A stretch of DNA of 47,135 nt from contig JALWLO010000076.1 in NCBI GenBank assembly GCA_027084135.1, forward strand, positions 1 through 47,135. The letters run 5' to 3'. Shown here piece after piece: positions 1 through 47,135 of the stretch (position 1 is its first letter; the number at the start of each line of letters is the position of its first letter). The position numbers were made by a program, and so were the translations under genes. The notes under the pieces are model-generated. The model was not told the origin of the DNA, ran no database searches, and saw nothing but the letters and a program-made list of their open reading frames with translations. The stretch comes from Campylobacterales bacterium. Lineage in GTDB: Bacteria; Campylobacterota; Campylobacteria; Campylobacterales; QNZT01.

Positions 1-26
1 ATATAAAAAAATTTTGGAGAGATTTC

Positions 27-311
27 ATGAGAGCTAAAAAAATGAAACATATCCTTATCTCGAGGTTAAACGGATCACATCCTCAAAATATCGCATACTA
101 CCATAACGCTCCAAAACATAAACACCACCATCGATCAAACCAATACTTAATGGTTGCTGTAACATCCTTTTTTATGGCAGTGATTATCTTTATCATAGGC
201 TGGATAGCGATCGAAAACCTATCGACACCGAGATCATTTAGTAGTGGAAGCGGTATTTATGTCGATCTAAAAGATATTGCACCGTTATTGCTTGAAGAGA
301 GCAGAAGATAA
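27..311 (+). CDS. Small His-rich hypothetical membrane protein (94 aa).
   Basis: An ORF preceded by a GGAGAG ribosome-binding site (RBS) 7 nt upstream of the ATG. It carries an HKHHH motif followed by a hydrophobic helix. No family could be recognised, and the gene may continue upstream of the window. Confidence 0.3.
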   Translation: MRAKKMKHILISRLNGSHPQNIAYYHNAPKHKHHHRSNQYLMVAVTSFFMAVIIFIIGWIAIENLSTPRSFSSGSGIYVDLKDIAPLLLEESRR

Positions 312-315
312 CACA

Positions 316-1332
316 TTAACATTCATTAACCGCTGGTACTTGCATCGTAGAGCAGTGGATACTGCCGCCCTCCTCTATGAGTCTCACAGAGTTGATGGGG
401 ATCACCTCTCTTGTCGGGAAAAGCTCCTTGAAAAGCTCTACCATTTTTGTATCATTTTCATCGTTGTAGATAGGCAGCAAAAGCGTGTGGTTGGTGATGA
501 GAAAGTTAGCATAAGTTGCCGGCAATCTCCTCTCATCTTTGTAGATAGGCTTTGGAAGCGGTAGCGGTACTAACGCATACGGTTCGCCGTTTAGTCGCCT
601 AAAGCTTTTCAACTCACGCTCCATCTCTTTTAGCTCTCTATAATGGCTATCGATCTCATCGTAGCACTTCACATAGGCTATCGTTTTCTCATCGACAAAT
701 CTCGCCAATGTATCGATATGAGCGTCGGTATCGTCACCCTCTAGATATCCATTTTCAAGCCACAATATCCTCTCCAATCCAAACAGCTCCGTCAGCCTCT
801 CCTCTATCTCATTTTGCGATAAGTTTGGATTTCGATTCGGGTTTAAGAGACACCTTTTGGTACTCAGTAGCGTTCCCGCTCCGTCACTCTCTATACTTCC
901 CCCCTCAAGCACCATATCTACGGGTGTTAATTTTGAAGGATAGAAATGGTATCCTTTGTGAAGCTTTTCATTGACTGCATCATCCAAAGCGCTCTCAAAC
1001 TTCCCACCCCATGCATTAAATCTAAAATCCAAAAGCTCCCGTTTCCCCTCTTGGTAGATCGAGATAGGACCATAATCCCTCACCCATGTATCATTCGTAC
1101 TAATCGTCGTAAAAGATATGCGATCATGGTAGCAGAGCATAGATTTTACCGACTCTATATCGTCGCAGATCAGTATCACTTTTTGTGAATAGGAGATAGA
1201 GCTTATAATACGAAGAAAAACCGCCTGCGCACTCTCAAGATCATTTACCCAGTCACTATTTACGTGCGGAAATACAACGATAACACTATCTTGCTTCTCC
1301 CACTCTGCCGGTAATCGTTTCATACTTATCAA
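316..1332 (-). CDS. aguA: Agmatine deiminase (porphyranase-type peptidyl-arginine/agmatine deiminase family).
   Basis: A 338-aa ORF with the family's C-terminal GGSIHCSTMQ catalytic-Cys motif. It also has the WVRDYGP and EGGSIESDG motifs typical of agmatine deiminases. Confidence 0.85.
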   Translation of the reverse strand: MISMKRLPAEWEKQDSVIVVFPHVNSDWVNDLESAQAVFLRIISSISYSQKVILICDDIESVKSMLCYHDRISFTTISTNDTWVRDYGPISIYQEGKRELLDFRFNAWGGKFESALDDAVNEKLHKGYHFYPSKLTPVDMVLEGGSIESDGAGTLLSTKRCLLNPNRNPNLSQNEIEERLTELFGLERILWLENGYLEGDDTDAHIDTLARFVDEKTIAYVKCYDEIDSHYRELKEMERELKSFRRLNGEPYALVPLPLPKPIYKDERRLPATYANFLITNHTLLLPIYNDENDTKMVELFKELFPTREVIPINSVRLIEEGGSIHCSTMQVPAVNEC

Positions 1333-1447
1333 CCTTTTTCGCCAAAGTTTTGTGGAATTTTACAATAATTAACTGCAACTTAAGTTACACGTAAAACATG
1401 GAATATTTGATATACTTTACCCATATATTAGCAAAAAGGAGGATAAG

Positions 1448-1927
1448 ATGAAAAAGCATTTAAAAGTAGGGGCATTGGCATTACCACTAGTACTAGCTGT
1501 CAATCTAAACGCAACCGATCTAAAACCCTTTGATCCAAAGTATGATCCGCTATTTGAGGAGTTTAATAGACTTCATCAAGAGATGGAGAGGGTATTTGAG
1601 AAGTTTAACAGTAGATTTTTTGAGGATACATCATTTATCGCTCCATCTATGGACTTCAAAAAAAGCGGTGATCACTATATCATAAAGGTCGATCTACCAG
1701 GTGTGGATAAATCAAACATCAAAACAGAGGTCAAAGAGGGTGTGCTGAGGATAGACGCCTCGACTCAAAGAGAGGAGAAAAAAGAGGGCGATAAATACTA
1801 TCATCATGAGAGATTTGTTGGTAGTTACCACAGAGTTCTCACACTTCCAAAAGATGCGGACGCCGATAAACTAAAAACCGAATACAAAGACGGTGTTTTG
1901 ACCATCACGATACCGGTTAAGAAGTAG
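1448..1927 (+). CDS. Hsp20/alpha-crystallin family small heat-shock protein with an N-terminal signal-peptide-like segment.
   Basis: Contains alpha-crystallin domain motifs (HYIIKVDLPGV...GVLTITIPV). The N-terminus MKKHLKVGALALPLVLAVNLNA looks like a Sec signal. An SD (Shine-Dalgarno) sequence AAAGGAGG lies upstream. Confidence 0.8.
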   Translation: MKKHLKVGALALPLVLAVNLNATDLKPFDPKYDPLFEEFNRLHQEMERVFEKFNSRFFEDTSFIAPSMDFKKSGDHYIIKVDLPGVDKSNIKTEVKEGVLRIDASTQREEKKEGDKYYHHERFVGSYHRVLTLPKDADADKLKTEYKDGVLTITIPVKK

Positions 1928-1930
1928 AGA

Positions 1931-1965
1931 TTTACACCAAGAGCTAAATCTTGGTGTAAAAAATT
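1931..1965 (+). terminator. Hairpin terminator downstream of hsp20.
   Basis: TTTACACCAAGA-GCTAAA-TCTTGGTGTAAA forms a perfect 11-bp stem. It is followed by AAAATTT. Confidence 0.45.
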
Positions 1966-2319
1966 TATGCCGCGTCGATATACCTCATAAATTCCTTAAA
2001 ATCCAGTATCTCATGCTCTTTCCTCGCCTCAAAATAGAGCCTATCGGCATGATCTTTGATCACGATGCCGTTTGGTTATCACCGCACCGACAAATATTCT
2101 AAGGTTTTGAGAGTACGGGAAGGAGTGAGATATACGTTAGAAAATCTGCAGGACTAACTGGTTAATTCAAAGATTTTCTGGCGTATAGATCGCTTCTTCC
2201 CGTGCTCCCCGAAGGGTGCAGTGCTTTTGTCCATACTCTGCGTTAGATTTTCTTATATTAGCTAAGCTAGTATTTCAAAAATCTGCCTTGATTATGAACA
2301 AAATCACTGTATCAAAAAT

Positions 2320-2589
2320 TCAGAATATTCGTTGGTGCGGTGATAATATATCATCCAGTAAAAAGATGTTTTTCACTTCATTGAAAGAAACGAGATCTAT
2401 ATCTTTATGAAGCAACTTTTGTAACTCGTGGATAATAGAAAGCTTTGCATCAAGGGAGCTATCTTCAAAATATATAGCGACATCCACATCGCTATCAGTA
2501 CGAGCCGATCCGTCAGCTTGAGAGCCAAATAGATAGCCAAAAAGGATATTGTCGTTATCTTTGAGTGCTTTTTTGAGTAAATTTTTCAT
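2320..2589 (-). CDS. Nucleotidyltransferase-domain protein (MNT-type antitoxin-like).
   Basis: The GSQADGSARTDSDVDVAI motif is the Pol-beta-type nucleotidyltransferase signature GS-x9-13-DxD. It is 89 aa. No intact HEPN partner lies downstream. Confidence 0.65.
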   Translation of the reverse strand: MKNLLKKALKDNDNILFGYLFGSQADGSARTDSDVDVAIYFEDSSLDAKLSIIHELQKLLHKDIDLVSFNEVKNIFLLDDILSPHQRIF

Positions 2590-2727
2590 CTATATATCTA
2601 ATCCTAACTACATTCTTTAACTAAGATTATACCAAAGATTTCTCAACTGCAATCTATGTTGCATCTCTCTATGTTTAATAATGGTAAAATTACATAAATA
2701 CGCATCTAAAAATCCAAAGGAGTCGCT

Positions 2728-3519
2728 ATGAAAAGGGTGGTTGCGGTTATCAATGATATAGAGAGGGCTGAGGAGATACTAAGTAATGCGAAAAACTTCG
2801 TCGCCGAAGATGGGGTGTTGGAGGTGTTGTATGTCTATGAGGAGTCGCTGTTTGAGTTACCGGAGTATTTTCGACCGAGATTTTTAAAAGAGGATGTGAT
2901 AGATAAAGATGAGGTAAAAAGGGAGATCGAAGATACCCTTGAAAGGATAGGATATAGCGGTGAGAGTGCGGTATTTGTGGAGATCAGCGATACGGTAAGC
3001 CATCTGATACACCTTATCAAAGATCAAGATGATCTGCTTGTTATCAACAGATATCACGAAGATATAAGCTCAAAAATGATCGAAGAGAGCAACTGCTTTG
3101 TATTAACTCTCAAAAATAAGCCGATAGAGAAGGGTGATATCTTGTACATAGCCTCTCTTGACAATAGAGACAAAAATAACATAAAGCTGATAGAGAAATT
3201 TTTTCCTGACGCAAAAATAAAGCTTCTCTATGACTTCCACTACTATACGATCGCTTCTGCGGACTACCTCGATCCGATGATAAGCACACCTGTGATGGAT
3301 ATACAGATCGATCAAGAGGCTAAAAAGGCTAAAAAAGAGCTCTTTGACAAACTAGTGGAAGAGAGTGGGCTTGAGGGTGAATTTATCGAAGAGTGGGTAG
3401 ATGAGGATATCAAGCTTCTAAGCTCTATCAAAGAGGGGGATTACGGTTTGGTAGTATATCCGAAAGATATCGTTAACCTAACAGATAAGATAAGCAATCC
3501 AACCCTCACTTATCCATAA
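2728..3519 (+). CDS. Tandem universal-stress-protein-like (UspA fold) protein.
   Basis: Two Usp-like halves, with MKRVVAVINDIE...VLYV and DLLVIN in the first and a repeat of the pattern in the second. The call rests on motifs only. Confidence 0.45.
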   Translation: MKRVVAVINDIERAEEILSNAKNFVAEDGVLEVLYVYEESLFELPEYFRPRFLKEDVIDKDEVKREIEDTLERIGYSGESAVFVEISDTVSHLIHLIKDQDDLLVINRYHEDISSKMIEESNCFVLTLKNKPIEKGDILYIASLDNRDKNNIKLIEKFFPDAKIKLLYDFHYYTIASADYLDPMISTPVMDIQIDQEAKKAKKELFDKLVEESGLEGEFIEEWVDEDIKLLSSIKEGDYGLVVYPKDIVNLTDKISNPTLTYP

Positions 3520-3528
3520 AAGCTATCG

Positions 3529-4218
3529 ATGCTCCTATCTGACTCTATTTTAGACTTTTACTTTTCACTCCCAAAAGAGTCTGCACCCCCAAACGGGGTG
3601 GAGATCATCTTCCCTTATGACCAGCCTGAAACGCGCAGGGTGATGGAGATCTTTTTTCGTAAATATTACGCTGATCTAGAGCCAAGAACATTGCTCTTTG
3701 GCATCAATCCGGGACGATACGGTGCAGGTATCACCGGCATAGGTTTTACCGATCCGATACTCTTAGAGCAGAGATGCGGTATCGAGAATCATTTTGAAAA
3801 GAGGGGTGAACTTAGTGCCAAATTTATCTATGATGTTATCGAGGCGTATGGAGGGGTTGAGAGATTTTACAAAGATTTTTTATTTACAACCGTCCTTCCT
3901 TTTGGACTACTCAAAAACGGCAAAAATTATAACTACTATGATGATACTGAAACACTCCATTACTTCAAACCACTTATCCTAGAGTCAATCCAAAAGCAAC
4001 GCGCATTTCCCCATATCAATCAACACAAGATCGCTGTGATCGGACAGGGGAAAAATCTACACTTTATGAAGTCATTGAATGAAGAGGAGAGACTCTTTGA
4101 TACCATCGAAGTACTTCCCCACCCTCGATGGGTCATGCAGTATAGAAGAAGACAAAAAGATAAATATATTCAATATTATCTCAAAATCTTGAGAGAAATA
4201 AGACCCAAAATTGATTAA
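3529..4218 (+). CDS. Uracil-DNA-glycosylase-superfamily protein (Mug/TDG-like GINPG motif).
   Basis: GINPGRYGAGITGIGFTDP resembles motif A of the Mug/TDG/UDG fold. It is 229 aa. Confidence 0.4.
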   Translation: MLLSDSILDFYFSLPKESAPPNGVEIIFPYDQPETRRVMEIFFRKYYADLEPRTLLFGINPGRYGAGITGIGFTDPILLEQRCGIENHFEKRGELSAKFIYDVIEAYGGVERFYKDFLFTTVLPFGLLKNGKNYNYYDDTETLHYFKPLILESIQKQRAFPHINQHKIAVIGQGKNLHFMKSLNEEERLFDTIEVLPHPRWVMQYRRRQKDKYIQYYLKILREIRPKID

Positions 4219-4249
4219 ATCAACATATAAATTTAGATGAAAGGTCAAT

Positions 4250-5056
4250 ATGAAATTAGAAGATTTAGATAGTTATCTCTTGGAAGATATACAGAGTGAT
4301 GATCACCCGTCAGACTTTATCAAAAGAGAGGATTTTTATACCTTAGTACTAAGACTTCCAAATGTAAACAAAACTGTAACGATACGATCATACGCGTTTG
4401 TCATAGAGCGTGAGCTGGTGTATAGATATGACAGAAAAAACAACAGACTTGAGGATTTTGGAACGCTGAAAAACCTGCAACTCTTTTTAGAAGAGAAGGT
4501 CGAAAAGCTCATTAAAAATGTCAAACATTTTCACATGGAGATCGATAACTTAGAGGAGTCTCTCTACCAAGAAAATATAAGCGATGAGTTTATGCAAAAG
4601 TGGATAACCTATAAAAAAGATATCTCGCTGATAAGCAGACTGATGTTTCACGCCGCTATCGTGAGTGAACTCTTTATAGCCCATCTAAAGAGAGAGAAGG
4701 TAAAGTTCAACAAGCACGCATTTGATGATCTGCACGAAGAGATCTCAAGAGTACGGGATCTATCCAAAGCGGGTGTAGAAAAACTTGACAACCTCTATGA
4801 CTTTTACAGAGCTAAAGTCGATGAAAAGATGAACAAAAATGTCTACTACCTAACAATGCTATCGGGGATCTTCCTACCTCTGACACTAGCTACTGGATTT
4901 TTCGGTATGAATACTGGAGGATTACCCTACACGGATGACCCCCACGGCACACTAAAAGTGGTAGTTTTATCGTTAGTACTAGAGATCATCTTTTTCCTCC
5001 CCTTCATCCTCCAGAACTTTAAAAAGATCAAAAAGTTTAAGCGAGAGCAGGAGTAG
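4250..5056 (+). CDS. CorA-like divalent cation transporter (GMN-motif family).
   Basis: The C-terminus has two transmembrane (TM) segments carrying YLTMLSGIFLPLTLATGFFGMN, the CorA/ZntB GMN signature. The N-terminus is a soluble coiled region. Confidence 0.65.
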   Translation: MKLEDLDSYLLEDIQSDDHPSDFIKREDFYTLVLRLPNVNKTVTIRSYAFVIERELVYRYDRKNNRLEDFGTLKNLQLFLEEKVEKLIKNVKHFHMEIDNLEESLYQENISDEFMQKWITYKKDISLISRLMFHAAIVSELFIAHLKREKVKFNKHAFDDLHEEISRVRDLSKAGVEKLDNLYDFYRAKVDEKMNKNVYYLTMLSGIFLPLTLATGFFGMNTGGLPYTDDPHGTLKVVVLSLVLEIIFFLPFILQNFKKIKKFKREQE

Positions 5057-5126
5057 GTATTGCTATTATATGGACTTAACGGTTGTTATCTAGATATCAA
5101 GCAATTTCAAAGAGATTTTTGTATAA

Positions 5127-5468
5127 ATGAAGCATGAAAAAACCCTCAAAATCTTACAAAATATCATAAGCTCGTACGAAGAGTTACGCTTAACTGCCAC
5201 CAAAAACCAGCTAACCTACAAAGACAAGTACGGAGCGGTAGTGATGCTAAGAGTACGAGAGGAGGGCATCGTCGTAGCATTTGGCAGAAGTGCAAAACTA
5301 CAAGAGAAGTTCTCTATGCTACAAGGTAACGGCAAAGTAGTAAGGCACTTGACATTCCAAACCGTTGAGAAGTCGGACGAAAAACTGCTAAGAGAGCTGA
5401 TAGACGAGAGTCTCGTACTCGGTATAGAAAAGGCAGAGATGAAGAGGATGAAAGGTTGTTTCAGATGA
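5127..5468 (+). CDS. Hypothetical protein (113 aa).
   Basis: ORF only. It overlaps the next gene by 13 nt, which suggests an operon. Confidence 0.35.
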   Translation: MKHEKTLKILQNIISSYEELRLTATKNQLTYKDKYGAVVMLRVREEGIVVAFGRSAKLQEKFSMLQGNGKVVRHLTFQTVEKSDEKLLRELIDESLVLGIEKAEMKRMKGCFR

Positions 5469-6019
5469 AACAGATCCACCTCATCCGTCATGCAAAGGTA
5501 GATATAGATAGCTCTCAAAAGATAGGCTCTTCTATGCTTCAAGAGTGGGTAGAGAGGTATGACAAAGCCCCGATAAAGCGAGATATTAAGCCGCCCAAAG
5601 CGACGGTAGAGCTCGTACGAAGTGCGGATGTAGTACTAACAAGCTCACTTCGTCGCACACACGATACCGCCAAGCTTTTTGGTGTGGAGAGATTTGAGCA
5701 GAATGAGATATTTGACGAAATCCCCGTTCCAAATGTCGCCATCCCTTTTTTAAAACTTCGACCTTCGACTTGGCTTGCTCTTTTGAGAGTATTGTTGGTG
5801 TTTGGGTTTGGCAAAAATGACAGCTCATTAGACACCTCTAAAAAACGAGCCGAACAGGCAACAAAACATCTGCTCTCACTCACTAAAAACAACAACTTAG
5901 TACTAATCGGTCATGGAGGGATGAACTATCTCATAGGAGAAGAGCTTCTTAAAAACGGATGGGAGAGAGATAGCAAGCTTTCTCATCAAAATTTAGGTGT
6001 TACGAGCTACTACAAGTAA
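5456..6019 (+). CDS. Histidine-phosphatase superfamily protein (SixA/PGAM-like).
   Basis: An N-terminal HLIRHAK (RHG-like catalytic His motif) and a later LVLIGHGG motif. Confidence 0.55.
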   Translation: MFQMKQIHLIRHAKVDIDSSQKIGSSMLQEWVERYDKAPIKRDIKPPKATVELVRSADVVLTSSLRRTHDTAKLFGVERFEQNEIFDEIPVPNVAIPFLKLRPSTWLALLRVLLVFGFGKNDSSLDTSKKRAEQATKHLLSLTKNNNLVLIGHGGMNYLIGEELLKNGWERDSKLSHQNLGVTSYYK

Positions 6020-6110
6020 TGGCAGAGGGGAAGGGATTTTCCTCGCTTCGCTGCGGGGTTTCGCTTCGCTTCACCGAACACCTCTTATCGGGTTCTCATC
6101 CTTTCACTAT
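6020..6110 (-). repeat. Partial copy of the tRNA-Ser 3' end plus about 70 bp of shared flank (att-like direct repeat, copy A).
   Basis: TGGCAGAGGGGAAGGGATT is identical to the first 19 nt of the tRNA-Ser 3' end at 7009. The following about 70 bp match copy B at 6879-6975. Confidence 0.7.
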
Positions 6111-6193
6111 GGCAAGAGGTGTTAGATTATTTGAATTTGCGTCTTAGAGTATTTTATAAATTTTTTAAATCCCTTATCAAATGTTATCATTTT

Positions 6194-6526
6194 TTAACAA
6201 TTAAAAAAGTTACTAAATACTATATGGTATGCATCAAATGAGTGTTGAAAACTATCAGTTTGATTGATAAATTTAATGACATCATCATAAATATTTGCAC
6301 TTTTAACATATTTTGACAAATAAGCTACATTTGCTTTTATAACATCTGTGGACTCTTTTAGTTTATAAGAGACATAAACAAACTCATAAAGCGTTATTTC
6401 CGATATTAGTAACTTTTTTTCTACTATCGCTGTTTTTAAAATCTCTTGAGATCTCTTTTTCTGTTGTATATCATCTACATTTTTACAAAAAGCATATATC
6501 AAAACATTTGTATCAAGATATATCAT
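6194..6526 (-). CDS. vapC: PIN-domain toxin VapC.
   Basis: An MIYLDTNVLIY N-terminus with a conserved Asp. It is 110 aa and overlaps the upstream antitoxin ORF by 14 nt. Confidence 0.8.
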   Translation of the reverse strand: MIYLDTNVLIYAFCKNVDDIQQKKRSQEILKTAIVEKKLLISEITLYEFVYVSYKLKESTDVIKANVAYLSKYVKSANIYDDVIKFINQTDSFQHSFDAYHIVFSNFFNC

Positions 6527-6779
6527 TTATCAACTCGTTTGTATCGATTACATTCTCTTTTGTGGCTATGATTTGATTGTTTGATTTTGCAAAAAGTTCT
6601 TCTAACTCTTCTAACTCTTTTTCAATATCACTTGAATTTTCTTGTTGAGTCAAAGGCTTTTCGTACATTACTATTAAACGAATCTTCTTTCCGTTTCCAA
6701 GTTCATCTCTATATTTGGGAGGTATATAAATCATACCATCTTTTGAGACTGTCTCAAACTCAACTGCATACATTTGCAA
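6513..6779 (-). CDS. vapB: VapB-type antitoxin (AbrB/SpoVT-like swapped-hairpin candidate).
   Basis: An 88-aa ORF immediately upstream of the PIN toxin and overlapping it. Its N-terminal beta-rich DNA-binding-like region is followed by an acidic tail. Confidence 0.6.
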   Translation of the reverse strand: MQMYAVEFETVSKDGMIYIPPKYRDELGNGKKIRLIVMYEKPLTQQENSSDIEKELEELEELFAKSNNQIIATKENVIDTNELINDIS

Positions 6780-6878
6780 TCCTTTTATCTTCGCTATATA
6801 AAGTATAGCTTAAATTTCTTAACAAATATTTACACTCTAATTTGATATATGCTGAAAAGGTTTAGATGTTTGTTGAAG

Positions 6879-6975
6879 TGGCAGAGGGGAAGGGATTTTC
6901 CTCGTCTCTTCGCTCCTGTGGGGTTTCGCTTCGCTTCACCGAACACCTCCTATCTGCTTCTCATCCCTTCAGGGC
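6879..6975 (-). repeat. Second partial tRNA-Ser 3'-end copy with shared flank (att-like direct repeat, copy B), abutting the tRNA.
   Basis: The same 19-nt tRNA 3'-end core and the same flank as copy A, with a few substitutions. It ends 33 bp from the tRNA-Ser gene. Confidence 0.7.
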
Positions 6976-7008
6976 ATCAAACTAAATGATATGCGACTTT
7001 TGATTGAA

Positions 7009-7096
7009 TGGCAGAGGGGAAGGGATTCGAACCCTCGGTGGGTTGCCCCACACACGCGTTCCAGGCGTGCTCCTTCGACCGCTCGGACACCCCTCT
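7009..7096 (-). tRNA. tRNA-Ser (anticodon GGA), class II with a long variable arm.
   Basis: The reverse complement reads AGAGGGG-TG-TCC-GAGCGGTCGAA-GGA-G-CACGC-CUGGAAC-GCGUG-long variable arm-AAGGG-TTCGAAT-CCCTT-CCCCTCT-G-CCA. The acceptor, D, anticodon and T stems all pair, and the CCA is encoded. Confidence 0.8.
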
Positions 7097-7158
7097 ATAA
7101 AGTAGATTGAGAGTATATCAAATTTTATTTAATCAAGCATAAATCATACCACTTAGTA

Positions 7159-7626
7159 CTAACTACTTTTGTTTCGATATAATGTTTTTTCAAACTCCTC
7201 TTTTTCACGCTCCAAAAATTCGATGATCCTTCTTTGTATTATCTGCGTCTCTTCATCACCCTCAGAGCACTTCATAAGCCTTGAGAGCCTTTTGGTATTT
7301 ATCTTCTGAGCAAATCTCGGCTCAGCCTTTAAAATCGAATCAATATTTTTAATCAAATCATTTACATCAAGGTCATTTTTCATAATGATCTTATCAACAT
7401 ACTCTTTCACTGTTCTTATGAGTACATCTACTCTCGCCTCATCATCAGGATATATCTCTTTGGCTATCTCTTGAAGTATCTCCAACTCACACTCATCCAT
7501 ATCTCTATTTGCACCTATCATCGCAGCTAATATCTTCGCTCTAAACTCAAGTGATGAGTTGTGATAGACAAGTAGATCTCTAAAAAATACCAAAAATCTC
7601 GCCTTTAAATGCCGAAAAATATTCAC
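7159..7626 (-). CDS. Hypothetical helical protein, possibly a TerB-like domain.
   Basis: A 155-aa ORF with a D/E-rich helical repeat pattern. The family assignment is weak. Confidence 0.35.
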   Translation of the reverse strand: MNIFRHLKARFLVFFRDLLVYHNSSLEFRAKILAAMIGANRDMDECELEILQEIAKEIYPDDEARVDVLIRTVKEYVDKIIMKNDLDVNDLIKNIDSILKAEPRFAQKINTKRLSRLMKCSEGDEETQIIQRRIIEFLEREKEEFEKTLYRNKSS

Positions 7627-7787
7627 ATCTATCCTTTTTATTTATGACCTTTTAAGACTCTTTAGGGTAAAATCCCCTCCTTAGCAGTGAGGAAGTCTAG
7701 GCTTCTTGACTGCTCCCTTTGAGACCTATGCAATGAGTTGTTGAGGCACCGAGTCAGGGTGGGAACACAGCAGCTCACCTCAACTTC

Positions 7788-9017
7788 TCATGTGCCGTAG
7801 GTATCTTGAGGGGAGTCTTTTAGATACTCCTCTATATCCTTTGCAAGTTGATAAAAGTTCACCCCGTTTATAATCGCATTATTTTCCATAGCTTTGAGTG
7901 TCTGCTCTTTACCTCTGCTTAGCTCTTTTGACTTTACACCGTGTGATATCGACAAAGTTGCCTCCACAAACGCCGCCAATCTATCACAAGCCTTCAAAGC
8001 TACTCCGTCTATGACATTGTATTTATCATCATTATAACAGTTCAAAGTATCGACTATTTTTATCTCTTTTTGATAGATTTTATTTAAAAACTCATTTTTT
8101 TCACCGTCACCGTAGAGTCCTAAATAGTAAGAGAACTCATCTTTTATATTACTCGGTATCAACGGAAGTATCTCATTTTCTATCTTTTGTATCTCTATCT
8201 CGCTAATAAGCTCATCCATACCCGAAACCGAATACTTCACAGGGGTGATGATATCCCTTGTCAATGCTTCAGGCAAATCATGAAAAAGTGCGGTAAAGAA
8301 GTTGTTTTCTATCCGCCTTGGAGTCGCACCAATCTTTATCGAATAGAAGTAGCTAAAGAGCGCCACGATAAGCATATGCCCAAGTACCGAAGTCTCCGGT
8401 ATCCTCGGCGTTTGCGCCCACCTCTTTTGAAATCTAAGCCTACCGCTTAGATCGATAAATCTTGAAAGCTTTTTACCTAGAGCTATCTTCCTAACTCCAA
8501 TAAGCTCATAATAGTCCTCTATCTCCGCATCCACATCTCTTTTAACCTCTTCTATCTCATTGAGAAATTGACTCGTCTGGTAGATGATAGAAAACTCCCA
8601 TCTTGTCGATAGGTACGAAGCGGCTTGTAGGATAAACCTCTCCTTTTTATAGGTACAATCACCCTCCAAATAGCGCTTAAACTTCTCAAAAAACTCTCCG
8701 CCTTGAATATCTTTGATCTCATCTTCAAGCTTTGTAAGTACCCAGCTATTGATCTCATCTTTTTTCTTTTGAAGTATCTTATGAAAGAGATCGGGACGGA
8801 TATCGGTAACGACTACCCTTCTTAAAAACTCAAATATACCGGCTTCTATGAGGAGATTCATATCCACTTCGCCCTCTATCTTTGCCAACAGATAGGCGAT
8901 GATAAATTTATGCGCCTGCTTATCTAGCTCTACGAGATCAACCATCCTCGGATAGTCATTCCACCTCTGGATAGAAGCGGCGCTATATATCAGCTCTATA
9001 AGTCTTGGATTTATCAT
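7788..9017 (-). CDS. HD-domain phosphohydrolase (YfbR-like N-terminal RW motif plus an HD motif) with a large insertion.
   Basis: Contains the IQRWNDYPR and ALFHDLPEALTRDIITPVK motifs. Its start overlaps the queF stop by 4 nt. Confidence 0.65.
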   Translation of the reverse strand: MINPRLIELIYSAASIQRWNDYPRMVDLVELDKQAHKFIIAYLLAKIEGEVDMNLLIEAGIFEFLRRVVVTDIRPDLFHKILQKKKDEINSWVLTKLEDEIKDIQGGEFFEKFKRYLEGDCTYKKERFILQAASYLSTRWEFSIIYQTSQFLNEIEEVKRDVDAEIEDYYELIGVRKIALGKKLSRFIDLSGRLRFQKRWAQTPRIPETSVLGHMLIVALFSYFYSIKIGATPRRIENNFFTALFHDLPEALTRDIITPVKYSVSGMDELISEIEIQKIENEILPLIPSNIKDEFSYYLGLYGDGEKNEFLNKIYQKEIKIVDTLNCYNDDKYNVIDGVALKACDRLAAFVEATLSISHGVKSKELSRGKEQTLKAMENNAIINGVNFYQLAKDIEEYLKDSPQDTYGT

Positions 9018-9397
9018 CTTTTCTGTTTATCGCTATCTATCTCTATAACAGTATGGACATTTCCTCTGGGGTTAAAGTCGGCAGTCACTTTGAGCCACTT
9101 TGGCCGGAGTTTGGAGTAGAGGAGGTCATAGATCTCATTTGCGCTATCTTCATGGCTGATGTAACGGTTTAAAAAGGTGTTGATATAGAGTTTAAGCGCT
9201 TTTAACTCTACCACCCACTTATCGGGTATATACTCTACATAGATAGTCGCAAAGTCCGGATAACCGCTTCTTGGACATCTACAGGAAAACTCCGGCAGAG
9301 TGATCTTGATCGTATAATCCTTCTCATGCCTATTTTCCCATATCTCAAGATTTTTATCTACATCAAACTCAGCTATCTCTTTTTCGCCGTATTTCAT
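9014..9397 (-). CDS. queF: NADPH-dependent 7-cyano-7-deazaguanine reductase QueF.
   Basis: Carries the EFSCRCPRSGYPDF (Cys-x-Cys-Pro) signature and HED motif-like residues. It is 127 aa, the unimodular QueF length. Confidence 0.9.
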   Translation of the reverse strand: MKYGEKEIAEFDVDKNLEIWENRHEKDYTIKITLPEFSCRCPRSGYPDFATIYVEYIPDKWVVELKALKLYINTFLNRYISHEDSANEIYDLLYSKLRPKWLKVTADFNPRGNVHTVIEIDSDKQKR

Positions 9398-9521
9398 TTT
9401 AATATCTCCTTTTCAAGAAGCTAATCTCCTTGAAAATTCCTCTTACTTTTAAGGTTCCCATAAAATTTCCAAATTTTATGGGATAAACTTTTGCTTCGAC
9501 TTCGGTGAAAAAAATTTTCAT

Positions 9522-11846
<2,325 letters not shown>

Positions 11847-12914
11847 TTAAATCATAATAGGCATCACTACCGTGATAAAATTTTCACTTGCTAAAACAAA
11901 TGGTAAAGTAGAATCATTATACCTTAATTTAAATTCATTCTTTTGTATATGTGTTAAGAAATCTAAAATATATTTACTATTTACCGCTAAAACGATATCT
12001 TCAGATAGGTTTGAGATAAAGTCAAGTTGCGTTCTACCCTCTAAGTTTTCGTCATTGAGAGACTCAAAGACGATCGCGTCGTTTCTAAAGGTGAGTTTTA
12101 ACTCTTGAGAGACGGTTGATATCTGTCTGATATGATCTATCATAAGGTCTCGATTGAGGATAAGTTCATACTTTTTCTCTTTGGGAATTATTCTCTCATA
12201 GTCGGGAAATTTACCGTTTATCAGTTTGGTAAAAAATGTAAAGCTTTCACTCTTTACGATCATCGTGTTTTCATCATAGTAGATCACCATCTCATCAAAG
12301 AAGAGCTTTTGGATATCAAGTATCGCTTTTTTTGGAATGATCAAAGAGAGCTCTTTATCTATCTCATTTTCGACACTTACGACCGCAAGTCTCCTTGTAT
12401 CTGTCGCTACAAAGTTGATGTGACCCTCTTTGATATCTATGAGTGCTCCGTTAAGTTCATATTTTGGATTGTTCGTGTCTATAGTGGGGGAGATCTTTTT
12501 GATAGATTGTATAAATGTCATAGGGTCGATATCAAACCTTGCTTTTCCTTCAGTTGTAGGAAACTCCGGATACTCATTTGTATTAAACATAGGGAACTTG
12601 AATTTTGACTTATTTTGCTTAATGTGAAGAAAACTATCCTCTACATGGAGTATCACATCTTCATCCCTTAGACTCTTTACAATATCAAGCAGTTTTTTAC
12701 CGTTTGCCGTAGCCATACCGGGTACAGCTATGTTTATATTTTTACTCTCCATAGAGATACCGACTTCAAAATCGGTAGCTTTGATACTAAGGAGATCATC
12801 ATGTGCATTGAGTAGGACATGTGAAGTGATTTGAGAGGAGTCTTTTTTATCCAAAAAACCTTGAGCGTTTACCAGCATCTGTTCCAAGACATTTTTGTTA
12901 ATGGAAATATTCAT
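11847..12914 (-). CDS. dnaN: DNA polymerase III beta sliding clamp.
   Basis: A 355-aa ORF with a three-domain clamp pattern. It sits between dnaA and gyrB. Confidence 0.9.
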   Translation of the reverse strand: MNISINKNVLEQMLVNAQGFLDKKDSSQITSHVLLNAHDDLLSIKATDFEVGISMESKNINIAVPGMATANGKKLLDIVKSLRDEDVILHVEDSFLHIKQNKSKFKFPMFNTNEYPEFPTTEGKARFDIDPMTFIQSIKKISPTIDTNNPKYELNGALIDIKEGHINFVATDTRRLAVVSVENEIDKELSLIIPKKAILDIQKLFFDEMVIYYDENTMIVKSESFTFFTKLINGKFPDYERIIPKEKKYELILNRDLMIDHIRQISTVSQELKLTFRNDAIVFESLNDENLEGRTQLDFISNLSEDIVLAVNSKYILDFLTHIQKNEFKLRYNDSTLPFVLASENFITVVMPIMI

Positions 12915-12971
12915 TTGAAAATCCTTATTTATTTAAATATACTTTAGTAATAGTAGTAGGTATGTTGAAAA

Positions 12972-13052
12972 TGTGAAAACACCAACTAAATGCCCATATA
13001 ATAGTAAAATTTGCATTAATAACTTTTGATTTTTTTTCACATGTGGTCACAT
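12972..13052. promoter_or_regulatory. DnaA-box cluster in the dnaA-dnaN spacer (candidate oriC sub-region).
   Basis: Contains TGTGAAAAC and TTTTTCACATGTGGTCACAT. The 13-mer TTTTTCACATGTG recurs upstream of dnaA. Confidence 0.55.
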
Positions 13053-13172
13053 ATTTTTACAAAAATTGTAACTAAATGGTGATACTCGAACAAGCTCTAC
13101 AGCGTAACAGTCAAAATCTTTTGATTATGGGTACCGTAGAGAAGCTGTTGGTGAGTGTTACTATGTAGTTAC

Positions 13173-14495
13173 CTAAACCGATGTAATTTTGTTTTTCAAC
13201 TCCTCTACCTTTAGTCTAAAGTTTTCATTTTCTTCTATGAGTTGATTGATCTTTTTCATGTTATGAGAGACTGCCGTATGATCTTTCATGCCGAAGTATT
13301 CTGCAAGAGCTGGCATAGAGTTTGGGGTGAGAGTTCTAGCTAGATATATCCCTATTCTTCGTGCTTCTACGATGTTTTTATTTCTTTTTTTTGATTTGAT
13401 ATCACTCGGTCTAATTCCAAGCTCTTTTGAGATCACTTTGATGATCTCTTCAAGTGTGATGTTTTCTCGTTTTTCTCTGATATGCTCTTTCATCACATCT
13501 TTTGCAAACTCGAGCGTTATTTCACCTTGAGTCATAAGATCCGAATAGGCTTTGAGTTTGTTTAGAGCACTCTCTATCTCTCTGATATTTTCACCGAGAT
13601 TTGAGGCGATAAAGTTGATGATTTTGTTGTCTAACTTGATCTCGTTTAATTCACACTTCTTTTTGATGATATTGATTTTAGTTTCAAGTTCAGGAGGCTG
13701 GATATCGATGGTGATACCCCACTCAAATCTCGTAATGATCCTCTCCTCGAAACCGGCTATCTTTTTTGGCGGCTTGTCTGAAGTGAGTACGATCTGCTTA
13801 TTTTGGGAGTGGAGCTGGTTAAATGTGTGAAAAAACTCCTCTTGGGTCTCCTTTTTGTTTGAGAAAAATTGTACATCATCTATGAGGAGATAGTCACACT
13901 CTCTATACTTTTGACGAAACTTTTCCATCGTGTTGGATCTGAGGTGGTTGATGTACTCATTCATAAACTCTTCGCTTGTTGCGTAGATTACGATTTTATC
14001 TCTCTTTATCGCTTCATTTCCTATAGCGTGCAAAAGGTGTGTTTTTCCAAGACCGGAAAATCCATAGATAAAGTAAGGATTGTATGATTTTGTATGCGAT
14101 TCGCTTATATTTCTTGCAATGGAGTATGCTATCTGGTTAGAGTTACCGACGACAAATGAGTCAAAGGTGTAGGAAGGGTTTAGGATCGAACTCCTTTTTT
14201 TACTCTCTTTAGCTTTAGTTTGGTGTGATTGAGTAGCCGATGAGGATGGGTGTGAATAGTTTTTTGTCGTTATCTCGATTTCAATGCTATTTCCATCTCT
14301 CTCTTTAACGATGGAAGCCATCTTTTTTCGATATTTAGTACTAACCCATTTGGCAATAATTGGATTTGGTGCTATAAATAGAGCTTTGGTGCTATTTGAG
14401 TTTTTTTCATCATATTTGAGAGGCTTGATATATCTTTCATATTCATTTTTGGTTATTTCACTCTTTAAAAGCTCCAATATCTCGCTTGATGACAT
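13173..14495 (-). CDS. dnaA: Chromosomal replication initiator DnaA.
   Basis: A 440-aa ORF with the Walker A motif GLGKTHLL. Its C-terminal DNA-binding domain IV is present. Confidence 0.95.
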   Translation of the reverse strand: MSSSEILELLKSEITKNEYERYIKPLKYDEKNSNSTKALFIAPNPIIAKWVSTKYRKKMASIVKERDGNSIEIEITTKNYSHPSSSATQSHQTKAKESKKRSSILNPSYTFDSFVVGNSNQIAYSIARNISESHTKSYNPYFIYGFSGLGKTHLLHAIGNEAIKRDKIVIYATSEEFMNEYINHLRSNTMEKFRQKYRECDYLLIDDVQFFSNKKETQEEFFHTFNQLHSQNKQIVLTSDKPPKKIAGFEERIITRFEWGITIDIQPPELETKINIIKKKCELNEIKLDNKIINFIASNLGENIREIESALNKLKAYSDLMTQGEITLEFAKDVMKEHIREKRENITLEEIIKVISKELGIRPSDIKSKKRNKNIVEARRIGIYLARTLTPNSMPALAEYFGMKDHTAVSHNMKKINQLIEENENFRLKVEELKNKITSV

Positions 14496-14508
14496 CTATT
14501 TTCTCACT

Positions 14509-14550
14509 TTATTCACATATATTTTTCACATGTGAATAAGTTTATCACAT
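14509..14550. promoter_or_regulatory. DnaA-box cluster immediately upstream of dnaA (candidate oriC).
   Basis: TTATTCACA, TTTTTCACA, an inverted TGTGAATAA and TTTATCACA all lie within 42 bp. Confidence 0.6.
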
Positions 14551-14624
14551 CTCACATTAATCCCAAATATTGTATTAGAAAGTGTATCAGATGCGTTGAT
14601 GTGCCGGCTAATGCAAAATTTGGG

Positions 14625-15611
14625 TTAATAGTTCTCTATGGAGTCAAAATTCCAACCATCCTCTCTGAGAAGAGAGATAAGTTCTCGTAGTTTCTCTTTT
14701 CCGTTAAATCTATCTTTAAATGTAAAATCATGCATTAAGAGGATAAATTTTCCTCTCTTTTTCGTTTTACCTCTGTTGTAGATGTGATTTATCCTTCTTA
14801 GCATCTCTTGCGGTGATTTGTATAGTTTTCCGTCTCTTGGGCGATAATCCCACTGATAATCCCAGCCGTAAATATGAAATCCCTCATTTGCAAGGGCATC
14901 ATAACTTTGCTCTTCATGACGACTTTTTGGGATCGCCGGATCATCACATCTAAGAGCTCCGACTCGAAAAACATTTCTACCCGCCAAACGGCAGTACTTT
15001 CCGTCTATAAATTGACCGGAATTTTGTAAAACAACATTCATTCTATTTAAATCACTCACTACATTGTATGGATTGGAATAAAATCGTCTATAGCGTCTAT
15101 TAGCATGTGAATAAGTATGGTTGGCAACGAGTATCAAAGGATCAGAAACGGCGATTTTAAAGACTCTTTTGTGTGATGGAGAAGTGTTTATGTGTTTTCC
15201 TATCATAAACATTGTCGCAGGGATACCCTCCTCTTGCAATACATCTATGACATTTTGCGTTCCGTTTAGTGGACCGTCATCAAAGGTGAGATAGATCGTT
15301 TTATCTTCATTGGAGTTGATAAAGAGTCTCTTTTTTTGATGCGCTCTCTTTTTGATTTTTTGTTTGTGGAGAGTTTTTTTTCTTTTATGTCTCTTTTTTG
15401 GTTTTATCTCTATCGGTTTTATGACATCGTTTTGCGGGATGGAGTAGCTGTTGTCATAAGCAGTTTCATTGTAAGGAGTGAGTGTACCGTCATCATTGAC
15501 AAACATCCAACCGGCAGTGAGATTTAACGAGGCTATCATAAGCAAACTAAAGCGTTTTAACATCCAACTAATCACTTTCACAAAATATAACCAAAATTGT
15601 ATCTTTATCAA
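14625..15611 (-). CDS. Polysaccharide deacetylase (NodB-homology domain, PgdA-like) with a signal anchor and a K/R-rich linker.
   Basis: Has the TFDDGP and HTYSH NodB motifs. A basic run KPKKRHKRKKTLHKQKIKKRAHQKKR is present. The true start may be the internal Met at about 15560. Confidence 0.75.
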   Translation of the reverse strand: MIKIQFWLYFVKVISWMLKRFSLLMIASLNLTAGWMFVNDDGTLTPYNETAYDNSYSIPQNDVIKPIEIKPKKRHKRKKTLHKQKIKKRAHQKKRLFINSNEDKTIYLTFDDGPLNGTQNVIDVLQEEGIPATMFMIGKHINTSPSHKRVFKIAVSDPLILVANHTYSHANRRYRRFYSNPYNVVSDLNRMNVVLQNSGQFIDGKYCRLAGRNVFRVGALRCDDPAIPKSRHEEQSYDALANEGFHIYGWDYQWDYRPRDGKLYKSPQEMLRRINHIYNRGKTKKRGKFILLMHDFTFKDRFNGKEKLRELISLLREDGWNFDSIENY

Positions 15612-15656
15612 ATTTTAAATAGAATTAATGAAATATACTAAATTTATTGCATAAAC

Positions 15657-15685
15657 TTTTCACATAGTGAATTTTATGTGAATAA
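15657..15685. promoter_or_regulatory. Third DnaA-box-like pair, in the divergent promoter region before ruvC.
   Basis: TTTTCACATAGTGAATTTTATGTGAATAA contains both TTTTCACA and TGTGAATAA. Confidence 0.45.
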
Positions 15686-15706
15686 ATTAGAAAAATGGGC
15701 TAATAA

Positions 15707-16177
15707 ATGACTATACTCGGTATCGATCCAGGTACGATAAATTGCGGCTATGCTATCATTAAGAAAGAGAAACATAAAATCAAACTAATTGAAGCCGGCT
15801 TGATAAAAATCAAAGAGAAAGAGCTTCAATATCAAATTTCTCAATTAGTTGAAGGTATTGACTTGATATTAAAAAATCACTCTATTGATGAGGTGGTGAT
15901 CGAAGATATTTTTTACGCATATAACCCAAAAACCGTACTAAAATTGGCTCAATTTAGAGGAGCTTTAAGTCTAAAAATTATCCAAGAGATAGGTAACTTT
16001 AGTGAATATACTCCACTCCAAGTTAAAAAGGCGGTTACAGGAAATGGAAAAGCGAAAAAGGAGCAGGTGGCATTTATGGTGAAAAATATTTTAGGTATCA
16101 AAAAAGAGATAAAACCCCTCGATATCACTGATGCTATCGCCATCGCTTTGACGCATGCACAGAGGATCAAATGTTAA
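15707..16177 (+). CDS. ruvC: Holliday junction resolvase RuvC.
   Basis: An [18 protein letters not shown]-terminus. It is 156 aa. Confidence 0.9.
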
Positions 16178-16299
16178 TTTTTTTATCGTTTTGACGATAT
16201 AGAGATATAAATCCAAAATTTGCATTAGCTGATAATTGATGCAGATGATGTACCTTTTAATGCAAAATTTGGGGTAAAATTCAACTTAAGGTAACGCTT

Positions 16300-17052
16300 A
16301 TGAAAAGATTTCTTCAATTATCCATCGCAAGTTCTCTCTTTATGACTCCGATCTTCGCATCAAATATCGAGCTTCAAGGAAACACAGTAGGTGCTGAGGT
16401 GAGTATGTACGGTCTAGGACTCAATTATAAAGCAAAATTTAGTGACTATCTAGGCATACGAGCTAGTTTTGATAAGTTTAAAAAGAGTGATATAGAGCTA
16501 ACAGAGGAGACAAACGGGATAGAGACAAATTATAATTTTGATTTGGATCTAAATGATATGCTCTTTATCGGTGACTATCATCCATGGAGAGGAAGTTTCA
16601 AACTCTCAGCCGGTATGATTATTAACAACTCTAACCTTGACGGTGTTATTACTCCTAAAGCAAAAGATGATAATGATTTTGAGTTCACATTTAATGGACA
16701 CATATATTCTACTAAAGAGGTAGGAAGCGTCAATACCAAAGTTGACTGGGATCCGGTAGCTCCTTATATCGGTATAGGTTGGGATACATCATTTGATAAA
16801 GATAAAGGATGGGGTTTCACATGCGACTTAGGTATAGCGTTTCAGGGTTCGGCAAAAGCCACTTATAGCGTAAACTACGGTGAAGCACTGAAAGATAATC
16901 CAGATGATACACCGATAGAAAAAGAGGCAAAAGCCGAGACTCGAAGACGGATCAAAAGCGATCTTGATGAAGAGATGAACAAACTCCAAGATGATTTGGA
17001 TGACTACAAGATACTTCCTTATATCTCTTTTGGTATAAACTATAAGTTCTAA
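16300..17052 (+). CDS. Putative outer-membrane beta-barrel protein.
   Basis: A signal peptide, an alternating amphipathic beta pattern and a C-terminal ...INYKF-COOH. Confidence 0.45.
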   Translation: MKRFLQLSIASSLFMTPIFASNIELQGNTVGAEVSMYGLGLNYKAKFSDYLGIRASFDKFKKSDIELTEETNGIETNYNFDLDLNDMLFIGDYHPWRGSFKLSAGMIINNSNLDGVITPKAKDDNDFEFTFNGHIYSTKEVGSVNTKVDWDPVAPYIGIGWDTSFDKDKGWGFTCDLGIAFQGSAKATYSVNYGEALKDNPDDTPIEKEAKAETRRRIKSDLDEEMNKLQDDLDDYKILPYISFGINYKF

Positions 17053-17154
17053 TATCTTATTTGCGATTTTTTTGTTAGTACTAATTATTATTTAGTACTA
17101 ACTCTTATGAAAAAATATATATAATATCCTAACTACCAAGGAAAGGTAATAAAG

Positions 17155-18420
17155 ATGAAGATCATCGACTACTTTAAAGAGATCACAAAGATACCGCACT
17201 GCTCAAATGCCACTACACTTCTTAGAGATTTTCTTGTCTCCTTTGCAAAATCAAAAGGTTATAGCCTCAAAGTTGATGAAAAAGGAAATATCTTAGCCTC
17301 ATCTTCAGATCCAAAACTCTGTCTCCAAGCCCACTATGATATGGTTTGTGTCGGTAAAGCTCCGGAGATAGAAGTGGTAGAAGAGGAGGGGTGGCTTAAA
17401 GCGCAAGATAGCTCTCTTGGAGCCGATAACGGCATAGCGATAGCGATGATGATGGTGTTGATGGATGAGAGAAGGGAAGCAGAGTTTCTATTTACCAATG
17501 ATGAAGAGATCGGACTCAAGGGTGCAGAAGCCCTAAAATTTGATCTCAAATCAAAATATATGCTCAATCTCGATAGCGAAGATGAAGCCCAAGTCTATGT
17601 AGGGTGTGCAGGCGGAGTGGATATAAAGGCGACAAAAGCTTATGATACGGAGTTTAGAGAGGGTGACTTTTATGAAGTAAAAACCGAGGGGCTCAAAGGT
17701 GGACACTCTGGAGTGGATATAGATAAAGGTATCCCAAATGCTATCAAACTCTTTGCCTCTTATGTGAAAGATAAAGATATATGTATAGCTCATATCAAAG
17801 GGGGTGAGAGGCTAAACTCCATACCGGTTCATCTAAGAGCGATAGTTTGCTCCGATCAAAAGGTATCAAGCGGAGAGAATATCGATTTCAGACGATTTGA
17901 CGGTAGATTTAAGGTGATAAAAAGGAGTGATGAGATCATCTCTTTATTAAATAATTTTAAAAATGGAGTTCTTGAAGAAAACGCCGAGTTGGGTATCCCA
18001 AATAGTAGTGCAAACTTGGCTCTTATCTCTTTTGAAGAGGGCATTTTGACGATAGAGGTGAGTTTGAGAGCGATGGATAATGAAACACTCGATACTATAG
18101 CGCTTAGTACTAAAGCCTTTTTTGAGCGTTTTGGCTATAGTGTTGAGGTACATGATAGATATCCGGCATGGAATCCTAAAATAACTGATTTTGCAAAGAG
18201 GGTTGATGAGAAGATGAGAGAGGTATTTAAAAAGAGCAGTTTCAAAGCGATACATGCCGGACTTGAGTGCGGTATCATCAGTTCTATTTACCCGAATATG
18301 CAGATAGCCTCTATCGGTCCAAATATCAGATCACCCCACTCTACGAGCGAGAGAGTAGAGATAGAGTCTGTGGAAAAGACCTATCGAGTACTAAGTAAAA
18401 TAGTGGATGCGTTTAGTTGA
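17155..18420 (+). CDS. M20-family dipeptidase (PepD/aminoacyl-histidine dipeptidase-like).
   Basis: Has HYDMVCV, GADNGIAIA and FTNDEEIGLKGA metal-ligand motifs. It is 421 aa. Confidence 0.7.
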   Translation: MKIIDYFKEITKIPHCSNATTLLRDFLVSFAKSKGYSLKVDEKGNILASSSDPKLCLQAHYDMVCVGKAPEIEVVEEEGWLKAQDSSLGADNGIAIAMMMVLMDERREAEFLFTNDEEIGLKGAEALKFDLKSKYMLNLDSEDEAQVYVGCAGGVDIKATKAYDTEFREGDFYEVKTEGLKGGHSGVDIDKGIPNAIKLFASYVKDKDICIAHIKGGERLNSIPVHLRAIVCSDQKVSSGENIDFRRFDGRFKVIKRSDEIISLLNNFKNGVLEENAELGIPNSSANLALISFEEGILTIEVSLRAMDNETLDTIALSTKAFFERFGYSVEVHDRYPAWNPKITDFAKRVDEKMREVFKKSSFKAIHAGLECGIISSIYPNMQIASIGPNIRSPHSTSERVEIESVEKTYRVLSKIVDAFS

Positions 18421-19307
18421 TGATAAGATATCTTTTCGTACTAATCCTTATGATAAGCGGATGTAGCATGAAAAAGCCTATAACACTCGATAAAACCTTA
18501 AAACATAGTATGTCACAAGATATCGATCTCTACTATGAAGAGAAGGGTGAAGGTGAGCCGATGGTACTACTTCACGGCTTTGCCTCATCATCCTACTCAT
18601 TTAGATATATCATCCCCGAGCTTGCAAAATATCATAAAGTCTATGCCGTCGATCTTAAAGGATTTGGAAAATCCCCCAAACCCAAAGATGATAGATACTC
18701 CGTGTATGACCAGTATCTTTTGGTAAAGAGATTTATCCAAAAACACCATATCAAAAATCCCATACTTCTCGGACACTCGTTTGGAGGCGGAGTAGCACTG
18801 CTTTTGACGCTAGATAGTGAGATAAAACCCAAAAAGCTGATACTCATCGATGCCGCCGCATACAAACAGAGACGCCCTAAACTCCTTAGGTGGGCGATGA
18901 TCCCGTTTCTCGGTAAAGCAGCTCTCTATATGCTTCCGGCATCCTATCAGGCAAAGTCAGGCTATGAGTATGCTTTTTATAATGACAAAAAGATACCCAA
19001 AGAGGGTGTAGAAAGCGTAGCGAAAGCACTTGGAAGCAGAGGTGGAAAGTATGCCTTTGCCAAAGCAAATGAGGAGTTGATACCCGATGACATAGAGGAG
19101 ATAAGTAGTCGCTACAAAGAGATAAGCACTCCAACACTCATCATCTGGGGAGATAAAGATATAGTGATACGAAAAAGTAAAGCTTACCGCCTCCACCGTG
19201 ATATCAAAAACTCAATATTAAAAATCATCCCAAATTGCGGACATATCCCGCAAGAGGAGCAACCACAGTTAGTACTAAGATACATCAAAGAATTTCTAGG
19301 AGATTGA
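18417..19307 (+). CDS. Alpha/beta-hydrolase-fold lipoprotein.
   Basis: A lipobox LILMISGCS, an HGF oxyanion motif, a GHSFGG nucleophile elbow and a C-terminal His. Confidence 0.75.
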   Translation: MMIRYLFVLILMISGCSMKKPITLDKTLKHSMSQDIDLYYEEKGEGEPMVLLHGFASSSYSFRYIIPELAKYHKVYAVDLKGFGKSPKPKDDRYSVYDQYLLVKRFIQKHHIKNPILLGHSFGGGVALLLTLDSEIKPKKLILIDAAAYKQRRPKLLRWAMIPFLGKAALYMLPASYQAKSGYEYAFYNDKKIPKEGVESVAKALGSRGGKYAFAKANEELIPDDIEEISSRYKEISTPTLIIWGDKDIVIRKSKAYRLHRDIKNSILKIIPNCGHIPQEEQPQLVLRYIKEFLGD

Positions 19308-19308
19308 G

Positions 19309-19698
19309 ATGAAGATAAGAAATATCGTTTTTGGTCTGCTTTTTGCATTTTTAGTCACATTTTTCCTCTATCAAAAGGGGATAATATTTGCCAATTTTGA
19401 GACGATAGAGCCGACAAAGTTAGAGCAGTTTATGCGTGATGGGAACACAACACTTATCGATGTGAGAGAGCCTGATGAGCTTCTAAAAGAGGGTAAGATA
19501 GAGGGATCTATCAATATCCCTTTGAGTAGATTAAAAGAGCAGTTACCGACACTTCAAAAGTACAAAAAGACAAAGTTAGTCATCTATTGCCGAAGCGGAA
19601 ACAGAAGTGCCGTTGCAAGTAGAATCATCGCCGATAGAGGGTATAAAGTCTATAACCTTAAAGGTGGGATAAAGTTTTGGAAAAAGAGAAAGCCTTAG
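19309..19698 (+). CDS. Rhodanese-domain sulfurtransferase (membrane-anchored).
   Basis: Has CRSGNRS active-site loop. An N-terminal TM segment is present. Confidence 0.8.
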   Translation: MKIRNIVFGLLFAFLVTFFLYQKGIIFANFETIEPTKLEQFMRDGNTTLIDVREPDELLKEGKIEGSINIPLSRLKEQLPTLQKYKKTKLVIYCRSGNRSAVASRIIADRGYKVYNLKGGIKFWKKRKP

Positions 19699-20315
19699 TC
19701 ATACCTCTTCACACACTCTTCAAAGATATACTTATGATCTTCAGGCAGTGCGTCATACAGAGCATACGCCAATTTCTGTATCTCCCATAGGGCTGATTTA
19801 TCGCTTCTTAGAGAGAGGAAGTTTTGCAAACTTCTAGCGTTTACGCTCCAAGTAAGTTCTGTTTTGTAGCTCTCGGGTAGGCAGTATTTGGCTTTGTCGT
19901 TTGAGATACCGCTCTTTAGTACTAAACGCAAGTTTTCAAGTGCTTTGATACTCATCTCATCTACCATCGGCTCACCCGTAAAAACGAGGTACTTTTGTGC
20001 CCTTAAAGTATCTTTAGTACTAAACTCATCCTCATCTTTTAGCTCTTTGAGAGTATAACGGGTGGACTTTACCGAAAGAGATGCCATTCTGTGTCTTGCT
20101 AACTCTTGAAGAAGTGCGCGGCTGATGCCTTTGATGTAGAAGTTGTAGTAGAGATGCTCTAGGGTTGAAGAGTGTTTAAACTTATTTCCAACCCTATCGA
20201 TAAGCTCCCTATCTTTTTCGCCGCCGTTATCGCTTTTATCAAAGCTTTGCCAACAGGTTCGTATAGCGTTTGAGCAGATAGTGAGCGGTGTGTAGTGGTT
20301 GAGTGTAACTTCCAT
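19695..20315 (-). CDS. thyX: Flavin-dependent thymidylate synthase ThyX.
   Basis: Carries the RHRMASLSVKSTRY motif (the RHRx7-8S ThyX signature). It is 206 aa. Confidence 0.85.
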   Translation of the reverse strand: MEVTLNHYTPLTICSNAIRTCWQSFDKSDNGGEKDRELIDRVGNKFKHSSTLEHLYYNFYIKGISRALLQELARHRMASLSVKSTRYTLKELKDEDEFSTKDTLRAQKYLVFTGEPMVDEMSIKALENLRLVLKSGISNDKAKYCLPESYKTELTWSVNARSLQNFLSLRSDKSALWEIQKLAYALYDALPEDHKYIFEECVKRYD

Positions 20316-20364
20316 CCTATATCCTATACCCTAATTCCTAATAAAGTATATTACAAAAAAGTTA

Positions 20365-20622
20365 CTAAGAAGCTAAAAGTTCGTGTGTTATTTTGTACTC
20401 GATGATACCTTTGAGAGATATATCCTCATCTATTTTTGGAAAATGGATACCTATACCGCCTCCTATCAGTCTAAACTCCTTGAGTTGCTCTTTGGTAGCG
20501 GACTTGAGTTTAGGTGTATAGTCGTATGGGATAGTTAACACATCTCCGCTACTAAGCAGAACTAAGATTTTATCACCAAACGAGAGGTTTTTTATCACCG
20601 TTTTATCTGTTGAAGTATTCAT
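20365..20622 (-). CDS. DUF2442-family small protein.
   Basis: An 85-aa ORF whose C-terminus has the GGGIGIHFPKIDEDISLKGII pattern of DUF2442. An overlapping DUF4160-like ORF lies upstream. Confidence 0.55.
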   Translation of the reverse strand: MNTSTDKTVIKNLSFGDKILVLLSSGDVLTIPYDYTPKLKSATKEQLKEFRLIGGGIGIHFPKIDEDISLKGIIEYKITHELLAS

Positions 20623-20836
20623 TCCAAGCTCCTATAAAAAAATCCCTTTTGGTTTCTACTATCTTTTGCAGTTTTTTTATCTCTTTTTGAGAAATATTAT
20701 AACTATCTGTTATTTTTAAGTTTGAGAGTTCTATGCGAACATAGCTATCATCTTTTTCGATATGTATATGATGAGGTAAATGTTCATTACTAAAAAAGAA
20801 AAATCTATAACCTTCATATCTAAAAACTGTAGGTAT
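20603..20836 (-). CDS. DUF4160-family small protein with no canonical start codon. It may use ATA/Ile, or it may be a pseudogene.
   Basis: The minus-frame translation reads IPTVFRYEGYRFFFFSNEHLPHHIHIEKDDSYVRIELSNLKITDSY.... This matches the typical DUF4160 N-terminal PTI..Y..I.F.NDH.PPH.H signature. An in-frame stop lies just upstream with no ATG/GTG/TTG before it. The ORF is absent from the ORF track for that reason. Confidence 0.45.
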   Translation of the reverse strand: MPTVFRYEGYRFFFFSNEHLPHHIHIEKDDSYVRIELSNLKITDSYNISQKEIKKLQKIVETKRDFFIGAWNEYFNR

Positions 20837-20926
20837 GTTAACCCCAAGCTAATTCTATTGTTATTATATCATAATTTTATCTAAGCCCTTAAAGGGCTTA
20901 GAGTAGGAAAAATTTAAATTTAAGGA

Positions 20927-22729
20927 TTACTGTTTGAGTTGAAGGAGTGTATTTAACATCTGGTCAGATGTGGTGATCGTTTTTGAGTTGGCTTGGAAGC
21001 CTCTTTGAACTACGATAAGTTGCGTAAGAGAACGGCTTAGATCGACATTACTCATCTCAAGAGCGCTTGATTGGATAAATCCTCGACCGCCTTGATTTGC
21101 TTGACCGATAACCGGATCTCCGGAGTTGGCTGTCTGGATAAATACATCTCCACCGTCACTCTCTAGACCGATGTCATTTGTAAACTTAGCCATCGCTACT
21201 TGAGCCAATGCCACACTTCTACCGTTGGTAAAACTACCGATAAGCGTACCTGAGCTATCTATCCTGATTCCGTCAAGGTCTCCACCTGCAAATCCATCTT
21301 GATTTCTTCCTGAGTTTGCAGATTCGCGGTCAAAGCTAGTTATACCGTCAAATTTGTTTGATGAACCAAAGTCTAATATAATCGTTTGATTTGGAGCAGA
21401 ACCGTTATTTGCCGTATAGGTAATACTTGCCGGTGTGTAAGATGCTAACGATCCGTCAGAGTTAAAGATGATCTGCCCCTCTACCTCATTTGGTTTGACA
21501 AATCCACCTATCTCTCCCGGCTCAGGTACAGAGATCTTCATATCCCATTGAGATCCTGTTTTTGTACCGTTTGTATCATATACATATCCCTGTTTTCTAA
21601 ACTCTATCCTAACAGTGTGTTTCGTACCGAGAGAGTCAAAGATATCGATACTTGCCGCATTGGTTGCCGCATTGATCGTTTGGGTTATTTTGATGCCGCT
21701 ACTACCTGCACTAAGCTGTCCGGAAAATGACTTCATAGCTGTCTCAAAAAGTTCATTATTTTCAGTGGTAGCATCTTCGATACCTTTTACACGGATATTG
21801 AGATCAACTCCACCATTTGCGGCATTGACGCTATTTCTGATCTCAAATTTTCCTTTATCGTTTACGATGACTTCAGCAGTTGGCGATGTTTGTCTCGCAA
21901 AGTGTTGAAGGGCGGCTCTTAGATCCTCTGTTGTTCTAAACTTATACTCTCCGCTTGCTGCTGTTAGATCAACAGCCGTAGAGTTTGGTTCATATCTAAA
22001 CTTTCTAACTGTCGTTCCACCGTCAAATGTAACCTCGACACCTTGTCCCTTTTTGATATTGAATGAATTCCCCTCCGCATCAAATAGCACATTAAAATCA
22101 TCAACTTTTTCAGGATCTTTACCACCGGCTAATCCATCAGTACTATCAAGAGGTCTTATCGGAGACATTACTTTGATGTGATCTCCAGAGTTTAAGTTTG
22201 CTTTGAGACTGAGTTTGCTAGTCGGTTTTGCCGGCGTTGTTAAGCCCGGTGGGATCAAGATATCTCTGATCGGTGCGGTATTGTCGATCTTTCCTGTCTT
22301 CTTATCTCTAGTCCAGCCTTGAACGATCAAACCTTTGTTGTTGACAAAATTTCCGTTTGCATCGAAAAGAAAGTCGCCGTTTCGGGAATACTTATAAGTT
22401 CTTCCGCCATCTTCACTCAAAACAAAGAAGCCGTTACCCTGTATAGCGAGATCGGTATTTTTCCCCGTAGTTTGTACCGAACCTTGGGCAAACATTCTAG
22501 TGATCGAGTTTACCTGAGTTCCAAGACCAACTTGTTGCGGGTTTTTACCGCCTGAGCTATCTTGCGGAGCGGTAGCGATTTTACTCGTTTGGCTAAGCAT
22601 ATCAGAAAAGTTTGCTCTTGAGTACTTAAACCCTATCGTATTTACATTGGCGATATTGTTACCCTCAACATCCATAGCGATTTGGTGTGCTTGAAGCCCG
22701 GATACCCCAGACCAAAGAGATCTCATCAT
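20927..22729 (-). CDS. flgE: Flagellar hook protein FlgE (long epsilonproteobacterial type).
   Basis: A 600-aa ORF with the conserved FlgE N-terminus (SGLQAHQIAMDVEGNNIANVNT). Its C-terminus has the Flg_bbr_C rod/hook motif. Confidence 0.9.
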   Translation of the reverse strand: MMRSLWSGVSGLQAHQIAMDVEGNNIANVNTIGFKYSRANFSDMLSQTSKIATAPQDSSGGKNPQQVGLGTQVNSITRMFAQGSVQTTGKNTDLAIQGNGFFVLSEDGGRTYKYSRNGDFLFDANGNFVNNKGLIVQGWTRDKKTGKIDNTAPIRDILIPPGLTTPAKPTSKLSLKANLNSGDHIKVMSPIRPLDSTDGLAGGKDPEKVDDFNVLFDAEGNSFNIKKGQGVEVTFDGGTTVRKFRYEPNSTAVDLTAASGEYKFRTTEDLRAALQHFARQTSPTAEVIVNDKGKFEIRNSVNAANGGVDLNIRVKGIEDATTENNELFETAMKSFSGQLSAGSSGIKITQTINAATNAASIDIFDSLGTKHTVRIEFRKQGYVYDTNGTKTGSQWDMKISVPEPGEIGGFVKPNEVEGQIIFNSDGSLASYTPASITYTANNGSAPNQTIILDFGSSNKFDGITSFDRESANSGRNQDGFAGGDLDGIRIDSSGTLIGSFTNGRSVALAQVAMAKFTNDIGLESDGGDVFIQTANSGDPVIGQANQGGRGFIQSSALEMSNVDLSRSLTQLIVVQRGFQANSKTITTSDQMLNTLLQLKQ

Positions 22730-22774
22730 CGTTTCATCCTTTGTGTTGGTTTTAATGTTATGTAATTAATGTGA

Positions 22775-22790
22775 AGCAAGGAGTGTGCCC
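22775..22790 (-). promoter_or_regulatory. Sigma54 (RpoN) -24/-12 promoter of flgE.
   Basis: The minus strand reads GGGCAC-ACTCC-TTGCT with GG-N10-GC spacing. It lies about 47 nt upstream of the flgE ATG. Confidence 0.6.
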
Positions 22791-22818
22791 AAAAATAGGG
22801 CACTTAAATTATCTTAAT

Positions 22819-24144
22819 TTATCTTTTCATATTTATCGCATTTTGTATCAGTTGATCACTAGTGGTGATACTTTTACTATTTGCGTCAAATGCTTTTTGC
22901 ATTACAATCAGCTCAGTTAGTGCCGTTGTGATGCTTACATTGGACATCTCAACTTTATGGTTGAGGATAGACGCTATATCTGCATATGTGCCATCACTAC
23001 TTGTATAAACTTTAGCTTTTCCACTGTTTGCACTCTCTTTAAAACGTGTGCCTCCTATCTTTTCAAGTCCTTGGTTATTATCAAAGTGAAATGAGACTAT
23101 TTTTGCAATCGGTATTGTTTTGCCGTTATCAAAAGAGGCTAATATATTGCCTTTCGCATCAATATTGTAATCCAACAAAACACCTGCTTTGTTACCGTTC
23201 TTTTTTATATCTTTTTCACTTGCATTTGCTAAAGCGATAAGACCGTCATAGCCACTATTTTTTATATTTGGAGAGTATGGAGTTCCAAAGTTTAGTGTTA
23301 TATTTGTGCCGTTATTATCGATAGATGTTAAAGTATTTGATATAAGAGCTCCATTTTCGTTAAATTGGATTTGTCCCTCTTTAGTACTAACAATATTTCC
23401 ATTACTATCTTTGATAACAGCTTTCGCATCCCATATCGATCCAATTGATTTTTGTGGAATCTGCTTTTGAAATGTTATAGCAAGTAGATTTGTATTTCCT
23501 TTTGAGTCGTAAATTTCTGTTTGATACACATCCTTGTTTCTAATCTCTTCCATTTTATGTGTGATAGGCGATAACTCTTTTTTGATAGTCGGGTCAAGTG
23601 GACCTATCAAATGCACATTTTTGGTCGGTTCTGCATTGATAGTCAGAGTCTCAGGTATATGTATCGGCTTTTGATCTTTGACATCTACCACTTTTATAGT
23701 CATGTTTGGATTTGATTTGATAGCTCCGTTTTGGATATTTCCGGCATCGGTTCCTAAAACAAATGCACCGTTTTCATCGACTAAAAATCCTTTAGCGTCT
23801 CGATTGAAATTACCCGCTCTTGTGTAAAATCTATCTCCATTTTCATCTTGAAGACCGAAAAAGCCGTCCCCTTCTATAGCAAGGTCATATTTATTGGGTG
23901 AGTCTATTAGCGCTCCCCTATTGAAGTTGAGTGCACTGCCGCTTAGTACCGATCCAACGCCTCTATCGTTACTTACGGGATCCAAAAAGTTATCAGCGGC
24001 GATTTCGGAGTATATCGTGGAAAATTCGGCAGTCGTCGCACGAAATCCGGGTGTATTTACATTTGCGATATTGTCGGCGACGATATCGATGCCGATTTGG
24101 TGGGCTTTCATCCCCGCTACACCGTTATAAAATGATGAGTTCAT
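22819..24144 (-). CDS. FlgE-family flagellar hook protein paralog (gene downstream of flgD).
   Basis: A 441-aa ORF. Its N-terminus SSFYNGVAGMKAHQIGIDIVADNIANVNTPGF and C-terminal rod/hook motif fit the family. Confidence 0.8.
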   Translation of the reverse strand: MNSSFYNGVAGMKAHQIGIDIVADNIANVNTPGFRATTAEFSTIYSEIAADNFLDPVSNDRGVGSVLSGSALNFNRGALIDSPNKYDLAIEGDGFFGLQDENGDRFYTRAGNFNRDAKGFLVDENGAFVLGTDAGNIQNGAIKSNPNMTIKVVDVKDQKPIHIPETLTINAEPTKNVHLIGPLDPTIKKELSPITHKMEEIRNKDVYQTEIYDSKGNTNLLAITFQKQIPQKSIGSIWDAKAVIKDSNGNIVSTKEGQIQFNENGALISNTLTSIDNNGTNITLNFGTPYSPNIKNSGYDGLIALANASEKDIKKNGNKAGVLLDYNIDAKGNILASFDNGKTIPIAKIVSFHFDNNQGLEKIGGTRFKESANSGKAKVYTSSDGTYADIASILNHKVEMSNVSITTALTELIVMQKAFDANSKSITTSDQLIQNAINMKR

Positions 24145-24146
24145 CT

Positions 24147-24842
24147 CTATTTACCCCCATTTTTTGGATCATAGATCTCTGCTACATTTTCAAACGCTAT
24201 GTAGCTTCCGTTAAGCTTGACAAAGGTCTTTTCATCTTCAAACTTAACCGACTCGATCTTGTATGAGCCAAATTTTCCCTCAAAATGTGCACCGTCAGGC
24301 GTCTCATACTTGGCTATGACTTTATATTTGCCCGCTTTGGCATTATCGCCGGTGCTTGTCGTTCCATCCCATTTTATCGTTTTGCTACCTTTCTCTCCCG
24401 GTTCTAACTCAAGTGTCTTGACAAGCCTGTTTTTCTCATCGTAGATATAGACTTCACCCTTTTTGATAGCATCTTCAAACTCCATTTGAAAGCTTGTAGG
24501 GGACGGTTTACCGTCTTTAGTCTGTTTTAACTCTATGTGATTGTCAAGCCGTGCCATCTTACCTATCGCCGCGACGGCGGAGAAGTTTTTGGTATTGGCG
24601 AAGCTTTTGGCGAGATTTTCGAGTGCCTTGTTTGTCTTTGTTTGAGCTTCAAGTGATGCAAGCTCGGAAGTTTGGCTAAGTATCTTATCGGTATCCATCG
24701 GACTTGTCGGATCTTGATACTGAAGCTGTGTGATGAGTAGCTTTAAAAAGTCATCTTTACCTAGTATCGACTTTGGATTGACGCTACTTGCATTGCCTAA
24801 AAAGCCCGCTACCGAGTTGGTTGCTTGATCTACCGCTGCCAT
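24147..24842 (-). CDS. flgD: Flagellar hook capping/assembly protein FlgD.
   Basis: Carries the DFLKLLITQLQYQDPTSPMD FlgD signature. It is 231 aa. Confidence 0.85.
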   Translation of the reverse strand: MAAVDQATNSVAGFLGNASSVNPKSILGKDDFLKLLITQLQYQDPTSPMDTDKILSQTSELASLEAQTKTNKALENLAKSFANTKNFSAVAAIGKMARLDNHIELKQTKDGKPSPTSFQMEFEDAIKKGEVYIYDEKNRLVKTLELEPGEKGSKTIKWDGTTSTGDNAKAGKYKVIAKYETPDGAHFEGKFGSYKIESVKFEDEKTFVKLNGSYIAFENVAEIYDPKNGGK

Positions 24843-24851
24843 CTTCGCTCC

Positions 24852-26366
24852 TTATACATAGTATGGTAGGATCACATCCACGCTTGGGTTGTTCTCCTCT
24901 TCATAATTTTCAAAATCCGCCTGATGTCGACTTCCTTTTTTGCCTTGTTGCTGTCCTTTGCTCTCATCGTTTTGTGAGAAGTTCATCTGAAGATCGCTAA
25001 ATCCCATATTGACAAGCGAGTTTCTAAACTCTGCTTGGTTTTGCATAAAGATAGCCATCGAGTTTGGATTTGAAGTGATGTTTACATGCAGTGAGTTTCC
25101 TCTGTTGATGAGTGTTACATCCACTTCACCGAGGTTTTGTGGATTTAGTTGCATTTTTACCTTCATAAGAGGCGGTTTATAGCTCTCAACCTTCTCTTTA
25201 AACTCCATGGCAAATGTGTTGAGTGTCCTTTTGACCTCCGGCGCCTCTTTTGTCTTGACCGAGATATCACTTTTTATAGTAGTTGTAGAGCCTTTATCTT
25301 CATGTGTTATCTCATCGCTGTTGAGTGTTTCGAGCGATTTGTCCTCTTTTGTACTATCGCTTTTTTGTATAGGCTCTTTGGGCTCTAATGCGGCTCTATT
25401 TTGGACGCTATCTTTTTGATCGCTATTTTTGAGTAGCGTAGTGAGGGTGTTTTTGTGATTTTTATGGTGTTGTACGGAGTCAAATCCATCATCAGATAGG
25501 AGATTTTCACTATCCTTAGTACTAATGATTTGCTCTTTTTTGGATGATTGTTTGTGATGATCTATATCCAAAATATTTTCATTTGTGGAATTTGAGTTTA
25601 GATTTTGAGTATGTTTTTTACTTTGCTGAGGTATATCTTTTTTTAGTACTAGGTTTTCATTAGTACTAGGCTTTTGATTTTTTTCTGTATGATTACTGTT
25701 TAATATTTCATGCAAAATACTTTTAGGCGCTTTTATATCTTTTGTAACTACTTTTTTGTTTGATATTGTCTTTAAAATGAAAGGTTTGTTTGATTTTAGT
25801 TGCTCAGCCATCTGAAATATATCGGAGCTTGTTAGTTTATTTACTAACTTTTTGTCTTTTGGATCAAGAGCTAGTTTTTCACTAAAAAATTGGAAGTTTT
25901 TCACCTCTATGCCGTTATCTTTAGCAATCTTGAGAAGATCTTTGATGGTTTTCGCGTTTTTAAGTGCCGAGATGACAGCTTTATCTTTGAGTGCAAGCGC
26001 TAATGTTTTTGACTTAGTACTAAAGGTACTTAAATCCTCTCCGTTTTTTACCATAAGCGCTACTTTAAATAGCTCCTCAAGCAAGGCAAATTCACCTTGA
26101 CTTTCATCTAAATTCTGCTCTTTTAACTCACCGCCTGAAAAAAATGATACTTTTTTACCCATCTGCGGTAAACTACTCTCAAAATCAAGCAATTTTGAGA
26201 GTAAAAATGAATGATTTAAACTCTCCTCATCCTCATTGACAAGTTTTTCTATCAAAGAAGCAAAGAGATTTTCATCACCATTTTCTTGAGTATTTTTAAC
26301 TAAACTTTTAGAAAATTTTATATCTTTATTTTCCGGGGCGGTTTGTAGTATCATACCGTTCATCAA
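24852..26366 (-). CDS. fliK: Flagellar hook-length control protein FliK.
   Basis: A low-complexity S/N/K/Q-rich central region. The C-terminal Flg_hook domain reads LNPQNLGEVDVTL...HVNITSNP. Confidence 0.7.
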   Translation of the reverse strand: MMNGMILQTAPENKDIKFSKSLVKNTQENGDENLFASLIEKLVNEDEESLNHSFLLSKLLDFESSLPQMGKKVSFFSGGELKEQNLDESQGEFALLEELFKVALMVKNGEDLSTFSTKSKTLALALKDKAVISALKNAKTIKDLLKIAKDNGIEVKNFQFFSEKLALDPKDKKLVNKLTSSDIFQMAEQLKSNKPFILKTISNKKVVTKDIKAPKSILHEILNSNHTEKNQKPSTNENLVLKKDIPQQSKKHTQNLNSNSTNENILDIDHHKQSSKKEQIISTKDSENLLSDDGFDSVQHHKNHKNTLTTLLKNSDQKDSVQNRAALEPKEPIQKSDSTKEDKSLETLNSDEITHEDKGSTTTIKSDISVKTKEAPEVKRTLNTFAMEFKEKVESYKPPLMKVKMQLNPQNLGEVDVTLINRGNSLHVNITSNPNSMAIFMQNQAEFRNSLVNMGFSDLQMNFSQNDESKGQQQGKKGSRHQADFENYEEENNPSVDVILPYYV

Positions 26367-26400
26367 AACTCCTTAGATTCGCATTTCTATAGGAGTTTGT

Positions 26401-26417
26401 AGCAACAACCGTGCCAA
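26401..26417 (-). promoter_or_regulatory. Sigma54 -24/-12 promoter of the fliK-flgD-flgE-paralog operon.
   Basis: The minus strand reads TTGGCAC-GGTTG-TTGCT, a perfect match to the TGGCAC-N5-TTGC consensus. It lies 35 nt upstream of the fliK ATG. Confidence 0.75.
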
Positions 26418-26469
26418 GTTATGGAGTTGTTTGTTTGCCTATATCAAGCCCATAAAGCAACCTACTGCT

Positions 26470-27603
26470 TTATAGGCTATTTTCACCCTCCTTTGTACCC
26501 TTTAGGTCAATCAAGCCGTTCATCACTCCCTCAAAACCGTTATAGATATTGAGAGTGCCGACTGTTTGGGTGATCTTCTCCAATGCTTCAAGCTCTTTAA
26601 GTCTTGCCAAAGCCGGATTGTCTTTCATCAGTTTAGCTGTATTAAGAAGTGAACGAGTTGCCGCTGTCTCCTCTCTTCGTCTGATGTTGTTGGCTTCGGC
26701 TCTCTTTGTCGCTTCGATCACTTGGTTAAAGATCTCACGCATATCACCCGGAAGGATTATATCTTTGATATAAACCCCTTTGACTTCTACGCCTACCTCT
26801 TTGCACACTTCATAGAGTTTTTGAAGTACGGCTTTTGAGAGTGTATGTTGTTGTTGCAAAATTTCATCGATTTTAAGCGCTCCGATATGCTCTCTTGCCG
26901 CAAATTGCAACTGTTTATAGAGATACTCTCTTGGATCATCGACTCTGTTAAGATATGCTGTGCCGTCTATAATTTGGTAGTGCATCGTTAGATTGCACCT
27001 CAAAGTCACTTTATCTGCTGAAAGCAGCTCTTGACCGCTAATCTCAAGCTCTTGAACACGCATATCGATCATCTTTACATCGATATCGAAAAAATCCGCA
27101 TAATAGTAGTGCTTACCCGGCTCCAATATCTTGACAAACTCCTCATTTGCATAGAGGTATCCTTTGGCAAACTTCTCTATAACAATCTTTTTTACCCCGT
27201 TTAACGGAGGCAACTTTTCAAGATAATCTATATGTTTTTGGCTGACTTCATACTCCTTTTTGATATCTATCTTTTCGACTTCAAGAGTATATTCTTTAAA
27301 ATAGAGCTTCAAGCCACCCGCTTCCAACAACTCCATAGGTTGTCCGTCTATCATAACATATGCCCTTTCGTGAGCCTCTAATTCAACGATATGAAAGTGC
27401 CGTTTGATCAGCTCAGGGTAAAGCTTGTAGAGTCGTTGCGCCCTCTCTCTGCCGATACCGTACGGTGTAAAAGGGATATACTCGATGCGATAATGTGTAA
27501 AAGGGAAAAATCCCTTATGTACCCCTGCATCCAAAACTTCTATCAACTTCTCATTTTTGTAAAGTAGTGCTTTTTCTGTCTCTTTTACTCTTATCATAAA
27601 CAT
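26470..27603 (-). CDS. SPFH/band-7 (stomatin/prohibitin-like) domain protein with a long N-terminal extension.
   Basis: The C-terminal half shows the SPFH pattern (VKGVYIKDIILPGDMREIFNQVIEATKRAEANNIRRREETAA). An RBS AGGAGAAAAAT lies upstream. Confidence 0.55.
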   Translation of the reverse strand: MFMIRVKETEKALLYKNEKLIEVLDAGVHKGFFPFTHYRIEYIPFTPYGIGRERAQRLYKLYPELIKRHFHIVELEAHERAYVMIDGQPMELLEAGGLKLYFKEYTLEVEKIDIKKEYEVSQKHIDYLEKLPPLNGVKKIVIEKFAKGYLYANEEFVKILEPGKHYYYADFFDIDVKMIDMRVQELEISGQELLSADKVTLRCNLTMHYQIIDGTAYLNRVDDPREYLYKQLQFAAREHIGALKIDEILQQQHTLSKAVLQKLYEVCKEVGVEVKGVYIKDIILPGDMREIFNQVIEATKRAEANNIRRREETAATRSLLNTAKLMKDNPALARLKELEALEKITQTVGTLNIYNGFEGVMNGLIDLKGTKEGENSL

Positions 27604-27840
27604 ATTTTTCTCCTAGGTATGATCGCACTACGGAGCGTAGTGGAGTCGAAGTATCTGACGGAGTTTTACCGAAAGTTCTTATAATCCCTATGGATCTGAA
27701 CCTTCGGCGCATCCGTTTTCAACATCGACTGCAAGACTATCGCCCTAGTAGTTGCGATCGGTTTCAATATCCAAAGATAAGCTCTTTGGGAGCTGGAAAA
27801 AAGCATCCAAAATGCTTTGCCTTACCATTAGGCGTCAATA

Positions 27841-27960
27841 GGGTAAAAACCTACGGTAGGATTCGAACCTACAAAGCCAACATTTCGTTCTACCTCTGAA
27901 CTACATACCCTCACGGTATGGCAGGAGTCGAACCTGCGTCCTAAATGTTTGATGTGCATC
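27841..27960 (-). pseudogene. Cluster of tRNA-like fragments: a canonical tRNA 3' half lies directly 5' of a canonical tRNA 5' half, followed by a second T-arm.
   Basis: Minus-strand RNA from 27960 to 27914 reads CAUUU-AGGAC-GCAGG-UUCGACU-CCUGC-CAUACCG (anticodon-stem 3' strand, variable loop, T arm, acceptor 3' strand). After 4 nt comes GGGUAUG-UA-GUUC-AGAGGUA-GAAC-G-AAAUG at 27910-27880 (acceptor 5' strand, U8, D arm, anticodon-stem 5' strand). The stems are mutually complementary. A further GUAGG-UUCGAAU-CCUAC T-arm lies at about 27857-27873, and a UUCGACUCC motif at about 27640. No canonical linear cloverleaf could be closed. Confidence 0.4.
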
Positions 27961-28104
27961 CTCATACAGCGACCGCAGCGCAGACCTGCAAGCAGGCAGT
28001 CCCAACTACCTTTGCACGACATAAGTATAAGCTACTTTTTGGACATATAGTGTCCGATGAAATTTTTTATGATATTGGTTTGTATCTGAATAACATTCTC
28101 TCAT

Positions 28105-28539
28105 TTATGTCAAATACTTCTTTACAAATGCCTCGGCATTCAAACACTCAATCTCCTTGGAGACAAAACGCTTGTCATTGGTTACGATTGCATTGCATCT
28201 GGTATTGAGCGCCAAGATGTACTGAATGGTATCTTCAAAGTCTTTATAGTCTGTATCGCTGCACATTAGTGCAATGGTCTCGGAGAGCTCTTTTTCTCCA
28301 AACGGGATAATGCTTACGGATGTTTTCAAAAACTCTATGGCATCTAAGGCTTTTTCTCTTGAGATATATTTTGCCGTAATGTAGTAGATATTTGTAGCCA
28401 CATCACATGATGTGTATATCTTCATTTTGCGTTTCAATGCACCGATATAGGCTTGTGAACTCTCTTTAAAAGCCGTTCGTCTTTCATCAAAAATATCGTT
28501 AAAGATGTTGGCATCAAAAAAGACTCTCTTACTTCTCAC
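28105..28539 (-). CDS. PIN-domain (VapC-like) toxin.
   Basis: A VFFDANIF N-terminal Asp plus TNIYY...SDTDYKDFEDT...IVTND acidic residues in a PIN arrangement. It overlaps the upstream small ORF by 11 nt. Confidence 0.65.
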   Translation of the reverse strand: MRSKRVFFDANIFNDIFDERRTAFKESSQAYIGALKRKMKIYTSCDVATNIYYITAKYISREKALDAIEFLKTSVSIIPFGEKELSETIALMCSDTDYKDFEDTIQYILALNTRCNAIVTNDKRFVSKEIECLNAEAFVKKYLT

Positions 28540-28801
28540 GGTTTGCCTTTATCCACTGGATATCGACATGCTCGGGAAACATCCCTGTAAAGATACCCGA
28601 TAGTTTTTCCGCTGCTTCCAGCTTCTTTTCCAGTTCGTAGTCCGCTACCTTTTCTTCTATGAGCTCTTGGATCACTTGGCTCTGTTTTTTATTCATCTTT
28701 TTTGCCAGATATTCTAAATCTTTGGCTATATGTTCGGGCATCGTAAAATTTTTTCTCACTGACATCGATACTCCTTTGATAATGTGTATTTGTTTATACA
28801 C
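28529..28801 (-). CDS. Ribbon-helix-helix-type antitoxin candidate.
   Basis: A 90-aa ORF with a VRKNFTMPEHIAKDLEYLAKKM beta-alpha-alpha pattern. It is translationally coupled to the PIN gene. Confidence 0.55.
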   Translation of the reverse strand: MYKQIHIIKGVSMSVRKNFTMPEHIAKDLEYLAKKMNKKQSQVIQELIEEKVADYELEKKLEAAEKLSGIFTGMFPEHVDIQWIKANREK

Positions 28802-28998
28802 ATTATACTATGCAACGCTTATGATGTCAACCCGATCTCTATGATTTGCCCCAAATCTCGAAATGGATGTGTTGGAGTCTAGCGGGGATGTTATATTGAA
28901 TTTACATCATCGATATTTTTTATTATTGACGATATTAAGTGTTTCCATATGCAAAATCTTCTTTCCTACCACCCTCGCAGGCGATCAATCTCTGCTGT

Positions 28999-29232
28999 TC
29001 AAAGTCGGTGAATGCGTAACATCTCATTTGCACCCTTTTGGAACTCATAGTTTGTTTTGACAATTTCGGTTTCAAAACCCTTCTCTTCCAATATCTTTAA
29101 AACCGGTTCGAGATGTTTTGAAGTTTGGTTATTGAGGTCAAGAAGCGGAAATATCCTCACCTCGTTATTTGCCAGCCGTAAGTAAAAACATGCTCCGGTA
29201 CTCTTCAAGATTTCTCCCCCACGGGACGACAT
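28999..29232 (-). CDS. Hypothetical small protein (77 aa).
   Basis: ORF only. It competes with an overlapping plus-strand 65-aa ORF and was chosen for co-orientation with its neighbours. Confidence 0.3.
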   Translation of the reverse strand: MSSRGGEILKSTGACFYLRLANNEVRIFPLLDLNNQTSKHLEPVLKILEEKGFETEIVKTNYEFQKGANEMLRIHRL

Positions 29233-29356
29233 TTTCCAATTTCACTTTATATCCTTAAAAATGATGTTTTTGTTTTCTCATGAATACTAACCCATCGTAC
29301 ATATCTTTGAATTCTTGCTATTTTGAGTACCCATTTTTCAACTTTTATAGCTATGA

Positions 29357-30121
29357 CTATACCGCATCGGGCGATAATTCCGAAGTGAGCCGACACTTTT
29401 CGCACTTAAAGGCGATAGCATCGTCGATATTTTTACCCGCTATCAGCCACTCTCCATGACATAAGGGGCACTTTTGGTTTCTATCTTCATTTTTACTCCA
29501 GGTTCTGTTATTAAAGAGATGATAAAATGTGGGTTTGCGGGTCAATTTTTCTATCTCCTTGCAAAGCTTCAAACCCTCTTTATTTAGCGCCGAGTTTATA
29601 TCTTTAAGCTCTTTTTGTGCAAAAGCTTCATATGAACCGCTACTTATCCAGAGGTGAAAAATACGACTGTATTCTCTATCCCAATAACGAATATCATCGA
29701 ATATCTTATTTTCAGACCATGGGTTAAAGAGACGATATAAAGGGATGGGATTGTATGTGTCTTCACTAAGGATCGGGGAAGCCCAGCCGAAACGAAATAG
29801 TAAAAAAGAGGGATTTTGCGGTATAGAGTAGTGGGGATTGTCAGCATCTCTACCTTTTTGTTGATATATGATTCTTGTTCCGATTTTACTCTCTATCTCC
29901 TTTTTTGTCTCCCAGCCATATTTGTCGTGATACGCTTTTAAAAAAGCATCTTTTTCAAAGGTAAATACCGAAATCGTCAAGAGACCATTTTCTATACTTA
30001 CAAGATTTTTATCCCGCACTATCTGCCCGGTAGCTTCTAAAAAATAGAGATATGTATATGCATCATGGATGATGTCAGTATTATGGTTTTGGATGATGAT
30101 CTCGTAAGCATACATAATCAA
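29357..30121 (-). CDS. Hypothetical protein with a C-terminal Cys4 zinc ribbon (DUF2310-like).
   Basis: A 254-aa ORF whose C-terminus reads CPLCHGEW...FKCEKCRL. No catalytic motif was recognised. Confidence 0.45.
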   Translation of the reverse strand: MIMYAYEIIIQNHNTDIIHDAYTYLYFLEATGQIVRDKNLVSIENGLLTISVFTFEKDAFLKAYHDKYGWETKKEIESKIGTRIIYQQKGRDADNPHYSIPQNPSFLLFRFGWASPILSEDTYNPIPLYRLFNPWSENKIFDDIRYWDREYSRIFHLWISSGSYEAFAQKELKDINSALNKEGLKLCKEIEKLTRKPTFYHLFNNRTWSKNEDRNQKCPLCHGEWLIAGKNIDDAIAFKCEKCRLTSELSPDAV

Positions 30122-30223
30122 CCTTTTTTAAAGTATGATAGCAAAAATTGATAGCAACTCCATACAAACTACACACAAAAGATATACAATCCACCTGTAA
30201 ACAAATTTACAAGGGAGAAATTT

Positions 30224-30607
30224 ATGAAAAAGTTAATTGTTTTGTTGATGACGCTTCTCTTTGCGGTAGCGGGGAGTGCGGATATGTTGGAAACGAATGC
30301 GAAAGTGGACGGTTATGAGGTGAAGCTTTTTACCAAAAAGCCACTTGTTGTCGGTGAAAATGCCTTTTTTGTCAAGATCACAAAAGACTCAAATGCCGTA
30401 ACGGATGCAAAAGTGAAGGCGAAGTTTTTTATGCCGGAGATGCCAGGTATGCCATATATGGAGACAAAGTCAAAAGGCAAACTCCAAAAGGACGGGACTT
30501 ACAAACTAAACAACAACTTCTCGATGGGCGGAACTTGGCAGTACCGTCTAAAATTTAAGACAAAAGATGGGCAGGTACATAAGATAAAATCAAGCATCAA
30601 TCTATGA
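30224..30607 (+). CDS. Periplasmic Met-rich metal-binding protein (CusF/FixH-like copper chaperone candidate).
   Basis: Has a signal peptide and an MPEMPGMPYM Met-rich motif. It is the first gene of the RND efflux operon and overlaps the next gene. Confidence 0.5.
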   Translation: MKKLIVLLMTLLFAVAGSADMLETNAKVDGYEVKLFTKKPLVVGENAFFVKITKDSNAVTDAKVKAKFFMPEMPGMPYMETKSKGKLQKDGTYKLNNNFSMGGTWQYRLKFKTKDGQVHKIKSSINL

Positions 30608-31794
30608 AAAAAGTAGCTCTTTTACTATCTTTAGTACTAAGTGTGAGTGCGATGGATTTGGATACGATCCTCGCACTTGTCGAAGAAAATAGCCCGAGAC
30701 TTCAAAACTATGAGCTCAAGATAGAGCAGCTAAGGGCAAAATCCAAAATAAGGTCTATCTTAAAAGATCCAACTCTTAGCTTCGGGATAAATGACATCAA
30801 CACAAAGCGACCCTTTAAGAGAGACCTTGAAGCGATGCAGAGCCACTCCATCTCTATCTCACAAATCTTTCCTATAACGAATCGTTTAGAACTTGATAGT
30901 AAGTTAGTACTAAAGGGTGTAGATATAGCAAGATACCAAAAAGAGGAGCTAAAAAACATACTCTTGGCAAATGCCCTAAACTACTCCTATAAAGCGATAC
31001 TCTTTAAGAAAAAGATAGCTCTACTAAAGAGATATATAAAGCTTCTAAAAAAAGAGAAGCGGTTAGTTGAGAGCTATTATGAAGTCTCAAAAGTTGGGGT
31101 TGAGAAGATTTTTGAGGTAGAGAGCAAGATAGAGCAAAAGAGGGTGGAGCTATCAAATCTAAACTACCTCAAAGAGCAGGTAATCTTAGAGCTAGAGAAG
31201 CTGACATTTGCCCATATCGACTCGGTAAACGGCAGGCTAAAGAGGGTAGTACCGACTCTTGATATCAAGAGTATTGTATCTTCTCATCCGCTTATCTTAG
31301 TACTAAATGAGAAGTTAAAGAAAAATGAGCTCTCCATAAAAGTCCAACAGGCAGATATGAAACCCGATATAAAGGTGGCTGTTGGCTACTTTCAAAGAGA
31401 TGATTTTGATGATTATACTTCACTAAACTTTTCGATGCTGATAAAGAGGACAAAGAGGCAAAAACTCTCTATCAAGATGCTAAGGCTTGAAAGCACGGCT
31501 ATCAAAAATGAGATCAAAGAGCAAAAAGAGGCTATCGTCCAGGATATAAAAGCACTTCTGAGACTCTTAGAGAGTAGCGATAGTCAGATAAGAAGGATAG
31601 AGCATAAACTACTGCCGTTAAATAAAAAGCAGATTTTAGCTCTAAAGGCTCAGTTAAAAAGTTCAGACAAAAACTCTCTAAAGCTCTACACACTTTTAGA
31701 AAGAGGCTATGAGTTAAAGTTACTAAGCATTGATAAGATGATGCGATTTTTTGAAGGCTACTCAAAATTATCCTACTATCGAGGTGAGAGATGA
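30604..31794 (+). CDS. cusC: Outer-membrane efflux factor (TolC/CusC family).
   Basis: A 396-aa ORF with a signal peptide and two coiled-coil/OEP repeats. It is translationally coupled to the adaptor gene. Confidence 0.65.
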   Translation: MKKVALLLSLVLSVSAMDLDTILALVEENSPRLQNYELKIEQLRAKSKIRSILKDPTLSFGINDINTKRPFKRDLEAMQSHSISISQIFPITNRLELDSKLVLKGVDIARYQKEELKNILLANALNYSYKAILFKKKIALLKRYIKLLKKEKRLVESYYEVSKVGVEKIFEVESKIEQKRVELSNLNYLKEQVILELEKLTFAHIDSVNGRLKRVVPTLDIKSIVSSHPLILVLNEKLKKNELSIKVQQADMKPDIKVAVGYFQRDDFDDYTSLNFSMLIKRTKRQKLSIKMLRLESTAIKNEIKEQKEAIVQDIKALLRLLESSDSQIRRIEHKLLPLNKKQILALKAQLKSSDKNSLKLYTLLERGYELKLLSIDKMMRFFEGYSKLSYYRGER

Positions 31795-32747
31795 GGTATT
31801 TTATATTGATATTAACGGCAGTGGTACTAAACGCTAAGATCATAGACGCAAAACAGCTCTTTAATAAAAAGGTGATAGAGGTACAGGAGCAAAACATCTC
31901 CATCACAAAAAGCTACTATGCCAAGATAACTCCAGATAGCACCAAAGTAAAAACCCTCTCTCTACTCTTTAGCGGATATGTCGAAAAGCTCTACGCCGAT
32001 AAGCCCTTTATGGAGATAAAAAAGGGAGACAAGCTCTTTGATATCTACTCAGATGAGGTCTATAAACTCCTTCAAGAGCAGAGGATATCACCCGTTTCAA
32101 AACGGCTGATCGCCAAAAGATTTGAGGCTTTGCATATCGACCAAAGTGAGCTACAAAAAAGCAGAGCCGTGACCGTTTATTCGCCGTATAGCGGTGTCGT
32201 TACCAAGAAACGGATATTTGAGGGGGATTATGTACAAAAGGGCAAGATGCTCTATGAGATAGTAGATCTAAGCCAAGTTTGGGCGATAGCAAAGGTTTAT
32301 CAGAGCGATTTAACATTTATAAAAGAGGGGATGGAAGCAAGGATAGAGGTGGATGGAGTCGGTAGTTTTAAAACCAAAGTTAAGCAGATATATCCGCAAG
32401 TCGATAACCGAAAAAAGACGATAGATATCAAGTTAGTACTAAACAATCCCAACTTAAAACTATATCCAAATATGTTTGCCAAAGCCTACATCAAAACCAA
32501 AACCAAAAGAGCTTTAGTACTACCCAAAACTGCGGTACTAACCAAAGGCAAAAAGCATTTTGTCTTTTTGGATAGGGGTGAGAATTATGAGCCAAAAGAG
32601 GTGGAGGCTGTGAGGATAGATGCGAGGCGTTATGAGATAAAAAGCGGACTGAAAAAGGGTGAGAGGGTAATTGATAAGGTGATGTTTATGCTTGATAGTG
32701 ATGCTATCACCAACTCTTTGTACGATAGTGATGATGAGGATTGGTGA
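31791..32747 (+). CDS. cusB: RND efflux membrane-fusion (periplasmic adaptor) protein, CusB/CzcB-like.
   Basis: HlyD-like barrel-sandwich motifs (VTVYSPYSGVV...). The C-terminus is the acidic tail DSDDEDW. Confidence 0.75.
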   Translation: MRYFILILTAVVLNAKIIDAKQLFNKKVIEVQEQNISITKSYYAKITPDSTKVKTLSLLFSGYVEKLYADKPFMEIKKGDKLFDIYSDEVYKLLQEQRISPVSKRLIAKRFEALHIDQSELQKSRAVTVYSPYSGVVTKKRIFEGDYVQKGKMLYEIVDLSQVWAIAKVYQSDLTFIKEGMEARIEVDGVGSFKTKVKQIYPQVDNRKKTIDIKLVLNNPNLKLYPNMFAKAYIKTKTKRALVLPKTAVLTKGKKHFVFLDRGENYEPKEVEAVRIDARRYEIKSGLKKGERVIDKVMFMLDSDAITNSLYDSDDEDW

Positions 32748-35700
32748 TGGTAGAGAGGATTATCGATCTTAGTATCAAGCACCGCTTTTTAGTACTAATT
32801 ACCCTTTTTATAACACTTATCGCTTCGATCTATGCTATCAAAAAAACCTCTCTTGACGCACTGCCCGATCTCTCACCGGCACAAGTGATCATACAGATCA
32901 AGTGGGAAGGGCAATCCCCGAAACTCATAGAGGATCAGATCAGCTATCCTCTGGTCTCAAATCTTCTCTCACTGCCGGATATCTCAACCGTTAGAGCGAT
33001 GAGTAGCTTTGAAAACGGGCTTATATATGTGATATTTAAAGACGGTACCGACCTCTACAAAGCAAGAGACAGGATACTTGAAAAGCTCTCGGAACTTGCG
33101 CCGACTTTTCCAAAGAGTGCCAAAGTGACGATGGGACCCGATGCTACCGGTGTGGGATGGGCGTATGAGTATGCTTTGAAGTCTGATACAAAAAGTTTGG
33201 ATGAGCTAAGAGACCTACAAGAGTACTACTACAAATATGCCCTGCTTGGAGTGGACGGTGTGAGTGAAGTGGCGACTATCGGGGGATTTTCCAAACAGTT
33301 TGAGATAACTTTGGATCAAGATAAGATGGCACAGTACGGCGTGTCGTTGGGTCAGGTCAAAAAGGCGATCCAGAGGTCAAACAACGATAGCGGAGGACGG
33401 ATGATACTCGAAAACGGCTTTGAGCATATCATCACCGCAAAGGGATATCAAAAAGCTCTTAGTGATGTGGAAAATATCACGATAAAGAGTGACGGATACA
33501 ATATCATCAAACTCAGTGATATTGCAGATCTTACCTATTCACCAAAGAGTAGAAGAGGCGTGGCTGACCTAGACGGTGAGGGAGAGGTGGTCGGCGGTAT
33601 CGTCGTGGTTCGTTTCGGTGAAAATCCCTACAAAGTGATCAAAGCGGTCAAAGAGAAGCTCAAAAGCCTTAAAGTGGATGGGGTAGAGGTGGCTGAAACA
33701 TATGATAGAAGCTCTTTGATCGACAAGGCGATAGATACGCTAAAACATACCCTTTTGGAGGAGTCGATCATCGTCTTAGTTGTTACGGCTCTCTTTCTCT
33801 TTCACATAAGAAGCTCTCTTATCATGCTTATCACCCTGCCGATAACGGTGATGATAACATTTTTGTTGATGTATATTTTTGGTATCGGCTCAAACATCAT
33901 GAGTCTCGGCGGTATCGCTATCGCTATCGGTGCGATGGTGGATGCGACGATCGTGATGGTGGAGAATGCGCACAAATATCTAAACAGATTGCAACGAGAG
34001 GGTAGAGAGATAAGCGATAAGATGCGTTTTGAGGCGATCATTAAGAGTGCCAAACTTGTCGGCAGACCGATATTTTTCGCTTTGGTACTGGTGGTGGTCT
34101 CATTTTTACCGATCTTTGCACTTGCAGGACAGGAGGGTAAGCTCTTTACTCCACTTGCATTTACAAAGACATTTGCGATGGTAACGGGAGCACTGCTCTC
34201 TATCACCTTAGTACCGATATTGATGATCTACTTTATCAAAGGCAATATTCCCCAAGAGGAGAAAAACCCGATAAACCGCCTCTTTCAAGCTATCTACACA
34301 CCTATTTTAATGCTATCACTAAAGTTTAGATACCTTATTTTTATCGGAGTAATTGGCTTTGTACTTTTTGGCTACTACCTCTACCAAAAGCAAAATTGGG
34401 AATTTATGCCGATGATGAATGAGCAGACCTTTATGTATATGCCGGTAACACCCTATGGGATAGGGGCTGATTTCTCAAAAGAGCTTTTGCAAAAGAGCGA
34501 TAGGGTGCTTAAGAGCTTTCCGGAGGTTAAGAGCGTGTTTGGTAAGGCGGGAAGGGCAGATACCGCTACCGATCCCGCACCTTTGGCGATGATAGAGACT
34601 ATCGTTACATTTAAGCCAAAGAGCAAGTGGCGAAAGGGGATGGACTATAAAAAGCTGATGGATGAGATGGATAAAAAACTCCAAATCCCCGGACTCATCA
34701 ACTCTTGGACCTATCCCATACGAGGCAGGATAGATATGCTACTTACCGGTATCAGAACACCTCTGGGTATCAAGCTTTACGGAAGCGATCACGATCTCTT
34801 GGCGGATAAGGCTTTGGAGATAGAGAAAAAGCTCCAAGAGCTAAATGCTACCCTATCAGTTTCATCGGATAAGATAAATAGCGGTTACTACCTAAATATC
34901 GATATCGATGAGGAGAAACTAGCAAAGTATGGCATAACAAAGCAAAAGATACTAGATACTATCTCATACGGAGTTGCCGGAGCGAGGGTTTCGACCCTCT
35001 ACAAAGATATCAAGCGATACCCAGTCATCTTACGATACGACTCAACACAAAGAGGGGATATAACCGCTTTAAAAGAGTTGAGGGTTGATACACCGTTTGG
35101 ATTTTTCCCGCTAAGAGAGTTTGCGGATATTTCGTACGATGAGGGGGCGAGTGTGATAAAGAGTGAAAAGGGACTTGGAGTAAACTTCATCTACATCACA
35201 CCCAAAAACGGCGTAACCCCATCAGAGTATAAGAAAAGGGCGGAGGAGAAGCTAAAAGAGATCAAGCTTCCGGAGGGCTACTACTATGAGTGGGCGGGGC
35301 AGAGTGAGTACTTAGAGAGTGCGATGGAGAGATTGAAGGTGATTATCCCGTTAGTACTAATCGTGCTATTTGTTTTGATCTATTTGGCGTTTCATAACCT
35401 CTTTTACGCCACCATCATCTTTTTGACGCTTCCTATCGCACTTGTCGGTGGGATATACTTCATCGAGTATCTGCATATCAACCTAAGTGTAGCAGTAGTT
35501 GTGGGGTTTATCGCACTTCTTGGTGTGGCGGCGGAGACCTCTATCGTGATGCTTTTGTACCTTGATGAGGCGTACAAGGAGAGAAAAAAAGAGGAGAGTT
35601 TAACAGATATCGTCAAAAGGGGAGCGGTACTTAGGCTCAGACCGAAACTCATGACGGTATTTGCGATACTTGGAGGGTTAGTACCGATACTTTTTATAAG

Positions 35701-35827
35701 CGGTGTCGGAAATGAGGTGATGAGAGCGATAGCCGTACCGATGATAGGCGGTATGGTAAGCTCGGCGTTATTGACACTTATCGTGATACCGGCACTCTTT
35801 TACCACTTTAAGAGAAACAGGGTTTAG
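32741..35827 (+). CDS. cusA: Heavy-metal efflux RND permease (CusA/CzcA, HME family).
   Basis: A 1028-aa ORF with 12 TM segments. It carries the AIGAMVDATIVMVENA HME signature and two large periplasmic loops. Confidence 0.9.
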   Translation: MVMVERIIDLSIKHRFLVLITLFITLIASIYAIKKTSLDALPDLSPAQVIIQIKWEGQSPKLIEDQISYPLVSNLLSLPDISTVRAMSSFENGLIYVIFKDGTDLYKARDRILEKLSELAPTFPKSAKVTMGPDATGVGWAYEYALKSDTKSLDELRDLQEYYYKYALLGVDGVSEVATIGGFSKQFEITLDQDKMAQYGVSLGQVKKAIQRSNNDSGGRMILENGFEHIITAKGYQKALSDVENITIKSDGYNIIKLSDIADLTYSPKSRRGVADLDGEGEVVGGIVVVRFGENPYKVIKAVKEKLKSLKVDGVEVAETYDRSSLIDKAIDTLKHTLLEESIIVLVVTALFLFHIRSSLIMLITLPITVMITFLLMYIFGIGSNIMSLGGIAIAIGAMVDATIVMVENAHKYLNRLQREGREISDKMRFEAIIKSAKLVGRPIFFALVLVVVSFLPIFALAGQEGKLFTPLAFTKTFAMVTGALLSITLVPILMIYFIKGNIPQEEKNPINRLFQAIYTPILMLSLKFRYLIFIGVIGFVLFGYYLYQKQNWEFMPMMNEQTFMYMPVTPYGIGADFSKELLQKSDRVLKSFPEVKSVFGKAGRADTATDPAPLAMIETIVTFKPKSKWRKGMDYKKLMDEMDKKLQIPGLINSWTYPIRGRIDMLLTGIRTPLGIKLYGSDHDLLADKALEIEKKLQELNATLSVSSDKINSGYYLNIDIDEEKLAKYGITKQKILDTISYGVAGARVSTLYKDIKRYPVILRYDSTQRGDITALKELRVDTPFGFFPLREFADISYDEGASVIKSEKGLGVNFIYITPKNGVTPSEYKKRAEEKLKEIKLPEGYYYEWAGQSEYLESAMERLKVIIPLVLIVLFVLIYLAFHNLFYATIIFLTLPIALVGGIYFIEYLHINLSVAVVVGFIALLGVAAETSIVMLLYLDEAYKERKKEESLTDIVKRGAVLRLRPKLMTVFAILGGLVPILFISGVGNEVMRAIAVPMIGGMVSSALLTLIVIPALFYHFKRNRV

Positions 35828-35883
35828 AAGCTGTTAATAAGATTTTATTATAATTTGATAGAAAGAAGATTGGAGGAGGGACG

Positions 35884-36360
35884 ATGGACTATATGTTTAA
35901 AAATGGATTTTTGCCAACTGATGCACCGCTCTTTATGGATGAGGTGACGGTAGTGGTGGCGGTACTGCCGCTTCTTGTGGCATTTGCCATATCACAAGCC
36001 AAAAAGGGAAAGATGGAGCTTCATAAAAAGCTACAACTCTTGATATTTGTTGCCGGACTTTTGATGGTTGGGTATTTTGAGTATGGAGTTAGAGTGATGG
36101 GAAATTTCGCAGAGGTGTTAAAGCAGAGCCACCTAAACCAAAAGTTTCTCTATATCTTTTTAGCGTTTCATATATTGGTAGCGACGATAACGACCATCAT
36201 GTGGAGTTTCACCGTTTTTCACGGGCTGATAAAGCATAAAAAGTTACCTACAAGTGAGTTTAGGTACACGCATATAAGATATGCAAAGCCTACATTTTTA
36301 GGGATAACACTTACTTCTGTAACGGGGGTGCTGTTGTATCTCTTTATCTATATTTTCTAA
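35884..36360 (+). CDS. DUF420-like integral membrane protein.
   Basis: A 158-aa ORF with 4 predicted TM helices. It lies inside the cus locus. Confidence 0.45.
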   Translation: MDYMFKNGFLPTDAPLFMDEVTVVVAVLPLLVAFAISQAKKGKMELHKKLQLLIFVAGLLMVGYFEYGVRVMGNFAEVLKQSHLNQKFLYIFLAFHILVATITTIMWSFTVFHGLIKHKKLPTSEFRYTHIRYAKPTFLGITLTSVTGVLLYLFIYIF

Positions 36361-36371
36361 GAGGGGGAGTT

Positions 36372-36659
36372 ATGTACGAATATAAGGTCTTAAATGTCAA
36401 ATGCGAAGGGTGTGCCAGAACACTTAAAGAGAAGCTTTACAATGAGTTTGGAGAAGTTGAGGTGGATCTTAGTGTGATGCCAAGAGTCATCACTTTGAAA
36501 AAAGAGCCGGATACCGAGAAACTAAGAGTCAGACTCAAAGAGCTTGGTTATCCTATGGTGGATGAGGAGATGGGATTTGTCGAAGATGTGGGAGCAAAAG
36601 CAAAAAGCTTTGTATCGTGTGCCATAGGAAAGGGCAAAAACTTTGTCGAAAAAGAGTAG
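36372..36659 (+). CDS. Heavy-metal-associated (HMA) domain metallochaperone, CopZ-like.
   Basis: An N-terminal VLNVKCEGCA CxxC metal-binding motif in a ferredoxin-like fold. It is 95 aa. Confidence 0.7.
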   Translation: MYEYKVLNVKCEGCARTLKEKLYNEFGEVEVDLSVMPRVITLKKEPDTEKLRVRLKELGYPMVDEEMGFVEDVGAKAKSFVSCAIGKGKNFVEKE

Positions 36660-36661
36660 AT

Positions 36662-37318
36662 ATGAAAATACTTTTGCTAGAAGATGATGCCATACTCGCA
36701 GAACTTATCAGCGAATACCTCCAAAAGCTAGGACATGAAGTAGAGAGCTTTTATGACGGAGAGTCGGCACTTAAGAACATAGAGAAAAGTAGCTACGATC
36801 TGCTTTTGTTGGATCTCGGTGTGCCCTATATGGACGGCTTTGAGCTACTCTCGTATCTAAAAGAGAGCCGTATCACCACCCCATCTATCTTTATCACTTC
36901 ACTAAGCGGGGCGAAAGATTTTGAGAAGGCGTACAAGATAGGGTGCGATGACTACATCAAAAAACCGTTTGATCTCAAAGAGCTTGAAGTTCGCATCAAA
37001 AAACTAAGCAAAGAGCATAACTTGGTACTAAACGATACTGTGGTAACTGACGGACTCTTTTATGATGAAGAGAGCAAAGTGCTATATAGCGACAAAACAA
37101 GAGAACAACTACCCAAAAAAGAGGCTTTAGTACTAGAATATCTGCTAAAACATAGAGGCAGGGTAATATCTATAAAAGAGTTAGCGGCAAATATCTGGAG
37201 CTACGAAGAGACTCCCTCCAGCTCAACGGTACGAACCTATATCAAAAACCTACGGAAACTGCTGCCAGAAGGTGCCATCACAACCCTCAAAGGGATAGGA
37301 TATAAATTTGAGGAGTGA
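36662..37318 (+). CDS. OmpR-family response regulator (CusR/CopR-like).
   Basis: An MKILLLEDD receiver domain (D...D...K) plus a winged-helix C-terminus. The ATG at 36662 was preferred over the ORF-track start at 36617. Confidence 0.85.
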   Translation: MKILLLEDDAILAELISEYLQKLGHEVESFYDGESALKNIEKSSYDLLLLDLGVPYMDGFELLSYLKESRITTPSIFITSLSGAKDFEKAYKIGCDDYIKKPFDLKELEVRIKKLSKEHNLVLNDTVVTDGLFYDEESKVLYSDKTREQLPKKEALVLEYLLKHRGRVISIKELAANIWSYEETPSSSTVRTYIKNLRKLLPEGAITTLKGIGYKFEE

Positions 37319-38417
37319 GGAGAGAGGGGCACTTGTAAGGTTTGTGCTATTTTACTTTGGCTCTACATTTATTTTGCTGTCGATGATATTTGTGCTAATC
37401 TATAAATTTGAAACAAAGAGTATCGAGGAGCTAACCAAGGCAAATATGAAAAACTTTAGCTTCACACTCTCTTCAAAGATCATAAACGCCCAGATGCAAG
37501 GGCAAAATCTTGACTTTCACTCTCTTAGTACTAATATATACAAATTTGCCCTATATGGCAAAGAGGGCAAAAAAGTCTTTGGAGATGAGACAAATGAAAA
37601 GGGTTTTACGCTCGAAGATAGAAGTCCGTTGGGACATCTTGGTATCTGGAAGATAGTTGTAGAGGATGATACATTTAGTACTAAACTTAGTGGGTTAGCA
37701 AAGAGGCTGTTTCTCGGCTTTTTTCTCTCATATCTGCTCATAACAGTGGTGGGATATTACCTCATCAAACTCTTTATGCGACCGATAAGAGAAGCAAGAG
37801 AGAGGATAGATAACTTCATCAAAGATACCACCCATGAGCTAAATACACCCATCACCGCCATCATGATGTGTGCCAACAAAGAGAGTCTCAAAGATGAAAA
37901 AAATATCGATAGGCTCTACCTTAGTACTAAACGGGTGAGCGAGTTGTATAAAGACTTAACTTACCTCTTTTTGGAAGATAGAGAGCATAAAAAGATAGAG
38001 AAGTTTCGTGCAAAAGATGAGATAGAGGGGCTGATGGGATACTTTGAGCTTTTAGCAAAAAAGAGGGAGATAACCATCAAAAAGAGCTTAGATGATAGTC
38101 AAGTGAGGATGGATAGAGAGGATTTTAAACGGCTTGTCTCAAACCTACTCTCAAATGCCGTAAAGTACAACAAACAGCGAGGCGAGATAGAGATATCGTT
38201 GCAAAAGGGCACACTAAAGGTAAGAGATACGGGGATAGGGTTTGATGAGAAGGAGAGCTCACAACTCTTTAAACGCTACTACCGTGCCACCTCTCAAAGC
38301 GGAGGATTCGGCATGGGACTTAGCATCGTGCAAAAGATATGCGATGAGTATGGGTTTGAGATAAGCGTCAAGTCAAAAAGGGGCGAGGGGAGTGAGTTTG
38401 TTGTTGATTTTAGATAG
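37308..38417 (+). CDS. Sensor histidine kinase (CusS-like).
   Basis: Two TM segments, an H-box THELNTPITAI, an N-box LLSNAVKYN, and G1/G2 boxes DTGIGF and GGFGMGLSIV. Confidence 0.85.
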   Translation: MRSEERGALVRFVLFYFGSTFILLSMIFVLIYKFETKSIEELTKANMKNFSFTLSSKIINAQMQGQNLDFHSLSTNIYKFALYGKEGKKVFGDETNEKGFTLEDRSPLGHLGIWKIVVEDDTFSTKLSGLAKRLFLGFFLSYLLITVVGYYLIKLFMRPIREARERIDNFIKDTTHELNTPITAIMMCANKESLKDEKNIDRLYLSTKRVSELYKDLTYLFLEDREHKKIEKFRAKDEIEGLMGYFELLAKKREITIKKSLDDSQVRMDREDFKRLVSNLLSNAVKYNKQRGEIEISLQKGTLKVRDTGIGFDEKESSQLFKRYYRATSQSGGFGMGLSIVQKICDEYGFEISVKSKRGEGSEFVVDFR

Positions 38418-38511
38418 TTTGAACGAAATCACTATGCTCTACTATCTTCGATCCAATAGTACGGTTTTCTTCTCTGGTGTGCAACGGATAGTATAACAAT
38501 CATATCCGCAT

Positions 38512-38727
38512 CTACGGTATAGAAAACGGAGTATGGAAATCTGTGCAAAAGCGCTCTTCTGATATGATTATCAACTTTAGGATATAGTTTTGGTGATGAA
38601 ACTATCGTATCAATAACTTTTTGACATCTTTTTTGAAATTTTCACCAAGATTTGCTTGCTGTAAATTATAATACTCTTGCCCATCCTCTATCTCACGAGC
38701 CGCTAACTCTAATATCTTGAGTTTCAT
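38512..38727 (-). pseudogene. Decayed ParE/RelE-family toxin gene. It is truncated by an in-frame TAG after codon 41.
   Basis: The minus-strand ATG at 38727 overlaps the antitoxin stop (ATGA). Its translation MKLKILELAAREIEDGQEYYNLQQANLGENFKKDVKKLLIR* is homologous to residues 1-40 of the intact toxin at 41672..41965. The remainder is out of register. Confidence 0.6.
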
Positions 38728-38927
38728 TTTCCAAAAACTTGCTCATATGAGAGAGTTTTTGCTTTTCCCTCTTTATATGATTTGAGTCGTTTTTTACTCT
38801 CTTCGATCCAAATTTTATCGATCTCTTCATCCGGTTTATTCAAGCTTTGCACTAGATTTTCGATGATGATATATCTCTCTTGCGGAGTTAAATGTAAAGC
38901 CTCTTCGATAATCTCAGGTAAGCGCAT
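38724..38927 (-). CDS. Antitoxin, putative addiction-module component (TIGR02574-like).
   Basis: A 67-aa ORF (MRLPEIIEEALHLTPQERYIIIENLVQSLN...). It is a paralog of the protein at 41975..42193. Confidence 0.65.
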   Translation of the reverse strand: MRLPEIIEEALHLTPQERYIIIENLVQSLNKPDEEIDKIWIEESKKRLKSYKEGKAKTLSYEQVFGK

Positions 38928-39039
38928 GTTAATCCCTTTGATACTTTTTTCAAATTATATCAAATTATATCAATGTAGACGATTAATAACGAGTTTGTTG
39001 TTGATTTTGGGTAAAATGTGATTTTTTAAAAGGAAAAGT

Positions 39040-39642
39040 ATGAACCCACACTTTGAAATCAAAGACAAAGAAGTCATCTATGATATTTTGGACAATACCG
39101 AATACGGAACTTTAGCACTTTGTGTTGATAACAAACCTTACGCAGTGCCGGTAAACTTTGTACGCATCGACGATGCCCTATTTTTTCACGGTGCGGTGAA
39201 AAACAGAAAGATGAAAATGTTAGAACAAAATCCTACCGTCTCTTTTTCGGTTGTGGAAAACTATGCACTCATCGACTCTGACTTTTCAAGTACGGATGGG
39301 TTAGCTTGTCCGGCGACGCAGTTTTTCAAGTCGGTTAGCATCGACGGTGTAGCTTCGGTGGTAGAGGGGCGCGACGAGAAAGCAAAAGTCCTTGAGGCAT
39401 TGATGCAAAAGCTCCAACCCAAAGGCGGCTACAGACCCTTTAACGATGAGGTCTATGATGCCCCTATCAAAACCACAGCAGTTGTCAAGATAGAGATACA
39501 GCATATCAGCTGTAAGTTCAAGTTTGGTCAGCATCTAAATGCGGAGCGATTTGAGATGATTATCAATCATTTGCAAGAACGAGGTACTAAAAGAGACTTG
39601 GAGACGATCAAGCTTATGAGAGAGCAAAGAGCAGTTTTATGA
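39040..39642 (+). CDS. Pyridoxamine-5'-phosphate-oxidase-like FMN-binding split-barrel protein.
   Basis: Shows the GTLALCVDNKPYAVPVNFVRIDDALFFHGA pattern of the PNPOx/NimA fold. It is 200 aa. Confidence 0.65.
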   Translation: MNPHFEIKDKEVIYDILDNTEYGTLALCVDNKPYAVPVNFVRIDDALFFHGAVKNRKMKMLEQNPTVSFSVVENYALIDSDFSSTDGLACPATQFFKSVSIDGVASVVEGRDEKAKVLEALMQKLQPKGGYRPFNDEVYDAPIKTTAVVKIEIQHISCKFKFGQHLNAERFEMIINHLQERGTKRDLETIKLMREQRAVL

Positions 39643-39751
39643 AAATCCAAAAGATGCTCTTTAAATTTTTGTATCCTTTCACAAAAATTAGAATTTTTTC
39701 AAAAATTAAGCTATAATCCCCCAAATTTTATAAGTTAGGAAGTTTACAAAA

Positions 39752-41563
39752 ATGCAAGAGATACGAAATATAGCGGTTATCGCCCATGTCGATCATGGGA
39801 AAACAACTTTGGTGGATGAGCTTTTGAAGCAGTCAGGTACCTTTGATGAGCATAAAGAGATAGATGAGCGGGTGATGGATAGCAACGATATCGAGAAGGA
39901 GAGGGGTATCACCATACTCTCTAAAAATACCGCTATCACCTATAAAGACCATAAGATCAATATCATCGATACTCCAGGGCATGCCGATTTTGGCGGTGAG
40001 GTTGAGCGGGTGTTGAAGATGGTGGACGGTGTGCTTTTGCTTGTAGATGCACAAGAGGGTGTGATGCCTCAGACTAAGTTTGTGGTAAAGAAGGCTTTAG
40101 AGCTTGGCATCCGCCCTATCGTCGTGATCAACAAGATAGACAAACCTGCGGCAGAGCCGGATCGGGTGGTGGATGAAATATTTGATCTATTTGACGCACT
40201 CGGGGCGGATGAGGAGCAGCTTGACTTTCCGGTGGTTTATGCGGCGGCAAAGAACGGTTATGCCAAGCACAACCTTGAAGACCCGGATGAAAATATCCTC
40301 CCCGTGCTTGATAGCATTATAGAGCATGTGCCGCCAAGTAGCGGAAGTGTGGATAATCCGCTTCAACTTCAGGTATTTACGCTGGATTATGATAACTTTG
40401 TCGGGAAGATCGGTATCGCGCGTATCTTTAACGGCAGAGTGAAAAAGAATGAGAGCGTTACGCTTGTAAAAGCTGACGGCGAGAAGATAAACGGTCGTAT
40501 CTCGAAGCTCATCGGATTTCACGGGCTTGATAGGATGGATATCGATGAGGCTGTATGCGGGGATATCGTGGGAATTGCCGGATTTGAGACGCTTGATGTG
40601 GGCGATACCGTAGCTGATTCGGCAAATCCGGTAGGACTTGATCCTCTGCATATCGAGGAGCCGACACTTTCAGTCGTGATGAGTGTAAACGACTCTCCGC
40701 TTGCGGGAACTGAGGGGAAATTTGTCACTTCCAACAAGATAGCCGAGAGGCTTGAGCAGGAGATGCAGACAAATATCGCTATGAAGTTTGAGAGTACCGG
40801 TGAGGGTAGCTTTAAGGTATCCGGTCGTGGAGAGCTTCAGATAACTATACTTGCGGAAAATATGAGAAGAGAGGGGTTTGAGTTCTCTCTTGGTCGTCCT
40901 GAAGTGATCATCAAAGAGGAGAACGGCGTAAAGATGGAGCCGTATGAGCATCTCGTAGTCGATGTACCCGATGAGCATAGCGGAGTGGTGATAGAGAAAC
41001 TTGGAAAGCGAAAAGGCGAGATGAAGAGCATGACCTCGACGGGAGACGGACAGACGAGGATAGAGTTTGAGATACCAGCAAGAGGATTGATAGGCTTTAG
41101 AAGTCAGTTCTTGACCGACACAAAGGGTGAGGGGGTGATGAATCACTCATTTTTGGAGTATAGACCTTTGACAAGCGGTGTAGAGAGTAGGATGAACGGG
41201 GCGTTGGTATCGATGGAGAATGGCGAGGCGCTCGGGTATTCGATATTTAACCTTCAAGATCGGGGTGTGATGTTTATCAAGCCGCAAGATAAGGTCTATG
41301 TGGGGATGATAGTGGGAGAGCATAGCAGAAGCAATGACCTTGATGTAAACCCGATCAAAGGCAAGCACCTCTCAAATGTCCGAAGTAGCGGTGCCGATGA
41401 AGCTATCAAGTTAGTACCGCCCAGAATCCCTACACTTGAAAGCGCGTTGGAGTGGATAGAGGAGGATGAGCTTGTTGAGGTAACGCCCAAAAGCATCCGT
41501 ATCCGCAAAAAGTACCTTGATCCGACCGTTAGAAAACGAATGGCAAAAAAGAGTAAAGGATAA
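39752..41563 (+). CDS. typA: Translational GTPase TypA/BipA.
   Basis: G1-G4 motifs ([18 protein letters not shown]) and an EF-G-like domain arrangement. It is 603 aa. Confidence 0.95.
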
Positions 41564-41671
41564 AATATGGGCACCTATAATTATAAGAGGTGCCCATACG
41601 GGAAAATTGTTAAAACTACTACGATACTTACCGATGATTTTGGCTATATTGAGAAGATTTAAGAGGTAGTA

Positions 41672-41965
41672 CTAAACTCTATTTGTCCAATAGTTGGGTT
41701 TACGATGCAAATTGGCAATAGCCACTATTAAAATCATATCTTTTCTATTTTGATAAATTACAGCGTAAGGGAAGGTTTTAACCAAACAGCGTCGTGTATT
41801 TGTTGAGATATGAGCCCAAGCTGACGGGTAAGATTTTATAAGTTCTATTGCATTATAAACTTCTTGAACAAATCGATATCCCAAACCGGCTTGCTGATAT
41901 TCATAATATTCAAAAGCTTCATCTAGTTCTTGCTGAGCCGGTTCTAAAAATTGGGCTTTTGTCAT
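41672..41965 (-). CDS. ParE/RelE-family type II toxin.
   Basis: A 97-aa ORF whose C-terminus reads FPYAVIYQNRKDMILIVAIANLHRKP. It sits 9 nt downstream of the antitoxin paralog. Confidence 0.65.
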   Translation of the reverse strand: MTKAQFLEPAQQELDEAFEYYEYQQAGLGYRFVQEVYNAIELIKSYPSAWAHISTNTRRCLVKTFPYAVIYQNRKDMILIVAIANLHRKPNYWTNRV

Positions 41966-41974
41966 TGGTAATAT

Positions 41975-42193
41975 CTAATCTTTTCTATATTTTGAAAATA
42001 CTGTCTTTTCATCCACTATAGAAATTTCACCGTTTTCATAGGCTTTAATTCTGCTTTCAGCTTCATTAGCCCATATCTCTTCTATGGTTTTATTTGGTTG
42101 ATTGAGGGAAATTAAGATTTTTTCTATCAACTGAAGTTTTTCTAAGGGTTTTAGAGGAGATATTTCTGCAAGTATTTGCTCAATAGCTAACAT
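41975..42193 (-). CDS. Antitoxin, putative addiction-module component (TIGR02574-like).
   Basis: A 72-aa ORF, a paralog of the protein at 38724..38927 (shared ...SLNQPNKTIEEIWANEAESRIKAYENGE pattern). Confidence 0.65.
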   Translation of the reverse strand: MLAIEQILAEISPLKPLEKLQLIEKILISLNQPNKTIEEIWANEAESRIKAYENGEISIVDEKTVFSKYRKD

Positions 42194-42396
42194 ACTTTGC
42201 TCCTTGATTTTGATTTAGGTTAATTATATCATAAAACATCATCCCAAACTTAGTACTAACAAAATGTGGTACTAAACATAGTAAACTCTCATAGAGCAGT
42301 GATAAAATGGCAGGAAAAGCGAAGGGATTAAAAATTATTTAAAAATATTTTGATATTATTCAACTAATGAACTAATACTACCCAAAGGAGGCTGAG

Positions 42397-42447
42397 ATGG
42401 ACAATTTTATCTACCGTCACTACAAGTATCAGCCTCTTTATCTATAA
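42397..42447 (+). CDS. Candidate 16-codon leader peptide (MDNFIYRHYKYQPLYL) upstream of the MATE gene.
   Basis: A strong SD AAAGGAGG lies 6 nt upstream of the ATG. The ORF is followed by a short hairpin GAGAAGTAGTTTCTC plus a T-rich tract, and then the MATE start codon 78 nt later. Confidence 0.3.
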   Translation: MDNFIYRHYKYQPLYL

Positions 42448-42524
42448 AGAGCTTCTAAGACGCCTGTTTTCTTTCTTTAGTTGAGAAGTAGTTTCTCCGT
42501 TTTGTTATTTGTTAAGGATTTTCT

Positions 42525-43835
42525 ATGTCGAGTGTTAAAAAAGTTTTAGAACTCTCTATCCCTGTTGTTATAAATCTACTGCTTGTCACAATGATAGGTT
42601 TTACCGATCTATATGTAGTCTCAAAGTTCGGTGATGATGCGGTTAGTGGTGTAGGTATAGTACTAAATATTTGGGAGATACTCCAAGCACTTACCATCGC
42701 TCTCTCTTCAGGTGCATCCGTGCTTTTGACTCGTTATGTCGGTAAAAAGAGTTACAAAAAAGGCTCATTGGTTATCTCAACACTGCTTATCACGGGGCTT
42801 GTTTCGACTCTCTTTGTGATTGCTATTTTTGCTGTACTGCCCTCTATGGTTCTCTCTTTTATGGGTGCGGGTAGTGAGGTAAGAAGCTACGCCGTTGAGT
42901 ATGGATATATCCTTTTGCTTGATATACCTTTTATCGTGATCAATGTCGTGATAGATAGTGCACTCCATAGTTACAGCAATAGCAAACTTCCTATGTATCT
43001 ATCGGCAGTCGCGGCAGTGATAAATATCATCCTTGACTTTGGATTGGGATTTGGTATGTGGGGATTGCCTAAGATGGGGGTGTTTGGGGTAGCGTTATCG
43101 ACGGTTATCAGCTTCGGGATCATTGCGATGATACATCTTTACATATTTTTTGGCTCAAAGATGCCATATCCTCCGGCATTTCGCTTTAGTTACAGTATCT
43201 TAAAACGAGCGTTGAAAGTATCGCTACCGGAGGTCGGTTCACGACTTGTAAATAGAGTCTCAAACCTCATTTTTTCGACGGCGGTCATCTCATTGGGGAG
43301 TAGTTATTATGCTGCATTTACCATCGCCATGAAGTTGATGGCATTTGGTTACATGCCGTTGATCGCCTTTGCCGAAAGCGGTGCTATACTTCTAGGACAA
43401 GCGATAGGTGCAAAGCGGTATGATGAGGGTAAAAGGTATGTGGATATCGTTGCGATGATCAACCTGCTTATCATGGTGTTTATCGTAACACTATTTGTTA
43501 TATTTGCAGGTGATATAGCGGCGATGTTTAGTACTAACGCCCTAACTCAGAAACTAACGGTTTTGTCGATAGTAGTCCTTGCGGTTACACTTTTTTCAAT
43601 GGCTATCGATATGACTTACACCTTTGCCCTAAACGGGGCGGGGTTGTCAAAGAGAACATTTAAGATAAATATCATTACGCTTTGGTTGCTTCGTATCATA
43701 CCATCGCTTGTAGCGATATATTTCTTGCGATCTTATGAGTTAGTACTAATGGCATATTTGTTGCAAATATCAATAACTGCTTACTTGATGTACAGAGAGT
43801 TTAGAAAAGGAGAGTGGAGGTTTGTGAAAGTGTAA
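42525..43835 (+). CDS. MATE-family multidrug/Na+ efflux transporter (NorM-like).
   Basis: A 436-aa ORF with 12 TM helices in two 6-TM bundles. It shows MatE repeat motifs. Confidence 0.85.
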   Translation: MSSVKKVLELSIPVVINLLLVTMIGFTDLYVVSKFGDDAVSGVGIVLNIWEILQALTIALSSGASVLLTRYVGKKSYKKGSLVISTLLITGLVSTLFVIAIFAVLPSMVLSFMGAGSEVRSYAVEYGYILLLDIPFIVINVVIDSALHSYSNSKLPMYLSAVAAVINIILDFGLGFGMWGLPKMGVFGVALSTVISFGIIAMIHLYIFFGSKMPYPPAFRFSYSILKRALKVSLPEVGSRLVNRVSNLIFSTAVISLGSSYYAAFTIAMKLMAFGYMPLIAFAESGAILLGQAIGAKRYDEGKRYVDIVAMINLLIMVFIVTLFVIFAGDIAAMFSTNALTQKLTVLSIVVLAVTLFSMAIDMTYTFALNGAGLSKRTFKINIITLWLLRIIPSLVAIYFLRSYELVLMAYLLQISITAYLMYREFRKGEWRFVKV

Positions 43836-43884
43836 CTTTTGTGGTAAAATATGTGATCTCGAAAATCAAGCTAAAGGAAAAGTA

Positions 43885-45657
43885 TTGATGACAGAAGCAT
43901 TAAGATATTTGATCATCCCAACTTTTTTATCGACTCAGTTATTTGGAGCGACTCCGACCAACGATGCTATAGAGTACCTAAATCAACTCAGAGAAAAAGC
44001 GGGGCTTATTAAACTCCAATATGATGATGAGCTAAGCAAAATGGCGACAAGCCACTCTAAGTATCAAGTGAGTGAAAATATATTTTCTCACTATGAGAGC
44101 AACAAAAACAACCCGTACTATACAGGACATAGTTGGGAAGATAGAGCCTCTTATATAGGGTATCCATACAGCTCTATCGGAGAAAATATAAGTTGGGGAA
44201 ATATTTCGGATAAGGACTCAATCGACGGACTCTTTACAGCTATCTATCACCGTTTAAATTTTTTGACATTTAAAATGGATAGAGTAGGCTACGGCTATGA
44301 TACGATGAGTGACGGAAGAAGGATCTATACTTACGATATGGCTGCAAAAAGACCTACAACCGTGGAAGAGGTAGAAAATAAAAACCCAAGTTTTGTTTTG
44401 TGGCCACCCAAAGATTTCCAAGAGGCACAACCTGCATTTTTTAACAACGAATCCCCTACTCCTCTTTATGAAGAGTGTGCTCCAGGCGGAAGTTCGGGCA
44501 ATCCGATAAGTATAAAGTTCAATCTCGCTAAAAGCGGGGAGATAGTGTATGACTCCTTTGAGTTTAGGGATAGTAACGGAAACCCTTTAGAGATAAAAAT
44601 GCTAGATCACGGTCTCCATGCGAAAGAGTTTGCATTTTTCCCTATAAAAAGACTTGATTGGGATACTACTTATAGTGCCCTCTTTAAGTATAAAGAGGAT
44701 GGAGAGCCAAAAGAGTTAAGCTGGAGCTTTAAGACCAAAAAGACTCCTTATGCGCTCTTAGTACTAAGTGCTACCGATAAGGTTTATAAGGTAGCAAGAG
44801 GTGCAACATATACGCTCTATATCCCTCCAAAAAGCTGTCAAGAGCCTGCAGATGGTAGCATCTCTTATGATCCTACAAAGATAGAAGTGCTCAATGATGA
44901 GTCAAAATCTGATAGAGATATACATGATATAAAGGTTATAGGTAGAGTAGGTAACAGCTTTAGTACTAACATTGATGACAAAACATATAGCTTTGAGATA
45001 TTTACAAATGAAGTAAAAACACTTACCTTTAGCGACATCACAGCAACCTCCGTGACACTGCACTGGGAGCATGAAAATGGACCAAACGATACCGGCTATA
45101 AGATATTTAGAAACGGTAAACTTATATATACTGCTTCAAAAGATGAGAGAGAGTACACCGATAGCGGCTTAGACCCAAATACTACATATAAGTATACTGT
45201 AAAAGTTACGGATGATAGGGTGCAGAGTTATGCTAGAGGAGAGTTTGGAAACATCAACTTAACGCCTGACTATAAGATACCTGACGATGCATACTTTATA
45301 GATATCAGAAACGCTTGGGAGAGAGAGGTATATGGCGGATATCCAAAGGGTAGCAAATTAGTTACCTATGAGTTTAGAGAGAGACATGCGGCAGATGAAC
45401 CTGAAGATAGATCCAAAAGACGCCTAAATCCAAACTTTATAAAAGAGATCGAAGAGTTGGTCAACGGTAACAAAGATGCTCATATCATCCTCATCTGTGC
45501 TACGGGAGGAAGAACGGGTGAGTATGGTGACTTCTCTAAGGATAGCGCTGCTAAGCTACTTTCACTAAACGGGTTTAGCTATGTAGAGCATATCATGGGA
45601 GGTATCTTTGGTGAAAACGGTTGGTTAGAAAACGACCTTCCTTGGATAAAATTATAA
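43885..45657 (+). CDS. Secreted multidomain protein with a CAP (SCP/PR-1) domain, a fibronectin-III-like domain and a C-terminal rhodanese-like domain.
   Basis: Has a signal peptide. The CAP motifs are HSKYQ...GHSWEDRASY...GENISWG. An FN3-like segment (TLTFSDITATSVTLHWEH...YKYTVKV) follows. The C-terminal rhodanese loop reads ILICATGGRTGE. Confidence 0.55.
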   Translation: MMTEALRYLIIPTFLSTQLFGATPTNDAIEYLNQLREKAGLIKLQYDDELSKMATSHSKYQVSENIFSHYESNKNNPYYTGHSWEDRASYIGYPYSSIGENISWGNISDKDSIDGLFTAIYHRLNFLTFKMDRVGYGYDTMSDGRRIYTYDMAAKRPTTVEEVENKNPSFVLWPPKDFQEAQPAFFNNESPTPLYEECAPGGSSGNPISIKFNLAKSGEIVYDSFEFRDSNGNPLEIKMLDHGLHAKEFAFFPIKRLDWDTTYSALFKYKEDGEPKELSWSFKTKKTPYALLVLSATDKVYKVARGATYTLYIPPKSCQEPADGSISYDPTKIEVLNDESKSDRDIHDIKVIGRVGNSFSTNIDDKTYSFEIFTNEVKTLTFSDITATSVTLHWEHENGPNDTGYKIFRNGKLIYTASKDEREYTDSGLDPNTTYKYTVKVTDDRVQSYARGEFGNINLTPDYKIPDDAYFIDIRNAWEREVYGGYPKGSKLVTYEFRERHAADEPEDRSKRRLNPNFIKEIEELVNGNKDAHIILICATGGRTGEYGDFSKDSAAKLLSLNGFSYVEHIMGGIFGENGWLENDLPWIKL

Positions 45658-45738
45658 TTTTTTTCTATAATTATAATATAGCCGTTTAAATACATTTTTA
45701 TAAAATAATGTTATAATACTCCAAAAAAGGAGGCGGCT

Positions 45739-46515
45739 ATGAAAAGAGCACTCTTGGTACTAATGCTATTGTCGTTAAATCTGTTCGGTTATCAAAAGTG
45801 GGTTGCGGTCGTTACAAATGATGTAGCATATAGTGATCAAAAGGTGATATCTACCATCTATCTCGATGAGTTTAAGGATCAGATAAAAGAGAATTTACGA
45901 AAAAATCACTACATATCGCAGATAAAGTATATGAGCGGTAGATGGGTGGGCATCGTCTCCTATCCAAAAGGGGCAAAAAAGAGACAGGTAGTGACTTTTT
46001 CTAAGCGGCTAAGTCCATTTTTTAAGAGTGTCAAGCAGAAGATAAAAGCGGGATATGAACTAAAAGATCTAGAGTATGGCAACGGCAGGTGGGTAGGTAT
46101 CTTTGATAAAAGCAGTAGCAAAAAGGAGCAAGAGCTCTTTAACAGAAGCAAGTGGAAAAATATCGCTAACGTTATAAAGGATGAGTGGAGGAGAGGATTT
46201 GGTTTGGTTGATATACAAAGGGGAGCGTCAAAATGGGTAGCACTATTTACCAAACCAAGCTACAAAGATCAAGAGCTCTACACCAGAGATGAGTATGCCG
46301 AAATCATCGATAAGATCGTAGAAGCCTCTAAGAGAGGGTATCTGCTGACAAAGCTTGAGTACGGACTTGGCGACTGGATAGCGGTACTAAGCAAAAAGGC
46401 TCCCTATAAAAGCGTGCAGATCATCAAAGCCGATAGTATAGAGAGGTTTATAGAGATGCTTGAGAGATACAAGAGAAAAGGACTCTATGTCGTTGATCTT
46501 GCGATAGGGTTTTGA
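45739..46515 (+). CDS. Secreted tandem-repeat protein with four copies of a unit of about 47 aa.
   Basis: Has a signal peptide. The unit Y-x-L-x-DLEYG-x-GRWVGIF-x-K...QEL...KRG repeats at about residues 60, 107, 155 and 202. Confidence 0.5.
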   Translation: MKRALLVLMLLSLNLFGYQKWVAVVTNDVAYSDQKVISTIYLDEFKDQIKENLRKNHYISQIKYMSGRWVGIVSYPKGAKKRQVVTFSKRLSPFFKSVKQKIKAGYELKDLEYGNGRWVGIFDKSSSKKEQELFNRSKWKNIANVIKDEWRRGFGLVDIQRGASKWVALFTKPSYKDQELYTRDEYAEIIDKIVEASKRGYLLTKLEYGLGDWIAVLSKKAPYKSVQIIKADSIERFIEMLERYKRKGLYVVDLAIGF

Positions 46516-46615
46516 GATAACGACGAAAAATACTATAAAAAGATTCCTTTTCTAACGCCTTTGACACTTTATTGTCATAGTAAATATATGATTTTTCATA
46601 AAGTAATCGAAGGTA

Positions 46616-47135
46616 GTTTCAAATCCCATAGGGAGTTAGTACTAAACCCCGTAAGCTTCTGGGTTCTTCTCTTTACCCATTTGTTTCAAATCCCATAGGG
46701 AGTTAGTACTAAACGTAGCCACTATCTCTACTCCTAACTCTTTAGCTCTCTGTTTCAAATCCCATAGGGAGTTAGTACTAAACGCTTCCTAAACTACCTC
46801 CAATACTTTTAAACACACGTTTCAAATCCCATAGGGAGTTAGTACTAAACAAACTCGTTGGGCTTCAAGCACAAGCACCAAATGTTTCAAATCCCATAGG
46901 GAGTTAGTACTAAACTGCGTCCATTGCATTATTTCCGTCGGCACTTGCTAGTTTCAAATCCCATAGGGAGTTAGTACTAAACCCTTGCTCTACTGTTGCG
47001 CCCTCTATTTTTGTTTGTTTCAAATCCCATAGGGAGTTAGTACTAAACATACTTTAAATGTATCAGCCATCGCTACAACCTCTTGTTTCAAATCCCATAG
47101 GGAGTTAGTACTAAACGGTAAGCGTCCTTTTTGAA
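46616..47135. CRISPR. CRISPR array with 8 identical 32-bp repeats (GTTTCAAATCCCATAGGGAGTTAGTACTAAAC) and spacers of 33-37 bp. It continues past the window end.
   Basis: The repeats lie at 46616, 46683, 46752, 46819, 46884, 46951, 47017 and 47085. The seven complete spacers are unique. No cas genes lie inside the window. Confidence 0.9.

Follow-up and report, generated by a model that had tools for sequence, protein, structure and literature searches.

Abundance and Distribution of the Palindrome

The stretch of DNA analysed here (the window, 47,135 nt), from an uncultured Campylobacterales bacterium, raises the question of why a single 10-bp palindrome, TTAGTACTAA, recurs throughout its genes and spacers. 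The window holds 36 exact copies, 28 dispersed and eight in CRISPR repeats, compared with 0.09 on average and never more than 1 in 100 dinucleotide-preserving shuffles and with Markov-2 and Markov-3 expectations of 0.06 and 0.09, which bears out the enrichment by two orders of magnitude proposed in the initial annotation. No 10-mer of any kind outnumbers it in the window, where the remaining 159 palindromes of 10 nt and equal base composition have a mean of 0.075 copies (maximum 2), placing TTAGTACTAA about 370-fold above composition-matched palindromes. A copy occurs about every 1.2 to 1.7 kb, at random spacing (CV 1.02). The motif-bearing genome analysed comprises 47 kb + 8.7 kb. All 28 copies that the initial annotation had listed outside the CRISPR array exist, with several positions off by 1 to 9 nt; for instance, those placed at 18100, 26023, 43537 and 35346 begin at 18104, 26014, 43528 and 35351.

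Matches at nine of ten positions had also been noted, and they number 13 instead of about 10. Nine of them differ at an outermost base: TTAGTACTAG in the CorA-like gene (4973..4982), fliK (25643..25652 and 25660..25669) and a response-regulator gene (37127..37136); GTAGTACTAA at 5630..5639 (V-V-L) and 41666..41675; TTAGTACTAC in gyrB (11552..11561, V-V-L-T) and the membrane-fusion protein gene (32514..32523); and ATAGTACTAA in the MatE gene (42657..42666, I-V-L). The other four carry the mismatch at position 3, as TTCGTACTAA (1094..1103 and 18435..18444) or TTGGTACTAA (37022..37031 and 45754..45763), and none of the 13 variants in the window is altered at positions 4 to 9. The strictest portion is the inner eight bases, TAGTACTA, which are retained in an HSP20 gene (1487..1496, L-V-L) by the variant CTAGTACTAG, with both outer bases changed.

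The flanks of the dispersed copies have no common sequence, so neither a transposon nor a duplication accounts for them, and TTAGTACTAA is a free-standing 10-bp palindrome. Its presence in every CRISPR repeat might recall mobile elements or MITEs, solo CRISPR repeats, a duplicated segment or misassembly, and spread as a recombination-borne element had been suggested earlier. However, the rest of the CRISPR repeat is found at no dispersed copy, the copies within gyrB and other conserved genes keep the reading frame and bring no indels, and two independent data sets yield the window sequence at 99.99% identity. Unrelated flanks, in-frame copies and independent assemblies together refute this group of explanations, to which scarcely any probability is assigned; the same flanks dispose of an origin of all copies in one duplicated segment.

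Reading Frames and Imposition at the DNA Level

As had been annotated, genic copies keep to the frames that avoid the internal stop: of the 38 TAGTACTA cores in the window, 20 read as (L/V/I)-V-L, 13 as S-T-K/N, five are intergenic and none falls in the TAG-stop frame. Exact copies (no strand is assigned to a palindrome) encode L-V-L in the genes for a CorA-like protein (4343..4352), a histidine phosphatase (5897..5906), an alpha/beta-hydrolase (19269..19278), ThyX (minus strand, 19916..19925), an outer-membrane efflux protein (30631..30640, 30904..30913 and 31297..31306), a membrane-fusion protein (32433..32442), an AcrB-family protein (32789..32798 and 35351..35360), MatE (43740..43749) and a CAP/fn3 protein (44758..44767). 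S-T-K is encoded in the minus-strand genes gyrB (9787..9796), dnaA (14335..14344), thyX (20014..20023), flgE-like (23381..23390) and fliK (25516..25525 and 26014..26023), in a variable protein region of an M20 peptidase gene (18104..18113) and in a histidine-kinase gene (37675..37684 and 37921..37930), while S-T-N occurs in the histidine-kinase (37525..37534), MatE (43528..43537) and CAP/fn3 (44960..44969) genes. Two intergenic copies form a close pair 7 nt apart (17075..17084 and 17092..17101), as previously described; a second pair, upstream of the MatE gene, consists of one exact copy (42250..42259) and, 7 nt downstream, merely the partial copy TGGTACTAA.

Inside genes lie 87% of the copies, and intergenic TAGTACTA sites make up 13%, the same as the share of non-coding DNA (13%), so there is no intergenic excess; terminators in the window are not enriched in TTAGTACTAA either. 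Leu-Val-Leu is spelled TTA-GTA-CTA in 15 of 22 tripeptides (68%) against 0.9% expected from codon usage, and Ser-Thr-Lys/Asn is spelled AGT-ACT-AA in 13 of 21 against 5.6%. By arithmetic from residue counts, the LVL and STK/N peptides are themselves enriched about 3-fold. Most copies lie in weakly conserved proteins (four in FliK, three in the outer-membrane efflux protein, three in the histidine kinase), and the conserved BipA, DnaN and FlgE have none.

That every genic copy encodes one of two peptide types would be in keeping with selection for L-V-L or S-T-K, acting on the peptide products or on codon choice. However, the two peptides are unrelated, copies lie on either strand, intergenic copies are proportional to non-coding DNA, one codon combination is used at 68% where 0.9% is expected, and relatives retain the peptides with other codons; this explanation is refuted on these grounds and has next to no probability. 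TTAGTACTAA has been imposed by a directional process at the DNA level, without protein or codon selection, wherever the sequence tolerates it, and this process has converted about two thirds of the compatible tripeptides. It has driven amino-acid replacements where proteins are variable and has supplied stop codons: in the exact copy at 7153..7162, CTA (7159-7161) provides the TAG with which the minus-strand ORF 7159-7626 ends, and in the variant at 41666..41675, CTA (41672-41674) does so for the minus-strand ParE-like ORF 41672-41965.

The CRISPR Array

The type I-B CRISPR array (46616..47135, minus strand) runs off the end of the window and contains eight repeats of GTTTCAAATCCCATAGGGAGTTAGTACTAAAC, each with one palindrome (46636, 46703, 46772, 46839, 46904, 46971, 47037 and 47105), as annotated. 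On the probable transcribed strand the repeat reads GTTTAGTACTAAC-TCCCTATGGGATTTGAAAC, and the palindrome occupies the 5' half, in which homologous I-B arrays differ from one another. This unconstrained half has been overwritten by the same process. The cyanobacterial palindrome HIP1 (GCGATCGC) is likewise embedded in the Synechocystis CRISPR1 repeat (PMC6604393).

Comparison with Related Lineages

Whether related genomes share the motif had been posed as a test in the initial annotation; one sister species does (L083, GyrB 92% identical), and TTAGTACTAA is absent from about 80 other Campylobacterota loci. All four alignable sites are kept between the window and L083, where third-codon identity is just 54.5%; among the sites kept are those in the histidine-phosphatase gene, the S-T-K site of gyrB (SSS, EPR or SNT in relatives) and the variant at 5630..5639. 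GyrB VVLT is written GTA GTA CTA only in these two genomes and GTT GTT/GTA TTG/TTA in eight relatives, and gyrB encodes 770 aa in all ten lineages, with its copies in frame and free of indels. The ThyX LVLK site arose by synonymous changes, relatives having the same peptide as CTA GTC CTC or TTA GTC TTG, and amino-acid replacements produced the S-T-K sites of DnaA (K, Q, N or I for S in relatives) and ThyX (TLE or TLD) and the hydrolase site (ETL or ELL). In L083, four additional TTAGTACTAA sites each required 3 to 5 substitutions, which indicates that gain of the motif is ongoing.

In place of TTAGTACTAA, neighbouring lineages of the same clade have palindromes of like design but unrelated sequence. 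These are TATCATGATA in two species (10 copies in 14.7 kb of L246 and 18 in 22.3 kb of L250), TTCATGAA in one species (10 copies in 13.9 kb of L008) and possibly TAGATCTA as another hyper-abundant palindrome of a related lineage (12 copies in 18.7 kb of L251). The sister-lineage palindromes differ from TTAGTACTAA at all eight inner positions. The 4-base cores of the clade's palindromes, GTAC, CATG and GATC, are methylated in H. pylori as m6A Type IIP sites (PMC3936762), although this overlap could be due to chance, at an estimated probability of roughly 0.07 for the three cores.

The functional binding site of a dimeric chromosomal protein, whether for organising the nucleoid, for a Chi-like recombination hotspot working in two orientations or for self-marking in defence, would fit the perfect dyad symmetry expected of a homodimer and the four sites kept in L083, and HIP1 has been suggested to help structure the chromosome or to work like Chi (PMC5861425). 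Chi sites are over-represented short oligomers with a function in DNA transactions; however, they lack symmetry, show strand skew, measure 5 to 8 nt and are less dense, whereas a palindrome carries no orientation information. Moreover, spacing is indistinguishable from random, complete replacement between sister lineages fits poorly with a conserved architectural protein, and the sites found both in the window and in L083 may have been gained in parallel, as few peptides are compatible, so that their conservation is no proof of selection. This explanation is considered very unlikely.

A functionless by-product is also conceivable, in which VSP-like or methyl-directed repair tied to a methyltransferase converts near-cognate sequences; biased mismatch repair is reportedly Elhai's model for highly iterated palindromes (HIPs). 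The restriction of one-off variants to outer bases, the switch of palindrome between lineages, the invasion of any tolerant sequence including the CRISPR repeat, and imposition irrespective of coding frame are all consistent with it. However, the precursors of new sites in L083 and L250 departed from the 10-mer at 3 to 6 positions distributed over its whole length, which single-position T:G repair does not explain, and the UDG-superfamily gene of the window (3529-4218) is a weak, common match. Such repair is therefore judged a rather unlikely origin.

Resemblance to Known Sequence Tags

The initial annotation had likened the motif to HIP1 and to the uptake sequences of Neisseriaceae (DUS) and Pasteurellaceae (USS), and the likeness stands for density, occurrence in coding and non-coding DNA, and restriction to stop-free frames. 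It had left several mechanisms side by side, namely an uptake signal, a nuclease, methylase or repair target, and a recombination-spread element; of these, an uptake signal of the classical type fares less well. A competence receptor would here read the unmodified 10-mer, as ComP reads the Neisseria DUS directly, and biased uptake with recombination would accumulate copies. DUS and USS resemble TTAGTACTAA in occurring about once per kb, in their genic copies lying in permissive frames with a measurable effect on peptides and a preference for weakly conserved proteins, and in gain by point substitutions, compatible with molecular drive; natural competence is, furthermore, common in Campylobacterota (PMC10046745). 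In contrast, known DUS and USS lack symmetry, accumulate in intergenic DNA and, as inverted pairs, at terminators, and are shared across a whole family, with Neisseriaceae "dialects" differing by 1 to 3 nt. TTAGTACTAA is a perfect palindrome with neither intergenic nor terminator excess, occurs in just two species-level lineages and gives way entirely to other sequences in sister lineages. The sole documented uptake specificity in this order is, in addition, methylation-dependent. A classical uptake sequence is hence an unlikely explanation.

Closer parallels exist with HIP1 and the alternate HIPs, which are also short perfect palindromes, over-represented tens- to hundreds-fold, dispersed in coding and non-coding DNA and free-standing, with no longer repeat. 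HIP1 one-off variants are likewise mostly at the outermost bases, and some cyanobacterial lineages have another palindrome instead (PMC4390886). Unlike HIP1, which is GC-rich, 8 nt long and present in nearly a whole phylum, TTAGTACTAA is AT-rich, 10 nt long, hosted by Campylobacterota and confined to a species pair, with fast turnover between sister lineages; its cognate methyltransferase is putative, and its copies show no detectable periodicity over 47 kb, although such spacing has been reported for HIP1 (PMC5861425). REP, BIME and MITE-type repeats are similarly dispersed, numerous and of dyad symmetry, but they exceed 20 nt, are intergenic and have a common flanking structure, whereas copies of TTAGTACTAA have only 10 nt in common and are 87% genic.

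The explanation preferred here, tentatively, is that TTAGTACTAA is a HIP1-like self-tag linked to a methyltransferase and amplified by biased uptake or recombination. The palindrome would be recognised by a lineage-specific DNA methyltransferase and by a reader, with the m6A site GTAC or a ScaI-type AGTACT as the likely core, both being equally good candidates. Once methylated, the tag would identify DNA as "self" when cells undergo natural transformation or recombination, and tag-bearing alleles, preferentially taken up and recombined, could drive the motif towards saturation. A swap of methyltransferase would change the palindrome abruptly and would explain its turnover among sister lineages. 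No methyltransferase, restriction enzyme or competence gene was found in the window or the other motif-bearing loci examined, and the missing intergenic excess counts against a self-tag, since one might be expected if drive alone acted against protein constraint.

To our knowledge, hyper-abundance has not been reported for RAATTY, the site methylated by CtsM in Campylobacter jejuni, which belongs to the same order and, like TTAGTACTAA, is palindromic and AT-rich; unlike TTAGTACTAA, it is short, degenerate and frequent by chance, and its methylation is established where that of TTAGTACTAA is putative. Uptake in C. jejuni is limited to DNA methylated at RAATTY, the m6A mark defining which DNA is fit for uptake (PMC10046745), and methylated HIP1 increases transformation more than 100-fold (bioRxiv 10.1101/2024.09.10.611283). 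The CtsM system thus offers a route along which the site of a methyltransferase could turn into a self-tag. As sister lineages carry other palindromes in the same manner, TTAGTACTAA seems to represent, in a non-cyanobacterial group, the equivalent of the highly iterated palindromes and DNA-uptake tags known from other bacteria.

Abundance and Form of the Palindrome

The 10-bp palindrome TTAGTACTAA is the commonest 10-mer of the window, where it occurs 36 times: 28 copies are dispersed and eight lie in a CRISPR array, one per repeat, from 46616 to the window end. Expectation is 0.06 copies under a Markov-2 model and 0.09 under a Markov-3 model, and dinucleotide-preserving shuffles of the window gave 0.09 copies (maximum 1). 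The abundance claimed in the initial annotation is thereby confirmed, and the copies it listed exist, although several coordinates slip by 1 to 9 nt. The comparison with compositionally matched palindromes that it had proposed also places TTAGTACTAA far outside the background, as the 159 other 10-nt palindromes with its base composition have a mean of 0.075 copies in the window (maximum 2), approximately 370-fold fewer. The sequence is its own reverse complement, a perfect palindrome with 80% A+T, and each site was counted once. Each kb of the window holds on average 0.60 copies of the 10-mer and 0.82 of its 8-nt core, TAGTACTA. Nested counts were 148 for GTAC (about 165 by our own composition-based estimate), 45 for AGTACT, 38 for TAGTACTA, and 28 for the full 10-mer, so that nearly all AGTACT of the window sits within the palindrome. 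Among 13 one-off variants, nine deviate at an outermost base (position 1 or 10) and four at position 3; positions 4 to 9 are intact in all 13.

Regular or clustered spacing of the copies was sought in the window and none was found, the intervals being indistinguishable from random (CV 1.02), with only one close direct pair. The 30 nt on each side of the copies share no sequence, and the three bases next to the motif on either side (-3 to -1 and +1 to +3) stay close to background; TTAGTACTAA is therefore free-standing and not part of a longer repeat. These unrelated flanks exclude the origin of all copies from one recently duplicated segment, a case foreseen in the initial annotation, and reject segmental duplication or a longer repeat in general. 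A MITE, a REP element, or a solo CRISPR repeat was rejected as well, since 10 nt alone are shared (not >20 nt) and copies lie in frame inside conserved genes. Genic copies are present without indels, GyrB having exactly 770 residues in all 10 lineages compared. An assembly artifact is excluded, as two independent data sets yielded the same sequence with 99.99% identity. The motif-bearing genome read amounts to about 56 kb in total.

The window belongs to the core chromosome of an uncultured member of Campylobacterales, whose clade is probably hydrothermal. It carries the dnaA-dnaN-gyrB origin region, ruvC, thyX, flagellar hook genes, bipA, an RND efflux operon, a two-component system, several toxin-antitoxin pairs, and a type I-B CRISPR array. 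Given the dnaA-dnaN-gyrB cluster (11847-14495 and flanks), the replication origin region is probably spanned; the intergenic regions flanking dnaA hold zero copies of TTAGTACTAA. A UDG-superfamily protein encoded at 3529-4218 (Pfam E = 3.7e-8) adjoins an uncharacterized 263-aa ORF at 2728-3519; the gene is of a kind common in DNA repair and has no evident tie to the palindrome. Neither the window nor the other motif-bearing loci contained a methyltransferase, restriction enzyme, or competence gene, and a regex scan of all motif-bearing loci for methyltransferase catalytic motifs returned nothing.

Imposition of the Palindrome at the DNA Level

The 38 TAGTACTA cores of the window divide into 33 within genes (87%) and five outside them (13%), a share equal to the non-coding share of the window (13%), and there is thus no intergenic excess. 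Genic cores read (L/V/I)-V-L in 20 cases and S-T-K/N in 13, and none lies in the TAG frame. Two of the five cores outside genes contain the TAG stop of a minus-strand ORF, at 7159-7161 (ending ORF 7159-7626) and at 41672-41674 (ending a ParE-like ORF at 41672-41965). Leu-Val-Leu is spelled TTA-GTA-CTA in 15 of the 22 such tripeptides of the window, where codon usage predicts 0.9%, and Ser-Thr-Lys/Asn is spelled AGT-ACT-AA in 13 of 21, where 5.6% is predicted; by our own arithmetic from residue counts, both peptides are about three-fold commoner than amino-acid frequencies predict.

Comparisons with orthologues, based on the dnaA-dnaN-gyrB region as relatives are not syntenic around bipA, showed how the copies came about. 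Only the window and the sister species L083 spell the VVLT site of GyrB as GTA GTA CTA; eight relatives have GTT GTT/GTA TTG/TTA. The LVLK of ThyX has been re-spelled synonymously to the palindrome. The copies in DnaA and a hydrolase, and the STK copy of ThyX, were made by amino-acid replacements at positions varying among relatives. The highly conserved BipA, DnaN, and FlgE carry zero copies, and the highest numbers are in weakly conserved proteins: FliK (four), OEP (three), and a histidine kinase (three). Selection on the peptide or on codon usage is rejected by the frame, tripeptide-spelling, and GyrB orthologue data. A strong, position-wide directional pressure acts on the DNA sequence as such.

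Distribution among Related Genomes

Whether related genomes share the motif, as the initial annotation had asked, received a divided answer. It is present in L083 (GCA_054011135.1) and in none of the 80 loci anchored on BipA in related species, and the other relatives anchored on gyrB lack it as well, so that among the loci compared TTAGTACTAA was seen only in the window lineage and L083. The loci without it include L017, whose BipA is 92% identical to that of the window in protein and 79.5% in nucleotides. No palindrome was found in GCA_054011335.1 and GCA_054006055.1. The GyrB of L083 shares 92% of protein residues, 81.4% of nucleotides, and 54.5% of third codon positions with that of the window. 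Its locus has eight cores in 8.7 kb; all four alignable window sites are kept there with diverged flanks, and four additional sites are 3 to 5 substitutions away from the window sequence. Because few peptides are compatible with the palindrome and most are already converted, the shared sites could be parallel gains, and their conservation is not proof of selection.

Parts of the palindrome also showed uneven counts elsewhere. GTAC, the central tetranucleotide of the palindrome, has zero copies in 14.2 kb of L010 (1-14161) and two in 14 kb of L026 (1-14001), a strong avoidance that suggests GTAC-specific restriction in other Campylobacterales. AGTACT is missing from L084 (1-15644) and L085 (1-14997), close relatives without the palindrome, against 2.4 to 5 copies expected in each; as a sign of ScaI-like restriction this avoidance is too weak, 20 pooled relatives having 30 copies against 41.5 expected (Markov-1). 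The metagenome matches listed for motif pairs were mostly unrelated AT-rich contigs with TAGTACTA inside longer repeats. L139, L177, L198, and other JAABU* contigs, very AT-rich and up to 885 kb long, carry it in dispersed repeats (...GGTACTAAGTATT...) that are probably degenerate eukaryotic repeats unrelated to the bacterial motif. A scan of viral contigs for motif pairs found only local clusters of iteron or operator type. The phage contig L095 (IMGVR_UViG_3300000228_000003, 1-14505), with tail-fiber genes by PHROGs, has seven dispersed TAGTACTA against 2.25 expected (p = 0.008, not significant).

The Palindrome within the CRISPR Repeat

The type I-B array of the window (46616-47135) continues in the longer contig L001 (16865-20282 and 20433-21320), where at least 49 identical repeats are followed by an adjacent cas1, and spacers 16-19 repeat spacers 10-13. 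Homologous I-B loci were found in L252 (11140-11170) and in Nitratifractor salsuginis (L253, 11139-15277). Both loci retain the 19 nt at the 3' end of the repeat, TCCCTATGGGATTTGAAA(C/T), and the 5' halves are entirely different: GTTTAGTACTAAC in the window, TTTTAGATCGTG in L252, and AATCATGAAGCAG in N. salsuginis. This variability between homologous arrays places the palindrome in the unconstrained half of the repeat. By our own estimate, its chance origin there has a probability of about 1e-6, and most likely the process at work throughout the genome also rewrote the repeat, with homogenization over at least 49 units thereafter. HIP1, the highly iterated palindrome (HIP) of cyanobacteria, also sits within a CRISPR repeat, that of Synechocystis CRISPR1 (PMC6604393). 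An Rfam search with the repeat gave no family, and three spacers compared with viral contigs for a phage of the host gave no match.

Alternate Palindromes in Sister Lineages

Of greater interest still is that sister lineages have alternates of their own. All palindromes of 8 and 10 nt were screened in every Campylobacterota locus collected (Bonferroni threshold about 5e-7), and three outliers passed. The palindrome TATCATGATA has 10 copies in 14.7 kb of L246 (GCA_024762875.1, 1-14699; 0.11 expected, p = 5e-17) and 18 in 22.3 kb of L250 (GCA_054041865.1, 1-22313; 0.14 expected, p = 7e-32), and TTCATGAA has 10 in 13.9 kb of L008 (QNZT01000184, "Sulfurospirillum sp. MAG 6", 1-13901; 0.33 expected, p = 3e-12). 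L246 and L250 represent two further species with gyrB 80% identical to each other. Their TATCATGATA sites are partly common; others were gained separately from sequences differing at up to six or more positions, which is the same gain dynamic as for TTAGTACTAA. In both loci TATCATGATA is often extended to CTATCATGATAG, and several copies overlap start or stop codons. In L008, TTCATGAA often occurs as CTTCATGAAG, with six copies as internal L-H-E codons and four that may be start codons (ATGAA); four copies against 0.35 expected were also counted in L006. Some copies of CATG-containing palindromes fall on start codons, which accounts for a portion of their abundance and leaves the conserved flanks unexplained.

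TAGATCTA may be a fourth palindrome of this lineage-specific kind. It has 12 copies in L251 (JGI 3300045637 Ga0486129_000185, 1-18721) against 2.2 expected (p = 4e-6), and all but three of the near clade's 15 copies fall in this locus; the signal is suggestive only, not being significant after multiple-test correction. Two candidates, TGGTACCA in L247 and TATCGATA in L248/L249, were rejected as too weak and partly Gly-Thr codons. The latter is mildly enriched across the near clade (window, L008, L248, L249, L084, and L017), with 45 copies, seven of them in the window, against 14.6 (Markov-2) or 27.9 (Markov-3), and could reflect either base composition or a second, weak palindrome common to the clade. 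In the screen, Campylobacterota loci at a greater distance (about 60) gave no hyper-abundant palindrome signal. None of the eight inner positions is the same in TTAGTACTAA and TATCATGATA. The iterated-palindrome phenomenon thus recurs in one clade, its sequence changing abruptly between lineages.

Likeness to Known Systems and Possible Mechanism

Hyper-abundant short motifs are rare and are informative on DNA uptake, recombination, and methylation; HIP1 is the best-known palindromic one, and its function has been disputed for 30 years. The motif described here works like a HIP: it is a short perfect palindrome (8-10 nt in HIPs), free-standing, over-represented (15- to 300-fold or more in HIPs), and dispersed in coding and non-coding DNA, with single-base deviations concentrated at its two ends and alternate palindromes in related lineages (TATCATGATA in L246/L250, TTCATGAA in L008, and, suggestive only, TAGATCTA in L251). 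It is not HIP1, which is GCGATCGC or a GC-rich alternate in cyanobacterial hosts, whereas TTAGTACTAA is AT-rich and its host belongs to Campylobacterales. Literature searches for TAGTACTA, TTAGTACTAA, and TATCATGATA as genomic motifs retrieved only primers and unrelated oligonucleotides, and no report of an uptake or iterated sequence in Campylobacterota was found.

A tag linked to a methyltransferase and amplified by biased uptake or recombination is the leading but still tentative explanation. HIP1 and its alternates each have a cognate methyltransferase and one-off variants biased to the outer bases (PMC4390886, Elhai), a pattern matched here. In Helicobacter pylori, the 4-nt centers of the palindromes, GTAC, CATG, and GATC, are sites of m6A Type IIP methylation (PMC3936762), which points in the same direction. 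So do studies of uptake: Campylobacter jejuni limits uptake to DNA methylated at the palindrome RAATTY (PMC10046745), HIP1 methylation raises cyanobacterial transformation >100-fold (bioRxiv 10.1101/2024.09.10.611283), and HIP1 abundance co-varies with DNA-uptake genes (bioRxiv 10.64898/2026.06.24.733823). Abrupt switching of the palindrome would be explained by fast methyltransferase turnover. In the group of H. pylori, methyltransferase repertoires do change fast. A methyltransferase-linked self-tag would then underlie the palindrome; the directional pressure itself is observed, while its driver is what we infer.

An uptake sequence read by a receptor without methylation would share the density of the DUS/USS of Neisseriaceae and Pasteurellaceae (9-12 nt, about 1 per kb). 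However, those sequences are asymmetric and enriched in intergenic DNA and as inverted terminator pairs, and they are family-wide with close dialects, whereas TTAGTACTAA is a palindrome without intergenic enrichment that is confined to two lineages. The likeness to DUS/USS is therefore partial, their defining features being absent, and this explanation is unlikely. A by-product of repair is still less probable: a biased-uptake or recombination drive would favor each step toward the consensus, so multi-substitution gains fit it better than single-mismatch repair. A deamination-repair drive would be expected to deplete the one-mismatch forms TTAGTATTAA/TTAATACTAA. A protein-binding or Chi-like function is the least probable of these alternatives; Chi-like hotspots are asymmetric oligomers with strand skew relative to replication, and a palindrome, the same on both strands, makes such skew impossible.

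Implications for Campylobacterales

The same phenomenon appears here outside the phylum of HIP1 and comes with a natural experiment, since sister lineages with core genes about 80% identical have another palindrome, share the same one, or have none at all. It shows a drive overriding codon usage, altering proteins, and, in all likelihood, even rewriting a CRISPR repeat. Comparing palindrome with gene content over a few dozen existing MAGs should point directly to the writer and reader genes, and orthologue comparison can date nascent and decaying sites. Palindrome tags are species-diagnostic k-mers for binning, and DNA for transforming these organisms would probably need the tags built in or methylated. 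A bolder reading, which we consider rather doubtful at present, is that every lineage at species level fills its chromosome to saturation with a methylated palindrome of its own and that the transformation machinery accepts only that tag. If true, HIPs or uptake tags would for the first time be known beyond cyanobacteria, Neisseriaceae, and Pasteurellaceae, and a tag switch would for the first time be traceable between sister lineages. The tags would be AT-rich palindromes around a 4-nt m6A core (GTAC, CATG, or GATC) and rapidly exchangeable, and a new methyltransferase would re-tag the genome and raise an instant barrier to gene flow, a speciation mechanism in sequence.
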